Shown: piece after piece, positions 1-64,000 of the stretch | How positions within the stretch are numbered: position 1 is the first letter of the stretch | Layout of the letters: every line of letters starts with the position of its first letter | Source of the DNA: a virus | Taxonomy: Duplodnaviria; Caudoviricetes | IMG/VR virus record: IMGVR_UViG_3300035502_000313 | Span: 148,183 to 212,182 of that record | Strand: one strand, 5' to 3' | DNA length: 64,000 nt | Made by a program: the position numbers and the translations under genes | The notes under the pieces: model-generated | Seen by the model: only the letters and a program-made list of their open reading frames with translations | Told to the model about the DNA's origin: nothing | The model's database searches: none

Positions 1-2
1 CA

Positions 3-257
3 ATTACACTTCATTTAATAGAATGTGATTCTATTAGTGAAATTCAAGATAAAATAAGTTCAAGTTCTTACGCATATTCCTTAGATTTAAAATTGGTTAA
101 CACTATGAACTCAACTGTAGCTAATGGTAGAACTAAAGTATTATTTTCACTTTCCAACTTGCCTGTGGGAACTTACTATTTATATATTGAAGGTACAAAT
201 GTTTCTGGTAACGATGCTGTACTAAATAGATTATCTATTATAGATGTAGAAGTATAA
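3..257 (+). CDS. 3' end of an upstream gene, probably tail fibre/receptor-binding protein C-terminus (partial)
   Basis: Open frame from the window edge to TAA at 255-257 (...NLPVGTYYLYIEG...); followed by a DUF4376-like gene. Confidence 0.5.
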   Translation: MTLHLIECDSISEIQDKISSSSYAYSLDLKLVNTMNSTVANGRTKVLFSLSNLPVGTYYLYIEGTNVSGNDAVLNRLSIIDVEV

Positions 258-276
258 AGAAAGGAGGAAATAATAA

Positions 277-1107
277 ATGACTCTTATTTATGATAGTAAT
301 ATCCCCTCTATTTCATGGGAAAATATAAAAGGTTCTATATATAAAATATACTTCAGGGAAGATATAACTCCTGTAAATGATACTAAAATATCATGTAATG
401 AATATACAGTTGTTATGGAAATTGAAGAAAATGATGTAGATGAATATATTGAGAATAACAAAGAAAGTCTTCTTGAATTTGCGAAAGAACAAGATAAGAT
501 TAAAATAAATGAAAACAAAATCAATACAATGAAATCTTCTTTAACTAACTCGGATTATAAGGTGCTTAAAAATTTAGAGAATTTTATAATTGGTATTCCT
601 TTTGAAAGTGACTTATCTACAATATGTGCTAATAGACAATTAATGAGAGACTCAATCAATAATATCGAAAGTGATATTACTGCTGATGAAGATTTATTAG
701 ATCAAGCTAAAGAAAGAAAGATTAATGAGGTTAGTCTTATATCTCAATCTACAATTATAAATGGTGTAGACTTTAATGGAAAACATTATAAACTCAATAC
801 TACAGATCAGATTAATATATCTGCTTTGAACATGATGGCACAAATGGGAAATAAAGTTCCATACCATGCTGATAATGAAGTTTGTAGAGTATTTGAACCA
901 GAGGAAATGATTCAACTTGCATCAGTAAGTACTCAATGGGTTGTGTATCATACTACATATTTCAACTTACTTAAACATCAAATTCTAGAATATACTACAT
1001 TAGAAGAAGTAAATGCTGTATATTATGGAATAGAACTTAAAGAAGAATATCAGCAAGTAATCAATGCCATTACAAATATAGGTGGTGATACAAGTGAGGA
1101 AGAATAA
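277..1107 (+). CDS. DUF4376-like tail-fibre-associated protein
   Basis: C-terminal half INGVDFNGKHYKLNTTDQINI...PYHAD...HTTYFNLLK...EEVNAVYYG resembles DUF4376; AGGAGG RBS. Confidence 0.6.
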   Translation: MTLIYDSNIPSISWENIKGSIYKIYFREDITPVNDTKISCNEYTVVMEIEENDVDEYIENNKESLLEFAKEQDKIKINENKINTMKSSLTNSDYKVLKNLENFIIGIPFESDLSTICANRQLMRDSINNIESDITADEDLLDQAKERKINEVSLISQSTIINGVDFNGKHYKLNTTDQINISALNMMAQMGNKVPYHADNEVCRVFEPEEMIQLASVSTQWVVYHTTYFNLLKHQILEYTTLEEVNAVYYGIELKEEYQQVINAITNIGGDTSEEE

Positions 1108-1540
1108 AATTTTCCAATATCTTTGCCTACTATATTTTGGCGGTTCTTCATATGTAACAATGGAAGTATTTTGGAGACAATACAGTCATTGGTCTATGTT
1201 TATTCTAGGAGCATTATGCTTTGTTATACTCGGTCTTATCAATGAGGTAATTCCTTGGAGAATATCTATAGAAGTTCAAGCATTAATAGGTTCTGGTATT
1301 ATAACAGCATTAGAATTTATCACTGGATGTATTGTAAACTTATATCTTGGATTGGATATATGGAATTATTCAGATATGCCGTTAAATCTATTAGGACAGA
1401 TATGTTTACCATATAGTCTTATATGGATTTTTATAAGCGGTATAGCTATCATACTGGATGATTGTTTTAAGTATATCATATTTGATGAAGAAAAACCTTA
1501 TTATTATTCTATCATATTTAGAAAGTATTTTTATTTATAA
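1094..1540 (+). CDS. Membrane protein, putative ABC-transporter permease (CmpB-like) family
   Basis: Four hydrophobic segments and WNYSDMPLNLLGQICLPYSLIW motif; GTG at 1094 follows GGTGGTGA. Confidence 0.7.
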   Translation: MRKNKIFQYLCLLYFGGSSYVTMEVFWRQYSHWSMFILGALCFVILGLINEVIPWRISIEVQALIGSGIITALEFITGCIVNLYLGLDIWNYSDMPLNLLGQICLPYSLIWIFISGIAIILDDCFKYIIFDEEKPYYYSIIFRKYFYL

Positions 1541-1555
1541 AGGTAGGTGGTATTA

Positions 1556-2242
1556 ATGCAAATACTAACTAATATTAACTTAGAAAAGAATGAACTCTTA
1601 AATGCAATAATTCATAGAGTTACTTCTGACCCTACTGTAAATTCAAAGAATCAGGGTATGCTAATATATAATACTACTGATAAAAAATTAAAATATTATA
1701 ATGGTACAGAATGGATTGTTATAGGAGCTAGTAGTGGTGGTGGTTCTATTAGTATAGATACAACTATCACTGATACATCTACTAACGATAATGCGGCTGG
1801 CTCAAAAGCTGTTGTAGATTATGTAAAGAGTTCTATCAGTACATATTCTGCTGTAATAAATCAAATTAATAGTGTTAGTAATAATAGCGTATTGAAAGTC
1901 AATTCATCCGGTGCTGTAAGTGGAATCAGTGTAGATACTACAGTTACTAAAAATTCTACAAAACTAATTACATCTGGTGCTGTATATAATGCTATTAATG
2001 ATGTAATTGCATTAAATAGAGTAATAGAGACTAATCCAAAGTTGACTAGTAGTTCAGGAAAAGCAACTTGGACTATATCTCTAGATCATAATAATAAAGC
2101 ATTAGTACAGATATATGAAGTCAGTACAAATGAAGTAATTTTTGCAAGTATAAAAGATACTGCATCGTCAATAGAAATTACTTTTAATGGTGTTGATGGA
2201 AATATATCCGCTGGTACATATAGTGCTGTTATTATTTATTAA
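1556..2242 (+). CDS. Tail fibre-like/virion structural protein
   Basis: GMLIYNTTDKKLKYYNGTEW and two DTT..S...S.AV..A fibre-type motifs; ATG at 1556 after AGGTGG. Confidence 0.5.
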   Translation: MQILTNINLEKNELLNAIIHRVTSDPTVNSKNQGMLIYNTTDKKLKYYNGTEWIVIGASSGGGSISIDTTITDTSTNDNAAGSKAVVDYVKSSISTYSAVINQINSVSNNSVLKVNSSGAVSGISVDTTVTKNSTKLITSGAVYNAINDVIALNRVIETNPKLTSSSGKATWTISLDHNNKALVQIYEVSTNEVIFASIKDTASSIEITFNGVDGNISAGTYSAVIIY

Positions 2243-2256
2243 AAGGAGGTATTAAT

Positions 2257-3258
2257 ATGAAACAGAATGATTTCGATTTTGAATCTGTATTTATTGATAA
2301 TGATAAACCTGAGATGGTTTTTGATACAACTAAAAGACCTGTACCACCACCATCTAAACCGGCAAAGTCTCCTCGTCAATACGATAGAAGACAAACAGTC
2401 ATAAATAAGCCTTATTCTGACAAACCTATCCCTGGTCCATATGTTCCAGACTATGATTTGTCTATAGATACAAGTGCTCCTAATCCAGTTCCAAATACTT
2501 ACTTAGCACCAGGTCATCGTCATTGCTGTCCTGATAGAAATATCATTCCTATGAAAGAAGAAGATGATGAATGTGGTTGCTATGTAACTAGACATGAACT
2601 TAATAAAGTTCTTGCTAATATTGCTAGAGCAGATATCTTTAAAGATTTATCTGAGAATGGTACTACAACTTCTGTAGGTGGTATTAAGAAGGGTACTAAG
2701 TTTGATAAGCTTACATTCTCTAAACTTGTTAAACTAATGCTATATCCAGAAGTTAATACAGAAGATGATGTATATGCTTGCAAATCTCCAGATGGTAAGA
2801 GAACTATTCTAAACTCTACTGTTAAATATCCTATTGGTGATTTAAAAGAGGGAGATTCTTTAGAAGGCATGACAGTTTCTCAGATTATTGAAGCCATGAT
2901 TTGCGGAACAAATAAATGGGGAACTTATTTATGGAAAACTGATCTGATTACTGTAGCTGCTGGTACTACTACTATCGATGCCGAAGAAATTATTCCTAAG
3001 CTCGTTGAAGATTATGATGTAAAACATAAGTATGAAATGTTAGTAGTATGTAAAGCTGAAGATAAAGAAAACGAAGAGACATATAAATATGATGAGATTA
3101 TTGCTAAGCGTCATGATTCACATCAGAAAACTAATGTATCTATCGAAGGTGTTCCTTCTGACATTAAATGGAGTTATAATCCAGAAAGTAAGAAGATTAC
3201 ATTACATACAGATACAGAAACAACTGTAGATATTGCTATCGTACTTGTAAGAAGATAA
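2257..3258 (+). CDS. Hypothetical protein (Pro-rich N-terminus, two internal GG/GD-IKKG-type repeats)
   Basis: 333-aa ORF with AGGAGG RBS; repeats VGGIKKGTKFDKLTFSKLVKLML / IGDLKEGDSLEGMTVSQIIEAMI. Confidence 0.6.
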   Translation: MKQNDFDFESVFIDNDKPEMVFDTTKRPVPPPSKPAKSPRQYDRRQTVINKPYSDKPIPGPYVPDYDLSIDTSAPNPVPNTYLAPGHRHCCPDRNIIPMKEEDDECGCYVTRHELNKVLANIARADIFKDLSENGTTTSVGGIKKGTKFDKLTFSKLVKLMLYPEVNTEDDVYACKSPDGKRTILNSTVKYPIGDLKEGDSLEGMTVSQIIEAMICGTNKWGTYLWKTDLITVAAGTTTIDAEEIIPKLVEDYDVKHKYEMLVVCKAEDKENEETYKYDEIIAKRHDSHQKTNVSIEGVPSDIKWSYNPESKKITLHTDTETTVDIAIVLVRR

Positions 3259-3264
3259 TCTAAA

Positions 3265-3288
3265 GGGAGAAGTTATATAACTTCTCCC
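3265..3288 (+). terminator. Hairpin, probable intrinsic terminator
   Basis: GGGAGAAGTT-ATAT-AACTTCTCCC after the stop of 2257..3258. Confidence 0.65.
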
Positions 3289-3357
3289 GATATTTTATAC
3301 TTTTCATCCTATAAAATTACATCTTGAACTATTTAGTAAATTATAAATGTTAAGGAG

Positions 3358-4089
3358 ATGATTGATGTGGATACACCTAGCTTTATTAAAGTAAAAGGTG
3401 ATTCTTATGTATTTGCTAATGAAGGAACATTCAAATTCTATGTTCCTGAAAAGTATTTTTCTAATAAGCTCGCACAATTCGTAGGAGAATATATCTCACT
3501 ATTTGGAATGTTATCTTATGCAATTTTTGATAAGAATGACAAAGCTATTGGAAAACTAAGAACATTTAAGTTTCCAATCTCATTTCTGACTAAACCAGAT
3601 GAGATTGAAGTTGTAAAAGGAATTACTTTAACGAGTAATAACAACCCTAGTGATTATAGAATTCTTAAATATCATAAAGATGGAGTAATCGTAGTAAATT
3701 ATAATATTGCCGAAGACGCTGAGAATATTCAGCGTTGGTATTCTGCACTTGATACTGGTGCTTTACCTAATAATTTACCATATGATGAACTTCAAGATTA
3801 CTTTCTAAGAAATATTCAATTGACTGGTAATAAATACTCTGTTTCATTACAATTGATAGGAGTAGTTATTGGTGAATTATGTCGTTCTAGAAAGGATATT
3901 GATACTGCGTTCCGTCTAACTGACTCAAATGATATGAATAATTATCAGTGGATATCCATTAGAGATATCCCTAAAGGAGTATCTCCATTTACTGCATTAC
4001 AGTCCGAAGAATGGGACAAAGCTGTCATTTCTTCTATTATTGCAGACACTAATCGTGATTCTCCTCTTGAGAAAATTATGATGGATTAA
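3358..4089 (+). CDS. Multisubunit RNA polymerase beta' extreme C-terminal fragment (probably virion RNAP)
   Basis: VVIGELCRS...ISIRDIPKGVSPFTALQSEEWDKAVISSII...SPLEKIM aligns by eye with the beta' C-terminus (IEVIVRQM...GITKASL..SFISAASFQET..L..AA...LKE); late-type promoter at 3327-3338. Confidence 0.55.
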   Translation: MIDVDTPSFIKVKGDSYVFANEGTFKFYVPEKYFSNKLAQFVGEYISLFGMLSYAIFDKNDKAIGKLRTFKFPISFLTKPDEIEVVKGITLTSNNNPSDYRILKYHKDGVIVVNYNIAEDAENIQRWYSALDTGALPNNLPYDELQDYFLRNIQLTGNKYSVSLQLIGVVIGELCRSRKDIDTAFRLTDSNDMNNYQWISIRDIPKGVSPFTALQSEEWDKAVISSIIADTNRDSPLEKIMMD

Positions 4090-4211
4090 TGCAGATAACT
4101 TTTTAACATATTGATAAAAGGTCATGTAACAACCAGTTTATATGCCTTATATAAAAACACACATAAGATTAAACACACATTTTTAAAAATTTAAAAAGGA
4201 GGATAAAACAC

Positions 4212-7200
4212 ATGAGTAGATATCCTGGCACACAGTTTAAAGTGTACGATAATTCTCAGGCTACAGCTATTGTTCCTGTAACCAATGTGAATGCAGATGA
4301 CACTGTCAAGTATCTTACTTCCTTTGCATCAGTAAAGGGTCCTGAGAGAATTACTCTTACTTCTGGTGACGATTTCTATACCAGATATGGCACTCAGGAT
4401 AATATAGACTTTAAAAAATATGGTCAGCCGTTATTTCAGGCTTCCATGAATATTAATAATGGTGCTGCCCTTCTTGCAAAGAGAGCTGTATTAGATGACG
4501 CAACTCTTGGTAATGCTACATTAGGTGTGGTTCTTACAAAATATAAAAATGCTAAAATCGAAAACTATAAAGATAGTAACGATGTTACTCATTCTGATAA
4601 GATTGGTAGCATTTCTTTTTCTGAAAAAGTTTATTCTAAGTATTCTTTAGCTCCTATAGTTTTTAGTATAGATAATGTAAATGATTATTCAAATGCTATT
4701 CAAATTGTAGATGAATACAAGGAAAGATATGATGCATATAAAGATTACATTACTGATGTAATTTCTAATGAAAATACACCTGATAAAACATTCCTTAATA
4801 AATTATTTAATAAGGGTGAGGATTCTGATAAGATCCTTAGTGGTTTTACTCAGTCTATATACTATGATTCAGAAGATAAAGTAGTTGATGTATTCAACGA
4901 TGGTAAAACTTCTGTTCGTAAGGTAAGTAGTATTACAACTGGTATTTATAATTCTAATCAAAAAACATATTCATCTAATTTTACTATTGATGATATTACA
5001 GGTGATAATGCATCCAAAGAAACTTCTATTGATGCAACAAATACAATTAATAGTGTAAAAGATGCATTTAAAGATACATCTTTATGGAAAGCTAGTAAAG
5101 ATGATGATAGTGGGAAAATAACTTGGGAAAAGATTAGTACTGAAGTAACATTTGCAAATGTTTTTGATAAAGAAATTTCTATTGATAGAATTTTCAATTA
5201 TGATGTATCTAGTAAATCTGATAGTGAAATTTCAGCAAAATTAATTGATGATGTTAGTGCTAAACATCCTGAATGGTCAGAAGATGATTATAGCTTAGGT
5301 GATGAATATGCCCTAATAATTCCTGGTGTTAAAGTTTCTGGTTATAGCACTACTGCAAGACTTCTAAATGATATTATGGTTGAACATAGTGGTTATATTG
5401 AATGTGAATATGTATTCCCTCTGTTTACTATATTCGATAATGGTCGTGGCGAATCTGTCAAGTCTATTGGTATTGAATATGATTCTGCTACTTCTGTAAC
5501 TCTTAAGAAGGCAGTTTATTCATTATCTATCTATAACTATGCTACGGCTAAGAGACTAGAGAAGTTCTCTTTCTCGTTAAATCCTTATGCTCGTAATAAT
5601 AGTACAGGTTATTCATTTGATATTGAATCTGCAGTAAACTATGTTTCTGAACAAGTTAACGTTAAGACATATTATGAATCTTATGATGCACTTCTTGAAA
5701 CACTTCAGGAAATCTTACAGTCTACGGATGATACATTAATTGAAAACAATGATATTTTGTTTGGTCATAATCTAAACGGTAAATATCCTGCATATAATTC
5801 ATACTATACATCATCTATGCTTAAGAGAAGTACATATGTTTATGACTATGCACATCTAGATATTTTTGATGATGATACTCTTACTGTAAATGCTTACTGT
5901 GATAGTGATAATATGACAAGTACTATATCTAATTTAAAGGTTAAGTACTATTTCTATAACTATATCAGACAGCAGAAGAGTCTTTTAGAAAGACTTGAAA
6001 TGGGTTCGAATGGTTACTATCTTGGAAGATCTACTGATAGATCAGAACAGGCTACTGATGTTGTACCATTTATTGTTATTGACGATACAGATACAACACT
6101 AGGTGATGATTCTTCGACTATTTCTATGTCTACCATAATGAGTTTGACTGGTCAGACCAATGGTGCTGTTATTTCAGATGTAACTGAAGATGTAGAATCT
6201 TCTGATATAACTTATAAACCTATAATTCAGAGCAACTTCATTGAATTTAAAGTTAAGTTAGCTAAAGCTTTAATATACAAAGATGGAAAACTTGATAGTT
6301 CTGGCGGTGATAATGGTATAGTATATATTACATCAAATGATAAGACATTATCCAGAAGTGATGTAATATCTGCTGAAAGTGATGATACTGGAAAAATAAC
6401 TGGCACAGTTCCAGCTGCATTTTCAGGTTATGTATTAGCATATAATTCTAAGAAGAAGTCTTATGATTATACTGCTATTACAATCTGGATACCACTATCT
6501 ACTGATTTCTTATATCAAGAACAGTATAGAAGATTCTTTGCCGGTGAATTCGATAGAGATATCTTTAACCTTGATATTTACTTCCCTAATGCATTATTTG
6601 ATGCAAACTACTCTGATTCAACTAAACTTGCAATCCAGAGACTTGCTGCATATAGAGGCGACTTTATGTGCTATATGGATATGGGTGTTAATAAGATATC
6701 TAGCTATGCAGATTGCTACGAAAGAATCCCATCTACAACAGGTGGTCTTGAACTTACTGAAGATGATAATGAATATAAATATATCAGAGATATGCATATT
6801 GCTGTAACATGCTTGTCATACAAGATTAGAAATCCTTATGATAACAAAGTAATTTCTGTAACAGCAACTTACGGATTATCAAATCTATATATTTCTCACT
6901 TCTTAGATGATGTAGGTAAGGTATTTGCTGGTATTTCTAATAATATTACTATCAATAATATTCTTGAGGGATCGGTAAGTTACATTCCTAAGATTTATCC
7001 TACAAGTGAAATGACATCATTAAATAACATTGGTGGTGTATATCCTTCTGATGATGAAACTATTATCAATGAAAAGCAGCTTATGTGTGATCTAAGAGTT
7101 AACTACGGTTGCTATTATGATGATAGATTCTCTATCGAAACAGAATATACTATGAATGCTGCTGAAAGTGAATTCTCTTATTGGAACAATGTGGCACTTG

Positions 7201-7490
7201 TTTGTCTCATGATGCAGTCCATTAGAAAGGCTTGCCCATCTGCAAGATATCAGTTCATTACTTCTGATGATCTTACTGTATATCAGAATGCAGTTGAAAC
7301 AGCAATGAAGCCTTGGAAGAATAAGTTCGCTAGCATCTCGTTCAAGTATGTTCAGGACGATACTGCTATTGAAAACAAGATTTTCTATGCTGCTATTGAA
7401 GTTGTATTTAAGCCATTTGCTCAGGCAGAAATCTTCGAGCTTACAGCACTTAACTACTCAACTCTATCTAGCAGTGTAACAAGTATTTAA
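4212..7490 (+). CDS. Contractile tail sheath protein
   Basis: N-terminal YPGTQFKVYDNS...SVKGPE...YGQP; C-terminal DANYS...LAAYRGD...IEVVFKPFAQAEIFEL; directly upstream of tube gene. Confidence 0.8.
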   Translation: MSRYPGTQFKVYDNSQATAIVPVTNVNADDTVKYLTSFASVKGPERITLTSGDDFYTRYGTQDNIDFKKYGQPLFQASMNINNGAALLAKRAVLDDATLGNATLGVVLTKYKNAKIENYKDSNDVTHSDKIGSISFSEKVYSKYSLAPIVFSIDNVNDYSNAIQIVDEYKERYDAYKDYITDVISNENTPDKTFLNKLFNKGEDSDKILSGFTQSIYYDSEDKVVDVFNDGKTSVRKVSSITTGIYNSNQKTYSSNFTIDDITGDNASKETSIDATNTINSVKDAFKDTSLWKASKDDDSGKITWEKISTEVTFANVFDKEISIDRIFNYDVSSKSDSEISAKLIDDVSAKHPEWSEDDYSLGDEYALIIPGVKVSGYSTTARLLNDIMVEHSGYIECEYVFPLFTIFDNGRGESVKSIGIEYDSATSVTLKKAVYSLSIYNYATAKRLEKFSFSLNPYARNNSTGYSFDIESAVNYVSEQVNVKTYYESYDALLETLQEILQSTDDTLIENNDILFGHNLNGKYPAYNSYYTSSMLKRSTYVYDYAHLDIFDDDTLTVNAYCDSDNMTSTISNLKVKYYFYNYIRQQKSLLERLEMGSNGYYLGRSTDRSEQATDVVPFIVIDDTDTTLGDDSSTISMSTIMSLTGQTNGAVISDVTEDVESSDITYKPIIQSNFIEFKVKLAKALIYKDGKLDSSGGDNGIVYITSNDKTLSRSDVISAESDDTGKITGTVPAAFSGYVLAYNSKKKSYDYTAITIWIPLSTDFLYQEQYRRFFAGEFDRDIFNLDIYFPNALFDANYSDSTKLAIQRLAAYRGDFMCYMDMGVNKISSYADCYERIPSTTGGLELTEDDNEYKYIRDMHIAVTCLSYKIRNPYDNKVISVTATYGLSNLYISHFLDDVGKVFAGISNNITINNILEGSVSYIPKIYPTSEMTSLNNIGGVYPSDDETIINEKQLMCDLRVNYGCYYDDRFSIETEYTMNAAESEFSYWNNVALVCLMMQSIRKACPSARYQFITSDDLTVYQNAVETAMKPWKNKFASISFKYVQDDTAIENKIFYAAIEVVFKPFAQAEIFELTALNYSTLSSSVTSI

Positions 7491-7507
7491 GAAAGGAGGA
7501 ATGACTC

Positions 7508-8665
7508 ATGGCAAACTATTCTACACCTACGACAGTAGCAACCTCTGGTGCATTTAAGGGATTAAAAACACCTAGAGATTTGCTCAATTATAATCTTATG
7601 AGAGGTGTTACTGACTTTAGTAATCTCGAACAATGGGATTTATATGAAAAGGGTTATCCATTTCTTTGTGTAATTTCTATTCCTGATTTCTTAAGAGACT
7701 TAGCTTCTAAAGATACTAAGATTAAAAATATCGTAAATAACTACGTTCATATTCTAGAAAATGATTTCCGTGGTATTGATAACATTGAAAATATCACAGG
7801 TGATTCAGGTGGTGAAATCACAAATGGTATTAGAAGTATCCAGCTTATCAATAAGGTAACTAAGGCTTCTAACTCTAACTTCACTATAAACTACTATGAA
7901 CGTTCTGGTTCTATCCTTACTAAGGCTCATGAACTTTATCTTACAGGTATTAAGGATCCAGATACTCAGGTTAAGCATTATCATGGTCTTATCGATGACT
8001 GGATTTATTATGGTCTTGATACTGATTCTGGTAAGGATCCTGGTCCACATCGTGAATGCTTTACTTTCTTATACTTTGTAACTGATAATACAATGACTAA
8101 GATTGAACGTGCATTCTTGATTGCAGCTGCTCAGCCTACAACTGCTAACTTCTCTGATCTTTATTCTGGATCAAAGGGTGATATTCAGTTCGTTGAACTT
8201 GCATTATCATTTAATGGATTCTTCATTAATAATGACTATGTATATCAGAAGGCTGAAGACATGCTTCTAGCTATGCGTAATCCTACTAACTACACAGATA
8301 CTAGAATTATTGTTGATAGCAACAACTTCAGATATGATGCTATCTCTAATGCAGGTATTCATTCTAGCGATAGTGACAATTTTGCTACACCTACTTACTT
8401 CTCTGAAGATAGTGGTAACGCTGCTACTAGTCAGGCTCTTATGTCTGATACTATTACATCAACACCATATGTTGATTATGCACCTGGTAGCAGTAGTAAT
8501 AAGGGCAGTGCAAGTGGTGATGTTAGTGAATACAAGAATGTAGTTGCATCCATGGCTGGATCAGAGCATATAGTTAATAAAGTTTCAAAAATAGATGCTG
8601 TTGAAACAGGTTTAAAAGAAACAGCTAAAAGTGCACTAAAAACACTTGGTACAATACTTGGATAA
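7508..8665 (+). CDS. Tail tube protein
   Basis: Follows the sheath gene; FTINYYERSGS...YLTGIKDP...LYFVTDNT...IERAFL.AAAQPT tube-like pattern. Confidence 0.7.
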   Translation: MANYSTPTTVATSGAFKGLKTPRDLLNYNLMRGVTDFSNLEQWDLYEKGYPFLCVISIPDFLRDLASKDTKIKNIVNNYVHILENDFRGIDNIENITGDSGGEITNGIRSIQLINKVTKASNSNFTINYYERSGSILTKAHELYLTGIKDPDTQVKHYHGLIDDWIYYGLDTDSGKDPGPHRECFTFLYFVTDNTMTKIERAFLIAAAQPTTANFSDLYSGSKGDIQFVELALSFNGFFINNDYVYQKAEDMLLAMRNPTNYTDTRIIVDSNNFRYDAISNAGIHSSDSDNFATPTYFSEDSGNAATSQALMSDTITSTPYVDYAPGSSSNKGSASGDVSEYKNVVASMAGSEHIVNKVSKIDAVETGLKETAKSALKTLGTILG

Positions 8666-8689
8666 TTTTATTTATAAAAATAAAAATAA

Positions 8690-8714
8690 CCCCGATGGAT
8701 TTTCTCCATCGGGG
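8690..8714. terminator. Bidirectional terminator between convergent tube and portal genes
   Basis: CCCCGATGGA-TTTTC-TCCATCGGGG flanked by A/T-rich tracts. Confidence 0.8.
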
Positions 8715-8719
8715 ATTTA

Positions 8720-11026
8720 TTATTCTTCTTCATTTTCATTTTGAGATGCAGCAACATGTTGCTTAGCTTTATGAGCAATATCTTCAAGTTCAGTAATATT
8801 AAGATATGAACCAAGATTATATTTATTAATTTCACGGATTACTTCATTCTTAATCTTTTCATCTTCATCTGGATCAAGAATTAATTGTGCAACACTCTGA
8901 GAGTATTCATTAACGTTAGTCATCATCTGGTTAGTATTTGTAATATTCAAGAACATTGGAGGAGGTAATACTACAGACAATGTTATATTATCATCAAACT
9001 CATTATTATATATTTTATTTACTATACGAGTAAGATTAGCTTGATATCTACTTTGACGATTATATACTTTTCTTAAGAACTTACTTGATGACATTGTTAA
9101 CTGTGATGAATAATCTACTGAATTACGCATCTGAATCATTTCCATAGGAACATCAGTACTATTTACCGCCATTTCTTCAAGAGTAGTCATAAACTCAGTT
9201 TGATATTCTACTTGCTGACCTTGCATAACCTCAAAGTCTATAGGAGAACCACCAGGACCTCTAGGAATAATATAATCATTAAACATACCAGTTATATTAA
9301 GAATATGATTAATATTCTCAATCTGTCTAATACCAAAGTTACTTTTCTTAATCTGGTTTATTGTATTAAGAAGAGTCTTTGATATATTTGTATCGACTGT
9401 TTGATTTACATAATATACACGTTTATCCTGTGCTCTTGTCATATTCCAAATAGCGTGAGTTATATACATTGCAGAATATATTGTTGCTGGGAACATTGCT
9501 TTGTTTAAATCAGAGATACCTCTATGAGTATCTTTATTCATATTAAAGTATACATGTTCCATATCATCTGGTGGAATATATGTAACTCTAATCTTATTCA
9601 TACGAGAACTATTGTTATCATAATTATATTTAAGAACTGTATAAATTTCATTTCTTAAATCCTGATTAGAATTTATAAACTTAGCATCAATAAAATTAGA
9701 AATTTGATTAGCTATATATCTAACAATATTGTTTTGTTTCTGTGACTGATCCATCATACTATTTGTAGAAAGAATAGAGTTAGAGCCTTTAAGAGACATT
9801 GTAGGGTCTTGCATCTTATCATAATCTCCTACAGGATTATAAGGACCATCAACTTCGATATAGTAATATCCAAAACAATATTCCTCAATATAAATAGGAA
9901 TAACATGCTTACGTTCAAGAATTCTTACAATTGTACCTGGGACATTAATATACTTATCATCTTTTGATTTCTTTTTTATTGATTCTTTATCAATAAGACC
10001 ATCTTGTCCTCTATCGTCAAATGATTTAAACTCTAGATCATCTTTAATAGTCTTATCAAATCTTCCTTTTACTATATCACGTATATTCTCAGCTGATTCA
10101 ATAATCGTTTCTTCTGAGAAATTTGCACCTTCATAATTCAATGACATCTCGTTTAATGAATGCTTGGCTTTTTCAAACTTTAATGTTGTTTCAGCAATAG
10201 AGTTTATAACTCCAGTAGAACATTCAATTTCGATATTATCAAGACCACATTCTGTAAACATTTCTGGTTTAATATTATCTGGGAGTTTATCCATAGTAAT
10301 TTTACCATCTTCTGTAATAATAGAACCTTCTTTAATATTAATATCAGCACGAATATTGTTCTTCTGTTTCAATAATCTTGCTACAGCTTTCTTATAAGGA
10401 ACTATATATACAAATGCTTCACCGTACTTAGATGCTGAGTCATAAACTTGCTCAGCTAGTTCTTGAATCTTATATTGTTCTTTGATAAACTTAATATGCT
10501 CATTATAAGTTTCTGAATCATTATTAATATTTGAAGATGTGATATTAATAAAGTCTTTAGAAAAGTGATCTGCAGATAATACATTATCCTTTCTTGTATC
10601 TAGTGCCTCTTGTAATCTAGGCATATATTTAAGAATAGTATCAATCTTATTATCATAATCAAATACTGTTGTGGTATTGTTAATAAATCCCATTAAACCA
10701 GATTCAACTACTTGACTATCATTGATGAGTTCTTCTAACTGTTTACCAGCTTCTTTATTTTCTCCACTTACAGAACTTCCTTGCTGTTGCATTCTGGAAT
10801 AAAGAGTACTCATAGTACCCTTACCAGTATTATTCATATTAACAGTCACTATATTATCTATAGATGTATCTAACTTAGATTTGATATTCTCTAAGTCTTG
10901 TTTATTAGATGGCTGAGAATAATATGTTTTACTATAAAGATTATCCAAATTATCTTGAACAGAATTAGATAACTTAGTAATGATACTGTTAGTACGCTTT
11001 TTAGTACTATCATCTTTTTTAGCCAT
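8720..11026 (-). CDS. Portal protein
   Basis: 768 aa; SKYGEAFVY, TRAQDKRVYYV, DYIIPRG..GSPIDFEVMQGQ resemble T4 gp20/jumbo-phage portals. Confidence 0.7.
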   Translation of the reverse strand: MAKKDDSTKKRTNSIITKLSNSVQDNLDNLYSKTYYSQPSNKQDLENIKSKLDTSIDNIVTVNMNNTGKGTMSTLYSRMQQQGSSVSGENKEAGKQLEELINDSQVVESGLMGFINNTTTVFDYDNKIDTILKYMPRLQEALDTRKDNVLSADHFSKDFINITSSNINNDSETYNEHIKFIKEQYKIQELAEQVYDSASKYGEAFVYIVPYKKAVARLLKQKNNIRADINIKEGSIITEDGKITMDKLPDNIKPEMFTECGLDNIEIECSTGVINSIAETTLKFEKAKHSLNEMSLNYEGANFSEETIIESAENIRDIVKGRFDKTIKDDLEFKSFDDRGQDGLIDKESIKKKSKDDKYINVPGTIVRILERKHVIPIYIEEYCFGYYYIEVDGPYNPVGDYDKMQDPTMSLKGSNSILSTNSMMDQSQKQNNIVRYIANQISNFIDAKFINSNQDLRNEIYTVLKYNYDNNSSRMNKIRVTYIPPDDMEHVYFNMNKDTHRGISDLNKAMFPATIYSAMYITHAIWNMTRAQDKRVYYVNQTVDTNISKTLLNTINQIKKSNFGIRQIENINHILNITGMFNDYIIPRGPGGSPIDFEVMQGQQVEYQTEFMTTLEEMAVNSTDVPMEMIQMRNSVDYSSQLTMSSSKFLRKVYNRQSRYQANLTRIVNKIYNNEFDDNITLSVVLPPPMFLNITNTNQMMTNVNEYSQSVAQLILDPDEDEKIKNEVIREINKYNLGSYLNITELEDIAHKAKQHVAASQNENEEE

Positions 11027-11101
11027 TTAAATATACCTCCTTCGATATTGATATTAATAGATTGTTGGATTGGTCGATAATGACGGGATTGTAAAAGCAA
11101 T

Positions 11102-11137
11102 AAGAGAACCATGCTCTTTTACAAGCATGGTTCTTTT
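11102..11137. terminator. Intrinsic terminator hairpin
   Basis: AGAACCATGCT...AGCATGGTTCT inverted repeat at the end of the 11140..11742 gene. Confidence 0.7.
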
Positions 11138-11139
11138 TG

Positions 11140-11742
11140 TTATATATTCAGAAATCTCATAAATGTGCTTACATCATGTGCTTTTTTATGTGTTATAAAT
11201 TTTACAGTAAAATAATCACTACCAGTTCTATAATATAACTCTGCATCTAATTCTGTGCTTTTAGTACCAGGCAACATAGTGGGAGCTATATACATTGGTC
11301 TATTATCAATAAAGAACTTTCCTGCTCCATCTGCTGATTTTTTTATTAATACATTATTATAGAAAGTCTCATCTGTATTTAAAGAGTTTACATAAGATAC
11401 ATTATCAGATGTATAAATATCATTTGATATAGCTTTAAGAATACTCATAGCTTTATTATATTGCTGAATTGCATTATAAACTCCTATATTATCAAATGTA
11501 TCTAATACACCAATATCTAATTCATATCCAATAGTCTTTTCTTTAATTACATCAACAGAATACATCTTATTGAAATATCTATCACTAATATCTTTACACT
11601 TAATCATTTTAATTCCACTTGAATTAGGTGAGAATACTATATCTCCAAATACTGGATCTCTAGCTATATATACATAACTATCAGAAGCATTTAATTTAAA
11701 TTCAGATATATATCCTCCAAGAATAGCACTTATATTAGTCAT
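11140..11742 (-). CDS. Hypothetical protein coupled to the DNA polymerase N-terminal gene
   Basis: Likely start MTNISAIL at 11742 after GGAGGAG, overlapping the polymerase stop. Confidence 0.65.
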   Translation of the reverse strand: MTNISAILGGYISEFKLNASDSYVYIARDPVFGDIVFSPNSSGIKMIKCKDISDRYFNKMYSVDVIKEKTIGYELDIGVLDTFDNIGVYNAIQQYNKAMSILKAISNDIYTSDNVSYVNSLNTDETFYNNVLIKKSADGAGKFFIDNRPMYIAPTMLPGTKSTELDAELYYRTGSDYFTVKFITHKKAHDVSTFMRFLNI

Positions 11743-13783
11743 TGTTAGTCTCCTCCATCTGCTTCGGTTTGCTATATAAATATCCTTCCTTAAGTGTATT
11801 AAAAATCTCTGTAAAGTTATTAAAATCAGAACGTTTAAAATCATACTTAGGTTGATTGATAATACTCTTATCTCCGCAAGCCATTGCATGAACAATAGCA
11901 GCGTCTCTATCTGAATCACAGAATACAAATAAAGGCTTAACCATACTATCAGGTTTATTAGATACATCATCAAAATCATGATAAGTCAATATGCCATCTG
12001 GATATCTGATATTAGTAAAGTATTCTATTACATCATCATACATTTCTTCATAACTTGCAAAATGGAACCAACGATTAAAGAATTCAATCCAGTTATGTGA
12101 CTGTAGATCATCCATAAACTGTGCTTCTCTTTTCCATTTTATTTCGTCTCTATGAAATCTATTTTCAAATTCATATACCTTATTCGGAATATTGACATGA
12201 GCAATCAAGGTTGTTCTTGACATGTTTGCTTCAGATGTGATTGATGGATAAAGGGCTTTATAATCATAATCATCCAAGTTATCATATATAGATACTGGAC
12301 GTCCATTGATTTTACGTTTAGAATAATCACTGTTTAATTTAGGGTCAGCAACAAATGCACCTGGGAATGAAACTTTAGGTGTATTCTGATTTACATTGTT
12401 TCCTATAATCATTCCATAATTATAGTATGATTTCGCTGCTCTATTCTTAAGATATACTGTTTGTCTATAAATCTTAGACCAACGTGTATTATTAAGAAGA
12501 ACGTTATTATATGCTGAGTTAATATCATTAACCTTATATTCAATACAATACTGAACAATAGTATCCATGATATTATAAAATACAAATGTCTCATAATCTT
12601 TATAAGGTAATTCTGCTAAGTTCTTTGTAATATGACTATAATTAAGTTTCTTTACGCCACAAGTAATCTGTCCAATATAATCCAATTTATAACTTCCTAT
12701 AGCTGCTTGTCCTTTACGTCTTGAAGCGAAATGAATCATCTGGTCTAACCATACTGAATACGAACTAATCTTTGCAAAGTCATTACGTTCTTCATACTTA
12801 AACTGATTTCTTTCATCAATCATATAATTGACTTCTTTATATCTAAAATCAGGATGACACATAATATCTTTTGGATTAAATCCAAGATTGATAATACGCT
12901 GAATAATATACGGAACGTCGAATGCCATATTCCAAGCTAATACAAAATCAGGTTTAAGATTGTTAATATAATTAAACAATTGTCTAAGCATTTCTATTTC
13001 ATCCTTTTCATCATAGAAATGAAATACAACTTGCATTTTATCAACTCTATATTTTTTAGCTTGTTCTGGACCACCAACTGCATCAACAAGAAACTGTTTA
13101 AGTCTCATATTTAACATTGGTTCTTTTGATTCTCTTTCAAACTTCTCAATCAAAGGATTAGTATCATTTCTTAATAAGAATGAATGGATTATCAATGACT
13201 GGTCATCAATAAAAGAAACTGCATTTATAGGACACTCGCCTAACTCTACAAAATCTCCTTTACAATTAATTGTATCTGCTTCGATATCAAGATATGCTTT
13301 TGAAGGAACTGTATAAGAATTTTCATATGTGTGAGAAAACTGAAATCTAATATTATCTTCAATATCCATATCAGACATTAATATACTTGGGTCATAATTA
13401 CACATTGTTTTATTAGCAGCTCTATTACCATTTCTACAATTGTCATAGAACTTATCTAACTTTCCAAGTCTTTCAGCAATATCCATCTGTAATTTGGAAT
13501 ATGGAACAATAACACATTTACAATCTTCTATCATAGCATACTCTAATGTATACTCAGGAATTTTCATATCACTTCTGAGTATATAATATTCGTACATCGG
13601 GTCTACAATAGTTTCGAGAAATTTCTCACCAGTTTTATTATCCTTAATAATAAGGTCTATAGCACCACTTTCCCATTTACCTTCATTATTCTTTCTAGGA
13701 TAATGATATATCGTATTTAATAAAGATAATGGATATCCCTTAGGATATTGTCCTATGATAAAATCATTGTCGTAGTATTTCAT
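11735..13783 (-). CDS. polB: Family B DNA polymerase, N-terminal subunit (3'-5' exonuclease plus motif A)
   Basis: ExoI YLDIEAD, ExoII AWNMAFDVPYI, SYKLDYIG, ExoIII YNIMDT, motif A DYDYKALYPS; no motif B or C; start MKYYD after GGAGG. Confidence 0.9.
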   Translation of the reverse strand: MKYYDNDFIIGQYPKGYPLSLLNTIYHYPRKNNEGKWESGAIDLIIKDNKTGEKFLETIVDPMYEYYILRSDMKIPEYTLEYAMIEDCKCVIVPYSKLQMDIAERLGKLDKFYDNCRNGNRAANKTMCNYDPSILMSDMDIEDNIRFQFSHTYENSYTVPSKAYLDIEADTINCKGDFVELGECPINAVSFIDDQSLIIHSFLLRNDTNPLIEKFERESKEPMLNMRLKQFLVDAVGGPEQAKKYRVDKMQVVFHFYDEKDEIEMLRQLFNYINNLKPDFVLAWNMAFDVPYIIQRIINLGFNPKDIMCHPDFRYKEVNYMIDERNQFKYEERNDFAKISSYSVWLDQMIHFASRRKGQAAIGSYKLDYIGQITCGVKKLNYSHITKNLAELPYKDYETFVFYNIMDTIVQYCIEYKVNDINSAYNNVLLNNTRWSKIYRQTVYLKNRAAKSYYNYGMIIGNNVNQNTPKVSFPGAFVADPKLNSDYSKRKINGRPVSIYDNLDDYDYKALYPSITSEANMSRTTLIAHVNIPNKVYEFENRFHRDEIKWKREAQFMDDLQSHNWIEFFNRWFHFASYEEMYDDVIEYFTNIRYPDGILTYHDFDDVSNKPDSMVKPLFVFCDSDRDAAIVHAMACGDKSIINQPKYDFKRSDFNNFTEIFNTLKEGYLYSKPKQMEETNND

Positions 13784-13854
13784 TTTTATTTCCTCCATTT
13801 ACCAACGTACGCAATACGTACGTTTATATTTTATATAGTAGTTTGAGCATCTAT

Positions 13855-13983
13855 AAAAAACGACAGACATACTCCACAGCCGCCGAAACTGTGGAGATGC
13901 TGTTCTTTTGTTCTTTTAACAGAGGAAAACAATTCTTCGCAGAGGAAATCATGTCTCAACCAGAAGGCTGATTGCTCAACCTT
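13855..13983 (-). ncRNA. Candidate sRNA A (anti-RBS antisense RNA)
   Basis: Promoter AACA-TTTAGA-TA (13994-13983), 5' GCAA-loop hairpin, two TTTCCTCTG anti-SD boxes, terminator with T6; no ORF and no upstream gene on this strand. Confidence 0.65.
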
Positions 13984-14058
13984 ATCTAAATGTTGATAAA
14001 TATTAGCGATTTATGTGAAAAACATTTCTATAATACAATCAAAAGGAGGAAATAAAAT

Positions 14059-15015
14059 ATGGCTTATTTAAACTTTGACATTTTAAAAGGCAATACTACT
14101 TCAGATAATAAACCAGAACAAGATTTAACTCCTACAGTTATTCCAGTGTCTGAAGGTGAAGAACCTGCAAAAAGAAAAAGAGGAAGACCTAGAAAGAGTG
14201 AGCAACAACCTCAACAAGCTACAGCAGAGATTATTCCTTCTGCTGGTACAAATCCTGTTAATACTGTTTCTATGTGTCAAACATCAGAACCGTATATTGA
14301 TACTTTTAATGAAACAAATGACATGTTAAAGTATTCTATTATGCAGTTAGATGTATTAACTTCTGATGTAAAGAATGAGTTAGATTCTATTAGAAGTTCT
14401 AAAACTCTTAAGGGTAAGTATAAGTATATTTCTGACTTATGTGCAACAGCAAGTTCTCTAGTAAGCTCTAAGATTTCTGCTATTAAAGAAATCAATGCTG
14501 TAACTCATAACTGTCATAAACTTGAACTTCAAAGGGTTAAAGATATCAAGAACTCTGCAGCTAATCAACAGGATGATGATAAGTATATTACTGACCTTTA
14601 TAATGCTTACATTAATACACCTGTAGGAGCTGGTCCTAATCCAGCATTACAATATACATCTTCTAATGTAGCTGGTAATATGCAAGCATTAATGGGCGGT
14701 GTTAATACTATTCCTGTAAACGAAGACCAGAACTTCCAGAATTATATGAGTAATCTAACTCCTGAACAAAATAGAATGATTCTCGGAGATAAGTCCAATA
14801 TTGAAACTGTAGTTGTTTATGATCCTACAACTGGTGAAAAGTCATTTGAAGTTATTGATTCTAGTACAGGTATTTCTGTACCTAATTATCCAAGGCCAAA
14901 TGCAGGACTTCTAGATGATACTAGTATAGATATGGCTACTGGTATTGCATCTAATACAAATATTGGACAGAGTTGGAAAGTTGTCGTACTCGGAGATATG
15001 ATAAACAAATTCTAA
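14059..15015 (+). CDS. AT-hook-containing hypothetical protein
   Basis: KRKRGRPRKS motif near the N-terminus; central helical region; late-type promoter 14021-14032. Confidence 0.65.
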   Translation: MAYLNFDILKGNTTSDNKPEQDLTPTVIPVSEGEEPAKRKRGRPRKSEQQPQQATAEIIPSAGTNPVNTVSMCQTSEPYIDTFNETNDMLKYSIMQLDVLTSDVKNELDSIRSSKTLKGKYKYISDLCATASSLVSSKISAIKEINAVTHNCHKLELQRVKDIKNSAANQQDDDKYITDLYNAYINTPVGAGPNPALQYTSSNVAGNMQALMGGVNTIPVNEDQNFQNYMSNLTPEQNRMILGDKSNIETVVVYDPTTGEKSFEVIDSSTGISVPNYPRPNAGLLDDTSIDMATGIASNTNIGQSWKVVVLGDMINKF

Positions 15016-15018
15016 TTG

Positions 15019-15033
15019 TATACTATTATTATG
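15019..15033 (+). promoter_or_regulatory. Putative early (virion RNAP) promoter TATAYWAT-N4-RTG
   Basis: TATACTAT-TATT-ATG; same motif at 57896(+), 24642(-), 29318(-), 32265(-). Confidence 0.6.
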
Positions 15034-15083
15034 ATTATAAAGAAATTTTATAATCTAATATTAATTACAAAGGAGTTTTATTT

Positions 15084-15413
15084 ATGAAAGGTATCGACAA
15101 ACTCTGTGAATGGTTCACTGAGAATCCAAATGTATGTGCAAAAGAGGTTGAACTGGCACTTAATGAAGAGTGTTATGTTATCGATCCAAATATTATTGAC
15201 AATGAGAATGGAATGTATGCTTATATACCTTGTGTTGTTGTGAGAATTGATATGTCTCAGAATATCCCTGGACGTAAATATTATATGCTTCAGGCTAAAG
15301 AAAGCATTAACGACGAACAGCTTAATAGTTTAGAAGAAGCAGGTATAAAATTCTATAAGTATTTAGAGAATACAAGTCCATATTTGTTCAAAATCAATAA
15401 TACTATTGGATAA
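15084..15413 (+). CDS. Hypothetical protein (early-type promoter)
   Basis: 109-aa ORF with AAGGAG RBS, own promoter and terminator. Confidence 0.7.
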   Translation: MKGIDKLCEWFTENPNVCAKEVELALNEECYVIDPNIIDNENGMYAYIPCVVVRIDMSQNIPGRKYYMLQAKESINDEQLNSLEEAGIKFYKYLENTSPYLFKINNTIG

Positions 15414-15437
15414 CTTAAAGTTTAATCGAAATACTGT

Positions 15438-15465
15438 GAATGAGCCTTCGGGCTCATTCTTTTTT
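15438..15465 (+). terminator. Intrinsic terminator
   Basis: GAATGAGCC-TTCG-GGCTCATTC followed by a T tract. Confidence 0.9.
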
Positions 15466-15482
15466 GTTAAGGAGGTTCTAAA

Positions 15483-16790
15483 ATGGCATATAGAGAAATT
15501 AAAGTTAAAGACATAGCGGTACAGAAACAACTTAATAGAAATATTGTCGTAGCTCCTTTACATCAAAGCTATGCATTATGTATAGAATATATGAAGCATT
15601 GGTTTCTAAAGAAGTTTTCAGATGACTTCTTTTCTTGGACTCATGTAGATGGTAGTCATGTATTTGGTGATATTACTAAATATACTAGACAAGAAATAAT
15701 GTCTCATAATTCAGATGATAAAGCAGCATTGACAATTATTCCTACTATAGATGATGATTATAATAGAGATAGATTGGATCAGAATCTATTTGGAATTGAT
15801 CAATTTATTAATACAACAAAAATAGACAAAGCGTTCTTTCAAGACCCAGTCAATAAAAGATATATTATGATGAAGATGGATATGATGCTTCTTAATTTTA
15901 CATATAGAGTTAAATTACCTTCAAGAGCAATGCAACTAGATGTACAGAAGTATATGAAACTTGCATTTAGAACTAATCTATCAGAATCTCAAGATGTAGA
16001 TTTAGATTATGTAATGCCATATCCGATGATGTTATTCATTGCAAAAGATTTGGGATTTGAAATTAAAGACGATAGAATATGTGAGCCTATAAAGTTTCTT
16101 ACATATCTAAATAGTCGTTCTTATATTCCTATTACATATAAGCGTTCTAATGTAAATGCAAGAGAAGAATACTTTGTAAGAGTAGACCATCTCCCAGTAC
16201 GTCTTCTAATAAAAGATGTAAGTAAAGATGATGGTAATAAATATGGTCATGTATCAGATGACTTTAATATAGAAATGCAAGTTGAAACAAGATTCCCATC
16301 AATGCAATTATATGTATACTTTACTAAAGAAGAAGCTACAGATGTTGTATTTGGTAAAGAGGCTACTAATATTGATAATACGCTTATGATGTCACTACAT
16401 TATTATGACGATCCTCCAGCAATTAATGATAAAGGATGGAAGCTTACTATAAATGCTCAATGGGAAGAAGATAAGCCTGGGCTTATTAATATTGATTTGA
16501 ACGAATTATTCGACGGTGAATTATCTCAGATTTCAAATTATCTGATTTCTAGATTTATTTCTCCTAGTGTATTTTTAGATATACAACTCTATAGCGGAGG
16601 AATTAAACTAGAAGATGTAGATATAGATTGGGGAAGTATGAAACTAACTGCAAAAAATCCTACAGAAAAATTAATTTCAACACTGGCAATTTATATTGAT
16701 CTTGAATATTTGAATAGTATTAGAGTTGAAAGTTATGGAAATGAGGGCTCTAGTAAAGTAATGATGAGTGACCCTAATAGGTCTTATTAA
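15483..16790 (+). CDS. Hypothetical protein, probable virion structural (neck/tail completion-like)
   Basis: 435-aa ORF, AGGAGG RBS, within the head operon; function inferred from context only. Confidence 0.5.
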   Translation: MAYREIKVKDIAVQKQLNRNIVVAPLHQSYALCIEYMKHWFLKKFSDDFFSWTHVDGSHVFGDITKYTRQEIMSHNSDDKAALTIIPTIDDDYNRDRLDQNLFGIDQFINTTKIDKAFFQDPVNKRYIMMKMDMMLLNFTYRVKLPSRAMQLDVQKYMKLAFRTNLSESQDVDLDYVMPYPMMLFIAKDLGFEIKDDRICEPIKFLTYLNSRSYIPITYKRSNVNAREEYFVRVDHLPVRLLIKDVSKDDGNKYGHVSDDFNIEMQVETRFPSMQLYVYFTKEEATDVVFGKEATNIDNTLMMSLHYYDDPPAINDKGWKLTINAQWEEDKPGLINIDLNELFDGELSQISNYLISRFISPSVFLDIQLYSGGIKLEDVDIDWGSMKLTAKNPTEKLISTLAIYIDLEYLNSIRVESYGNEGSSKVMMSDPNRSY

Positions 16791-16831
16791 GAACTTTAAT
16801 ATAAAACACCGAAGAAAAGGAGGTCATTTCA

Positions 16832-19465
16832 ATGAGTCTTACATACAGAGATATTACCAATCGTCAAAGAAATTTAATGACAATTGATAATTGCAATATT
16901 AATGTCAATGTAAATCAGCTTCTTGATTCATTAAAAGAAAGCTACTCGTATCATAAGGCTAAACTTTTGTTAGAAAATTGGACAGCATTTGGTAATGAAG
17001 ATATTGCTCTTGATAAGGTATTTGAAGTATTTACTATCATTACAGATAATGATGATATTCCTAATATAGAGAATGCATCGAATATCATAGAAGGTAATAT
17101 TATTACTAAATTACGTAATGCAAAGCAAACAAATTTATTGAATCATTACAAACGTGGTTGGATTAAGCATAGACATACATCAATGCTTAATGATACTAAA
17201 GATAATGAGAATGCTGTTGCTAAGGCTAAAGCAAATGGTGGATATTTAGGAAATTCTCTTCACCCAAATAGAAAATATAAAAGAGATATTTATGGGCGTA
17301 AAATGGGAGAAGTAAAAAATACCAGCTCCCAACAGCAAGATGGAAATGATGAATCAGATAATACTGCCGAAGTTGCTAAAGAATGCTTTGACAGATTTAT
17401 TAATGTGGCTTATGTTAATGAGCAATGTGATAGAGTTCTAAATAATCATCAAAAGCTATCTAAAAGATTTAATTTTGATAATATCGTAAGACAGTGTCCA
17501 TTATCAACAGCAGCATTGCAAGACTGTATATATCATATGTGTGGTTTATTAGAGACATATGATATGTATGAAGGAGTTAGATATCTTATATCATTAGAGA
17601 ATATAATGTATCTAATGAATAAGAATTGTGTACCTGTGGACAATTCATTTATTGTAGAAACAGTAACTGATTATTTTTTAATGTCAGAAGATACTAATAT
17701 CGATGTTACAATTAGAAATCTTAAGTATGTAATTGAGAATTCTAAATTCTTTAACGATGATGAACTTTCTGGAGTTAGATATGTATGTACTGATAATGAG
17801 GATGCTATCATTGAAGCTGTAGAGAATGAAGAAGACATTGATTTTGTAGAAGAGAATAAAATACATGATATGTTTCTTAAGTATAAACAAAAGAGAGCTA
17901 TTACTCTTAAGAAAAAACAAAAGGTAGAATCTCTTAGAATTAAAAAAGAGATTCATGATTTTAAAAAGTCTAATAAGAAAACAATTGAAAATTTCAAAGC
18001 TACTATATCAAGAATATTTGTTAATAGTCCAGAAGGAATTATTAATGAATTACCTGATATATTTAAATTTGTAAGACTAGGAATAGTTATAGGAGCATTT
18101 GCTATTAATCCATATCTTGGAATTATTACTATGATAACAGGATTTTTCTTAAAGATGAAGATATCTAGAGAAAGAATGGCGATTGTAATAATACAATATA
18201 CTAAAGAATGTGATAATTATAAAAAGAAAATGGATAAAGCTAAATCAAATGGCGACGAAAAGAAAAGAGAAAAATATGAGAAGCTATATAAGCAGTATAA
18301 AGAAGATATATCTAAGCTAGAATCTTATCAAGAAGAACTCTATACAGAAGCTGAGAATGAAAAGCGTATGGAAGAAAAATATGCTAAAGAAGCTGAAAAA
18401 GGTGGAGATGATTTTAGCTTTGATGATTTCGATATGGCTTTTGATTTTGATTTCGAAGAACAAACTGCTATTGAATATGCTGATATGATGGCTACATTGT
18501 GTGAACAATTATCTTTTTCTAAGGCTAATTTAGATGCTTGTATTCATAATAATATATCTAAATTATCTAGTGGTGATATATACAATATTACAGAAGCAGT
18601 TAAATTATGTAATGATATTGTAGATTGTCCTAGATTTGTTAATACTCTAGAAGATGAACTTGCTAGAGTTAGAGGTATCAAGAATGAATCTTATATTGTA
18701 TCTCTTCAACGAATAGATTCTATAAAGATGTGTATGTCTGATATAGAAAAGATTAAGTATGATAGTCTTCTTGAATCTGGATTTATACAATCTGATAACG
18801 AACTGTATGATATAGAAACTATATATGAGACATTGAAATATAAGAATGAGATAATTAATGATACTATAGATTATATTAGATCAGTTAATGAAGCAAAAGA
18901 AAAAGATGATAAGAAAGGAATATCATTCTTAAGCAAATTAAAGATAGCTTCTCAGAATCTAAAGAGAGTTGCTTTAAAAGGAAAAGATAAAGACAAAGAA
19001 TTAAGTATGAAACTTGATAGTGAATTAAATAGAACTATGAAAGCTGTTAAACAAGCTATGATTAGTGATTCTAGAGAAAGTATTATCAAGGGTTCTTTCC
19101 TTCCTTCTGCTTCTAAGTGTTTACATATAGCTCTTGCTTCTGGTGCAGCATTTTTAATTGAACCAGCTCTTGCTATAGTTGGTTTGCTTGGTTTTATCGG
19201 TTGTTCTAAAGTATTAAATGAAAAAGAACGCAATCTTATTCTAGATGATATAGATATAGAAATTAAGATGTGTGATAAGTATATGAAGATTGCTGAAGAA
19301 AAAGATGATCTCACTGCAGTTAGAGAGATTATGAAGACAAAACGTGACTTAGAAAGACAGCGTTCCAGAATTCTTTATAATAAGAAATATGTATTTAAAG
19401 GTAAGAAACAATATGACATGAAACCTGCTTCTATGTCTAAGAATGCTAAAGACGATAATTATTAA
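16832..19465 (+). CDS. Probable internal head/virion protein
   Basis: 877 aa; two hydrophobic-hairpin plus coiled-coil modules; many hydrophobic-x-E sites; late-type promoter 16792-16803. Confidence 0.55.
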   Translation: MSLTYRDITNRQRNLMTIDNCNINVNVNQLLDSLKESYSYHKAKLLLENWTAFGNEDIALDKVFEVFTIITDNDDIPNIENASNIIEGNIITKLRNAKQTNLLNHYKRGWIKHRHTSMLNDTKDNENAVAKAKANGGYLGNSLHPNRKYKRDIYGRKMGEVKNTSSQQQDGNDESDNTAEVAKECFDRFINVAYVNEQCDRVLNNHQKLSKRFNFDNIVRQCPLSTAALQDCIYHMCGLLETYDMYEGVRYLISLENIMYLMNKNCVPVDNSFIVETVTDYFLMSEDTNIDVTIRNLKYVIENSKFFNDDELSGVRYVCTDNEDAIIEAVENEEDIDFVEENKIHDMFLKYKQKRAITLKKKQKVESLRIKKEIHDFKKSNKKTIENFKATISRIFVNSPEGIINELPDIFKFVRLGIVIGAFAINPYLGIITMITGFFLKMKISRERMAIVIIQYTKECDNYKKKMDKAKSNGDEKKREKYEKLYKQYKEDISKLESYQEELYTEAENEKRMEEKYAKEAEKGGDDFSFDDFDMAFDFDFEEQTAIEYADMMATLCEQLSFSKANLDACIHNNISKLSSGDIYNITEAVKLCNDIVDCPRFVNTLEDELARVRGIKNESYIVSLQRIDSIKMCMSDIEKIKYDSLLESGFIQSDNELYDIETIYETLKYKNEIINDTIDYIRSVNEAKEKDDKKGISFLSKLKIASQNLKRVALKGKDKDKELSMKLDSELNRTMKAVKQAMISDSRESIIKGSFLPSASKCLHIALASGAAFLIEPALAIVGLLGFIGCSKVLNEKERNLILDDIDIEIKMCDKYMKIAEEKDDLTAVREIMKTKRDLERQRSRILYNKKYVFKGKKQYDMKPASMSKNAKDDNY

Positions 19466-19480
19466 TGGAGGTGAAATACT

Positions 19481-20479
19481 TTGAGTTATCTTAATAGTTT
19501 GAGAGAGATTTTACACGAAATTAATATTGGTGGTGAAGATCCAAACGCTTCTCAAGAACCTGATGAAGATGATGGTGACCAGAACTTTATGGATGATAAT
19601 GATGATTCTGACACATCAGATAATACTACCGATGATTCTTCTAATTCTGATGATGAAGGAGATCAGAACTTTATGGATGACGATTCTGATAATAGTGAAG
19701 AAGAACAACCTGATACAAACGACAAAGGTTCTGATGAAGATGATGGTGACCAGAACTTTATGGATGATGATTCTTCTGATAACAGCGAAGATGATACAAC
19801 ATCTGATGATAATAACGAAGAAACTGATTCAGGAGATGAAAACTCTGGTGACCAAAACTTCATGGATGATGACGGAGGTGAAGATGATTCTGGTGAAACT
19901 GAAGACAGTGGAAAAGAATCAAATGATAATAATGAATCTGAAGAAAATAGTGATGATAATTCTGAAGAAGATGAAAATGGATATGATATTAATAAAATAG
20001 AAGATGAGCTATTCTCTAGTCTTACTCCAGAACAAATTGCTATTAAGAATCATGAACTTAAAAATCAATTCATTGAGCTTTATTCTATTATAGGAAGTAC
20101 ATTAGTAAGAATAAACGATATTTCTAAATCTAATGAAAATATTAATGTATTAAAATTTATAACAGAAAAGTTATTAGAGCTTAGAGAGATGATTGATTTC
20201 AATATAACTACTGCATATCAAACAAGAACTTATATTGAAAATAATATTATATATCAGCAATGTATAGCTACATTAAATGCTATTGCTGAAATTATAGATA
20301 ATATTCCTAAGTTAGATGGAAAGAAAGAAAACGAAGATGAAAACGAAATAGATAATAAGGGGATCCCAGTAGAACAAGATAAAGAATCTTCTGAAACATT
20401 AGATATTTCTGACTCTAGTGTATCTAATTATCAAGAGGAATCTACTGACTATTCTTCTGAATATAATGACCTATTTTAA
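19481..20479 (+). CDS. Highly acidic protein upstream of the capsid gene (scaffold/prohead core candidate)
   Basis: TTG start after GGAGGTG; D/E/S/N-rich N-half with four GDQNFMDD repeats. Confidence 0.55.
   Translation: MSYLNSLREILHEINIGGEDPNASQEPDEDDGDQNFMDDNDDSDTSDNTTDDSSNSDDEGDQNFMDDDSDNSEEEQPDTNDKGSDEDDGDQNFMDDDSSDNSEDDTTSDDNNEETDSGDENSGDQNFMDDDGGEDDSGETEDSGKESNDNNESEENSDDNSEEDENGYDINKIEDELFSSLTPEQIAIKNHELKNQFIELYSIIGSTLVRINDISKSNENINVLKFITEKLLELREMIDFNITTAYQTRTYIENNIIYQQCIATLNAIAEIIDNIPKLDGKKENEDENEIDNKGIPVEQDKESSETLDISDSSVSNYQEESTDYSSEYNDLF
19560..19875 (+). repeat. Four intragenic GDQNFMDD-coding repeats
   Basis: GG(T/A)GA(C/T)CA(G/A)AACTT(T/C)ATGGATGA recurs four times. Confidence 0.9.
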
Positions 20480-20499
20480 AATTTACAATGGAATATCAT

Positions 20500-20511
20500 A
20501 ACAATATAATA
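20500..20511 (+). promoter_or_regulatory. AR9-type non-virion RNAP promoter AACA-N6-TA (capsid gene)
   Basis: AACA-ATATAA-TA; one of 20 intergenic copies. Confidence 0.75.
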
Positions 20512-20626
20512 AAATAGTGAAAGGGATTTTATTGCTTGCACTATTAAAAATACAAATAACATCAATATCATCATCTAAATATTTATATTTTAACATTTTA
20601 TAAAAATTCAAAAGGAGGATACTAAT

Positions 20627-22657
20627 ATGCCAGTAATCGGTGAACAGATTAGCCGTAAGCCTGGTTCTGCGGGTTATACCCACGATCCTATGGCTGGTTT
20701 TGCAAAAGAATTTTTAAGTCTGTCTAACTCAATTCTTGAAGAAGCTAGACTAGATTTATATGAAGATACATCAAAGGTTCTTAGAAAAGGTATTTCTGAC
20801 GAGACATTAAAGAGCTTCTTTATGGAGAACTCTGCTGATCCTCGTGGAATGACAACTGAAGAATATGAGGATCATATGCTCATGATGGAGCAGATGTATG
20901 AAAATGATAAGGAAGCAGTTCTTGAACACTGTGGTATGGGACAGTACAACCCTGTTGTAGGTATGACATTCCCTATCCATAAGAACATTATGCTTAACAA
21001 CATCTTTGACAAGGGTGCTATTCCTAAGTTTGTTGCAACTTCTCCTAAGTTCACAGTAAGCATGGAAACAAGATGGCTTATTGACCCTGAAACAAATGAG
21101 AAGATTGATATGTGGAGAGAACAGTTTAAGATGACAGATGCTATTGATAAGGCAGCTCCTCTTAAGACTCTTTATCTACCTTTACCAGAAGCACAGAATA
21201 CAAATGTAATCGAAACATTATTCGGTGTTCCTGCAGACCATAATACAAACCTTTCTATCGAATCTCACCTTTCTGGTCTTATCGGTAACAAGGTTGTATA
21301 TCCTGGTCAGACTATCAGAATCGTTGTTGAGAATTCTGATTCTGCTACAACTCCTGCTACAGTTACATATGAAGTAGTTAAGTATACAAATACTACTGAA
21401 AAGGCATATGTAATTCCTACTGACACACCTACAGATCTTGCAGATCAGCTTCCTGAAGTTGAGGATACTGTAACTCAGACTGTTATCGGTGGTGTATTTG
21501 ATTGGAGAGGTCCGTTCACTCCTGCATATGGCGGTTATGATCGTCAGATTTGTGAGCAGTACGCACTTCCTCTAGTAACATCTGTAGCTGAAGGTACTCT
21601 TCCAAGCACTTGGAAGTTAACTGTAACTCTCGCAGATGGTTCTACAGTTGACATTGATAATACAACTGATGAGAATGCTATTCCTGGTCAGTACAGAACA
21701 GTTGGTTTTGTATCTGGTTTCACAAAGGATAACAGATTTGGTCTTACAACTTCTAATGCAAGTGTTCTTGGTGTTCTATTAACATCTAGACTTGACACTT
21801 CTTCTGCTATGCTTAAGACAGCTTCTGTATCTTGGGATGTTCGTACAGACATTATCGAAATTCCTAATGCAGTTCCGATTAATGTTACAATCAGCCCTGA
21901 AGAAGTTAAGGATATCGCTGCACTCTATCAGATTAATCAGCTTACTAAGATTATGTCTCTCATGAAGATTTCTCTTGGTAACTACAAGGATGATAAGATT
22001 CGTCGTCAGCTCGATACAAGCTTCCTTACAATGCCTGATGATTCTAAGATTGCACGTCAGTTTGACTTTGCTCCTTCACAGAGCTATGCACTTGATCCTA
22101 TTGAATGGCGTCATAAGACATTCATGGATGCTCTTGATACTCATGCAACACAACTTCTCCATGTATTAAATGATCCTAACGTTACATTCAATATCATTGG
22201 TCGTGATGATCTTATCAGAAAGATTACTCCTACAGATTATACATATCAGTCTCCTTCTGCAATTGGTCCTGTTCAGCTTGACTTTGTTAAGACTGTTGTT
22301 ACATCTGATAAGAGAACATATCAGTTCATTAGCTCTGATAAGCTTCGTGATAGCAACAACCTCATGATTATCGTTTGCCCAAGAAACTCTGAGAGATTCA
22401 TTTACAGAATTTATGATTATCAGATGTATCTAAGCAATGAAATCAGAAACATCACTAACCCAGCTCTTCCTGCAGTTCATGCATTCGAGAGATGGATTAT
22501 GAGAGATTACCAGCCGGTACAGGGACGTATCAGAATCCTGAATCCTACTGGTCTACGTAACTACAGCACTGATTATGCATTCAACAACGATCCAACAGGT
22601 CGTGGTGACGGCATGAGAAGCATTGGTAAGAACGATTTCAATATCGATGCTATCTAA
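20627..22657 (+). CDS. Major capsid protein
   Basis: 676 aa with strongly biased codon usage; N-terminal E-rich propeptide-like region; SPEEVKDIAALYQINQ and PALPAVHAFER patterns; own promoter and terminator. Confidence 0.75.
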   Translation: MPVIGEQISRKPGSAGYTHDPMAGFAKEFLSLSNSILEEARLDLYEDTSKVLRKGISDETLKSFFMENSADPRGMTTEEYEDHMLMMEQMYENDKEAVLEHCGMGQYNPVVGMTFPIHKNIMLNNIFDKGAIPKFVATSPKFTVSMETRWLIDPETNEKIDMWREQFKMTDAIDKAAPLKTLYLPLPEAQNTNVIETLFGVPADHNTNLSIESHLSGLIGNKVVYPGQTIRIVVENSDSATTPATVTYEVVKYTNTTEKAYVIPTDTPTDLADQLPEVEDTVTQTVIGGVFDWRGPFTPAYGGYDRQICEQYALPLVTSVAEGTLPSTWKLTVTLADGSTVDIDNTTDENAIPGQYRTVGFVSGFTKDNRFGLTTSNASVLGVLLTSRLDTSSAMLKTASVSWDVRTDIIEIPNAVPINVTISPEEVKDIAALYQINQLTKIMSLMKISLGNYKDDKIRRQLDTSFLTMPDDSKIARQFDFAPSQSYALDPIEWRHKTFMDALDTHATQLLHVLNDPNVTFNIIGRDDLIRKITPTDYTYQSPSAIGPVQLDFVKTVVTSDKRTYQFISSDKLRDSNNLMIIVCPRNSERFIYRIYDYQMYLSNEIRNITNPALPAVHAFERWIMRDYQPVQGRIRILNPTGLRNYSTDYAFNNDPTGRGDGMRSIGKNDFNIDAI

Positions 22658-22697
22658 TCAGTATTGAATAATAATTCATATTAATTAGTCTTTATAT

Positions 22698-22732
22698 CCG
22701 CCTAGTGTCTGGTTAGGCACTAGGTGGTTTTT
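22698..22732 (+). terminator. Intrinsic terminator after capsid gene
   Basis: CCGCCTAGTGTCT-GGTT-AGGCACTAGGTGG-TTTTT. Confidence 0.85.
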
Positions 22733-22757
22733 ATAAAATTTGAAAGGAGGATTATTC

Positions 22758-23966
22758 ATGATTAGACAAATCAGATATGATTTTTCTGACTTAGAAATGG
22801 CTTGTGCTGAAATCATTGATACTGATGGACGAAAAGGTTTAGATAAACTCAAAAAAGAATTAAATTTATTCTTTAAAGATTCTACTTGTAAGAATATTGT
22901 ATTTACACGTTCTGATACACTATTCTTTGGTATGTGTGTATATCCACAAGTTACTAAAGAATTAGTTATGGAGATTCTTCAAGATGAAAAAAAAGTAAGA
23001 TTCAAGGAATATTCTATAGAGATTGATTCTAAAGTTCTTCATCCTTCATTAATGATTACTCCTCAAGAACTTCTTGCTATGCTTCTTCATGAAATTGGAC
23101 ATATTGTAAATGATTCCGCACCTGTAGATGAAGTAAGAAAAGTTATTGCACTTGACCTTACTAAGAAGGGTGATGCTTTAAATATACCTAAGACTGCTCA
23201 GTATTATACTATAATTAGTTATGGTATTAAAGATACTGTAAGAAGATTAACATCTATGTTCTTTGTATATAGAAATGGAGAGGTTCTTGCTGATGAGTTT
23301 GTTCATATGTGTGGATACGGTGAACAACTTAATTCTATATTTGAAAAGATTTGTAAGTCTGGTATGAAAATTAATGATAAGTCTGTAAATAAACTTACAT
23401 CTTTAGCATGGACTTTATCTGTATATAAAGAAATAAAAATTAAGAGAATTCCTGCTATTAGACTTCTTGAAAAGATGCATAGTATTTCTGGTTCTCAATT
23501 TGAAAAACGTGAAATGGAAATCATGAAAAATGCTATTAGTACTATAGATGACAGTAATGTTCAAGAATGCTGTGATTATACTAATAGAGATCTATACTAT
23601 ATATTCAATGAAAATAAGACAGAAGTTAAGCAAAGTAAATATGCTGAACTAAGAAAAGCTTCTGCTATAAAAAATATTCGTAAGTTTGAACAAGACTTAT
23701 ATGAATATAAAATGCGTATACGTCATGTAGCAGATGAGGACGATGCATATTATCTAATGCGTATGGTTAATATGAGAATATCTGTTATAGAAGATTTTCT
23801 TGACCATGAACGTCTATCCGAGCAGGAACATAAACGTTGGTGGGGTCTACTTGAAAAGTATTACTCTTTAAGAGAAGAACTTGCTACTACAACTACATAT
23901 AGATATGACTATAGTGACAGTCTCATTGTTGTAAAGTATCCTGAGGTTAAACCTGGTCGTATGTAA
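22758..23966 (+). CDS. Zincin-like metalloprotease (HEXXH)
   Basis: LLHEIGHI plus downstream EVLADEF; ATG at 22758 after AGGAGG. Confidence 0.7.
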   Translation: MIRQIRYDFSDLEMACAEIIDTDGRKGLDKLKKELNLFFKDSTCKNIVFTRSDTLFFGMCVYPQVTKELVMEILQDEKKVRFKEYSIEIDSKVLHPSLMITPQELLAMLLHEIGHIVNDSAPVDEVRKVIALDLTKKGDALNIPKTAQYYTIISYGIKDTVRRLTSMFFVYRNGEVLADEFVHMCGYGEQLNSIFEKICKSGMKINDKSVNKLTSLAWTLSVYKEIKIKRIPAIRLLEKMHSISGSQFEKREMEIMKNAISTIDDSNVQECCDYTNRDLYYIFNENKTEVKQSKYAELRKASAIKNIRKFEQDLYEYKMRIRHVADEDDAYYLMRMVNMRISVIEDFLDHERLSEQEHKRWWGLLEKYYSLREELATTTTYRYDYSDSLIVVKYPEVKPGRM

Positions 23967-23967
23967 A

Positions 23968-24036
23968 CAAAAAAAAACAACCACGCTTACACGCAGCTGT
24001 TTTTGTGATGACACTGGTGTAAGAGCCAGTGTCATC
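23968..24036 (-). terminator. Double hairpin/terminator after 24032..24559
   Basis: GATGACACTGG/CCAGTGTCATC stem, then AACAGCTGCG/CGTGGTTGTT stem with a long T tract. Confidence 0.75.
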
Positions 24037-24559
24037 TTTGTTGTTGCTCAAGTTGAGCAACTCTTGCCTTGAGCATTGCGTTTTCATTTGCAAGGTGATT
24101 AAAGCTTATAAACAAATTATTATTGTTCATAGCATTAACATTGCTAACAAGATTGTTCACATAGGTTACTAGTTCATTTACATTATTAATCTGAACGCCA
24201 TTAACGTTCCCATTAATAATATCTGTTAGAATTTTCAAAGTATCAAGAGCATTAATTCCCTCAATGATTTTGTCACCAAGTTGAGTTTCATTCAGAAGTC
24301 CATACTTCTGAACAATCGCTGTCATAATCCCATTCATTCTAACATCTGAATCCATAACGATTGATTCGAAGTCTTTTTTGACTTTCTCTATGTCAGCCTT
24401 GACAATATTAGAATTTCCTGGATACTGACAGATATTCGGTACATTATTTAGTAAGTTCTTACACTCTTTATAGAGTTCAGAAACACTAAGACCGGAATCG
24501 ATCAAATTACCCAATGTGTTAATAACACTTGCAAATTTTGCATATTTTTCATCTAACAT
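24032..24559 (-). CDS. Hypothetical protein, C-terminal coiled coil (early-type promoter)
   Basis: 175-aa ORF with AAGGAG RBS; motif TATATAAT-ATAG-GTG at 24642-24628. Confidence 0.7.
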   Translation of the reverse strand: MLDEKYAKFASVINTLGNLIDSGLSVSELYKECKNLLNNVPNICQYPGNSNIVKADIEKVKKDFESIVMDSDVRMNGIMTAIVQKYGLLNETQLGDKIIEGINALDTLKILTDIINGNVNGVQINNVNELVTYVNNLVSNVNAMNNNNLFISFNHLANENAMLKARVAQLEQQQR

Positions 24560-24657
24560 AAAAATATCTCCTTTTCATATGTGTGAAAATAAATTTTGAG
24601 AGGACAATGGACTTGTCCTCTCTCTTACACCTATATTATATACAACTAATATATTTT

Positions 24658-25365
24658 TTAATCTAATAAAGAACCCTTGTTATTAGAACCATTAAAACTT
24701 CTACCTGAAGAACCAGATGCTGTGCTTGTATCTGTTGCAGTCTGAATCTTATTATTGGTATTAACAGCATAATCTATTCTATTAGATGGCTCATATCTAA
24801 GCATCATAAATGATAATGCTGTATTCGCATATCCAATCATATCTAATTTAGATAGAGTATAATATAATCCATCAAAAGTATCTAATGATATCTGTACAGG
24901 TTCTGGATTATTTAAATATAAATCTAAACATGGCTTATCTCCAAGTTCATTTTTAAATACGCCTGGAGCTATTCTTAATATCTTATCCATAGGTAATTTA
25001 ATATAACTACTATCTTCAGATATAACCTGCAAGCTATTATCTAAATATCCGTATATATTGTTATTGCCTATACCAAACCATGTCTTTTTTGCATATTCAA
25101 ACATACTTAACAATGTAAACATATGCTCTGGATATATGCATATTTTTTCTGATTTACCACCTCTTCTATCATCTATAAAAAGATAATAACTTAATGTTCT
25201 TTTTATCATTGTATTACATGTTTGATTATTATTGAGCTTGAATTCTGAACAATTAGAATAGGTTCTTCCATTAGTATTGATAGAAGCTACAGTTTTAAAC
25301 ATGAGTTTAATATCTTCATTTATTGTATATATAACATCATGCATATACATATAATCACTTTGCAT
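24658..25365 (-). CDS. Hypothetical protein
   Basis: 235-aa ORF with GAGGTG RBS; AACT-ACATAC-TA promoter at 25390-25379. Confidence 0.7.
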   Translation of the reverse strand: MQSDYMYMHDVIYTINEDIKLMFKTVASINTNGRTYSNCSEFKLNNNQTCNTMIKRTLSYYLFIDDRRGGKSEKICIYPEHMFTLLSMFEYAKKTWFGIGNNNIYGYLDNSLQVISEDSSYIKLPMDKILRIAPGVFKNELGDKPCLDLYLNNPEPVQISLDTFDGLYYTLSKLDMIGYANTALSFMMLRYEPSNRIDYAVNTNNKIQTATDTSTASGSSGRSFNGSNNKGSLLD

Positions 25366-25403
25366 ATTCTCACCTCTTTAGTATGTAGTTTAGTCTGGTG
25401 TAA

Positions 25404-26957
25404 TTACCACCAGACTTTATTTCCGTTTTTATCTATTCTTTCAAATGGCATTTTACCATGCTCTTTGAATCTCTTTTCCATAACATTGAAAGCTGTATTC
25501 TTCAATTGAGTTTTGTTAAATACAATTTCTTTTGTATCTAATGCATATTTATCATACATAGATAGTGATTGTTTATAATAATTTGTTATGGTTTTAACAG
25601 ATGTGTCTACTACATCTATATAGAATGAGTTATATGCTCTAGTTCTACCAAACCTCTGTTGATTTTGAGGTGGTGATTTTGTTGGTTCAGCCATATTAAT
25701 GCAAACCATTAAATCTTTTATATCAAGACAAGCTCCAGCAGATTTAGATGTTGTTAATATGATTGTATTGTCTTTAGCACTATCTTTATCTGGATTGATA
25801 GAAGTATATACTCCTATATCATTAGAATACTCTGAGTAGTTATATCTAATCCAATTATAGAAAAATACTACAGCATTGTTAGTAGCAAAGAAGAATAACT
25901 TCTTACCTGGAATAGCACTAATCATATCCATAACTATTCTAGATATATAATCAAAGTTCTCTCTTAATATAACACTATCACAATACATAGTCTTACTAAA
26001 TCCGTGCAAGTTATGACATCTAGTAACATCATCGACTGTCATACCACTCTTATATAGTAATGCTATATAATGAGTATGAGGATCATTCTCTGTATCAAAC
26101 AAATCCAACATAGGAACACATTTGAAGTATTCTTGATATGCTCGGTTTTGTTCATCATCTCCTCTACACGGAGTAGCTGTTAAATAAAGTGTCTTATATA
26201 CAGGACTAGCATAATCAAGATTCCATATATTCTCAAAATTCAAATGAGCTTCATCTATAATCTTTAGTCCTATACCTAACTTTCTAAACATAATATCAAT
26301 ACTTTCCCAGCCATTCTTTTTAGCATAAGTTGCGATTGTATCATGTGTTATCATAAATATCTTACAGTTATCATATTTATTATCAGAAGTTAGGATACTT
26401 ATTATACCACTAGAACCTGATATAAATTTTATCTCAGACGATACTATATTAGTATGCTCCAATATGCTGTCCTTCCATTGATTCAACCAACCAACATTAG
26501 ATGTTATAATGATAGTCTTTACATTTAATAGTGCAGTATATACAAGTCCTAAATAAGTTTTTCCTGCACCTGTATTCAATGCCAAGAATAACTGATTATA
26601 TTTCTTTGTATATTTATATTCTCCATTACCAGATAAGAACTTCAATGCTAATGCTTGTTTCTCATCCTTTGGTGGATATTTGATTAGAATTTGGTTAGAA
26701 TTATGCTTTGGTTTTATATAACAACCATTCTCATAGAATACATTATAACCTGCAATGTTTTCTATTTTGCTTATACTCATTCCTCTAGGAATAGTATAAG
26801 TCTTGTTTATTCTATCATACATAGCACCTACTGTTTTAAACATGAACATATTCTTATCATAGATATCGAATATTGATTCTAATGCTGGGATATCTCCAGG
26901 TGTATAGTTATTAATAACTATTTTGTTATGATAGACAACAATCTTTCTGTTATCCAT
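25404..26957 (-). CDS. Superfamily 2 (DEAH, UvsW-like) helicase
   Basis: Walker A LNTGAGKT, IIDEAH, LTAT, motif VI QRFGRTR; likely start MDNRK after GGAGGTG. Confidence 0.9.
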   Translation of the reverse strand: MDNRKIVVYHNKIVINNYTPGDIPALESIFDIYDKNMFMFKTVGAMYDRINKTYTIPRGMSISKIENIAGYNVFYENGCYIKPKHNSNQILIKYPPKDEKQALALKFLSGNGEYKYTKKYNQLFLALNTGAGKTYLGLVYTALLNVKTIIITSNVGWLNQWKDSILEHTNIVSSEIKFISGSSGIISILTSDNKYDNCKIFMITHDTIATYAKKNGWESIDIMFRKLGIGLKIIDEAHLNFENIWNLDYASPVYKTLYLTATPCRGDDEQNRAYQEYFKCVPMLDLFDTENDPHTHYIALLYKSGMTVDDVTRCHNLHGFSKTMYCDSVILRENFDYISRIVMDMISAIPGKKLFFFATNNAVVFFYNWIRYNYSEYSNDIGVYTSINPDKDSAKDNTIILTTSKSAGACLDIKDLMVCINMAEPTKSPPQNQQRFGRTRAYNSFYIDVVDTSVKTITNYYKQSLSMYDKYALDTKEIVFNKTQLKNTAFNVMEKRFKEHGKMPFERIDKNGNKVWW

Positions 26958-26979
26958 TTCTATCACCTCCGAAATTAAT

Positions 26980-27006
26980 GAGAACCACCTTTATATGGTG
27001 GTTCTC
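26980..27006. terminator. Hairpin/terminator after the RNAP beta' gene
   Basis: GAGAACCACC...GGTGGTTCTC. Confidence 0.65.
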
Positions 27007-27016
27007 GATTTTTATA

Positions 27017-29242
27017 TTAACCCATGAACTTAAATAACTTATCTGTATTAGATTCAGATTCAGTAAGAGGCTCTTCTGATAAGAACTTCTGAGGCTGTAC
27101 CATATACAATAAATCATATGCGGAAGGCTCATGTTTCTTGAATGATAAAGGAGAATAAAGCATTCTTGCAATATCCTCTGACTGAAGTGATATACTAATA
27201 TTTGGATGAGTACTGATAGCCTTTTTAAGAGTAAGAATCTGATAATTAGTTTGTTCAGGAACAGACCAATCAGGCATACTAATAATATCATCTCCAGAAC
27301 GAATCTGATTCATAATAATGATTTCAAGATGAACACTCATTATATTATCAAGTCCAATGTTATTAAGTTTATTACTAAGAGTTTCAAGGAATGTCTCAGC
27401 AGTATAACTATCTGTATTAGCCTTAAGGTTAATAACTTTAATTACAGATTCAAGTCTTTCACTCATATCATCATTATGAATAGAACCAATTGTAAATAAA
27501 GGATTATTATCACCAATAAGAGCAGATACTGGAAGAATAATATCTTCATCAATATCATTAAGATTCTTTAACTTGATATATTCTGTAAGCCAATCACTAA
27601 GATAGAAATTATCAACATTAGAAGTTTTGATTGGATATTCTTCTCCAGTTGAGTCATTTCTCAGATAGAATATATTGATATACTTCATTGTATCTTCGAA
27701 GCTTGTATCAATATCATCATCATTCTCGTCATTCTCAAGAGATGCAAGAATCTCTTCTTGAATATCTCCATCTCTAATAACAAGTTTCCATTTCTTTACA
27801 TCTTCAAATTCTGGATTAATAAATATTGTTCCTTCATCAACCATGATAAACTCAGAAATCTTTTCTTCAGATAAACATGAAGTATCAAAAGTAACACTAT
27901 TAATTTTAGCTTCAAGAAGATGTTTAGCAGACAACATCATCTGTGTCAATGGTTCTGTAAGGTTAGTTACACTATATACTCCAATCTTTACAGCTGGAAC
28001 AATACTATATAATTCTCCCATACATTTACGACAAATACCAAGTCCCATTGCTGCTGACTTACACTTAATAGGACTTCTAAGATAAATCTCTTTTCCAATA
28101 AGGTCAGAGTTATCTCTCATAGCTTGATATACATTGCTGATTCTTTTTTCCATTCCAAAAGGATTAAGACGATAATATCTATCAGCAATTTTCTTAAGTG
28201 CAGTTTCATCACTTACCTTATATTTAAGAAAGTTTCTTGTACCACAATCATAAGAAGGATCAAGTTTATTTGTATACGGAATAGTATACTTATTCGTCTG
28301 AGAACAGTTCAATGTCATTATTCGAGAGAACTGTCCTGAACGAGCAGTATTTTTCTTTGAAAGAATCTGTGCAATACGTGCAATCAGAGACTCAAGAATA
28401 TGAAATGCAACATTATTTGCACCTCCATTAATATAATTGGTATTAACTACATATGGGAAGATACCTCCTTCACCATTTGGTTTAACACCAATATTAGTAT
28501 ACATTTCACGAGCCTGTTTAGGTTTGATACCTTCTTTAGCACGGAATGCATCTGACAAACAATGGTCACGACCAATATACTGTTTAGCATTAACGATATA
28601 ATCTACAAGTCTATTCATATCATTAAGTGCTTCAGCATTCATTTGTTCTACTGGGAACTGAGAATAATAGTTAGTTTTGTGTCTATCCATTATCTCTTTG
28701 AATCCAGGACAATTGTTATACATAAGAATAAAGTCCTCATTATTGATACTATTATTGAAGAACCATGCAAATTGGTCAACAAACTTAAGGTTTCTCAAAG
28801 TATCATAGATAACTCTATTAAGGTTATGAATGATCATAACATCATTGTTCTTACCACATTCCTCTCTTACAGGAATAATAGCAAACTTATCAATGTACTC
28901 CTTAATATAACCATTAGTAATACCGTCCTTATTAAAGAAGACATGATAAGGTTTAATTTTCTGCTTGGTTTTTATTATAAAACCCCAAACGATAATGTTT
29001 GTTAAGGCATATGCAAGAGGAAGCCTTACACTCATTCCGTTGTCAAAAACGAATTCGATTTTTGTATTCTGAACTGATGTTATCTCAATATAGTCCAGAA
29101 ATACATCTTTAAGATTGTTTGTATAGTCATCAATGGTTTCTTCAGTGATGTCTGATACATTGATACTAATAGGTTTACCGTATACCACTGGTGTAAAGAT
29201 ACCATAATCGTATACAGTTGTTTCAGGTGAGTTATTATTCAT
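27017..29242 (-). CDS. rpoC: Multisubunit RNA polymerase beta' C-terminal subunit (probably non-virion RNAP)
   Basis: Bridge-helix region KNTARSGQFSR, DCGT, Zn site LRSPIKC...GICRKCMG, trigger loop EPLTQMMLSAKH, SVHLEII..NQIR; early-type promoter 29318-29304. Confidence 0.9.
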   Translation of the reverse strand: MNNNSPETTVYDYGIFTPVVYGKPISINVSDITEETIDDYTNNLKDVFLDYIEITSVQNTKIEFVFDNGMSVRLPLAYALTNIIVWGFIIKTKQKIKPYHVFFNKDGITNGYIKEYIDKFAIIPVREECGKNNDVMIIHNLNRVIYDTLRNLKFVDQFAWFFNNSINNEDFILMYNNCPGFKEIMDRHKTNYYSQFPVEQMNAEALNDMNRLVDYIVNAKQYIGRDHCLSDAFRAKEGIKPKQAREMYTNIGVKPNGEGGIFPYVVNTNYINGGANNVAFHILESLIARIAQILSKKNTARSGQFSRIMTLNCSQTNKYTIPYTNKLDPSYDCGTRNFLKYKVSDETALKKIADRYYRLNPFGMEKRISNVYQAMRDNSDLIGKEIYLRSPIKCKSAAMGLGICRKCMGELYSIVPAVKIGVYSVTNLTEPLTQMMLSAKHLLEAKINSVTFDTSCLSEEKISEFIMVDEGTIFINPEFEDVKKWKLVIRDGDIQEEILASLENDENDDDIDTSFEDTMKYINIFYLRNDSTGEEYPIKTSNVDNFYLSDWLTEYIKLKNLNDIDEDIILPVSALIGDNNPLFTIGSIHNDDMSERLESVIKVINLKANTDSYTAETFLETLSNKLNNIGLDNIMSVHLEIIIMNQIRSGDDIISMPDWSVPEQTNYQILTLKKAISTHPNISISLQSEDIARMLYSPLSFKKHEPSAYDLLYMVQPQKFLSEEPLTESESNTDKLFKFMG

Positions 29243-29326
29243 TTTATATACCTCCTAGATATACATAGATTATTTGATAGTTTTTGAATATGTCATTTCC
29301 TATCATATCTATAATATATCAATAAG

Positions 29327-29403
29327 AAAAAAGTTGAGCAGTAGCCGAAGCCACTGCTCTGCTCAAGAAAGGAATGTACTCTATAGTAGAAGAAATCTAC
29401 TTT
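29327..29403 (-). ncRNA. Candidate sRNA B (anti-RBS antisense RNA)
   Basis: Promoter AACA-TATATG-TA (29414-29403), 5' hairpin AGTAGA/TCTACT, seed CATTCCTTTCTTG, cUUCGg terminator with T6. Confidence 0.55.
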
Positions 29404-29418
29404 ACATATATGTTATAA

Positions 29419-29877
29419 TTAGTGTCTTGTTTTACCCATTTCTTTAGGCTGGAGCTTAGGTGTAGAAACAGCCTTAGCACCCTGACCAGAAACATACATA
29501 CGCTGACCCTTACGAGCAGCAACCTGTGCCTTACTAGCATACTTCTTCTTGATAGCAGCTAAAAGCTTACGTTCCTGAATACGATTCTTAACCAACTTCT
29601 TCCAAAGAGTGTCGTTGTTGTCCTTAGCAAGCTGTAAAGCAGCCATACCTGTACGACGTGTAAGATCATCATTCTTATTAAGTCTTACAATTGTCTTTCT
29701 GCTAATCTTCTTAGCTTCCATAAGAACATCTGCCTGCTCAAGAAGTTCACGCTTGTCGGCATCAGAATCAGAATAATGATCATCATAGAAGAAAGCTTCC
29801 TGAAGCTCATCCATATTTAGATTCATTGTAATTTCCTGAGAATCAGCTATTGCTTGTGCGTTTGTATAAAGTCCCAT
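29419..29877 (-). CDS. Small virion/head protein with acidic N-terminus and basic C-terminus
   Basis: LQEA, LLEQ, LMEA sites followed by a K/R-rich region; late-type promoter 29973-29962. Confidence 0.6.
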   Translation of the reverse strand: MGLYTNAQAIADSQEITMNLNMDELQEAFFYDDHYSDSDADKRELLEQADVLMEAKKISRKTIVRLNKNDDLTRRTGMAALQLAKDNNDTLWKKLVKNRIQERKLLAAIKKKYASKAQVAARKGQRMYVSGQGAKAVSTPKLQPKEMGKTRH

Positions 29878-30057
29878 TTCGGATATCCTCCTTTATAAAA
29901 TATGTATTTATTAATTGCAATTAAAAGAAATGTATGATATATCATACTAATCAGTCTTTTTTATATTATTGTTCTGTTTTTAAAGAGTGAATAACAATTT
30001 GATAATAGATTACTGATTTAACGTAATAAGTAATCTGAGAATAGGAGGAAATATAAA

Positions 30058-32154
30058 ATGGATATTACGCAGATAGTCAACAGCAAGACAACGGACATTT
30101 ATAAAAAAGAAATGATTGATGCTCTTAAGCTTTCATTTCCAGGACTCACAGAGAAGGATATCAAAGAAGCTATAGATTATTCTATTATTAAACGTGGTTC
30201 TGATAGTAAGGCAGTACTCGATAATAACTATACGAAGACAAAAGAGAATAGAACTTTGTTTGAGGTTACAGATTATATAATTCAGAGAGAACCAATTATA
30301 ACTGTATCTGGAGTTATGTTTAGAAGACATGGTTATTGTCCTAATCCGTTTGTTATGCTTATTCAGGAGTTTCTTAAACAAAGAGGTATTTATAAAGATA
30401 CTATGTTTAAGTATCCTAAGGGTTCTGAAGAATTTGAAAAGTATAACATTCTTCAGCTTTCCGAGAAAGTATCAGGCAATGCAATGTATGGTGCTTCTGG
30501 TAATCATACAAGTATATTCTATAATCTTTATGTTGCACAAAGTATTACTATGCAGGGAAGAAGTTGTATTGCATCAGCAATTATGTTATTTGAAGCTACA
30601 ATGGCAAATAATGTAAAGTTCTGTGGTCTTAATGAGGTAATTACATTCATCAATAATGTAAGAAGAGAATCAATCATTAATTATCCTGATGAAGTGATTA
30701 TTGATAAAGATAAGTATGTAAGTGTAGAAGAATGTTTCTTTAAGATTATTTATAGTAGTGGATTTTATTGGATTCCTACTGAAAAAGAAATGACTCTTAT
30801 TTGGGATATTCTTAATCAGTGCAATCAGCATGAACTAAATAAATTATTCTATAAGAATAATTTATTCTGGTTTGTAGATAATAGTGTAGTTATGAATAAG
30901 ATTATATCTATTCTTTCTACATTAGATGTGCCATTTATTGACCCTAATCATCCACCAAAGTGTATAGAAGACTCGGTAAATGAATTATATGATATGATAT
31001 ATGAATGGGTGTATTATGATAAACAATATATGGATAGAATAGATAGAACAGAGAATATGTATCGTTGTGTTTCTATGCTTACTGATACAGATAGTTGTTT
31101 TATATCATTTGATGGATGGTATCGTTATATTCTTGATAAGACATTTAATATTCCTATGAAGATTAAAGAGATTGAGATTGATGAGAAAACTGGTAATGTA
31201 GATAAAGCATTCGATGTAGCATATGATTATGATTTCTATACAGATGAAATTATCGAATCTCAGAATATTATTCGTCCAGACGTTGTATCTCCTCAGGTAG
31301 GATTCAGATGTAGTATTATTAATATTCTCGCAAGTATTATGGGTAGACTTGCTATAGATTATATGGGTAAATATTCTGATAATTCAAATACAACTAAATG
31401 TGAAGATGGTTCTAGACGTAAGAGTTTCTTTATATTAAAGAATGAATTCCAACTTAAACGTGCTCTCATCACAGATGGAAAAAAGAATTACTGTGCATAT
31501 CAAGAACGTCAAGAGTCTAATATCATTCCTAGAGAAAAAGCATTAGCTATTACAGGTATGCCGATTAAAAAGGTTGGTGTTCCAGAATCTACTAAAGTAA
31601 GACTTCAGAAGATTCTTCTTGAACAAATACTTGATAATCCTGGAGAAATATCTCAGGTAGAAATAGTTAAACAACTTGCAATTCTTGAGAAACAGATTAT
31701 AGAAGCTATTCATAATGGTAGTAAAGAATACTTTAAACCAGAAAGAATAAAAGCATTAGATGCATATGATAATCCTATGAGAGAATCTGGTGTAAAAGCT
31801 GCTGTAGCATTTAACTTTCTTAAAGACGATGATATGGAACCTATAGACCTTAATACAAGAAATAGTATTCTTAATATAAAGATAGATATTAATAATAAGA
31901 ATATTGATGATCTTAGAGAAAGTCGTCCAGATGTATATGCTAAGGTTGTTGAACTTATGAAAAGAAAAGAATATGCTAAAGGAATCACTGGAATTGCAAT
32001 TCTTGATGATATGCAAGTTCCTGAATGGATAAAAGATTATATTGACTATACTACAATAGTAAATGATAATCTTCATACATTCCCATGTGAAGCTATTGGT
32101 ATAGATAGAAGAGAGAATGATAATATAAACTTTACAAATATTTTGAGATTTTAA
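30058..32154 (+). CDS. polB: Family B DNA polymerase, C-terminal subunit (motifs B and C)
   Basis: Motif B QLSEKVSGNAMYG...SITMQGR, motif C TDTDSCF, KKNY; no exonuclease motifs. Confidence 0.9.
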   Translation: MDITQIVNSKTTDIYKKEMIDALKLSFPGLTEKDIKEAIDYSIIKRGSDSKAVLDNNYTKTKENRTLFEVTDYIIQREPIITVSGVMFRRHGYCPNPFVMLIQEFLKQRGIYKDTMFKYPKGSEEFEKYNILQLSEKVSGNAMYGASGNHTSIFYNLYVAQSITMQGRSCIASAIMLFEATMANNVKFCGLNEVITFINNVRRESIINYPDEVIIDKDKYVSVEECFFKIIYSSGFYWIPTEKEMTLIWDILNQCNQHELNKLFYKNNLFWFVDNSVVMNKIISILSTLDVPFIDPNHPPKCIEDSVNELYDMIYEWVYYDKQYMDRIDRTENMYRCVSMLTDTDSCFISFDGWYRYILDKTFNIPMKIKEIEIDEKTGNVDKAFDVAYDYDFYTDEIIESQNIIRPDVVSPQVGFRCSIINILASIMGRLAIDYMGKYSDNSNTTKCEDGSRRKSFFILKNEFQLKRALITDGKKNYCAYQERQESNIIPREKALAITGMPIKKVGVPESTKVRLQKILLEQILDNPGEISQVEIVKQLAILEKQIIEAIHNGSKEYFKPERIKALDAYDNPMRESGVKAAVAFNFLKDDDMEPIDLNTRNSILNIKIDINNKNIDDLRESRPDVYAKVVELMKRKEYAKGITGIAILDDMQVPEWIKDYIDYTTIVNDNLHTFPCEAIGIDRRENDNINFTNILRF

Positions 32155-32155
32155 C

Positions 32156-32190
32156 AAAAAAAGAAGTGGATGTAAAGTCCACTTCTTTTT
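32156..32190. terminator. Bidirectional terminator
   Basis: AAAAAGAAGTGGA-TGTAAAG-TCCACTTCTTTTT. Confidence 0.9.
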
Positions 32191-32253
32191 CTTTATTATT
32201 TGAGGGTTTAAGGAGTGCCCTCAACTCCTTTATTTTCCCGAATTCTAACTCAC
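32156..32253 (-). ncRNA. Candidate early sRNA D with pseudoknot-like/bistable pairing
   Basis: Early motif TATATAAT-ATAA-GTG (32265-32251), interleaved stems AAGGAGT/ACTCCTT and TTGAGGG/CCCTCAA, terminator; no ORF. Confidence 0.5.
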
Positions 32254-32317
32254 TTATATTATATATATATCTAATTATTATGACTTTTACAAATACACAG
32301 TATAATCTTTCTACTTC

Positions 32318-32329
32318 AACATACTTATA
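32318..32329 (+). promoter_or_regulatory. AACA-N6-TA promoter (tape measure gene)
   Basis: AACA-TACTTA-TA about 30 nt before the start codon. Confidence 0.75.
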
Positions 32330-32358
32330 AACTAAGGTTTGAAAGGAGGAGTCTGTAT

Positions 32359-35300
32359 ATGTCTGTTCAAGTACAGAAGTATATAAAGAATTTAGGCAAG
32401 TCTATTACTTATTCTGCAGCCGATGTATTGAATAGCAAATTTGAATATATAAATGAAACTAAACAAGAGAATCAAGAAGTATTCAAAGAAGTATATCATT
32501 CTATAAAGGATTATAAAAATACATTTGCTAGAGTAAAGAAAACTATTACTGATAATAAAGTAATGGATGCAGCCAGAGTAGGTTATAATTCTGTTTTATA
32601 CAGTATTACAACTGGCGATTTCTATGCTAAACAGAGAGAAGCAGAAGTCATGGAAAAATATGGAGGATCCTTCATGCAAGGATTTGACATGGATGACGAT
32701 GACTTTGATTGGGACAATGATGATTTATCTACAGGTGATAAGGTTGTTGCTACTGCTATTAAAAAGAATAGTAAGATAGGAACAGCTTTAACTGTAGAAG
32801 CTATATCTCAGACTGGTAAAGCACAGATGGATGTTTCTAGAGAAAACACTATGCTGTTATATACTCAGAATGAGCGTATGTTAAATAAATTAGATAATGG
32901 GTTTGGAAATATATTAGGTTTTCTAAAACAAAATGGAGAACAAACTGCAAAAGTTCAAAACCAGATGAATGAAAATCTTAATAAGTTTATGACAAATGTA
33001 GATAATAACATTACTAAACTTACTAAACAAATGGATGAACTTCTCGAAATGCAGAGAAATATGTATAATCCTAAAAAAGAAGAAGAAAAACGTAAAGTCG
33101 GCTATGATGATATGATTAGTCGTAATGGTGTTTTAAATATTAAAGAGTATTCTAAGCATGTAAAAAAGAATGCTTTTAATACAATTAATGATATGTCTGG
33201 TGGAATGCTAAGTTATATATTTGGTGATTCTTTAGGACAAGGTTCTAACTTATTAGCACAATTTTCTGCTAATCCATTTAGAACAATATCAGAAACATTT
33301 ATAAATAAAGCACTTGGTAAAAACTTTGATAGAGCTGCTAAAGAATTAAATACTACATTAGAAGGTATTGTACCATCTTTAATAGGCAAACTTAATGCTG
33401 CGTCTAAAAAAGATGATAGTGGTATTATGGGATTCTTAGGAAAAATCTTTGGTATTAAAGATGGCTCTAGAGAAAATATAGATACTAGTAGATACAATAA
33501 AGGTGCTATTCCTTTTGATGGAATTACTAAGAGGGCTATAACAGATGTAATACCTTACTATTTAAGAAAGATGACTTCTGTCTTAACTGGTGAACAGGAA
33601 ATGATATATGATTTCCAAACTGGCAAATGGAGTAGTATGAAAGCTGTAAAAGCTGCTCATGATAATGCTGTAAATTCTGCTAAATATAGCACTGCTAATG
33701 CATTAACAGGAATTATAGAAAGTGGTTTAGGTGGTAGAAGATTAAGTGATTCGTATAAGAATAAATATGATTATGACAAAATAGTAAAAGCTATTGAATC
33801 TTTAGCAGGAAAATTACAAAATGCAGGAGACTTCGGAAGCGTTGATGAATCTCTCGATATATACGAAAGAGATGTAATGAAAATGCTAAGAGAAGCTATG
33901 CGTCTTGATGATGGAAGTGGAAATGATAGAAGATTTACTAGAAATTCAAAAGGTAAAAGAATTTCTTCTGGAATACAGAGAAGTGCTATCGGTGGATTCA
34001 ATAATATGCTAAGACAAAATAGATTATCTCAAAATAATACTATAAAAAGTATAAATAATGGAGATTCTATATTACGAATCATAGAATCAGAAGGTCTTGC
34101 ATCTCAAAGTACTGAAAATTATCAAGCAAAAAGTTTTGTTAATAGTCATGGTGATTTTGATCAAAATAAAATTCAACAAATGCCTGTTACACAAGCTTTA
34201 ATTCGTGGTAGAGATGAATATGGAGTTACTCTATATCAATATCTTAGAGACATGGATCTTAGTTTACGTTATATTAAAGCTAATTCTACTTATCTTGGAA
34301 GTCTTAATAGTAATGAAAATGGTGAATCTAATAAGAATAATGAAGAGATAGTTAAGCATATTCTTAAAGATGGAGACATTGATTTTACTAAAGATAAAGA
34401 ATCTCAATACATTGAAAAATATTTTGAGAATATGCAAAATAAAAATAGACGTAAAGAAGAAGATGATTGGGATAAAAGAATTTCAGAAGCTAGAAAAAGA
34501 GCTGCAGCTAAGGGAGAAATATATACATTAGCTACATCAACTGATTTTGAAAGTTCAAATGGTGATACAGGAATAGCTAATATAATGCGTAATAGTAGTT
34601 CTAAAACTGCTGCTAAAGCTAAAATAGCATATACTAGAGAACAACAGAAACAAGAAGAAGAAAGATGGAAGGCTATTGCTGGTATAATCGGCCAAGAGGA
34701 AGCGAATAAAGCTAGAGCTAACTTAGATCAATATGACTCTGATAAGAGTATAAAAGATAATATGGAAAAAGTTAAAGATAAAGGCTTTACTGCTAGTCTT
34801 ATGATGTTTGCTAAATCTCTTGGCAATAAAATACGTAATCCTGGCGATGCAGCTGCCGATACTATTGTTAAAGTAGATTATTGGTTACAGAAACTCATAT
34901 ATGGTGAAGATTTAAAAGATTCCGAAAATGGTAGAAAATCTTTATTTGAAAATATGAAAGATCAATTCCAAAAGGGTATACAAGGAATTAGAGAATCTAT
35001 AGATAAAGGTTTTGAAAAATTAAAAGAAAAAGTTAGTCCATTATTTAAACCACTCAAAGAATTAGGTAAAAAAATATTTGGTACAAAAGATGAAAATGGT
35101 TTTTATCAAGGTGGTATGATAGGATCATTTATCGGAGGTGTTCAAAAAGGTTTTCGTAGAAATTCTTCGGATTTTTCAGGCTATATTAAAAATCAATATT
35201 CAGACTTTAAAAATAGATTTACTCAAGATAGACCTGAACCTGAATTATCGTCTAAACAAAAATATGATGCTAGACGTTCAGAGATAATGAATAAATTAAA

Positions 35301-38300
35301 TCGAGAAGCAGAAAGTGAAAACCAAATTATTAGTGGTAATGCATTAGAAAAGATTGCTAATATATCAGCATATAGAGTTAAACAGTCTTCTGTAAATAAT
35401 GAAAAAATAGATGGAGATGTTAAAAGAGCTGCTAGAAAGCAAGCTATGATAGATGAATTAACTAGAAAGATAGAGAATCAAGAAGCTTCAGTTATTTCTA
35501 GTGAAAAGTCAATTGCTTCGTTAAAACAACAATTACAAACTAAATTATATAATAATGAAGATCCTGGGGATTTAGAAAAAAAATTAGAAAGTCAAGAAAA
35601 GGTTTTAGAAAAGACAAAGGCTAATTTGAAAAATAATAAACAAAAGTTAGCCAAAATAGTAAATAGCACTACAAAAAATAAATACATGGCTGTTGGCGGT
35701 GTTAATAAAACAGGAAAGCCATTTAGATCTGTATTATCTGCAGGTGAGTTACATAACGGAAATATAGTTCCTAAAATGGGTATATATCAAATTAATCCTG
35801 GTGATACTGTTATAAATCCTGCTGGTGCTGCTACAAGAGCTAAACAAGCTAATGCCGAAAGAAAGTATCTTGCTAATATAAGAAGAAATGCAGAAGCTAA
35901 TGACAAATTAACTCCAACCGATGATACTAAAACTAAGGACAAAGATTCTGATGAACAGAATAAAAAGAAGATTCAGCAACTTCTTACTGATACAGACTGG
36001 AATAGTTTATCTACTAAAGAACAAAAGAAAGAATATATCGGTAATGTTGTTTCTAAAGGTTTAATTGGTGGCGGATTAGGTTTACTTGTAGGTGGACCTT
36101 TAATAGGTGCATCTATCGGTGCTGCTTCTGCTTTAACTAAATCTACTGGTTCATTTGCTAGTTTCTTATTTGGTGAAGCTGTTACCGATAAAGATGGTAA
36201 TATACAAGTTGATGATAAAGGTAATGTTAAAAGAGCTGATAATGGTCTTATTAGTCAGGAAATAATGAAGGCTGTGCCAGATATTAAGAAGTATGGTCTT
36301 GGTGGTGCAATTGCTGGTCTATTAACTCCTATCGGTCCTTTAGGCGGTGTTCTTGTTGGCTCTGCATTAGGATTTGCAAAGAATTCTGAAATATTCCAAG
36401 GCTCTTTATTTGGTGAAGGTGGAATATTCTCTGAAGAGAATAAAGCTAAATTTAAAAAAGGTGCTAAAAGCATGGGAATCGGTGCTGCTATTGGTGCGTT
36501 TACTGGTGGTCCATTTGGTTTAGTAGGTAATGCATTATTAGGTGCTACTGCAGGCTATGTTACATCAACTGACAAATTCAAAGACTTTGTTCTTGGTGAA
36601 AAAGATGATCCAAATAATCCTGAAAGTAAGAGACATGGTGGTGTCATGGGTGTTCTTAAGAGTGCTGTTGAACCACTAAAAGATTTTGGTAAAACACTTA
36701 CTAACGGTATATTAGATGCTGTGTTTGGTAAGAAAAATGGTGAAAATGGCAAACGTGAAGGTGGATTATTTGGACTTGTAAGAAAAACTATAATAGATCC
36801 TTTAGCAGACGGCACAAAGACCATGGTAAATGCATTAAATGAAAAAGTAAGAGACATCGGATTTATGGCTAAAAAGACTTGGAAGAAAATTCAAAGAAAA
36901 ATGGCTGGTAATGATGGAGCAGGAGTATTTGGTGAATTTGGTCAAAAAATTGCTAAGGGTGCCACTAAAATAGCCAAAGGTGCAATTATGGCTCCACTAC
37001 TTCCTTTAATGGGAGGAGTAAAATTAGCACAAAAAGGTATTTTTAATCCAATTAAGAGAAAATCAATTAGAACTGGTAAAGCAAGTCATATGACTGCTAG
37101 AGAAAGATTAAAAGCAAGAGGCGAGCTTGGTATGGCTGAATATGATGACTATACTCTTTTTGATAACTCTCTTACTGAAATGGACAATGATTCTATTCAG
37201 TCATTAAAAGATAGACTTTCGGTTTATGTAGATGGCGATGATGCAGCGTTTAAAGAACAGAATAATCTTTTTGACAGTACAGGAAGAGAACTGAGAGATT
37301 ATATATCATCAAAAAATGCAAATAAAATTATGAAAAGTCTTAAAAAAAATGACTATAGAGAAGCTGAAAGATTAATTAGAACTGGTAATTTTAAAATAGA
37401 GGGTGGTGAAGCTAATAGAGGTAAACTTGAAGCAATAATTAAAAAGCATAAAAGAAAATATTCTACAATCGATGAAAGAATGGCTAAAGCTAACAGTGCA
37501 AGCAAATTATCAAGTAAAGTTCTTAAAGATGAATATGGCCTTGATGTTGATTTAAACGATCCAAGAGATGTTGATAAGGTTAAGAGAATGCTTGATAGAG
37601 AACTGATTCATAACGAAGCTGGATTAACTGAAGAGGATATGGAATTTGATAGAATGAGAGAATTCTGGTCAGATGATAAATCTCCTCTTAAGACAGTTAA
37701 TAGTGGTGTAGAAGCTGTAGTTAAAACTTTAGATAATATTTATAATGAAGTAAAACTAGGTAATGAATATGACAAGTTATCTGATGAAGAAAAATCTAAA
37801 TATGAATCTAGAGAAGATTATATTCAAAAGAATAAAGCTACTGCTGAACCAGATGCTACTCAAGATAAACTCAATGGTAAAAAATCTGATTCTACTAATA
37901 AACATAGAAAATTTTCTAGGGTTAAAATGGTACAAGAAAATCCAGATAAATTCTCAAAAACTATAAAGAGAATTATTGAAGAAGCATTGAAATTATTTGA
38001 CGGAAAAGTAATGGAAGAAATTAGTGACCCAAATAAAATTAAAATAGATATCGATAAATGGAAATTAGAGAATCCAGATAAAGACTATAATAATGAAAAG
38101 CTTATTAGAACTAATATTATTATTGATAGTCTTGACCAAAAGTATGAGTTTGACTGTGCTTATGTATGTAAGCAAAGTGGTAATAATTTCTCAGTTGAAA
38201 TTGCTAAAAATCAATCAGAGAGTTTCGAAACATGTAGAGAAGATTTTGCTAATGCATATCTAGATGCACGTATGCCTAAAAGTGCTAAAGGTAAAGGCAG

Positions 38301-41300
38301 TTATATGAGTTTTAAAGACATGGTTAAAAAGACTATAAAGATATCAGGATTCTTTGTAGCTGCTAGTATTGTTCCTGGTGGAGCTCTTGTTTTAGGAGCA
38401 AAACTTGCTTTTATGAAAATAGCTAAAAAACGTGGATGGGATAAAAAACTCAAAAATGGTATTAGACGTGTTAAAAACGATGTAAAACATGTTCTTGGTT
38501 CTCATGCGATTGATTCAAGTTCAAAAAGACAACAAAGAAAAGAAAAAAACTATAATGCAAAAGCTGAAAAAGTACTTCAGAAAATGATAGAAAAAGGTGA
38601 TGCTCAGCTAGATACTATAGCACAAGAAAAATATAAAAAGAACTATTCTGAGTTAACTGATGATGAAAAATCAGCGGTAAATGCTACATTCAAAGAAAGA
38701 TATGTAAATAATAAAATTGCTAATCAAGTTACCGGTCATGGTTTATTAGGAAATATTAAAGCTGCTCCTAAAGCTCTCATGGGAACTTTAAAATCTGGTA
38801 TAAAAAATCTAACTGCTGGTAAAATTGATAAAGTCAAAGAGAAAATACAAAAACAAAAAGAAGAAGATAGATTTATAGGAAAATTATTTAATAAACTAGA
38901 TAAATGGAAACTAGGAAGAGATGAGAAAAACTTTAAAGGTAAAAAGGATAGTAGACTTGCTAAAATACTGAAATGGCTATTTATAGGCGGTATTGCTGTT
39001 CCTATACTAGTAGGATTTGTTAAAGATAAAATCATGCCTGCTGTTCATGATAAGATTCAACCATGGCTAAAGAAAGCTGCACAAAAGCTTATTGGTACTA
39101 AGAATGAACAAACTGGTGAATATGAAGGTGGAATAATAGCTGGTATCGTAAATCCTGTTAGAAACTTCTTTAAAGACAAATTCCAAACTATTAGTGATTG
39201 GTTCCATAATAAAGGAAAGTTTACTAGTCCCGATACTGGTTTCAAAGGATTAATAGGAAACTTTAAATCTGCAATCAATTACGGTATAACACTATGGAAA
39301 GATGGTACATCTACAATTCTAAATGATTGCTTGCCTAAAGTAGTTGAAGGAATAGTAGCTAATTTACCAACTATACTTGGTGCTATAGGAACTGGTTTAA
39401 TAAATGGTATAAAGGATATCTTTTTTGGTAAAAAAGATGGTACTGGAGAACAATCATTAGAAACTGTAAATGCTTCTCAGATGGTTGATTCTACTTCTTC
39501 TAGTAGCGATAATGATTCATCTTCTTCAAGTACTGGAATTAAATTTAATAATACAGTTGGTGGAACATGGGTTGAAACAGTAGGTGGATCGTCAACTAAA
39601 GTAGGAAGTTATGTAGATGTAGTTTCATTAAATAGTGACATATATCAACCTACTTCAAGAAAAACTAATGATGATGGATCGACAACTTTAACAAATGAAA
39701 ATACTGGAGAATCTGTTACATCTGAATTTATTGATGATGATTCGATGGTATCTGCTGGTACAAACAAAGCTGGAGATAAAATATATTATAAGAGAACAGA
39801 TGTTAACAGAACTCAACCGTATACAAAGGCTAATGACGGTGAATATGTTAGAATGGATAAGCAATCCAGTGTTATGCTTAGCAGTCTTCAAGACAATCAA
39901 AGCTATGCTGATATGGTTGCTGATAACGATGCTGGAGACGCTGGTGTAACTGATTCTTATACAGGAACAAACCCAGCTTTAGAAAAGACAGCATATGCTG
40001 GAAAAGTATTAACTAAAGCAGCAACTAGTAAATCAGGTGCTAAAGGTCTTTCTATGGCAATTAAAGCTGGAGGAAAAGGTGTTAAAATAGCTGGTAAAAT
40101 GATTAATCTTATTCCAGGCACAAATGTTGCTGGATGGGCTACAAAGAAATCATTAGGAAAAGTTGGAGATAAAATAGTTGATTCTGCAGATGATGTATCA
40201 TATAAATACTATAATTTCATGCAATCTAAAATATCCAAAGCAGTAGAAAATAGTAAAGTTCTAAGCAAGGTTAATAATGCAGGAATTAAGATTAAAAATG
40301 CTCCTAAAAATATAGCTGAGAAAGCTAAAAATGCTATAAAAAATAAAATGGGAAAAACTGCAGAGAATGCTACTAAAAATGCAGCCGAGAATGCCGCAGA
40401 AAAAGCCGCTAAAGAAACTGCTGAAAAAACAGCTAAAGAAGCTGCAGAGAATGTTACTAAAAATGCAGCTGAAAGTGTTATGGAAAGTTCTACTAAAAAT
40501 GCAGCTAAAACAGGAGGAACCTCATTTTTAGCTAAATCCGTTAAAGAATTATTTGAAAAAGCCAAAAGTAAAATAATTGAATGGTTTGCAAAGCTATTTA
40601 AAGGTAGTGCTGTAAAAGAAGCTGCAAAAAATGCTGGACGTGAAATAACAGAAGAAACTGCAGAAAAATTAGCTAAAGAAACTGGTGAAAAATTAGTTAA
40701 AGAATGTGCTGAACAGGGTGCTGAAAAAATAGCTACAGTAGCTGGTAAAAACCTCGTATCATCAGCATGTGATTGTTCTGGTATAGGAGTAGTAATTAAT
40801 ATAGCATTTGCTATAGCAGACTTCTTACTAGGTATGGATGATGCTAGAAATATATTACAAATTACTGGAGATGATATTCCATTATCTTATAGATTCTTCG
40901 CAGGTCTTGCTAATACAATGCAAGATATTCCAATTGTCGGAATATTATTAGGTTGTATTGGAGCTAAGAACATTGTTTATTATCTAGTAGAATGGTTTGG
41001 AGATATTCTCTTCCCTGAAGCTACTGAAGAATTAAAGAAGAGACAAGAAGAAGCACAACAAACTCTTGAACAATATAATGCACAAAATAATACTAATTTA
41101 ACACTAGAGCAGTATAATAATAAAAAGTACGCTACTGTATCAAGTACAGTAAGTGGATGGTTCTCAGATGCTGGTTCATTCTTATCAGGAAAAGATGCTA
41201 CAGTATCAGAAGCTATGGAAACAAGACGAAATGTAGCAGATTCTAATGATACTGTAACTGACATAAGAGAAAAACTTGAAAGTATAGCTTCTCATATGTG

Positions 41301-44300
41301 GGAAAAACAAGGTGATAAATTTAAAGATTTTAACCTTAGTAAAGATACATATGGAAAGTTATGTGCTGAAGTTATTGATAAGATAGTATTATTACTAAAT
41401 GGATTAGATGATGATTCATTAAGTAAAGTTTTAACTAGTGCTGGAAAAATAGAAACAGGATTTTGGGCAAATGCTGGTTACACTACTCTAAAATATCTTA
41501 CTTTTGGTGCTTATGATGGTGACCCATTTGTTGATGCATGGGATGACGGTTATAAAGGTCTTTCATATCTTGGTCTTGATAAAAAAGATGGATGGGAAAA
41601 TACAAGTGTTGTAAAATGTATCGGTGGTATAGCTTCAGTATTTGTTAAGGCATGTGGTGGAGCTAACTTAAAATGGAAAATTATTGACATCGTAATTTCT
41701 GTATTTGGTAATGGTATGGCTGGAGATTCTATAGATGAAAATTCTAAGAAACTTGTAGAAAATAGCAATTCCAAAATATCAAATATTAATGATGCGTATG
41801 ATTCAAATTTACACGGAAATTCTGGTACAACATCTGTAAGTCTGTCATCGTCCGATTCGTCATCAACATCTACAGCAGAAGATGTAGTTGCAAATGCAAA
41901 TGCTAATAGTAAATTATCAGCTATATCTGGATTGTACAACACAGCTAAATCAAACATGATTAACACTGCAGGTTTTATAGATGATAAGATAAGCAGTAGT
42001 CTATTTGGCGAAGTATATAATAATGCTAAATCAACTGCATCTGGATTGTATAACACAGCTAAATCAAACTTAAAATCTACAGCATCAGGTTTATATAATA
42101 CTGCTAAATCAAACATGATTAACACTGCAGGTTTTATAGATGATAAATTAAGTAATAGTCCATTTGGTGGAATATACAATTATGATAAATCTGCTGCATC
42201 AGGATTATGGAACTTCTTTAAAGGAATATTTACTAATGCAGAAGCTAATAGTAACTTATCTCCTATAAATATGACATCAAACAATAAAGATAAAAATAGT
42301 GGTTCGTCAATAGGTAGATTTCTAATGCTTATTCCTAATACTATTAATAATGCTATAACAAATATGACTGGTGATTTAAGTAAAATAGAAGATATGTTCT
42401 CTGGTCTAGTTAAAAAGAATAAGAGTATAAATGATTCTATTGATTCTTTATCATTACTTCCTACAGATAAAAAATATTGGGATATCGAAGTAGATAATGA
42501 TAACCCATTTGTAAGTGGACTGTTTAAATTTGTTGAATCTATGAACAGAGTTGTTAAGGCACCATTCTCTTTGGCAGTTTCGTCATTAGGAAAGGGATTG
42601 TCTGCTGTTTCGTCTTCATCATCAAACAGTAGTAGTTCTTCTTCATCTTCGTCATCAAGTGGATCAACAAATAGTAGTGATAGTTCTTCTAGTAGCAGTT
42701 CTAGTAGTAGTGGTGGTATTTTATCTAAAATTGCTACTGGTGCTAAATCAATATTTAAAAAGGTTTCATCTGGTATAAAGAGCTTTTTTGGTTTTGGTAA
42801 AGGTAAAGATGATTATGATGATACTGGTTATGGTGATGATCCTTTCCATATTTATCAAAGAGATTATAAAGGCTCATATAGAACTACTGGAGATTCAGAA
42901 AGTCAAACTATAGCAGATTCAGGTTGTGGACCAGCTGCAGCAGCATCATTGTTAAGAATGTATGGCAAGAAGGGTGATATGCATAATGCTGTTAATTATG
43001 CTTTAAGTAATAAATATAAAGAAGTAGATGGTGGTACATATCCTCAATACTTTAATGATTACTTAAATAAGAACGGTATTAGTACAAACTCTAATGCAGA
43101 TAATAATGATGTAGTAAATAGTCTTATTCACAATAAGCCTGTTATCTTAATGGGACGTGATTCAAGTAATAGTGGTACAACGCCTTATGGATCTAAGTAT
43201 TCTCACTATGTAGTAGCTAGAGGACTGGATTCAAATGGTAATGTTATAGTAGAAGATTCTGAAGATAAGAACGGTAGTACTAGATATAGTCTAGCAGATA
43301 CTCTAAGAAATTCATCAGTAAGAATAACAACCGGTAATGGTAAATATGGTAGAGGTGCTACATCATCTATGGCTGAAAACTTTACCACAGGCGTTAGCTA
43401 TACTGTAACATCAGCAGTTTCTAATATAGTATCTAATGCAGCAAATTCTGTGGCTGGACTATTAGGAAGTAGCTCTACATCATCTAGTACATCTAATGAT
43501 GCATCTGCAAGCACTAATGGCGTAGAAGGAAGTATTACTGCTGATACTGATGTTAAGACAAAATGTGGTTATACTGCTGATCAATTAAAAGCTGCTATTA
43601 CATCAATTCATTCAGGATGCAGTGCAGAACAATTCCCTGAACTTGCTATACAAGTTGAAAATTCTAAGGGTGTCAATGCATTATTTACAATAGCTGTAGC
43701 TATTAGTGAACATGGATGGGATGGTACAATTGGTGTTAATACTACCGGTGCAAACTGGGGTAACTATAACCCATTCAATATATCCGGTTCTCCTAACTCA
43801 TCAAATGGAAGATGGAAAGATTATAATAGCTTAAGTGATGCATTTAATGGATTTGGTGACTTAATTATGGGCAGTGGTTATTATCAAGCTGGATTAACTA
43901 CACCTGGTACAATTGGTCCTAGATACTGTGATAGTGGATGGGCTAGTGGTGTATGTACAGTCGCTGATATGATTGTTAAAAAGATATCCGGTAGTGGTAA
44001 GGGCAAAGAAATTATGTCTACATTTAATAATAAATTCTTAAGTAATGTAAACAATGCTGTTAATTACTTTGCTACTAAATCTCTAGCAAGTCTTTCATCA
44101 GGTTCTACATCATCATCTGACTCACAATCTAATAACGCTAATAATAGTAGTGGCGGTACAGCAAATGTTGATATAGATGCTGAAACAACTATCATCTGTG
44201 GTGACTCTGTTACACATGGATTAAGTAGTACTAGTCTTGGAGATCGTGCAATGGGTCTAAGCTCAGGTACAACTGATAAGAATAATACTACAACTTATGG

Positions 44301-47300
44301 TAGTTACGAATCTATATTCAAAGCAAAGAGTGATATAATTGCTAATGCTACTGATGCTATATTCTTCTGGGGTATGAATGAAGTAAACACATCCATGTCT
44401 ACTGATGATTACTTTGCAAGATATCAAGATTCTATCGATACTATCTTAGGATATGGTGGAAGATCTACATCTAATACTAATATATACATTCTTCCTGTAA
44501 TTTGGGTACCGGATAACTCTGGATACGGTGGAAGCTTTAATGCATCTAAAGTAGAGAAGTTCAATAGTACATATATTAAACCATTTGCTCAAAAGAAGGG
44601 TTATACATTTGTAGATATTTATGAAGATTCTAAGAATGTTCCTCATGAAGCTGGAAACGTACATCCATCTAACTATCAAAAACTATATGAAATTATTAAA
44701 GGTCATATGGCTGGTAATAGTAATGTAGATGTTTCTGATAGCGGTTCTGGACGTGGTTCTGGTAGAAAAGGTTCTTTAGAAGCTGAACAAATAATATCTG
44801 CTAACGGAAGAGGAAGATCACGTAAAATAGGAACTGGAAGAGGACAAACTAAGAATCATGATTTTGTTGGCGGTTCTTCTTCTGGTGAAGATTTAATTAC
44901 ACTAATCTCAAAGAAGAGAAGAAGAAAGAAATATGGCAGAGGTATATGGGGTCGTGATGGTGAAGAAACCACAGACACTACAACAACTACCGATACAGAA
45001 GCAACGGATGACACTGAATCTACTGATGAAACAACTGATGACACATCTTCTTCTAGTAGTTCATCAAGTTCTGGTGCTACAGGATTAATATCCTTACTAA
45101 GTCAATATTCATCTGCAGTTACTAGAGGTATATTTGGTAACTTCTATGATGCAATATATGGTGATACATCTGAACAATCTGTTAGTAGCAATACTGGTAA
45201 CAGCAGTGGAGGAAGTCTAACAGAAGGCGATGCAGAAGCTAATATGAAGAGTATGTTTAACTATTTTAAAGGCGAAGGATTTAGTGATAATCTAGCTGCT
45301 GGTATTCTAGGAAATGTCAAGGGTGAATCTGGATTTGATCCACATGTTGTAGAAGGTGGTTCAAGCGGTACGATAACTACTGATATGAGTCATGGTTATG
45401 GATTAATTCAGTGGACTGGTGCATCAGGAAGAGCTTGTCTTTATAACTGGTGTACAGCAAACAATTGTGATCCTGAAACATTAGATGGTCAGACAAAATG
45501 GATTGTTGCTCAAATCAAGGGTACAAACATTTCAGATGAAGCTAACTCTGCAAATGCATCTATGTTTAATGGTCAAACTGGTCAAGGAACAATGTCATAT
45601 AACTGGTCTCTATTCCAAAAGAAAGGTTCATTCAGTACATTTAATGGATATACATTACATGATGCTGTTAAACTTTGGTTAGAGTGTGCAGAAAGACCTG
45701 CTGATATGGATGGAGCATTAACTACTAGAGTTAAATATGCAGAAGAAATATTGGCTGCTTGTACTAGTGGATCAGGTAGAGGAAAGGCTAAAGACCTAAT
45801 TACTAAAAAGGCTAGACCTAAACGTAGTAAATATGGTAAAGGCATATGGGGTCGTGATGGAGAAGAAACAACTGCTTCTGATACATCCACAGCAACAGAT
45901 ACATCTACTACTGATACATCAACAGACACAACAACAGATGAAACAACTACTGACGATACATCATCAAGCTCGTCTTCATCATCTTCAAATTCTGGTGCAA
46001 AATCTCTCATTAGTAAACTTAGCAGTTATGCTAAAGCTACTATCAAGGGTGTATATGGTAACTTCTATGATGCATTATATGGTAGTGAAGCTGTTGAAGA
46101 TACTTCAAGTGGTACAACTGGTGATAGAAGTGATATAATATATGCTGCTGCTATGGTATTCGAAGCATTGTATAATGCCGATCCATCATTGTATTATGAT
46201 TCATCTGGTAGTACACATCATGATTTAGTATGTCGTGATGGTACGAAACTTGAACATGAAAGACCAGACTGTTCTGGTATGATGTCTGCTGTTATTCATT
46301 ACATGGGTTATTATACAGCTAGATATAGTACAGAAACAGCGTATACTGACACATATCATGGTGAAGGATTTGGTACACAAAACTGGGATTCCGCTAGTGG
46401 AAATACCTGTATATATGATGCTGATGGCAATTTATCTAATGACTGGGAAGTTTTATCTAGCGATGTAACTCCTCAACCTGGTGATATTAGATTCGCTGCT
46501 GATCATGGTCATACAGACATGTTCGTATTCTATGACGGAACTAACTATCCTCGTGGATTTAATGCGGGATCTGGTGACTCTGGTTCTTCAACAGGTAATG
46601 GTATGTATAACTCATATTGTTTAGCTACTTATTATTTCAATAATAATAATCAATTACCTGATCCAAGCACTGTTTCTTCAGGAAGAGGACAAAATGGTGC
46701 AGGAACTATCCAAGATAATAATACAAAATTAGTTCTTAGATATAAAGGTTCTGGTAACGGAAGATTTGGACGTGGTTCAAGTCGTTCTAAAAAACCAGAT
46801 TTCAATAAACTAAATAACATTCCTATTGATAATAAGAGATATACTGACGATGGTAGCATATCTAGCTATGTTTCTAAACAAATTGTACAAAATCAAATTT
46901 CTGGTACTTATAGAAATGGAAAAGGTGGATATGGTCGTGGTATATTAAAATCATTAGATGATGTACAACAGAAAACAGCAAATTCAACTTTATTTAGTGG
47001 CACTAAAAATAATTCTACTTTATCAAGTACTTCTTCTACTTCTACTGGTTCATCATACAGTAGTAATAGTAGTTCTAATTCAAGCTATTTAGGTACGAAT
47101 GGTAATGCTACAGTTGATTTAAATCAATTGATAGGATTAATAAGTGTAATCGCTAATAATGCTGACAAGATGGATGCTGTATTACAACTTCTTGGCTCTA
47201 TTGCTGTTAATACTGAAAACACAACAAACGCAATTTCAACAAATAAGAATAGTAATAATTCTACATCTAAGAATGGATTATCTGCATTAAGAACAGCACT

Positions 47301-47361
47301 TGATTCAAATAGTTCAGGAGTAGATATTGCTAATGCAGTTTATCAAATTGCTAAAAGTTAA
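32359..47361 (+). CDS. Giant tape-measure-like tail protein with C-terminal enzyme array (C39-like peptidase, glucosaminidase-like, SGNH, phage tail lysozyme, NlpC/P60-like)
   Basis: 5000 aa; helical K/A-rich body with Gly-rich hydrophobic repeats; GCGPAAA...HYVV; AISEHGW...NPFNI; GDSVT...GMNE...VHP; GILGNVKGESG...GLIQWT; DCSG...PGDI...GHT. Confidence 0.8.
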   Translation: MSVQVQKYIKNLGKSITYSAADVLNSKFEYINETKQENQEVFKEVYHSIKDYKNTFARVKKTITDNKVMDAARVGYNSVLYSITTGDFYAKQREAEVMEKYGGSFMQGFDMDDDDFDWDNDDLSTGDKVVATAIKKNSKIGTALTVEAISQTGKAQMDVSRENTMLLYTQNERMLNKLDNGFGNILGFLKQNGEQTAKVQNQMNENLNKFMTNVDNNITKLTKQMDELLEMQRNMYNPKKEEEKRKVGYDDMISRNGVLNIKEYSKHVKKNAFNTINDMSGGMLSYIFGDSLGQGSNLLAQFSANPFRTISETFINKALGKNFDRAAKELNTTLEGIVPSLIGKLNAASKKDDSGIMGFLGKIFGIKDGSRENIDTSRYNKGAIPFDGITKRAITDVIPYYLRKMTSVLTGEQEMIYDFQTGKWSSMKAVKAAHDNAVNSAKYSTANALTGIIESGLGGRRLSDSYKNKYDYDKIVKAIESLAGKLQNAGDFGSVDESLDIYERDVMKMLREAMRLDDGSGNDRRFTRNSKGKRISSGIQRSAIGGFNNMLRQNRLSQNNTIKSINNGDSILRIIESEGLASQSTENYQAKSFVNSHGDFDQNKIQQMPVTQALIRGRDEYGVTLYQYLRDMDLSLRYIKANSTYLGSLNSNENGESNKNNEEIVKHILKDGDIDFTKDKESQYIEKYFENMQNKNRRKEEDDWDKRISEARKRAAAKGEIYTLATSTDFESSNGDTGIANIMRNSSSKTAAKAKIAYTREQQKQEEERWKAIAGIIGQEEANKARANLDQYDSDKSIKDNMEKVKDKGFTASLMMFAKSLGNKIRNPGDAAADTIVKVDYWLQKLIYGEDLKDSENGRKSLFENMKDQFQKGIQGIRESIDKGFEKLKEKVSPLFKPLKELGKKIFGTKDENGFYQGGMIGSFIGGVQKGFRRNSSDFSGYIKNQYSDFKNRFTQDRPEPELSSKQKYDARRSEIMNKLNREAESENQIISGNALEKIANISAYRVKQSSVNNEKIDGDVKRAARKQAMIDELTRKIENQEASVISSEKSIASLKQQLQTKLYNNEDPGDLEKKLESQEKVLEKTKANLKNNKQKLAKIVNSTTKNKYMAVGGVNKTGKPFRSVLSAGELHNGNIVPKMGIYQINPGDTVINPAGAATRAKQANAERKYLANIRRNAEANDKLTPTDDTKTKDKDSDEQNKKKIQQLLTDTDWNSLSTKEQKKEYIGNVVSKGLIGGGLGLLVGGPLIGASIGAASALTKSTGSFASFLFGEAVTDKDGNIQVDDKGNVKRADNGLISQEIMKAVPDIKKYGLGGAIAGLLTPIGPLGGVLVGSALGFAKNSEIFQGSLFGEGGIFSEENKAKFKKGAKSMGIGAAIGAFTGGPFGLVGNALLGATAGYVTSTDKFKDFVLGEKDDPNNPESKRHGGVMGVLKSAVEPLKDFGKTLTNGILDAVFGKKNGENGKREGGLFGLVRKTIIDPLADGTKTMVNALNEKVRDIGFMAKKTWKKIQRKMAGNDGAGVFGEFGQKIAKGATKIAKGAIMAPLLPLMGGVKLAQKGIFNPIKRKSIRTGKASHMTARERLKARGELGMAEYDDYTLFDNSLTEMDNDSIQSLKDRLSVYVDGDDAAFKEQNNLFDSTGRELRDYISSKNANKIMKSLKKNDYREAERLIRTGNFKIEGGEANRGKLEAIIKKHKRKYSTIDERMAKANSASKLSSKVLKDEYGLDVDLNDPRDVDKVKRMLDRELIHNEAGLTEEDMEFDRMREFWSDDKSPLKTVNSGVEAVVKTLDNIYNEVKLGNEYDKLSDEEKSKYESREDYIQKNKATAEPDATQDKLNGKKSDSTNKHRKFSRVKMVQENPDKFSKTIKRIIEEALKLFDGKVMEEISDPNKIKIDIDKWKLENPDKDYNNEKLIRTNIIIDSLDQKYEFDCAYVCKQSGNNFSVEIAKNQSESFETCREDFANAYLDARMPKSAKGKGSYMSFKDMVKKTIKISGFFVAASIVPGGALVLGAKLAFMKIAKKRGWDKKLKNGIRRVKNDVKHVLGSHAIDSSSKRQQRKEKNYNAKAEKVLQKMIEKGDAQLDTIAQEKYKKNYSELTDDEKSAVNATFKERYVNNKIANQVTGHGLLGNIKAAPKALMGTLKSGIKNLTAGKIDKVKEKIQKQKEEDRFIGKLFNKLDKWKLGRDEKNFKGKKDSRLAKILKWLFIGGIAVPILVGFVKDKIMPAVHDKIQPWLKKAAQKLIGTKNEQTGEYEGGIIAGIVNPVRNFFKDKFQTISDWFHNKGKFTSPDTGFKGLIGNFKSAINYGITLWKDGTSTILNDCLPKVVEGIVANLPTILGAIGTGLINGIKDIFFGKKDGTGEQSLETVNASQMVDSTSSSSDNDSSSSSTGIKFNNTVGGTWVETVGGSSTKVGSYVDVVSLNSDIYQPTSRKTNDDGSTTLTNENTGESVTSEFIDDDSMVSAGTNKAGDKIYYKRTDVNRTQPYTKANDGEYVRMDKQSSVMLSSLQDNQSYADMVADNDAGDAGVTDSYTGTNPALEKTAYAGKVLTKAATSKSGAKGLSMAIKAGGKGVKIAGKMINLIPGTNVAGWATKKSLGKVGDKIVDSADDVSYKYYNFMQSKISKAVENSKVLSKVNNAGIKIKNAPKNIAEKAKNAIKNKMGKTAENATKNAAENAAEKAAKETAEKTAKEAAENVTKNAAESVMESSTKNAAKTGGTSFLAKSVKELFEKAKSKIIEWFAKLFKGSAVKEAAKNAGREITEETAEKLAKETGEKLVKECAEQGAEKIATVAGKNLVSSACDCSGIGVVINIAFAIADFLLGMDDARNILQITGDDIPLSYRFFAGLANTMQDIPIVGILLGCIGAKNIVYYLVEWFGDILFPEATEELKKRQEEAQQTLEQYNAQNNTNLTLEQYNNKKYATVSSTVSGWFSDAGSFLSGKDATVSEAMETRRNVADSNDTVTDIREKLESIASHMWEKQGDKFKDFNLSKDTYGKLCAEVIDKIVLLLNGLDDDSLSKVLTSAGKIETGFWANAGYTTLKYLTFGAYDGDPFVDAWDDGYKGLSYLGLDKKDGWENTSVVKCIGGIASVFVKACGGANLKWKIIDIVISVFGNGMAGDSIDENSKKLVENSNSKISNINDAYDSNLHGNSGTTSVSLSSSDSSSTSTAEDVVANANANSKLSAISGLYNTAKSNMINTAGFIDDKISSSLFGEVYNNAKSTASGLYNTAKSNLKSTASGLYNTAKSNMINTAGFIDDKLSNSPFGGIYNYDKSAASGLWNFFKGIFTNAEANSNLSPINMTSNNKDKNSGSSIGRFLMLIPNTINNAITNMTGDLSKIEDMFSGLVKKNKSINDSIDSLSLLPTDKKYWDIEVDNDNPFVSGLFKFVESMNRVVKAPFSLAVSSLGKGLSAVSSSSSNSSSSSSSSSSSGSTNSSDSSSSSSSSSSGGILSKIATGAKSIFKKVSSGIKSFFGFGKGKDDYDDTGYGDDPFHIYQRDYKGSYRTTGDSESQTIADSGCGPAAAASLLRMYGKKGDMHNAVNYALSNKYKEVDGGTYPQYFNDYLNKNGISTNSNADNNDVVNSLIHNKPVILMGRDSSNSGTTPYGSKYSHYVVARGLDSNGNVIVEDSEDKNGSTRYSLADTLRNSSVRITTGNGKYGRGATSSMAENFTTGVSYTVTSAVSNIVSNAANSVAGLLGSSSTSSSTSNDASASTNGVEGSITADTDVKTKCGYTADQLKAAITSIHSGCSAEQFPELAIQVENSKGVNALFTIAVAISEHGWDGTIGVNTTGANWGNYNPFNISGSPNSSNGRWKDYNSLSDAFNGFGDLIMGSGYYQAGLTTPGTIGPRYCDSGWASGVCTVADMIVKKISGSGKGKEIMSTFNNKFLSNVNNAVNYFATKSLASLSSGSTSSSDSQSNNANNSSGGTANVDIDAETTIICGDSVTHGLSSTSLGDRAMGLSSGTTDKNNTTTYGSYESIFKAKSDIIANATDAIFFWGMNEVNTSMSTDDYFARYQDSIDTILGYGGRSTSNTNIYILPVIWVPDNSGYGGSFNASKVEKFNSTYIKPFAQKKGYTFVDIYEDSKNVPHEAGNVHPSNYQKLYEIIKGHMAGNSNVDVSDSGSGRGSGRKGSLEAEQIISANGRGRSRKIGTGRGQTKNHDFVGGSSSGEDLITLISKKRRRKKYGRGIWGRDGEETTDTTTTTDTEATDDTESTDETTDDTSSSSSSSSSGATGLISLLSQYSSAVTRGIFGNFYDAIYGDTSEQSVSSNTGNSSGGSLTEGDAEANMKSMFNYFKGEGFSDNLAAGILGNVKGESGFDPHVVEGGSSGTITTDMSHGYGLIQWTGASGRACLYNWCTANNCDPETLDGQTKWIVAQIKGTNISDEANSANASMFNGQTGQGTMSYNWSLFQKKGSFSTFNGYTLHDAVKLWLECAERPADMDGALTTRVKYAEEILAACTSGSGRGKAKDLITKKARPKRSKYGKGIWGRDGEETTASDTSTATDTSTTDTSTDTTTDETTTDDTSSSSSSSSSNSGAKSLISKLSSYAKATIKGVYGNFYDALYGSEAVEDTSSGTTGDRSDIIYAAAMVFEALYNADPSLYYDSSGSTHHDLVCRDGTKLEHERPDCSGMMSAVIHYMGYYTARYSTETAYTDTYHGEGFGTQNWDSASGNTCIYDADGNLSNDWEVLSSDVTPQPGDIRFAADHGHTDMFVFYDGTNYPRGFNAGSGDSGSSTGNGMYNSYCLATYYFNNNNQLPDPSTVSSGRGQNGAGTIQDNNTKLVLRYKGSGNGRFGRGSSRSKKPDFNKLNNIPIDNKRYTDDGSISSYVSKQIVQNQISGTYRNGKGGYGRGILKSLDDVQQKTANSTLFSGTKNNSTLSSTSSTSTGSSYSSNSSSNSSYLGTNGNATVDLNQLIGLISVIANNADKMDAVLQLLGSIAVNTENTTNAISTNKNSNNSTSKNGLSALRTALDSNSSGVDIANAVYQIAKS
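41925..42150 (+). repeat. Intragenic SGLYNTAKSN(MINTAGFIDDK) repeats
   Basis: Three copies of SGLYNTAKSN, two followed by identical MINTAGFIDDK. Confidence 0.85.
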
Positions 47362-47369
47362 TTAATTAT

Positions 47370-47400
47370 GAGGGTTGGAATGTTCCAACCCTCGTATTTT
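47370..47400 (+). terminator. Intrinsic terminator
   Basis: GAGGGTTGGA-ATGT-TCCAACCCTC then GTATTTT. Confidence 0.8.
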
Positions 47401-47448
47401 TATATCTAGAACATTAGTATAAAATATTTGAAAGGAGAGAATTGTAAA

Positions 47449-49755
47449 ATGGCAAAACAAACATTTTATAAATTATCTAATACCGATAATGTTGCTAGTT
47501 ATGCAAAGGGACAAGGTGATTGGGCAAATAAGGGTGTTAATAGCGTTCTTTATGTAATTACAAAGTCAAATTATAATATATATAGCAGTGCAGAAGCAGC
47601 AAAAGGAAAAAGTCAAAACAGTAAAGATGAAAATGCTATGTATACTATATCAATTGGAACAGCTTTAAGAGTTACAGGAAGAGCTAATATTGGTAATTCT
47701 ATAATATTACAAGTAAATTGTAATGGTAAAAATGGTTATATATATGTAGGTAATGTAAAAGAAACTAATTCTGGTAGTAGTGGTAATACTCGTACATGGA
47801 AATGGGATGGTAATCCAAATGTTTTTTTAGCTTTAAAAAGTAATAATACTTATTCATTATCCGGTTATGGATTAGGAACTAATGATGTTGGTTCTTCAGG
47901 TGAATATTCAGTATTTGATAGTAGCAGGATATTATATACTGGTGGTAATTCAAGCTCTGCAGAGGATTCAACAGATACTACAACATCAGCTTCTATAGCA
48001 TCTACAACAGCTAGTGCAGATAGTGCTAGTACAGGAGAAATAAATGTTACGTATGAATTTGCTGTAACAGGAACTAAATATTCATATAAAATGGAGGAAT
48101 ATTTAGCATATCTAGAAGATCAAAATAACAGTAATCAGGACTTAACTGGATCTGAGAATGGAATTAATTATTCTGGATTAAAGTATGTATTCGGAATGCC
48201 GTATCAATTTTTACCAACAACAGACTGTAGAGTTGGTGCTGGATATGATGATGAAATTGAAAAAGCTGGATATGAATTTTCTGAGAAGATTATAGCTAGA
48301 TTACATCTGTTATATATTACCCCAGGTAATACTGCATTTATGGGTTCTAGTAGTAGTTCTGTTGCAAAAGAAAATGCTAGAACAACTTTATTAGGATCAC
48401 TTGAATCTACATTGTTTGGAGATGATACAACGGAATCATCGTTAGAAACTATGCTTGGTGAATATAACGGTAAACTATATACGATAACACCAGCATATAC
48501 AGAATATTTCAAATATGTAAATCCATTATGTCGTTCTGGTGCTATATTCTTAGATATAGGTGGTACGTCTTTTAATAGCACTTCAATAGTAGAAAATTCT
48601 GCACTAGAAACTAGCTCTGCGTGTTTTGCTAATATGAACTGGGGTGTTAATGAAGGTGTAGCATATGATATATGGTTGGAAGAAGAGGATACATTAGAGG
48701 GTGCAGAGGATGATGAAGAGGCAGAAGATGTTTCAGAAAATAGCGATACTACTACAGATCAAGAAGAAACAGAATCAACAAGAGCTAAATTTGAAAGGGA
48801 TTATTCCGACTTCTTTGTACAATATGAAGATGCATCTACCTCTGAATTTTCTAAGTTCTTTAAGAATTTATATTATGGAAACTCTATAGCTTTTTATATA
48901 AATTCAGATTCATCATTCCAAGATTCTTTCTCAAATGAAACTACAGAATCCTCTCTATCTACTACGATTAATGCGTTATCAGATAAAGCTAGAGAACTTC
49001 AGTTCTTATTAGGTACAGCTAGTACAGCTGTCGGTGAAGCATTTGATAAAGTAGATGGTACCCTTAGTCAAATTAAATCACAGATAAGTAGTATTGTAGA
49101 TACTGTTGCTGGTGGTAATTCTATTTTTACTACAATAGCTAATAGTGTTAAAACAATTGTATCTGGTGGTCGTATGTTATTCCCACAGATTTGGTCTAAT
49201 AGTGGATTTTCAAAATCGTATAATATAGCTATTAAACTAGTCAGTCCTAATACAGATAAAGTATCTTGGTATTTGAATATATATGTGCCTTTATGCCATT
49301 TAATGGCATTGGTGCTTCCTAGATCAGAATATGTAAATTCTTATACAACTCCATTTCTTATTAAAGCATTTTATAAAGGTATGTTTAATATAGATATGGG
49401 TATTATTACAGAAATGTCATTTACTAAAGGTAAGGAAGGCTCATGGACTAAAGATGGTCTCCCTACAGTAGTAGATGTATCTTTCTCTATTCAGGATTTA
49501 TATAGTGCTATGGGTATGACATCAACAGCGAATATGTTTAAAGGTACTACTTTACAGAATGTATCTGAGATGGATTATATCGCAAACTTATGTGGTATTA
49601 ATATAAATGAACCTGACCCATTTAGAATGGTTAACTTATGGTGTGCATTTAATATATCTAATAAAGTATATGACTTTATTCCTAATTTATCACTTGGATT
49701 ACAGCAGTATGTATCTAATGGTATTATAAATGCATATAACAATTTCTGGTCATAA
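47449..49755 (+). CDS. Virion tail/baseplate hub-type structural protein
   Basis: Follows the tape measure gene; C-terminal FPQIW..S.FSKSY...PFLIKA...GII..MSF.KG...GLPTVVDVSFSIQDLY tube-fold-like pattern; promoter 47410-47421. Confidence 0.55.
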   Translation: MAKQTFYKLSNTDNVASYAKGQGDWANKGVNSVLYVITKSNYNIYSSAEAAKGKSQNSKDENAMYTISIGTALRVTGRANIGNSIILQVNCNGKNGYIYVGNVKETNSGSSGNTRTWKWDGNPNVFLALKSNNTYSLSGYGLGTNDVGSSGEYSVFDSSRILYTGGNSSSAEDSTDTTTSASIASTTASADSASTGEINVTYEFAVTGTKYSYKMEEYLAYLEDQNNSNQDLTGSENGINYSGLKYVFGMPYQFLPTTDCRVGAGYDDEIEKAGYEFSEKIIARLHLLYITPGNTAFMGSSSSSVAKENARTTLLGSLESTLFGDDTTESSLETMLGEYNGKLYTITPAYTEYFKYVNPLCRSGAIFLDIGGTSFNSTSIVENSALETSSACFANMNWGVNEGVAYDIWLEEEDTLEGAEDDEEAEDVSENSDTTTDQEETESTRAKFERDYSDFFVQYEDASTSEFSKFFKNLYYGNSIAFYINSDSSFQDSFSNETTESSLSTTINALSDKARELQFLLGTASTAVGEAFDKVDGTLSQIKSQISSIVDTVAGGNSIFTTIANSVKTIVSGGRMLFPQIWSNSGFSKSYNIAIKLVSPNTDKVSWYLNIYVPLCHLMALVLPRSEYVNSYTTPFLIKAFYKGMFNIDMGIITEMSFTKGKEGSWTKDGLPTVVDVSFSIQDLYSAMGMTSTANMFKGTTLQNVSEMDYIANLCGININEPDPFRMVNLWCAFNISNKVYDFIPNLSLGLQQYVSNGIINAYNNFWS

Positions 49756-49787
49756 ATATAATATTAAAATATATCAAACTATATAGT

Positions 49788-49899
49788 AAAGATATAGAAA
49801 TGGTGACCTGTATCTTTTATTCATTTTTATTTTTCTCCTGGAAAATTACTTACATAAAGAAAATTCCTCACTGGACTTTAATCCAGTGGGATTTTCTTT
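49788..49899 (+). ncRNA. Candidate sRNA C (anti-RBS antisense RNA)
   Basis: Promoter AACT-ATATAG-TA (49777-49788), 10-bp 5' hairpin, seed TTCATTTTTATTTTTCTCCT, terminator. Confidence 0.6.
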
Positions 49900-49954
49900 G
49901 TCTATTTAACAAAATACCTAATCTTGAACAATTACATAAAAGGAGGTGCTTACA

Positions 49955-50659
49955 ATGGCTAGTCTGAAGAAAAAACAAGAAGAATATCGAACTAAATACG
50001 GAGATATTCCGCTTGATTACAAAGAACGTTTAAATTGGATGTGTAATAAATATAAACTATCTACAAATGACATGGATTATATCTTATATGAACGAGACAG
50101 AAGAATGAATTCATTATATTATACTTCAATAAGAGTAGTATTATATCAAGTACCTCAAGGTGCTAAACGACCGAGATATAGATTTGTTAATAGAAGTAAC
50201 CTTATATCATCAGCTATTTCTAATCCTGGATATATACATGTATATTCTCCAGATGCTTCTACTAATCATGAGTATATGAAAAGACTTGTAACGGAACAAG
50301 AATTCATTCAATTAGATCATCTTATATGTACACCATGTGATGTACATTATAAAGCTTACTTTCCTACACCTAAATCATATAATAAATACGAAACATTTAT
50401 GGCTGAGATTGGTTTAAACAGACCGTTAGTAAAGCCTGATTTCGACAATATAGAAAAGTTATATGCTGATATGTATAATAGTAATGTTTGGATTGATGAT
50501 GCTTTGACAATTGATGCTACTATAAACAAATTTTATTCTATCCTTCCAAGGGTAGAAATAGATCTTAATTATCTTAATGCTGTATATTGTAAACAGCAGT
50601 ATGATAATATAACTAATAGAAAAGATTATGATGAGTTGATGAACTTATCATTCATTTAA
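49955..50659 (+). CDS. rusA: RusA-family Holliday junction resolvase
   Basis: PQGAKRPR and KPDFDNIEK...D.....VWIDDA...K.YS..PRVEI motifs. Confidence 0.85.
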   Translation: MASLKKKQEEYRTKYGDIPLDYKERLNWMCNKYKLSTNDMDYILYERDRRMNSLYYTSIRVVLYQVPQGAKRPRYRFVNRSNLISSAISNPGYIHVYSPDASTNHEYMKRLVTEQEFIQLDHLICTPCDVHYKAYFPTPKSYNKYETFMAEIGLNRPLVKPDFDNIEKLYADMYNSNVWIDDALTIDATINKFYSILPRVEIDLNYLNAVYCKQQYDNITNRKDYDELMNLSFI

Positions 50660-50674
50660 GGAGGATAAATTATT

Positions 50675-51049
50675 ATGAATAGTCATATTAGAAATTCTGG
50701 AGTTTCTCAGATAAACGGTTTAAGAAAGCTATTGTGGGAAGGTATATATTCTAATATATACAATATGCAGTCTTTTGTTAATCATATAAGACAGAGCTTT
50801 ATTCCTGGCACTATAGGAGATGTTGATTTTGACTTCAATAAATCTATAGTAAATATAAGATGTAATGGAAGACCATTTGAGTATAATGATGCTAATGATA
50901 GAATATCTAGTGCATATAAAGGTTTTATTCAGGATATGTTTATTACAGGAAAGATTAATCAAGATGATTATAATGCCTGTATCAATAATACAAATATGTT
51001 ATATTTTGTAACATTCAAAGATTCTCATAATTTAAGAATAGGACTATAA
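50675..51049 (+). CDS. Hypothetical protein
   Basis: 124-aa ORF with AGGAGG RBS. Confidence 0.65.
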   Translation: MNSHIRNSGVSQINGLRKLLWEGIYSNIYNMQSFVNHIRQSFIPGTIGDVDFDFNKSIVNIRCNGRPFEYNDANDRISSAYKGFIQDMFITGKINQDDYNACINNTNMLYFVTFKDSHNLRIGL

Positions 51050-51053
51050 AACA

Positions 51054-51088
51054 GGAGGAGCTAATTAAAGCTCCTCCCGAATTTTTTT
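51054..51088. terminator. Terminator between convergent genes
   Basis: GGAGGAGCT-AATTAA-AGCTCCTCC followed by a T tract. Confidence 0.75.
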
Positions 51089-52046
51089 ACTTCTTCATAT
51101 CTTCAAGCATCTTTTCAATATATGATTCATTAATATCAATAATCTTAAGTGAATCTAAAGTTGTTAAAAATGTACATAGTGTTTCACAATGCTCTACAAC
51201 TTTATCCATATTGATTTTGGAATTCTCTACAAATACATTACTTGCAGATTCATTTACCATTGCAGATTTTGAAAGATTATATACCATACATTCAAAGATA
51301 TTCTTTGTACGAGAGCTACGAATATCAGCCATCTTACGTTTACCTTCGAATATATAGCTTTCTTCAAGTTTCTCAGCCTTTTCTTTTTCTTTATCACTAT
51401 TTGCTTTTTCAGCAAGCTTAGCTTTATTGTTTTCGACCTTAGACTGAGTCTTTGATAATGCAGCAGATAATGCAGCTTTTTCTTCCATATTGTTGTTAAC
51501 AAATTCCTGCTGTTGAGTTCTTACTCTATCAGAAATTTTAGTAACAGCATCATCTACATCAACTTTCTCAAGCTTAGCATAGAACTTTTCTTTGTCTTCC
51601 TTGTTTAATTTAAGAGAATCAGTTTTATCTTCTTTTGCTGCTTCAATAACAGACTGAACTGTTGTATCAATAGCATATGCTACTTCAGATAAAAGATATG
51701 ATGTACCCTTAAACTTTCTAAGAAGTTTTGAAGAGCCTTCTTCATTAACAAAGTTTGTAACTAACTGTCTAACAAGTTTCTGATGATATTCTTCTCTTAT
51801 AAGAACAGGACTTAAACAGTTATCTACAATAATAGTAAGTGCTTCTACTACATATGCGTCAGTAACCTTCTTTTTAAAATCAAGAAAATCTACTGCATCA
51901 TCATTACGACTATATAACTTATCCCAAATAGCAGCTTTATCAGCAGCCTCAGAAACTGCTTCTAATTTTTCTCTATTATATCTATAATCAGATTTAGCCT
52001 GTCTAGCTTTTGCTGCTTCAAGAATTAATTTAGTATCTTCATACAT
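51087..52046 (-). CDS. Probable head/virion protein (helical, many x-x-E sites)
   Basis: 319 aa; ILEA, VSEA, VIEA, LEES, VNES, INES; late-type promoter 52086-52075. Confidence 0.55.
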   Translation of the reverse strand: MYEDTKLILEAAKARQAKSDYRYNREKLEAVSEAADKAAIWDKLYSRNDDAVDFLDFKKKVTDAYVVEALTIIVDNCLSPVLIREEYHQKLVRQLVTNFVNEEGSSKLLRKFKGTSYLLSEVAYAIDTTVQSVIEAAKEDKTDSLKLNKEDKEKFYAKLEKVDVDDAVTKISDRVRTQQQEFVNNNMEEKAALSAALSKTQSKVENNKAKLAEKANSDKEKEKAEKLEESYIFEGKRKMADIRSSRTKNIFECMVYNLSKSAMVNESASNVFVENSKINMDKVVEHCETLCTFLTTLDSLKIIDINESYIEKMLEDMKK

Positions 52047-52086
52047 GAGCTTATGTCCTCCTTTAATATAATATTATTAAGATGTT

Positions 52087-55000
52087 TTAAGTTGTTACTA
52101 TACGGATATTAATATATGGTAATCCAGTAAGGTCATTTGTATCTACATGTAAGAATTCTGGAACCATAGATAACATTTCCATATCTTCTACAGAAACAAT
52201 ATGCTGATTAACTGCATCATATATATTAAATGATACATATTCGAAATAGATAAGATATTCTGCATATTCTGTTTCTATCATTGTAGTAATATTCGGGAAA
52301 TGGATATCATCAAGTTGATCAAGATCTTCAAGGTAATCTTTAATAGTATCCTTAATATTATCCTTAAGTGACCAAGCATCACTATCTTCATTATAGAACT
52401 TAGCTCTAAATGTCATAGTAAGTGCTACGTTATCAATATATTCAGAAGTTACATCTCCGTCATCATCAGTTAAATGATACATCTGTGAAGGACCATATGT
52501 ATTAAAGAACTTATAGTCTAATCCAAATGTACATTCAAGAGGTGCTATAGCATCAAGAACATAGTTAATCTTTTTCTTCATTTCTTTAATAAATGTAAGA
52601 ACACGATCTTCACTCCACCAATAGAAATAACGTAGACATGGAACTCTATTTACAATATAAGATTCAATCTTATCATTATCTAGATTAAAGATATCATTTG
52701 TCTTTATTGAAGTTACGTATGAATTCATTATATTAGAATAATCATGTAATAGATTTATTCCTTCATATGTACTATATACATTAGTAAGAACCATCTGTTT
52801 TAATGTATAATCTGGCACATATGCGTCATCATCATCAGTTACTACAATAGGTTGTGTAAATACAGTACTCTGAGGAACAGAGTTATATAATGCATCTACA
52901 TTACGACTATTGATTGTAAGATAATTTGCAGTAAGACTATCTGTATATGTCTTAGTAGACATGATATCATACTTATAAAGTATATAAATCTTTAACTCTG
53001 TATTAAGATTTAGATATATTGTATCAGCATAGAATCCTTGTGCTGGAGTTTTAGAATTATTACTGCAATTACTAATATTATTTAGATCAATCTTATTTGG
53101 ATTGAAATCAACCGGTCTATCTTCAGATGTATTAGCAGTTACATTAAAGCATCTATAATTTTCCCAGAATATTCTCTTTGCTTCTTCTGTTTCTAATGGA
53201 TTCTCTCCACCTATAGCTTCAGCAATTTCTTCTATAAATCTCTTTGGACCAATATATACATCATTATTATCATCAATAATATCAGCACAACCCTTATCAG
53301 CATCTTCTTTACTTGAAGTTGTAAATGGTCTAGTATATAGATTAAACTCATACGGAATTCCATCTTCATCATTTACATTCTCTAAGTCATCTCCACCTGT
53401 ATACTTAGCAATTGTATACATAATAGGTCTCGATACTGTAGAATCATCCGCATCTTTCTTATATAAAACACCTATTATCTGAGTTCTATTTATCATATTA
53501 GCATCAACTGTACCAGTATTAGGCTTTATATTAAGCTTAATATCATATCTATATCTATTATCAGATAGATAGGAACTTCTTACTGTTTTAATACTAGGCA
53601 TAATGAACTGAATTGGCGATTTACTATTAATACAATCAAACTGTTGATATCTTGTTTCATCAATAATATCAAGATAATATGATGCTGTTATTCTATGGGT
53701 ATTTATTGTAGGGTCATCCTTTAATACAATACTTAAAGGATTAGTATATAAGAATTTAGTTATCTTAGCTATCAATACAATATATGTAGAATCAAGGGTT
53801 TGCTTATCATACTCGTTATAAATTCTTAAAGGTAAATTATAACGATAGTTTTCAAACTGTCCTAATTCATTATTTTGTACAAGAACTTCGATACTTACTA
53901 TTCTACCATCAAGTTTCTCTATAGATAGTACTTCTCCTAGAGTCCAAGTTGATGGGTCTTTATAGATAAAATCTGCAGTACTTTCACCCTCAAGATATGT
54001 ACTAAATCTTATTAAATCTCCTTCAGCTAATGTAAGAGAATCAAATCCATAATCACCTTGACCATCATAAGAATATACATCAATAGTATTGATACTATCT
54101 AATATAAGAAATTCTCCCATTCCATCAATATATGGAGTCATTATAGTATTATAATAAGTTTCAGCATATAACTTTTTATTTTCAGTATCCAGACTACTTA
54201 AATCTACTAAATAATCAGGAACAAAAAATGTTCTAGAAACGGCACTCGGATCTATTGTTATAGGTGCTATCGAAAATTTTGTACTTTCATCATAGAAAGA
54301 TAATCTCAGTAACCATGCATAAAAAGTTAATGTTAAATTACCATTATCATCGTGCTTAAGAGGAATTTCTACTACGCAAGAATTAGTTTTACCTACAACA
54401 GTTCCAGAAGAGTCAAACATACGAGGTCTATAAAATTTAACAGAGGTTATGTACTTTTGTTTGTCTGTATTAAGACTTATACTTTTAATTTTTTTATCAG
54501 CATCTCTAGTTATATTTACATAATAATTATTACCAGTTTCAAACTCTTTCTTTTCTGGGTTTATGTCTCCTGGGTTTTCCATAGGAAAATGGACTGTAGT
54601 TGTAATGCCATTGCTACTTTCTGTCCATGTTATTTCAATGTCAAATATATCTTCGTCTAATTTTTTACCTACAAACATTTTGTAAATGATAGAATTAAGA
54701 AAACCTATGTTAACAGATAATTTTTTGAGTTCACATGATCTACATGTTCCATAATACCATTTATCATATAACTCTTCAATGTCAGGTTGTCTATGAGCTA
54801 TATTAGTAGAATAGTATGGTTTAAAGTATATAGAACCGTTCTCATGGAAATCATATGAATTTGATGGTTTAGCAACTTTATAAGAGAAACCTTCTATTTC
54901 TTTATCTGGATCAAACGATGTGTTATAATTAATATACCATTCATCTAATGATTCATCTGTTGGAATTCCTTGGAAAGTCGTATATCCATTTCCATCATAG

Positions 55001-56454
55001 AATGAGTAGTTTGTATCTACATTTGCTACTTTTTGTTGTAGATATCCCACATAGTTATCTCTTAATATAGGAAGATCTGCACCTTCACCAAACTTATAAT
55101 AGAAAACTGGCGTACCACTCTCTATATAAATCTTTCCATTATTATTATCTCTACGAGTACTTTCTATATAGATAGGAATAGTATTAGTAGGAACAATATT
55201 ATTCTCAGCATCCTTCATAAGATTATATACATAATATACTCTATCGAGTATATTATCTTCTTTTCTGAATACATGAAGAACAGAGTTTTCATTATTAAGA
55301 CTATTAAAGAAGTTTCTTAAGTCAGTAAGTGTAGTGATACTTCCTCTAGATAATGCTTCTTTAGGGATTATATGCTGTAGCTCTTCAATAGTTTGTCTAT
55401 CTAATCCACCACTAGAACCATCATCACCTCTTTGAGCAATAATACAATATAAATTTGTATATCTATCAGAAGTTAAACGGATAGTTTTTTCTTCAGAATA
55501 CTCAAAGTTACCACTAGCACCGTCAGTTGTATAACATTCAATAGTCAAATCTGAGTTAGCAGGTGGCTGATAGTTTGATGGATCAAAACGAATACGAATA
55601 GTATTACTATTAATATATTGATAATAACAATACTTTTGACCTGCAATCTCTTGATTGTATAAGCCATCATAAACTGCATTAAGATATACAGTATTTCCTT
55701 CACCAGCAGTATCAGTTGAAGGTTCTTCTACAATGATATTAAAATGACTCATCTGTTTATCAAATGAAAAGCTAATTGTCTTATTAGCTATAACATCTGA
55801 ATCAAGAATCTTTTCATAAATCTCCTTATAATATACTTGATGTATATTAGTACATAATGCTATCATATTGTCTTCTTCGTAATTAAAGACAACTACTGGT
55901 GGTAAGAACGGATTATCTATATCTGATATAGAATTTGTTCTATCCATATTATAAGTAGCTGTATATACATAATTACGCTGACTACCATTAGTACTATCAG
56001 TTAAATCAGTATATTTAATTGTAATATCATAATCTGTATGAAATTCAAACTCATCAAAAGTCAATGGTGTGTCTGCAGTAAATGTAAATTCTCCATCAAT
56101 CATATTAGCTTGTAATGCTTTTTCAGGAAACATTAAAAGTATCTTCATATTTGCAGGGGTAGCTGCTACTTTTTCAACGCCGAGTGACAAAGCATGAGTT
56201 ATAACATTTCTGTCAAATTTTGCTCTTGTTGGTATAGCTTCATTAGATAATTCAGATGCTGTTACTATAGCATTCTGTAATAATGAAGAAAACTGATATC
56301 CAAGATATCCATACATACCAACCATCAGAGTTTCACTATTTTCAACACCATCTATATTTTGTTTCTTTATATTATCTACAAATCTTGTTATATCATAGAT
56401 ATCAGAATTCAAAATCTTTTGAGATGTTGTCTCTACGGTTTTTTTAACAGACAT
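52087..56454 (-). CDS. Baseplate wedge protein (T4 gp6/baseplate J-like)
   Basis: N-terminal NEAIPTRAK...VITHA...ATPA; YTTDGASGNF; SSGGLDRQTIEEL...ITTLTDL; start MSVKK after AGGAGG. Confidence 0.7.
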   Translation of the reverse strand: MSVKKTVETTSQKILNSDIYDITRFVDNIKKQNIDGVENSETLMVGMYGYLGYQFSSLLQNAIVTASELSNEAIPTRAKFDRNVITHALSLGVEKVAATPANMKILLMFPEKALQANMIDGEFTFTADTPLTFDEFEFHTDYDITIKYTDLTDSTNGSQRNYVYTATYNMDRTNSISDIDNPFLPPVVVFNYEEDNMIALCTNIHQVYYKEIYEKILDSDVIANKTISFSFDKQMSHFNIIVEEPSTDTAGEGNTVYLNAVYDGLYNQEIAGQKYCYYQYINSNTIRIRFDPSNYQPPANSDLTIECYTTDGASGNFEYSEEKTIRLTSDRYTNLYCIIAQRGDDGSSGGLDRQTIEELQHIIPKEALSRGSITTLTDLRNFFNSLNNENSVLHVFRKEDNILDRVYYVYNLMKDAENNIVPTNTIPIYIESTRRDNNNGKIYIESGTPVFYYKFGEGADLPILRDNYVGYLQQKVANVDTNYSFYDGNGYTTFQGIPTDESLDEWYINYNTSFDPDKEIEGFSYKVAKPSNSYDFHENGSIYFKPYYSTNIAHRQPDIEELYDKWYYGTCRSCELKKLSVNIGFLNSIIYKMFVGKKLDEDIFDIEITWTESSNGITTTVHFPMENPGDINPEKKEFETGNNYYVNITRDADKKIKSISLNTDKQKYITSVKFYRPRMFDSSGTVVGKTNSCVVEIPLKHDDNGNLTLTFYAWLLRLSFYDESTKFSIAPITIDPSAVSRTFFVPDYLVDLSSLDTENKKLYAETYYNTIMTPYIDGMGEFLILDSINTIDVYSYDGQGDYGFDSLTLAEGDLIRFSTYLEGESTADFIYKDPSTWTLGEVLSIEKLDGRIVSIEVLVQNNELGQFENYRYNLPLRIYNEYDKQTLDSTYIVLIAKITKFLYTNPLSIVLKDDPTINTHRITASYYLDIIDETRYQQFDCINSKSPIQFIMPSIKTVRSSYLSDNRYRYDIKLNIKPNTGTVDANMINRTQIIGVLYKKDADDSTVSRPIMYTIAKYTGGDDLENVNDEDGIPYEFNLYTRPFTTSSKEDADKGCADIIDDNNDVYIGPKRFIEEIAEAIGGENPLETEEAKRIFWENYRCFNVTANTSEDRPVDFNPNKIDLNNISNCSNNSKTPAQGFYADTIYLNLNTELKIYILYKYDIMSTKTYTDSLTANYLTINSRNVDALYNSVPQSTVFTQPIVVTDDDDAYVPDYTLKQMVLTNVYSTYEGINLLHDYSNIMNSYVTSIKTNDIFNLDNDKIESYIVNRVPCLRYFYWWSEDRVLTFIKEMKKKINYVLDAIAPLECTFGLDYKFFNTYGPSQMYHLTDDDGDVTSEYIDNVALTMTFRAKFYNEDSDAWSLKDNIKDTIKDYLEDLDQLDDIHFPNITTMIETEYAEYLIYFEYVSFNIYDAVNQHIVSVEDMEMLSMVPEFLHVDTNDLTGLPYINIRIVTT

Positions 56455-56474
56455 TATATTACCTCCTTCTTTTA

Positions 56475-57824
56475 TTATTTTATCCATACTAATCTATGGA
56501 ATCCGTTTGTAGATGCATCTGATGTTGCATGACCTGTACGTACGGGATTTGTTTTATAATTAGATATGACCATTGGATATCCAACCCATGTTGATTGATT
56601 CATAGAAGTATGGGATTCTAAATTATGGTTTCCTGTATTATGAATTACATCAGGTAGTATATGTTGACCACTTGATAAAGTACTCATAATATCACTTCCA
56701 GATCCAGTATATCCTAATGACCTACTTGTTAAATAATTTAGTTCATTAAGATTTACAGGATCCATATCTCTTATAAATTGAGCTTTCCAGTTTACTGTAA
56801 ACTTTATATTACCCTCAATATTAGACAAAGTTCCTCTAGGTACAGACATAGGGGTACATCCTGTAGCTTTAGCCCAATATATTATTCTTCCTGTATCATC
56901 AACGATCAACTTCCATATTGATAAAGCTTCTGGATAAATCTTATTAAAGATATAATCCATCTTTGTTGGCATCATGTCAACCATATACTTATATTTAAAA
57001 TACTCGTCATATATCTTAAATAGCATATACACATCAAGATATTTAGTATCTTTAAACTCAAGACTAAAATCATATTGTAAATCAGATGCCATAGAGCCTT
57101 CTCTATAACTTGTATTTACTTGATATAAGTTTTGATTTCCTAATACTTCATTAGCAGCTACATCTGGAAGATCAAAAGAACTTGATACCATGTTTGTTAA
57201 AAGTGGTATATATTTAGTTCTTATATCTATACTCAATCCATCAGTAGTTAGAATGCCACTGTATGGATTTGTATTATATGTCTGCTGTAATGCATAATAA
57301 CTAAGTTTATATCTTCTGAATGCTTCATCAAAAAATGGAGAATTTTTTAAAGGTGCATAAATACTCTTATCAGAAGTTGAATTTACAACATCAACCAAAT
57401 GTAAGTCTGGTTTAGAAAAGAATAAGTATTCTCTAGTACCAGTAACTAGTTCACCAGATGGATCAAGATATCCATATCTGGAAAAGTTATTGAATCTGTT
57501 ATTTAACATATCTTCAGCAGGTGTCAGTATATCTGTTCCTACCATATTATCAAATTCAGCTTGTTTAACTTTCATATCATTTCTATCGTAATATGCATTT
57601 TTCTTCTTTAGATCTTTTCTGGTTTGAGTTTTTACAATCCACTCATCATCTGCAGTAGTATCTTTTGTTTCATATCCAGCAATTTGATATGCATAAAGAA
57701 GTTTAGAATAATCTAGATGCTCTTCAAAACCTTTAATATTTTTAGAATAATCAGACTCGCTACCATCAGGTACCGTTAAACTTGAGTGATATGAACTCAT
57801 AAAATCAAGACCACTGTTACTCAT
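56475..57824 (-). CDS. Tail tube-like baseplate structural protein
   Basis: YLFFSKPDL...LLTN...SFDLPD...FSLEFKDTKYLDVY...IIYWAK.TG..P.SVP; start MSNSG after AGGAGG; promoter 57868-57857. Confidence 0.55.
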   Translation of the reverse strand: MSNSGLDFMSSYHSSLTVPDGSESDYSKNIKGFEEHLDYSKLLYAYQIAGYETKDTTADDEWIVKTQTRKDLKKKNAYYDRNDMKVKQAEFDNMVGTDILTPAEDMLNNRFNNFSRYGYLDPSGELVTGTREYLFFSKPDLHLVDVVNSTSDKSIYAPLKNSPFFDEAFRRYKLSYYALQQTYNTNPYSGILTTDGLSIDIRTKYIPLLTNMVSSSFDLPDVAANEVLGNQNLYQVNTSYREGSMASDLQYDFSLEFKDTKYLDVYMLFKIYDEYFKYKYMVDMMPTKMDYIFNKIYPEALSIWKLIVDDTGRIIYWAKATGCTPMSVPRGTLSNIEGNIKFTVNWKAQFIRDMDPVNLNELNYLTSRSLGYTGSGSDIMSTLSSGQHILPDVIHNTGNHNLESHTSMNQSTWVGYPMVISNYKTNPVRTGHATSDASTNGFHRLVWIK

Positions 57825-57895
57825 TTGTTTTCCTCCTCTCTTCTCAATCAAGATTTTATTAAGATGTTGAACTAGGGTAAAGTAATACATATTTA

Positions 57896-57910
57896 TATAC
57901 TATTAATGTG
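57896..57910 (+). promoter_or_regulatory. Putative early promoter
   Basis: TATACTAT-TAAT-GTG. Confidence 0.6.
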
Positions 57911-58013
57911 TATGAAATATAGTGTATCAACTTTATGACCCTATAGCCCCAACGACAAGTTGTGATTAAATCACTATTATTTTAATTTAACCGCTATAGG
58001 AGGAATAATTTAT

Positions 58014-58367
58014 ATGAATACAATAGACATCCATGACGCAATGGTAGAAAATTATGAGTTTGAGGCTAGAAACCAAGCTAAACTTGATGCTATCTATGAG
58101 AGAGAAAGAAGCAAATATTCTAGTTTGTTTAATAATAATCAGTCTGATAACAACTCAAATTATGACAATACAAGACTGTCTTATATTGAAAATAGACTTA
58201 ATTGTATTGAGAATAGAATTAATGAGTTACATGGTATGATTATTAACATAAAAGAATCAAACGGTTTGTTTGTATTCGCTCCAAAAGGAAACATCAATTC
58301 AGCTGTTAGTTTTCAGCTTTCAGAATCACAGTTTAGAGAAATGATGAATAGTATTGTTAATAAATAA
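58014..58367 (+). CDS. Hypothetical coiled-coil protein (early-type promoter, structured leader)
   Basis: 117 aa; RLSYIENRLNCIENRINEL heptads; AGGAGG RBS. Confidence 0.7.
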   Translation: MNTIDIHDAMVENYEFEARNQAKLDAIYERERSKYSSLFNNNQSDNNSNYDNTRLSYIENRLNCIENRINELHGMIINIKESNGLFVFAPKGNINSAVSFQLSESQFREMMNSIVNK

Positions 58368-58449
58368 TCGATAGTAATGTCATTTGTTGATACACTTTAT
58401 TTTTTTGAACATACCAATAAAATTTGAATACAAGGAGGTATATATACTT

Positions 58450-59772
58450 ATGAACGGAAGAGAATATTTTCATGAATCTGTCGTTCGTGATATTGTTGAT
58501 GTATTGACTTCTCTTAAAGATTATGATGAAGTACAATTCATTAACAATGCTAAAGCTAATAGAAGTTTTAAATCTGTTACTTCTGCGACAAAAGATTTAA
58601 TTCTGACATTTCCTGTTCTTGTTAGTTCTGACATTGAACCTGACAATGCAATTATGATTGCTAAGGCTCATGAAAAGAAAATGGCATCATTACTCCATAT
58701 TCTTTTTACTGCTATCAGTGTAGGAAATAATGAAGACGTATTTGATTATGTAAAGAAATTCCATTCTAATATGGGAAGTATGAATGGTACTCTTGATTCC
58801 TATATGGATAGTTTTGATAGACTAGCTACTACATTTGGAGAATCATATGATGCTACTCTTAAAATTGATAAAGCTGTTCTTGAATCTGTATTGGAAGACC
58901 TAAAAGAATCTAATTATACTTTGCCTGATAATGTAAAAGAATCTAGCCTTGAATCTTATAAAATCATTCCAGGATATCGTACTGGAATGAATGATAGAGT
59001 TGTTCATGAAGCAGATGATATTGTAAATCTTGTTCAAAGACGTGGATTTCAAAATGACAAAAATTATGCTGACTATATGAAAAATATGGCAGAATTTAAT
59101 AACAAAGCAATTCTTAATACAGAATATAAGAAAGCTAATGAACTTCAACCTACAATGATGATTATTAACTTTATGCGTCATTCTGAAACCTGCGGTAGTA
59201 GTATTAATACAGCAGTTATTGGTATTAAGGCTAAGATATATCCTGTTACATCAGCAGACATATGTAATAGAATCAGCGGTAAGCTTGATGATAAGAATAT
59301 ACTTACTAACTTTATAAGAGCAACCACGAACGAAATTGCTTTCTTCCGTGATTTCTTATTTGCTGTTGATAATGCTAAGTTAGATGCTAAATCTTACGGT
59401 AAGAATGCTTCTTCTAATAAATTATGGAAGGTTCTTGAAAGACGTTCTACAAAGAGTAAGTTTAGACGTTCTCTTAAGATGTATAATGATGCTACTGCTA
59501 TATCTACATTAGTACTTTCTGAAAATGATGCAGAATATTTAAAGAAGGTTAATAATATAGATATTCTTAATGTACAACTTGCACGTAAGATTCTTGATTC
59601 TTATAACTTTATGTGTATTGCTGTTCTTAATCAATCTACAGAAGTAGCGTCTATTCTCTATGATACTGGAGACGATACTTTTGAGGTGTTGCCGTTCTCT
59701 GGACTTGAAAGAGAAGCAAGTGATAATAGCTATAAGAAGATGGTAAATCTATTAGCAAAAGTAAGTAGATAA
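58450..59772 (+). CDS. Probable virion structural/head protein
   Basis: Start MNGRE after AGGAGG; promoter AACA-TACCAA-TA at 58408-58419; cluster of x-x-E sites. Confidence 0.6.
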   Translation: MNGREYFHESVVRDIVDVLTSLKDYDEVQFINNAKANRSFKSVTSATKDLILTFPVLVSSDIEPDNAIMIAKAHEKKMASLLHILFTAISVGNNEDVFDYVKKFHSNMGSMNGTLDSYMDSFDRLATTFGESYDATLKIDKAVLESVLEDLKESNYTLPDNVKESSLESYKIIPGYRTGMNDRVVHEADDIVNLVQRRGFQNDKNYADYMKNMAEFNNKAILNTEYKKANELQPTMMIINFMRHSETCGSSINTAVIGIKAKIYPVTSADICNRISGKLDDKNILTNFIRATTNEIAFFRDFLFAVDNAKLDAKSYGKNASSNKLWKVLERRSTKSKFRRSLKMYNDATAISTLVLSENDAEYLKKVNNIDILNVQLARKILDSYNFMCIAVLNQSTEVASILYDTGDDTFEVLPFSGLEREASDNSYKKMVNLLAKVSR

Positions 59773-59789
59773 GAAAGGAGGTAAACAAC

Positions 59790-61343
59790 ATGCCTATTTT
59801 TTCTGATTTAGAATTAGAAGGTATTATGAATGAAGCTGAGGATAGAAAGTTGTCTCAGCGTGTTAAAGATAATGCTGGTGAAATTAAAGATGTTGGTAAT
59901 AAAGCTATCTCTAATCTCAAGGATAATCTTTGGATAACAAAGCAAAAACAGAAAAAAGAGAAATCTAATAAGATTACTTTTAAAGAAGATTCTGATGGTA
60001 ATATTGTAGAATGCACACTTGATGGTGAGTCTATAGAAGAGGGTCTTGACAAATTTAAAAGTAATTATGATAATATGAAAACAGAATTTAAAAATAATAA
60101 AGATGTTGAAGATGAAAAAGAAAGGCAAGCTTGGGAAAATGAACCTGGTGCTAAAGCAGGTGAATTTATAGGTGACACTATTACAGGTGGAAATACTATT
60201 AATAAATTTGGTAGAGGTGTTGGTCGTAATATCGGTAGTATTGTAGATAATATTATTAAAGCTAAATCTAAAGAACGTAAAAAGATTAAGGAAGATGCAT
60301 CTAATCAATTTATTTATAGAAGTCCTGAATATACTCAAGCTATGAATGAGTATTTTGATATTACTGACACAGAAACACGTAAGGTTCTTCTTGCTGTTAA
60401 TGAAGCAGATCAAAATAAAGTTCTAGTTTCTCTTACATCTAAGCTATATGATAATGTAGTTGATAAAGTTGATGATATTGATTTTGGTGAGATTGAAATG
60501 ACCAAGGGTGATATAAAGAAGTTACCTAATTTCGATACACTTAATGGATGCTTAGATAATATGGGTAAGCTATTGCTTGAATTTAAACAGGATACTAAGC
60601 CAGTAGATACAATTATAGAATGTATGACTAATATGATAGATAGTACACATATTTGGACTAAGGCATATGCTGTAAATGCTGAACTACCTATGGTTACATA
60701 TAACACTATGGTGTTAGCTATTATAGAAGCTACTTCATATTTAGTATCTATGTGTGTTGAATTTATCAAATCACCATCTCAAGATACAATGCAGATAATG
60801 ATTGATAAGTCTGCTCTTACTAAATCTAAGGGTCATATGTTATTTAAGAACATTGAATCTTTTAATAGTGCTTATAATAAAGGTCAAGTAGAAAAGGCTA
60901 TGATGCATATTATTGACGAGAAAGCTAAGAAGAAAAACTTTGTAGGAATTTATGGTGGTATTGGTGTAGGTGCAGCTGTTGTTGGAATAGCTGGATTATT
61001 ATTCTGTATTATTCCTATTATAAGAGAATTGATCTTCTTATTCTATTATACTAGAGTAAGAGTATCTGACTTCTTTGAAGTTCAAGCAAACTTACTTCAG
61101 GTAAATGCTTATAATGTAGAGAATAATCGTCTCGATCTTACTAAAGAAGAACGTAAGAATATCTCTGCTAAACAAATGAAGACTGCTGATAAATTCAGAA
61201 AGGTTTCTCGTACTATTGCTGTTGAAACTTCTTCTGCTGAAAATAAAGCTACTAAAGATATCAAGGCTGAAGATAACAAAAAGTATAAAGCTAGTGATAT
61301 AATGGAAGAATTACCGGACTCTGCTTCCAGTGCATTATTCTAA
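59790..61343 (+). CDS. Probable virion protein with C-terminal hydrophobic segment
   Basis: 517 aa; GIGVGAAVVGIAGLLFCIIPIIRELIFLFY; E-rich N-terminal region. Confidence 0.6.
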   Translation: MPIFSDLELEGIMNEAEDRKLSQRVKDNAGEIKDVGNKAISNLKDNLWITKQKQKKEKSNKITFKEDSDGNIVECTLDGESIEEGLDKFKSNYDNMKTEFKNNKDVEDEKERQAWENEPGAKAGEFIGDTITGGNTINKFGRGVGRNIGSIVDNIIKAKSKERKKIKEDASNQFIYRSPEYTQAMNEYFDITDTETRKVLLAVNEADQNKVLVSLTSKLYDNVVDKVDDIDFGEIEMTKGDIKKLPNFDTLNGCLDNMGKLLLEFKQDTKPVDTIIECMTNMIDSTHIWTKAYAVNAELPMVTYNTMVLAIIEATSYLVSMCVEFIKSPSQDTMQIMIDKSALTKSKGHMLFKNIESFNSAYNKGQVEKAMMHIIDEKAKKKNFVGIYGGIGVGAAVVGIAGLLFCIIPIIRELIFLFYYTRVRVSDFFEVQANLLQVNAYNVENNRLDLTKEERKNISAKQMKTADKFRKVSRTIAVETSSAENKATKDIKAEDNKKYKASDIMEELPDSASSALF

Positions 61344-61370
61344 TTTAATTAAAAAGGAGGAATTTTTATA

Positions 61371-62600
61371 ATGGGTATCTATACTAATTATTCTGGATTA
61401 CAAGAAGCTTATGATTATGCTTCTGAAATCCCTGCTAACAAGGCATATGATGCAGCATTTGGCTGTGCTCATATTCTAGCTGATTGCCAAACAAATGATA
61501 TGGCTCTTTTCGAAAGCACTATTTTCGAAGATATTAGAGAAGTTATGTCTATTCAAGAAGGCTATGGATATGTAAATGAGAATGCATTTACTAATGTAAT
61601 TAAAAAGATTGTAGAAACTTTCCAGAAGATTCTTGCTAAGATTAAAGGTATATTTGCATCTTTTCTTACTAAAATGACAAGTGCATTTAAAGATAATAAA
61701 AAATTAGTAGAGCAATATGCAAAGCAAATTGATAAATGCCCTAGTTGGAAAGGTTTCAAAGTTAAAGGAATTCGTGTTCCTAAAAACGACGATATCGTTG
61801 ATGTTATTGATAAAATTTTCGCAAATAATGAAGAAACTACAAAAAAAATTTATAAAATAACATCTAATGATAAATTATTTGGAGTTGGTTGGTTTAAAAA
61901 TAAACCTGTTAATGAAATTATTGATGAAGATTCTGAAAATATTAAAAATGAACTTCTTAATATATATTGTAAAGGATACACTGATACAAAAGAATTTCAT
62001 AATAATTTAACCGATAATATATATAATGAAGAAACTACAATTAGTGAAGAAAATGATAGAATCGATGCTTCATATTTTTCTAAACCTTGGATAAAGTCTG
62101 TTCTTATTAATGGAAAAGATACAGAAAAAAGAATCAAAAAATATAATGAAAAACTTGAAGGTAATATAAATCAAATTATTGCTAACCTCAATACTTATAA
62201 TGATTTTCTAATCGACTCAATATCTAATGGAAATACAAGTACATATAAAAGTGGTACCAAGATTGTGACATATACAAATGATAAAACAGCTGAGAAAATT
62301 AATAAAAGTGATATTGATGCTACAAAGTTATTAGGAATCCCGAATGCTGATATAAATAAGAAACATCAAGTTGTTATTCGTGCACTTCAGAAAATTGCTA
62401 CTAATGATCAGGAAATTATCACTACAATTACATCTGAGTATATGTCACAATTTAAGTTTGCTTTAGCACAGTCTCGTAAAATTTGGGTTTCTGCTGCAGC
62501 ATGGTCTTCTAGTGTTCATAAGGAATCTGTTGAATATTCACAGGCTGTTGGTGAGTCTGCTGCAGAACAGTTCTATACAAATATGGAAGCTATATACTAA
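61371..62600 (+). CDS. Internal head protein family, paralog 1
   Basis: MGIY start, x-x-E propeptide-like N-terminus, amphipathic IKKIVETFQKILAKIKGIF helix; paralog of 62711..64000. Confidence 0.6.
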   Translation: MGIYTNYSGLQEAYDYASEIPANKAYDAAFGCAHILADCQTNDMALFESTIFEDIREVMSIQEGYGYVNENAFTNVIKKIVETFQKILAKIKGIFASFLTKMTSAFKDNKKLVEQYAKQIDKCPSWKGFKVKGIRVPKNDDIVDVIDKIFANNEETTKKIYKITSNDKLFGVGWFKNKPVNEIIDEDSENIKNELLNIYCKGYTDTKEFHNNLTDNIYNEETTISEENDRIDASYFSKPWIKSVLINGKDTEKRIKKYNEKLEGNINQIIANLNTYNDFLIDSISNGNTSTYKSGTKIVTYTNDKTAEKINKSDIDATKLLGIPNADINKKHQVVIRALQKIATNDQEIITTITSEYMSQFKFALAQSRKIWVSAAAWSSSVHKESVEYSQAVGESAAEQFYTNMEAIY

Positions 62601-62710
62601 CAGGACTTTAAATTTATAAATATAAACATATAAATAAAATGTGTGTGTGAAATCTTTTGATATTTAAAAGATATTTAATATTTATTTATAATAAAAGGAG
62701 GTAATATCAA

Positions 62711-64000
62711 ATGGGAATCTATACATCGAATAGATATTTTTCCGAAGCTTATGATTATGCTTCTGAAATCCCTGCTAACAAGGCATATGATGCAGCATTT
62801 GGCTGTGCTCATATTCTAGCTGATTGCCAAACAAATGATATGGCTCTTTTCGAAAGCACTATTTATAGTGATTTTGCTGAGGTGAGAGCTGTACAAGAAG
62901 GCTATGGATATGTAAATGAGAATGCATTTACTAATGTAATTAAAAAGATTGTAGAAACTTTCCAGAAGATTCTTGCTAAGATTAAAGGTATATTTGCATC
63001 TTTTCTTACTAAAATGACAAGTGCATTTAAAAACGGAAAATCATTGGTAGAAAAATATGCAAAGCAAATTGAAAAATGCCCTAGTTGGAAAGGCTTCAAA
63101 GTTAAAGGAATTCGTGTTCCTAAAAACGAAAATATCGTTGGTGAGATTGATAAAATTTTCGTTACACAACATAATGCTGGAACAGATAAAGTAAATTATA
63201 ATATTAATTTAGGTAAATCTCCTATGATTGACTTAGGAATCTCTGGTTGTAATGATGCAAATTCTACTAATAACATGGATAATGCAGATCTTAAACTCGC
63301 CATTGCTAAATTATATGTAACAAATTTGTCAGAATTAAAAAATATTGATACTGATGTTCTTGATTCGCTTTTTAAAGAAGAAACTACATTTAGTGAAGAA
63401 GATTATAAAATTGATGCTTTATATTTTTCTAAACCTTGGATAAAGTCTGTTCTTATTGATGGAAAAGATATAGAAAAATCAATCAAAAAATATAATGATC
63501 AAGTTGAAAAGAACATAAATCAAATTATTGCCAATCTTAAAAAAGATGAAGATGCTCTTAAAGATTTTGAAGCAAATACAAAAAATGGTGATAAGATGAT
63601 GGCAAATAATTTTAAACCACATAATTACGATGGCGTTACAAATGGTAATGTTAATAAATTTACAGATAAAGATATTTTTGATAAAAATGACAAAAGCCTT
63701 ATAGTAAGTGATGCAGAAGCTGCTAAAACAGGTAATGCTAGAAATTATGCTGACACAAAAGATGTTCAAGATGCTATTCATGCACTTCAGAAAGTTGCTA
63801 CTTGTCATCAGGAAGTTTTAACAAGACTTACATCTTGCTATATGTCTACATTTAAGTTTGCTTTAGCACAGTCTCGTAAAATTTGGGTTTCTGCTGCAGC
63901 ATGGTCTTCTAGTGTTCATAAGGAATCTGTTGAATATTCACAGGCTGTTGGTGAGTCTGCTGCAGAACAGTTCTATACAAATATGGAAGCTATATACTAA
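62711..64000 (+). CDS. Internal head protein family, paralog 2
   Basis: Near-identical N- and C-termini to 61371..62600; own promoter AACA-TATAAA-TA at 62625-62636. Confidence 0.6.
   Translation: MGIYTSNRYFSEAYDYASEIPANKAYDAAFGCAHILADCQTNDMALFESTIYSDFAEVRAVQEGYGYVNENAFTNVIKKIVETFQKILAKIKGIFASFLTKMTSAFKNGKSLVEKYAKQIEKCPSWKGFKVKGIRVPKNENIVGEIDKIFVTQHNAGTDKVNYNINLGKSPMIDLGISGCNDANSTNNMDNADLKLAIAKLYVTNLSELKNIDTDVLDSLFKEETTFSEEDYKIDALYFSKPWIKSVLIDGKDIEKSIKKYNDQVEKNINQIIANLKKDEDALKDFEANTKNGDKMMANNFKPHNYDGVTNGNVNKFTDKDIFDKNDKSLIVSDAEAAKTGNARNYADTKDVQDAIHALQKVATCHQEVLTRLTSCYMSTFKFALAQSRKIWVSAAAWSSSVHKESVEYSQAVGESAAEQFYTNMEAIY

Follow-up and report, generated by a model that had tools for sequence, protein, structure and literature searches.

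Three promoter-to-terminator units in an AR9-like jumbo phage

The stretch of DNA analysed here (the window, 64,000 nucleotides) belongs to the 212-kb genome of an uncultivated AR9-like gut jumbo phage, which was compared with its relatives (about 20 phages and 25 units). At least three loci share the same order of elements: a phage promoter is followed by a hairpin that begins at +1 to +3, then by a CU-rich stretch predicted to be open, and finally by a terminator. The layout is alike, the sequences are unrelated and the predicted RNAs measure about 77-129 nt (Table 1). A first-pass annotation of the window had located these units with promoter, hairpin, CU-rich stretch and terminator, and all of them were found again. 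Its remark that the promoters are not followed by a gene must be qualified, as the next gene's own promoter lies 10-45 nt past the terminator of each unit. Locus 1 occupies a divergent gap by itself, with no gene upstream for its terminator. Loci 2 and 3 are placed between the stop codon of an upstream gene and the only terminator of that gene (at locus 2, the predicted +1 is 5 nt past the stop codon of a 152-aa virion protein gene), and their putative RNAs would thereby resemble type I 3'-UTR small RNAs, lying inside the 3' UTRs of late virion genes and having terminators in common with them.

Table 1. Positions of the predicted elements of the three units within the window
Feature	Position	Strand	Remark
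Locus 1 promoter core AACA-N6-TAA	13982..13994	-	predicted +1 at 13983, TSS rule from AR9 (PMC9209446, PMC5312081)
Locus 1 5'-terminal hairpin, 8 bp	13964..13983	-	predicted fold
Locus 1 CU motif 1 CAUGAUUUCCUCUG	13940..13953	-	
Locus 1 CU motif 2 AUUGUUUUCCUCUG	13920..13933	-	
Locus 1 intrinsic terminator, extended stem and T6	13855..13903	-	
P2, own promoter of the DNA polymerase gene, directly past the locus 1 terminator	13831..13843	-	profile rank 31
Locus 2 promoter core	29402..29414	-	predicted +1 at 29403
Locus 2 5' hairpin	29385..29401	-	predicted fold
Locus 2 CU motif UUCCUUUCU	29364..29376	-	invariant
Locus 2 terminator, common to unit and upstream gene	29327..29364	-	
Locus 3 promoter core	49777..49789	+	predicted +1 at 49788
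Locus 3 5'-terminal hairpin	49788..49817	+	predicted fold
Locus 3 CU motif, UCUCCUG in small hairpin loop	49829..49846	+	predicted fold
Locus 3 terminator, common to unit and upstream 768-aa virion protein gene	49856..49900	+	

Promoter class and hairpin register

The promoter rule of the AR9 non-virion RNA polymerase is AAC(A/T) at -11 to -8 together with T(-1)A(+1) (PMC9209446, PMC5312081). This AAC(A/T)-N6-TA core is present at all three loci and is kept in the relatives that have the units. The promoter class is real in this phage genome: AACW-N6-TA occurs 100 times in intergenic DNA against 53 +/- 8 in shuffles, an about twofold enrichment, it peaks 30-50 nt ahead of start codons, and position +2 is A in 50 of 53 promoter sites. 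On the genome's extended profile (-4 to +17), the three unit promoters are poor, with ranks of 95, 108 and below 130. Most matches at such ranks are coding sequence, and the deviation of the three promoters from the profile lies mostly in the initial transcribed bases, which are those that form the hairpin.

Since the bare motif is met 148 times in the window and a hairpin follows 14% of its chance sites in coding sequence, one may wonder whether the units are functionless promoter-like motifs that happen to lie beside ordinary terminators. The comparative data make this very unlikely. The hairpin begins at the predicted first base (+1 to +3) in 24 of 25 units, on stems of differing sequence, and does so at only 7% of the top 70 profile promoters. 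Because relatives keep the motif, the hairpin register and the terminator (as well as the CU motif) across clades while the stem sequences are replaced, with compensatory changes, the units stand beyond chance, and at locus 1 the terminator has no upstream gene to terminate. The predicted folds are more stable than those of shuffled sequences (z = -2.8, -3.7 and -4.5 for loci 1, 2 and 3). In comparison with shuffles, 15 of 21 distinct units reach p <= 0.05. All three loci end with a G+C-rich stem and a U-tract on the transcribed strand, of which the stem differs completely in sequence between clades and the U-tract is weak in L021 and in a higher-GC clade (L035, L045, L077). The G.U pairs and T-runs fit only the strand given in Table 1, and comparison of the relatives revealed no conserved ORF on either strand of the units. 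The promoter-to-terminator layout with unrelated sequences, as described in the first-pass annotation, is supported. We regard the units as very probably real, conserved, non-coding RNA cassettes.

Conservation and turnover of the cassettes

Locus 1 is syntenic in at least five clades, comprising all relatives whose DNA polymerase is 52-86% identical except one deletion contig, and it is absent from the examined relatives below about 50% identity (a motif scan, with a few inspected). In L067 the unit is cleanly deleted and P1 and P2 are fused, which indicates that it is dispensable. Wherever the unit occurs, the core AACAT-N5-TAA(G/A) is invariant, and P2 is kept in relatives. About 11 different stem sequences make up its hairpin among relatives, every one starting at +1 to +3, and one of the hairpin's pairs is U.G, for which the opposite strand would have A.C; the terminator consists of perfect stems of wholly different sequence in nine lineages, with the T-run confined to the minus strand. 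Motif 1 is kept as AUGAUU(U)CCUCU in AT-rich clades, is replaced at its position by GUCCUCCU or CACCUCC in distant clades and is lost in L072, and motif 2 is kept in every clade as UUCCUCU or CCUCUCU. Further bases outside the CU core are also conserved, for example GGUUGA, for which no pairing partner was found.

The first-pass annotation described the seeds as complementary to both Shine-Dalgarno (SD) and start codon. The CU-rich, anti-SD-like motifs are indeed retained, but the anti-start part is kept at locus 1 only, CAU being absent or shifted at loci 2 and 3 in relatives. At locus 1 the same letters could in principle be the complement of the start of a plus-strand mini-ORF (SD AGAGGAAAU and AUG), and the plus strand does carry an SD-like sequence and ATG in most clades, with a frame of 18-20 codons common to three close relatives in our reading of the alignment. 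This is extremely improbable: the frame varies in sequence and in length (6, 3, 8, 17-21 and 27 codons), L072 has lost the SD, no promoter motif lies upstream on the plus strand, and promoter, G.U pairs and T-runs all agree with the minus strand.

Two clades have locus 2 and one lacks it. The locus 2 core AACATA-N4-TAA is kept in L010, L015, L016, L017 and L019, the hairpins of relatives have 9-13-bp stems of other sequences starting at +1 or +3, and the motif UUCCUUUCU is invariant in all six units between variable flanks; relatives lacking the unit have the terminator directly after the stop codon. Locus 3 is likewise conserved, with the core AACTATAT(A/G)(A/G)TAA kept in L021-L024, and forms a tandem pair in one clade (L022, L023). 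The stem sequence differs in L024, L022a and L022b, the motif UCUCCUG is kept in L024 and L022a and is replaced by ACCUUUCU in L022b, and the L021 unit is without a CU motif. Judged from these comparisons, the cassettes behave as modules that appear to be gained, lost and duplicated among related phages.

Own transcripts or parts of neighbouring mRNAs

The RNA evidence consists of contigs from public RNA runs, which cannot show transcript starts. Where genes are highly expressed, their contigs start 12-37 nt downstream of the predicted +1, in no case upstream of it (for example, 20523-20548 for a +1 at 20511, or 29935-29936 for a +1 at 29962 or 29967). Contig X2 spans 29362-29935 and joins locus 2 to the late mRNA upstream of it; as the contig enters the locus from the upstream gene, the CU motif is also part of an mRNA 3' UTR. 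This observation fits a reading in which the units are cis-acting UTR modules. Loci 2 and 3 would be the 3' UTR of the upstream late gene; locus 1 would be a leader from a distal promoter, or an attenuator, of the DNA polymerase gene, and its anti-SD motifs would mask the SD of that gene in read-through transcripts. No second terminator serves the genes upstream of loci 2 and 3, and the unit promoters score low on the profile. Among the 168 start regions, that of the DNA polymerase gene lies within the top 12 and the top 16 for the two motifs of locus 1, and motif 1 of the L035 clade matches it at 9 of 9 bases. There is also a precedent for a cis anti-SD in AR9, where the leader from the strong distal late TSS of PhoH (59871) carries a CU stretch that pairs over 12 bp with the SD of the gene, and the leader from the proximal TSS (60010) is without it. 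We nevertheless consider the cis-acting reading rather unlikely, given that the promoter core keeps its exact register to the hairpin in each of the relatives, at all three loci, and that between the locus 1 RNA and the DNA polymerase gene lie a strong terminator and another full promoter. Moreover, complementarity to the DNA polymerase SD falls to about 6 bp in L027 and L031 (a reading of the alignment), and the genes flanking loci 2 and 3 are ordinary targets. On comparative grounds, the cassettes are probably transcribed from their own promoters.

Exposure of the CU motifs and affinity for start regions

The CU-rich motifs are kept and predicted to be open, as the seed-accessibility check suggested in the first-pass annotation required, with unpaired probabilities of about 0.3-0.7 at the locus 1 motifs and 0.7-0.98 at loci 2 and 3 (for locus 2, 0.74-0.98 apart from L017, where the stretch taken for folding was too long). 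For the median duplex energy to all 168 phage start regions, only 3, 1 and 1 of 60 shuffles surpass loci 1 to 3, respectively, and this energy is also better than that to windows inside coding sequence. Comparison with shuffled controls therefore supports affinity for start regions as a class, but the best single target of locus 1 is no better than that of shuffled RNAs (29 of 60). The claim that specific phage or host mRNAs are targeted is not supported: the two best in-genome matches (12 nt and 14 nt, at the start regions of a 567-aa and an 88-aa gene) lose their extra complementarity in orthologues, a host scan gave chance matches only, and no conserved or co-varying target duplex was found among phage start regions, orthologues and the host scan. 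Early-type and late genes are not distinguished as targets, and the genes flanking the loci are not exceptional ones; early shut-off or an anti-defence role may be envisaged only speculatively. In intergenic DNA, the density of anti-SD 5-mers on the sense strand (2.4 per kb) is no different from chance.

With no specific or co-varying target found, with generic motifs present in two copies at locus 1 and with conserved non-CU bases such as the GGUUGA mentioned above, the RNAs could be real and yet have another job. The CU motifs might sequester a protein (a pyrimidine-binding RNA-binding protein, a nuclease or a defence sensor), acting as its sponge or decoy, or the RNAs might be general mimics of the 16S tail that compete for SD sequences instead of repressing particular genes. 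We find this unlikely, as no candidate protein is known and the motif types are unlike between loci (UUCCUCU, UCCUUUCU and UCUCCUG), a diversity that fits pairing better than a single protein site. A related and distinctly unlikely idea is that RNAs made by the phage polymerase jointly display these three parts of the 16S tail as modular, fast-evolving elements and compete globally for ribosome-binding sites late in infection; if true, translation would then be re-partitioned rather than single genes being silenced.

A proposed mode of action and its known counterparts

The explanation that we consider best, and for which the chances seem about even, is that each of the three loci is a self-contained gene for a small non-coding RNA (about 77-129 nt) that would pair with SD regions. 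The AACW-N6-T-A promoter would be read by the non-virion RNA polymerase of the phage, the final A being +1, and the hairpin formed from the first transcribed base may shield the RNA from 5' decay, a protection that 5'-terminal hairpins typically confer in Bacillota. A weakly structured segment would then show one CU-rich motif or two, akin to the anti-Shine-Dalgarno tail of the 16S rRNA, before an intrinsic terminator ends the RNA. Acting in trans, these motifs would base-pair with purine-rich SD regions and hinder 30S binding, as in LhrC and RsaE, probably broadly and not aimed at a single gene. We put forward action by SD pairing tentatively, as the likeliest mode but at somewhat short of an even chance.

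In RsaE/RoxS and RNAIII-type sRNAs of Bacillota, unpaired C/CU-rich motifs target the G-rich SD, alongside a 5' stem-loop and a terminator. The phage units are alike in motif, 5' stem-loop and terminator but have no homology to them in sequence or structure, and their motifs are UUCCUCU-like rather than CCC/UCCC. Searches of Rfam gave no match for the units at gathering score or at E <= 5, hence no homology to LhrC or RsaE/RoxS; by their predicted accessible CU motif, lack of a conserved ORF and affinity for start regions as a class, the units nonetheless resemble CU/C-rich-seed sRNAs. LhrC1-5 of Listeria monocytogenes are multicopy sRNAs of about 100 nt, whose redundant CU-rich sites in loops or single strands pair with the SD region of target mRNAs and impede translation with no need for Hfq (PMC4132741). 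The likeness lies in short RNAs with CU-rich sites fit for SD pairing; LhrC, however, is bacterial and stress-induced, with mutually homologous copies and proven targets, whereas the units are phage-encoded, mutually unrelated in sequence and presumably driven by the phage polymerase.

Among phage RNAs, the c4 antisense RNA of P1/P7 uses complementary bases exposed in loops to block a ribosome-binding site. It arises from an operon by processing, and its single defined cognate target, ant, co-varies between phages (PMC12197685); no such target was found for the present units. In the jumbo phages 201phi2-1 and phiKZ, sRNAs were found experimentally, the definition being a TSS with a TTS close behind it (mapped, less than 250 nt apart, with enriched reads) (PMC11512511). 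Those too are promoter-to-terminator units of less than 250 nt, some of them position-conserved upstream of a gene, but they belong to Pseudomonas phages with another promoter type, and their description includes neither an anti-SD motif nor a rule of a hairpin at +1; our units were recognised by sequence comparison. The AR9 transcriptome paper describes no small RNAs; the strongest late TSS that it lists, 75478 on the minus strand, is classed as 'antisense' (PMC5312081, Table S3). The RNA from this start opens with AAUGUCCUCCUG, followed by a 16-bp hairpin; it obeys the same promoter rule but lacks a 5' hairpin at +1 and is not similar in sequence to our units. Its CU motif may merely mirror an SD on the opposite strand.

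Implications for jumbo-phage biology

Small RNAs of virulent phages have received little study. In a 2025 review of phage-derived sRNAs, neither Bacillus nor Gram-positive hosts are mentioned, and c4 of P1/P7 is the only listed phage RNA that blocks a ribosome-binding site (PMC12197685). The cassettes are compact parts (promoter, stabilising hairpin, seed and terminator) and lend themselves to direct tests in Bacillus subtilis. If they are transcribed, the combination of a polymerase-specific promoter, a hairpin at +1, an open CU motif and a terminator would provide a simple sequence rule to find sRNAs in uncultivated AR9-like phages, and translational control would be indicated as a layer of the jumbo-phage programme.

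Genome setting and promoter class

The 212,182-bp virus record (31% G+C), whose final 64 kb make up the window, encodes pieces of a multisubunit RNA polymerase and a split family B DNA polymerase, whose two genes lie on opposite strands with 16 kb between them; identity between the proteins of this phage and those of the Bacillus phages AR9 and PBS1 is only about 25%. The window also holds a single open reading frame of 5000 aa with its own AACW promoter, and a stretch identical to the first bases of the genome, beyond which the sequences diverge, so that it is not a simple long terminal repeat. Contigs that match the genome letter for letter come from animal-gut metatranscriptomes, and the host is probably of Bacillota type, given the strong AGGAGG sites and the kinship with AR9.

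The motif AAC(A/T)-N6-TA occurs 468 times genome-wide and is therefore weak when taken bare. Intergenic copies are about twofold enriched (100 versus 53 +/- 8 in shuffles), and aligning the 53 copies found 30-49 nt upstream of a start codon lengthened the consensus to AACW-(T-rich)-WATAAW; the AACW-N6-TA promoter class is real in this genome. The non-virion polymerase of AR9 uses this motif as its late promoter, with the mapped start at the A of TA (PMC9209446, PMC5312081). At the most expressed genes of the present phage, RNA contigs start 12-37 nt past the predicted transcription start (+1) and never ahead of it, a weak hint that the AR9 start rule holds here too. It should be mentioned that a highly expressed 175-aa gene has a promoter of the TATATAAT type, not AACW, and a 5' hairpin, GAGAGGACA...UGUCCUCUC; RNA contigs from four runs all stop at 24618-24620. 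Some late genes have long 5' UTRs (about 85-116 nt) in which a hairpin stands at +3 after an AACW-N6-TAA core, and stabilisation by a 5' hairpin may be general in this phage.

Positions of the features discussed (window coordinates unless another sequence is named)
Feature	Position	Strand
Locus 1, promoter to terminator	13983->13855	-
Locus 1, CU motif 1	13940-13953	
Locus 1, CU motif 2	13920-13933	
Spacer between back-to-back promoters at locus 1	13995-14020	
Locus 2, promoter to terminator	29403->29327	-
RNA contig X2	29362-29935	
Locus 3, promoter to terminator	49788->49900	+
DNA polymerase, one gene	11735-13783	-
DNA polymerase, other gene	30058-32154	+
5000-aa reading frame	32359-47361	+
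175-aa gene, promoter and 5' hairpin	24560-24657	-
175-aa gene, RNA contig stops	24618-24620	
Long 5' UTR with +3 hairpin	20500-20626	+
Long 5' UTR with +3 hairpin	4105-4211	+
Long 5' UTR with +3 hairpin	29878-29978	-
127 bases identical to genome 1-127	62474-62600	
Possible fourth unit, left out	genome 14290-14691	
Gene-free gap (L052, outside the window)	genome 14200-14750	-
Tandem units in two relatives	L022:2650-3010; L023:2650-3010	
Fused promoter in a relative	L067:680-1212	
AR9 RNA antisense to g090	AR9 75379-75478 (L148:480-579)	-
AR9 region upstream of PhoH	AR9 59871-60044 (L147:372-545)	+

The three units on this genome

The first-pass annotation had described three loci in which such a promoter is followed by a hairpin, a CU-rich stretch and a terminator, and a direct check returned the same coordinates and sequences. 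The folds of the three units beat shuffles. Ordinary gene terminators combined with chance promoter motifs were favoured at first, because the unit promoters rank low (95th, 108th and below 130th) with an extended profile built from this genome's own sites, a hairpin follows chance motif sites within genes in 14% of cases, and the density of anti-Shine-Dalgarno (anti-SD)-like 5-mers on the intergenic sense strand equals chance. The upstream virion gene at loci 2 and 3 has no terminator other than that of the unit, and a better promoter, belonging to the next gene, stands just past the terminator at each of the three loci. It was the comparison with relatives that led us to drop this reading and to adopt that of RNA genes.

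A possible fourth unit, which has the promoter core of locus 3 and lacks the +1 hairpin, was left out. The piece L052 covers it with a 400-nt gene-free gap that has its own terminator upstream, this identical core, CU-rich stretches and a second hairpin.

Conservation and modularity in relatives

A metagenome search confirmed at least 148 relatives. Locus 1 itself had no BLASTN match among the phage records. Among the matches listed, about 30 relatives from IMG/VR and metagenome contigs, whose DNA polymerase N-part is 52-86% identical, carry the locus 1 unit in the same place, with the single exception of L067; a motif scan and the inspection of a few relatives below about 50% identity did not find it. 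The unit is flanked by the back-to-back promoter of a divergent gene on one side and by the polymerase gene's own promoter on the other. While the AACAT-N5-TAA core is invariant, the hairpin takes about eleven different stem sequences and always starts at +1 to +3, and the terminator forms a perfect stem in nine lineages with unrelated sequences, its T-run lying on this strand only. In the hairpins of this genome and of the relative L027, U.G pairs would be A.C if read on the other strand. Two CU motifs occur in every clade, save that motif 1 is lost in L072; they are UUUCCUCU-like in AT-rich clades and GUCCUCCU or CACCUCC plus CCUCUCU in the remaining clades, and structure prediction leaves them partly or mostly open. 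Relatives also show high conservation of the 26 bp that separate the back-to-back promoters of the locus 1 RNA and the divergent 318-aa gene, a spacer to which a regulator may bind.

Locus 2 is carried by the window, L010 and the L015-L019 clade, with UUCCUUUCU invariant and differing hairpins that begin at +1 to +3; it is missing from the clade of L011-L014, L018 and L020, where the terminator directly follows the stop codon. At locus 3, L021-L024 keep the promoter core while the +1 hairpin changes, and L022 and L023 have two tandem promoter-hairpin-CU-terminator units at this position. The CU motif of locus 3 is UCUCCUG in three units and ACCUUUCU in one, and is lacking in one; ACCUUUCU, a motif similar to that of locus 2, is found in the second tandem unit of L022/L023, a clade without locus 2. 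In L067, whose DNA polymerase is 79% identical, a clean deletion has taken out exactly the locus 1 unit, and the promoter of the unit and that of the polymerase are fused into one, AACATATATATAAAT. This deletion, the presence and absence of locus 2 and the duplication of locus 3 show that the cassettes are discrete and mobile and that each can be dispensed with.

Stems of differing length defeated alignment by MAFFT and RNAalifold and were therefore compared by per-sequence folds and shuffles, not by formal covariation counts. A +1 hairpin is present in 24 of 25 units versus 7% of the 70 best promoters, and p <= 0.05 against shuffles was reached in 15 of the 21 distinct units. The original observation of one layout on unrelated sequences is confirmed, core, hairpin register and terminator being kept while stems change, and the relatives strengthen it well beyond what the window shows by itself.

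Coding capacity was looked for on either strand, and across relatives no ORF of the units keeps its length or sequence; this holds for the 33-codon frame of the locus 1 RNA, for one of 55 codons that spans locus 3 and for the plus-strand mini-ORFs. Rfam gave no match to the units at the gathering score or at E <= 5. The contigs of RNA runs cannot reveal a separate short RNA, and among those listed for a stretch that takes in loci 1 and 2, none falls on locus 1, which counts neither for nor against. Contig X2 links a highly expressed 152-aa virion gene to locus 2, crossing the hairpin and the CU motif and reaching up to the terminator stem; this places the motif, at the least, within the 3' UTR of that mRNA.

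Pairing and targets

Taken as a class, the 168 phage start regions form stronger pairings with each RNA than they do with shuffled versions (the observed median was reached by 3/60, 1/60 and 1/60 shuffles for loci 1, 2 and 3), and within-gene windows pair less well; an anti-SD motif would be expected to give this result, which is not specific. For locus 1, the top single target did not surpass those of shuffles (29/60). Two start regions were considered as targets and rejected: that of a 567-aa gene, which forms a 12-bp helix here, and that of an 88-aa gene, with a 14-nt exact match to motif 2; for both, the extension past the SD core is absent from the orthologues in four or five related genomes. 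Flanking genes are unexceptional as targets, except, weakly, the DNA polymerase at locus 1.

Silencing of specific phage or host mRNAs had been proposed, and no named target is supported by the in-genome, orthologue and host scans: a 20-mer complementary to motif 1 and its flank had three matches in 185,579 genomes, from unrelated phyla and at about the chance number. Nor did early-gene shut-off fare better, as pairing energies differ only slightly by late-type promoter and lean to late genes (p = 0.02-0.5). The proposed seed against the start codon (CAU) is kept at locus 1 and not at loci 2 and 3 in relatives, and the anti-start refinement is not supported.

Precedents and interpretation

In phiKZ-like phages, units whose start is closely followed by a terminator have been reported, eleven of them in 201phi2-1, with unknown function (PMC11512511). 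The strongest late start in the AR9 start-site table, 75478 (-), has a step height of 3757 and is classed as antisense to g090 (PMC5312081); its RNA begins with AAUGUCCUCCUG, continues with a 16-bp hairpin and has a CU motif that may also be the counterpart of an SD and ATG lying on the opposite strand. Upstream of AR9 PhoH (g075), the leader from a strong distal late start contains UUAAUCCUUCCC, which can pair over 12 bp with the SD region of the gene, and the leader from the proximal start at 60010 is devoid of UUAAUCCUUCCC; this two-start arrangement is a possible cis translational switch. With this precedent of a cis anti-SD, locus 1 may instead, though less probably, act in cis as a leader.

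Listeria LhrC acts via three redundant CU-rich sites (PMC4132741). For the units described here, two of the three built into 3' UTRs, the preferred reading is that of small RNA genes of CU-seed type, new in AR9-like phages, which would act in trans by occluding SD sequences, whether broadly or specifically.

Follow-up and report, generated by a model that had tools for sequence, protein, structure and literature searches.

A conserved small-RNA candidate with anti-Shine-Dalgarno motifs precedes the DNA polymerase gene in an uncultured AR9-like jumbo phage

The 64,000-nt stretch of DNA analysed here (the window) corresponds to bases 148183-212182 of a viral record that is 212,182 bp long and has direct terminal repeats. 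Homologues of the RNA polymerase beta and beta' subunits are split across genes in this 212-kb phage genome, as indicated by family profile matches: PF00562 (RNA polymerase beta) is matched at G000 38046-38660 and 20473-21057, and PF00623 is matched in a 526-aa beta'-N protein carrying the DFDGD motif. The family-B DNA polymerase (PolB; PF03104, phrog_3011) is encoded on the minus strand at 13783-11735, and its nearest cultured relatives are those of the Bacillus phages BpSp, AR9, and PBS1, at ~31% identity. The source can be classed as an uncultured AR9-like jumbo phage. All genes of the phage use strong GGAGG ribosome-binding sites (RBS), which suggests that the host is probably a Firmicute. 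Divergent from PolB, on the plus strand, is an unannotated gene for a 318-aa protein (14059-15015); the only family match of this protein is a sub-threshold AT-hook (KRKRGRPRK, residues 38-48). The two genes are separated by a 260-nt gap (13799-14058), and the candidate small-RNA unit described here lies inside this gap.

The unit occupies positions 13994-13855 of the minus strand and opens with the promoter motif AACA-TTTAGA-TA (AACA at 13994-13991, TTTAGA at 13990-13985, and TA at 13984-13983). Late promoters of the AR9 non-virion RNA polymerase have the consensus AACA-(6N)-TA/G, and transcription starts at its last base (PMC5312081). The unit promoter fits this consensus, by which the predicted +1 is the A at 13983. 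A 5'-terminal hairpin begins at this same base, with DNA arms AAGGTTGA (13983-13976) and TCAGCCTT (13971-13964) enclosing a GCAA loop; its RNA form, AAGGUUGA-GCAA-UCAGCCUU at 13983-13964, is also present in the minimum free energy (MFE) fold. As predictions, both the promoter call and the coincidence of +1 with the beginning of the hairpin are well founded.

Downstream of the hairpin are two motifs of the anti-Shine-Dalgarno (anti-SD) type, each contained in one copy of a 17-nt direct repeat (82% identical, spacing 20). Copy 1, AGACAUGAUUUCCUCUG, lies at 13956-13940 and has its core, UUUCCUCUG, at 13948-13940; copy 2, AGAAUUGUUUUCCUCUG, lies at 13936-13920 with its core at 13928-13920. The two seeds are thus two copies of one motif, which can be written (A/U)UG(A/U)UUUCCUCUG. 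The DNA word TTTCCTCTG, found at both core positions (13948-13940 and 13928-13920), occurs 3 times in the window against an expectation of 0.51, a count reached in 2 of 100 shuffles, and two of these three copies are the ones that sit 20 nt apart within the unit. The CCUCU of repeat copy 1 has an unpaired probability of 0.70. The predicted terminator has a core stem of CTCCACAG (13896-13889) and CTGTGGAG (13879-13872), or CUCCACAG/CUGUGGAG as RNA, and is followed by a U6 run at 13860-13855, the predicted 3' end of an RNA of ~129 nt. The U run begins 11 nt past the core stem, and a simple terminator scan did not call the hairpin; the MFE fold lengthens the stem to 13903-13862, i.e., to 2 nt before the U run.

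The minus-strand fold of the 130-nt stretch has an energy of -39.8 kcal/mol (z = -2.99; equalled by 1 of 200 shuffles), and the plus-strand fold has a z of -3.43. Since both strands fold better than shuffles, fold energy cannot choose the strand. The relatives described below can: on the minus strand, a run of 4-8 T and then ATA follows the hairpin in all close homologues, whereas the T-rich tract of the plus strand is not kept among relatives, indicating that the strand of the unit is the minus strand. Depending on how much of the terminator stem is counted, the U run starts 2-11 nt past it. An Rfam scan of 13000-15000 at E <= 10 gave a best E-value of 0.57, with all scores far under the gathering cut-offs, and a nucleotide search of a phage collection returned zero matches.

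The promoter motif recurs in the surrounding genome. There are 22 copies of the stricter form AACAT-N4-ATAA, 17 of them in the intergenic 7.9%, and almost all are 5-45 nt ahead of an SD and ATG on the same strand. With the loose consensus, half of the intergenic matches have a start codon 16-44 nt from +1. Also enriched upstream of genes is an early motif like that of AR9 (TATATATTAT). The unit stands apart in its spacing, as its +1 is 200 nt from the PolB start, whereas the mode for other promoters is near 28 nt. Two further promoters flank the unit. The promoter of the divergent 318-aa gene, AACATTTCTATAA (14021-14033, plus strand), is an inverted copy of the unit's own, and the two stand back to back, 26 nt apart. 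On the other side, PolB has a promoter of its own, the variant AACT-ACTATA-TA at 13843-13832 (minus strand), which lies outside the RNA and bounds the unit; in most relatives a canonical AACA-AATATA-TA follows the U run, ~50 nt before the PolB ATG. The AACA-N6-TA motif was also seen at two other places. One is upstream of a single 5000-aa open reading frame (ORF) at 32359-47361 (plus strand), where the early-promoter regular expression matched too; a Peptidase_C39-like domain (3519-3634) and one of the phage tail lysozyme type (4295-4465) were identified in its product, probably a giant protein of the virion or tail. The other, outside the window at G000:C1 19032 (plus strand), is followed directly by tRNA-like sequence (GCGGGTATGGTGAAATAGG...), an arrangement that suggests a late-transcribed tRNA cluster.

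Searches with PolB brought together ~100 related loci, which derive from metagenomes of the rumen, the gut, and other sources, and a covariance model was built from 12 distinct unit sequences. An initial scan of viral contigs for the pattern AACATTTANNTAAG...ATGATT lacked specificity, and most of its output was noise. The covariance model detects the unit at 19 loci at E <= 1.6e-7 (12 distinct sequences), always directly before PolB. The unit is single-copy in each complete genome, and a second copy is absent in four whole relatives. RNAalifold on the 12 sequences gives a terminator stem of 12 pairs, 10 of which have compensatory double changes. A hairpin starts at +1 to +3 in 16 of 17 homologues with differing stem sequences and loops; the stems include AAGGUUGA/UCAGCCUU, GGUUGU/GCAACC, AAGAUGGUAU/AUACCAUCUU, AAGAGUGG/CCACUCUU, and others. 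The promoter AACA-N6-TA is kept in all homologues. Across the 12 sequences, the AUGAUU and CCUC blocks of copy 1 are nearly invariant; in copy 2 UUGUU is invariant and CCUC is kept. All 14 homologues that were folded have at least two CCUC motifs outside the terminator. Most of these motifs have unpaired probabilities of 0.5-0.99, with four at 0.26-0.49, compared with whole-RNA means of 0.35-0.47. One subgroup has a third motif, CCUCC, within the loop of the 5' hairpin. The strongest more-than-chance support for the unit is this comparative evidence of covariation and conservation in relatives.

These comparisons bear on a preliminary description of the locus, made from the sequence of the window. 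The AACA-TTTAGA-TA promoter, the hairpin beginning at the predicted +1, the two exposed anti-SD-type motifs, and the terminator hairpin with its T6 run are all present where that description placed them, and each recurs in the homologues as set out above. Its assignment of the unit to the minus strand is borne out by the T run, and its argument that the unit could not be a 3' UTR is accepted. The GNRA loop to which it drew attention is present in this sequence but must be incidental, as loops vary among relatives. The description further called the unit stand-alone. The anatomy behind this term is well supported, but the term was applied without regard to PolB, which starts 72 nt downstream on the same strand.

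Conservation of the layout extends beyond conservation of the sequence. In groups whose PolB is 52-59% identical, the sequence is unalignable and the layout is the same: promoter, 5' hairpin, two pyrimidine motifs (CCUCC, CCUCU, and once CACCUCC), terminator, and PolB promoter. L193 and L194 are an exception, with no predicted 5' hairpin and with UUUCCUUU as the pyrimidine motif. Diverged forms of the unit are found in relatives down to ~50% PolB identity, and relatives at 41-45% have a short gap from which the unit is absent. The only element of apparent relevance to function that is kept through all of this divergence is the short SD complement. In the relatives L006 (3001-5350) and L009, the PolB match extends over ~2350 nt for ~660 residues, and straight translation meets 30 stops; an intron, an intein, or a frameshift may break up the PolB gene there.

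A natural deletion helps to define the unit. In the 9.1-kb contig L182 (1200-1510), whose PolB is 79% identical, exactly the ~145 bp between the unit promoter and the PolB promoter are missing, leaving a fused AACA-TATATA-TA promoter before PolB. Five sister loci (L183, L184, L190, L260, and L271) keep the unit. Because L182 has lost the unit and yet keeps the expression signals of PolB, the unit behaves as a discrete module; it is also dispensable, at least in this variant.

Taken together, the fit of the promoter, the split RNA polymerase genes, the conservation, the separate PolB promoter, and a layout like that of Firmicute Rsa RNAs support the reading of the unit as a small-RNA gene. That the unit specifies a small RNA is likely. 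From its anatomy we infer the following course. The phage non-virion RNA polymerase would initiate at the A of AACA-N6-TA (13983) and halt at the hairpin and U run (about 13855), producing an RNA of ~129 nt. The 5'-terminal hairpin probably would protect the 5' end, and the middle of the molecule would be poorly structured and display the two copies of UUUCCUCUG. The exposed CCUC(U/C) would then pair with the SD regions of mRNAs (GGAGG/GAGGAAA), lowering their translation. Base pairing as the mode of action of the CCUC motifs is at best about an even proposition. As a whole, the best explanation is a separate gene for a small RNA, with pairing to ribosome-binding sites as the likeliest action of its CCUC motifs; this explanation stands at even odds.

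The closest parallels in design come from bacteria. The C-rich Rsa RNAs of Firmicutes have a 5' hairpin that is thought to be stabilising, an unpaired UCCC that binds the SD and prevents formation of the initiation complex, and a terminator (PMC2790875); LhrC is another of the C-rich anti-SD small RNAs of this phylum (PMC4132741). Like RsaE/RoxS, the other Rsa RNAs, the RNAIII loops, and LhrC, the unit combines a 5' hairpin, mostly unpaired C-rich motifs in its most conserved part, and a putative intrinsic terminator; as in the Firmicute C-rich RNAs, these motifs are complementary to the Shine-Dalgarno sequence and the predicted length falls at ~100-130 nt. The differences are that the motif is UCCUC(U/C) rather than UCCC(C), that the unit is phage-encoded, and that it has an AR9-type promoter. 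It is a candidate read from sequence, and it shows neither sequence nor Rfam kinship to RsaE/RoxS. The unit may at most work like the Rsa class and is not a member of it.

Among phages, AR9 itself offers a parallel for the transcription signals; its operons end at predicted hairpin terminators, observed by RNA-seq (PMC5312081). The unit resembles the late units of AR9 in its AACA-N6-TA with a start at the last A, in its predicted hairpin terminator, and in the split multisubunit RNA polymerase genes of the genome. However, PolB of AR9 itself is behind an annotated early promoter and a plain 105-nt leader, with no equivalent unit. No comparable small RNA was found in searches for papers related to AR9 or in a term search of the AR9 transcriptome paper (PMC5312081). 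In the giant Pseudomonas phages 201phi2-1 and phiKZ, ONT-cappable-seq detected small transcription units in which a start site is followed at once by a termination site, and most of these lie in 5' UTRs (PMC11512511). Like them, the present unit is a short promoter-terminator unit upstream of a conserved gene, with its position kept and its predicted structure conserved. The former belong to phiKZ-like phages and have RNA-seq support, whereas the unit belongs to an AR9-like lineage and is read from sequence. Its predicted start-to-termination layout agrees with that of 5'-UTR small units, in which both sites lie within 250 nt upstream of a gene. The unit differs from them in having a separate promoter for the downstream gene and a defined, recurring motif.

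If the motifs act by base pairing, specific mRNA targets might be expected to stand out. The preliminary description had read one seed as the complement of an SD, an ATG, and the codons for Ser-Gln-Pro, with a target elsewhere in the phage or in the host. The longest match to the seed-1 complement elsewhere in the 212-kb genome is 11 nt, and an exact search of its 20-mer complement in 185,579 species genomes gave 3 matches (Gemmatimonadetes, Anaerolineales, and Proteobacteria), which is the level of chance. In a sister subgroup, the block after CAUG is displaced by one base (UCUCAACC versus CCUUCAACC), so that the seed does not mirror a common reading frame. This detailed reading of the seed is not supported: no conserved or co-varying target was found, and the searches for a target elsewhere in the genome or in hosts lend it no weight.

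Broader searches gave a similar picture. For seed 2, a match of 14 nt was found at the RBS of a gene encoding an 88-aa DUF6275 protein. When the RBS of all genes are ranked by duplex, the top places go to those of the beta'-N gene at G000 82211 (GGAGGAAAUAACAUGUACUCAAC) and of a gene for a 567-aa protein at G000 132895 (GGAGGAAAUCAUAUGUCU); both were rejected as targets, as their best duplexes are within the range of shuffled seeds. The orthologous RBS preserve the match only in part. A CopraRNA-like ranking of 128 genes in four genomes gave best conserved candidates with a mean z of only ~-2, and blastn-short searches of each relative's seed against its own genome found no shared target. As targets, early genes cannot be told from late ones (p = 0.67), and GAGGAAA-type RBS occur in 15% of late genes and in 0 early genes. 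Co-evolution between the RNA and neighbouring RBS was not detected, as cognate pairs are no better than swapped ones for PolB (2151 of 5000 permutations) or for the divergent 318-aa gene (540 of 5000). Locally, seed 1 has its best match in the RBS of the 318-aa gene (GGAGGAAAU), and in several genomes the two agree, by eye, in how many A residues follow GAGG. A point against the pairing model is that the motif, by fitting almost any strong SD of the phage, does not explain specificity.

The dispensability of the unit, at least in L182, counts against the small-RNA reading, and so does its strict synteny with PolB through deep divergence, which suits a role in cis equally well. The unit would then be a leader or attenuator of PolB: transcripts from 13983 would mostly stop at the terminator, and regulated read-through would tune polymerase synthesis, with CCUC folding back in a long 5' UTR onto either the PolB SD or a GGAG-like 3' arm of the terminator. 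The 72-nt distance from the U run to the PolB start, on the same strand, is in keeping with this, and the position is constant in every relative with the unit. Most small transcription units of giant phages are products of premature termination in 5' UTRs (PMC11512511). In the window, AUUUCCUC could pair at every base with the PolB RBS GAGGAAAU, and in several relatives the terminator 3' arm is GGAGGA or GAGGA, which could pair with the motifs. Set against this, the flanks of the PolB RBS vary in L179, L180, L181, L183, and L186 while the motif is constant (in L179 and L180 the flank is GGAGGUUAU, as against UUCCUCU in the unit), the PolB permutation test reported above shows no advantage of cognate pairs, and the GGAG-like arm is missing from the diverged groups (L191, L006). 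Moreover, PolB has its own canonical promoter beyond the terminator in most relatives, and L182, without the unit, keeps PolB behind the fused promoter. A cis-acting leader is thus unlikely. Another proposal denies the unit any function and sees in it a by-product, in which a duplicated late promoter stands ahead of a terminator or insulator and PolB and the divergent gene are shielded from each other. The two promoters that flank the unit are similar, and L182 shows its clean loss by recombination between the two; the back-to-back arrangement 26 nt apart is also in line with this proposal. An insulator does not account for a covarying 5' hairpin at +1, though, nor for the survival of two or more exposed CCUC motifs in homologues whose remaining sequence has been erased by divergence, nor for the two other units built on this plan that occur elsewhere in the genome and in its relatives. 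A by-product is therefore quite improbable.

The motifs might alternatively be recognised by something other than an mRNA. CU-rich motifs 20 nt apart could bind a phage or host protein, or could mimic the 16S tail, so that the RNA would act as a decoy that titrates a factor. The CCUCC sequence is the anti-SD core of 16S rRNA, and CCUCC or CACCUCC appears in diverged homologues. The two motifs form a tandem 17-nt repeat whose AUGAUU and UUGUU blocks exceed what SD pairing needs, and the searches of the genome, the relatives, and the hosts found no mRNA target. Set against this, no candidate protein was identified, and the sole element found in all groups is a complement of the SD, 4-5 nt long; such a length is small for a protein site but typical of SD-targeting seeds (PMC2790875); a protein-binding or decoy RNA is accordingly unlikely. 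The last proposal is that the locus codes for a peptide, either a plus-strand micro-ORF (MSQPEG) behind GAGGAAATC or a 33-codon minus-strand ORF (13952-13851). ORFs are listed on both strands (13851-13952, minus; 13843-13971, plus), and an SD-like GAGGAAAUC precedes the plus-strand ATG. The sequences of relatives argue otherwise, and both peptides were rejected, as neither is conserved. The plus-strand ORF has 6 codons here and ~16-28 in relatives, with unrelated internal sequence, and its common C-terminus, QPYLNV, simply reflects the complement of the promoter, which is conserved; an AACA-type promoter for that strand was not observed. The minus-strand ORF is in another frame in L179, owing to a 1-nt indel, and a usable SD is absent. 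Compensatory changes in the stems suit RNA structure rather than codons, and a coding function is extremely improbable.

The small-RNA reading gains from two further units in the window that have the same order of promoter, 5' hairpin, CU-rich sequence, and terminator (29403-29327, minus strand, and 49788-49899, plus strand). Their 5' hairpins covary, and their CU-rich motifs (UUCCUUUCU; UCUCCUG/CCUCUC) recur in most relatives; sister unit B is missing from one relative, G003. These sister units support the existence of a class of late small RNAs in the lineage. A hairpin of another kind, AACGUACG-N5-CGUACGUU, lies in the 5' UTR of PolB at 13824-13804 (minus strand), directly before the SD GGAGG at 13796-13792, and a hairpin is also found at this position in relatives. 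By analogy, it could be a translational operator or a 5' stabiliser; the autoregulation of T4 gp43 is a precedent for the former. The genome has only 3 sites similar to this hairpin, and a regulon defined by ACGTA..TACGT was rejected, because the genome has only 3 sites for it.

The unit is thus a real, conserved, and structured element, and it appears to represent a family of phage small RNAs that is new but belongs to a general kind already known. The cataloguing of small RNAs in jumbo phages has only just begun, and we know of none with a known mechanism. In a phage lineage of uncultured rumen and gut origin with AR9-type transcription, the unit provides a compact, conserved candidate with an explicit motif, and the comparative set assembled for it includes 12 distinct sequences, one naturally occurring deletion, and the two sister units. 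In phage T4, the proteins RegB and RegA act on the Shine-Dalgarno and start regions of early mRNAs. The proposed role is similar in that a phage-made factor at SD and start regions would reshape translation during infection; it differs in that the agent would be an RNA rather than a protein, and in that early genes are no better targets than late ones. If CCUC acts on ribosome-binding sites, the unit would be an RNA counterpart of RegA/RegB, and the small-RNA design of the Firmicute C-rich RNAs would also be used by phages. A more speculative view, to which we assign a low probability, is that the lineage makes a set of at least three late small RNAs whose 16S-like anti-SD motifs are global competitors for the SD. 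If this is true, such phages would possess an RNA layer that re-ranks translation initiation on host and phage mRNAs late in infection.
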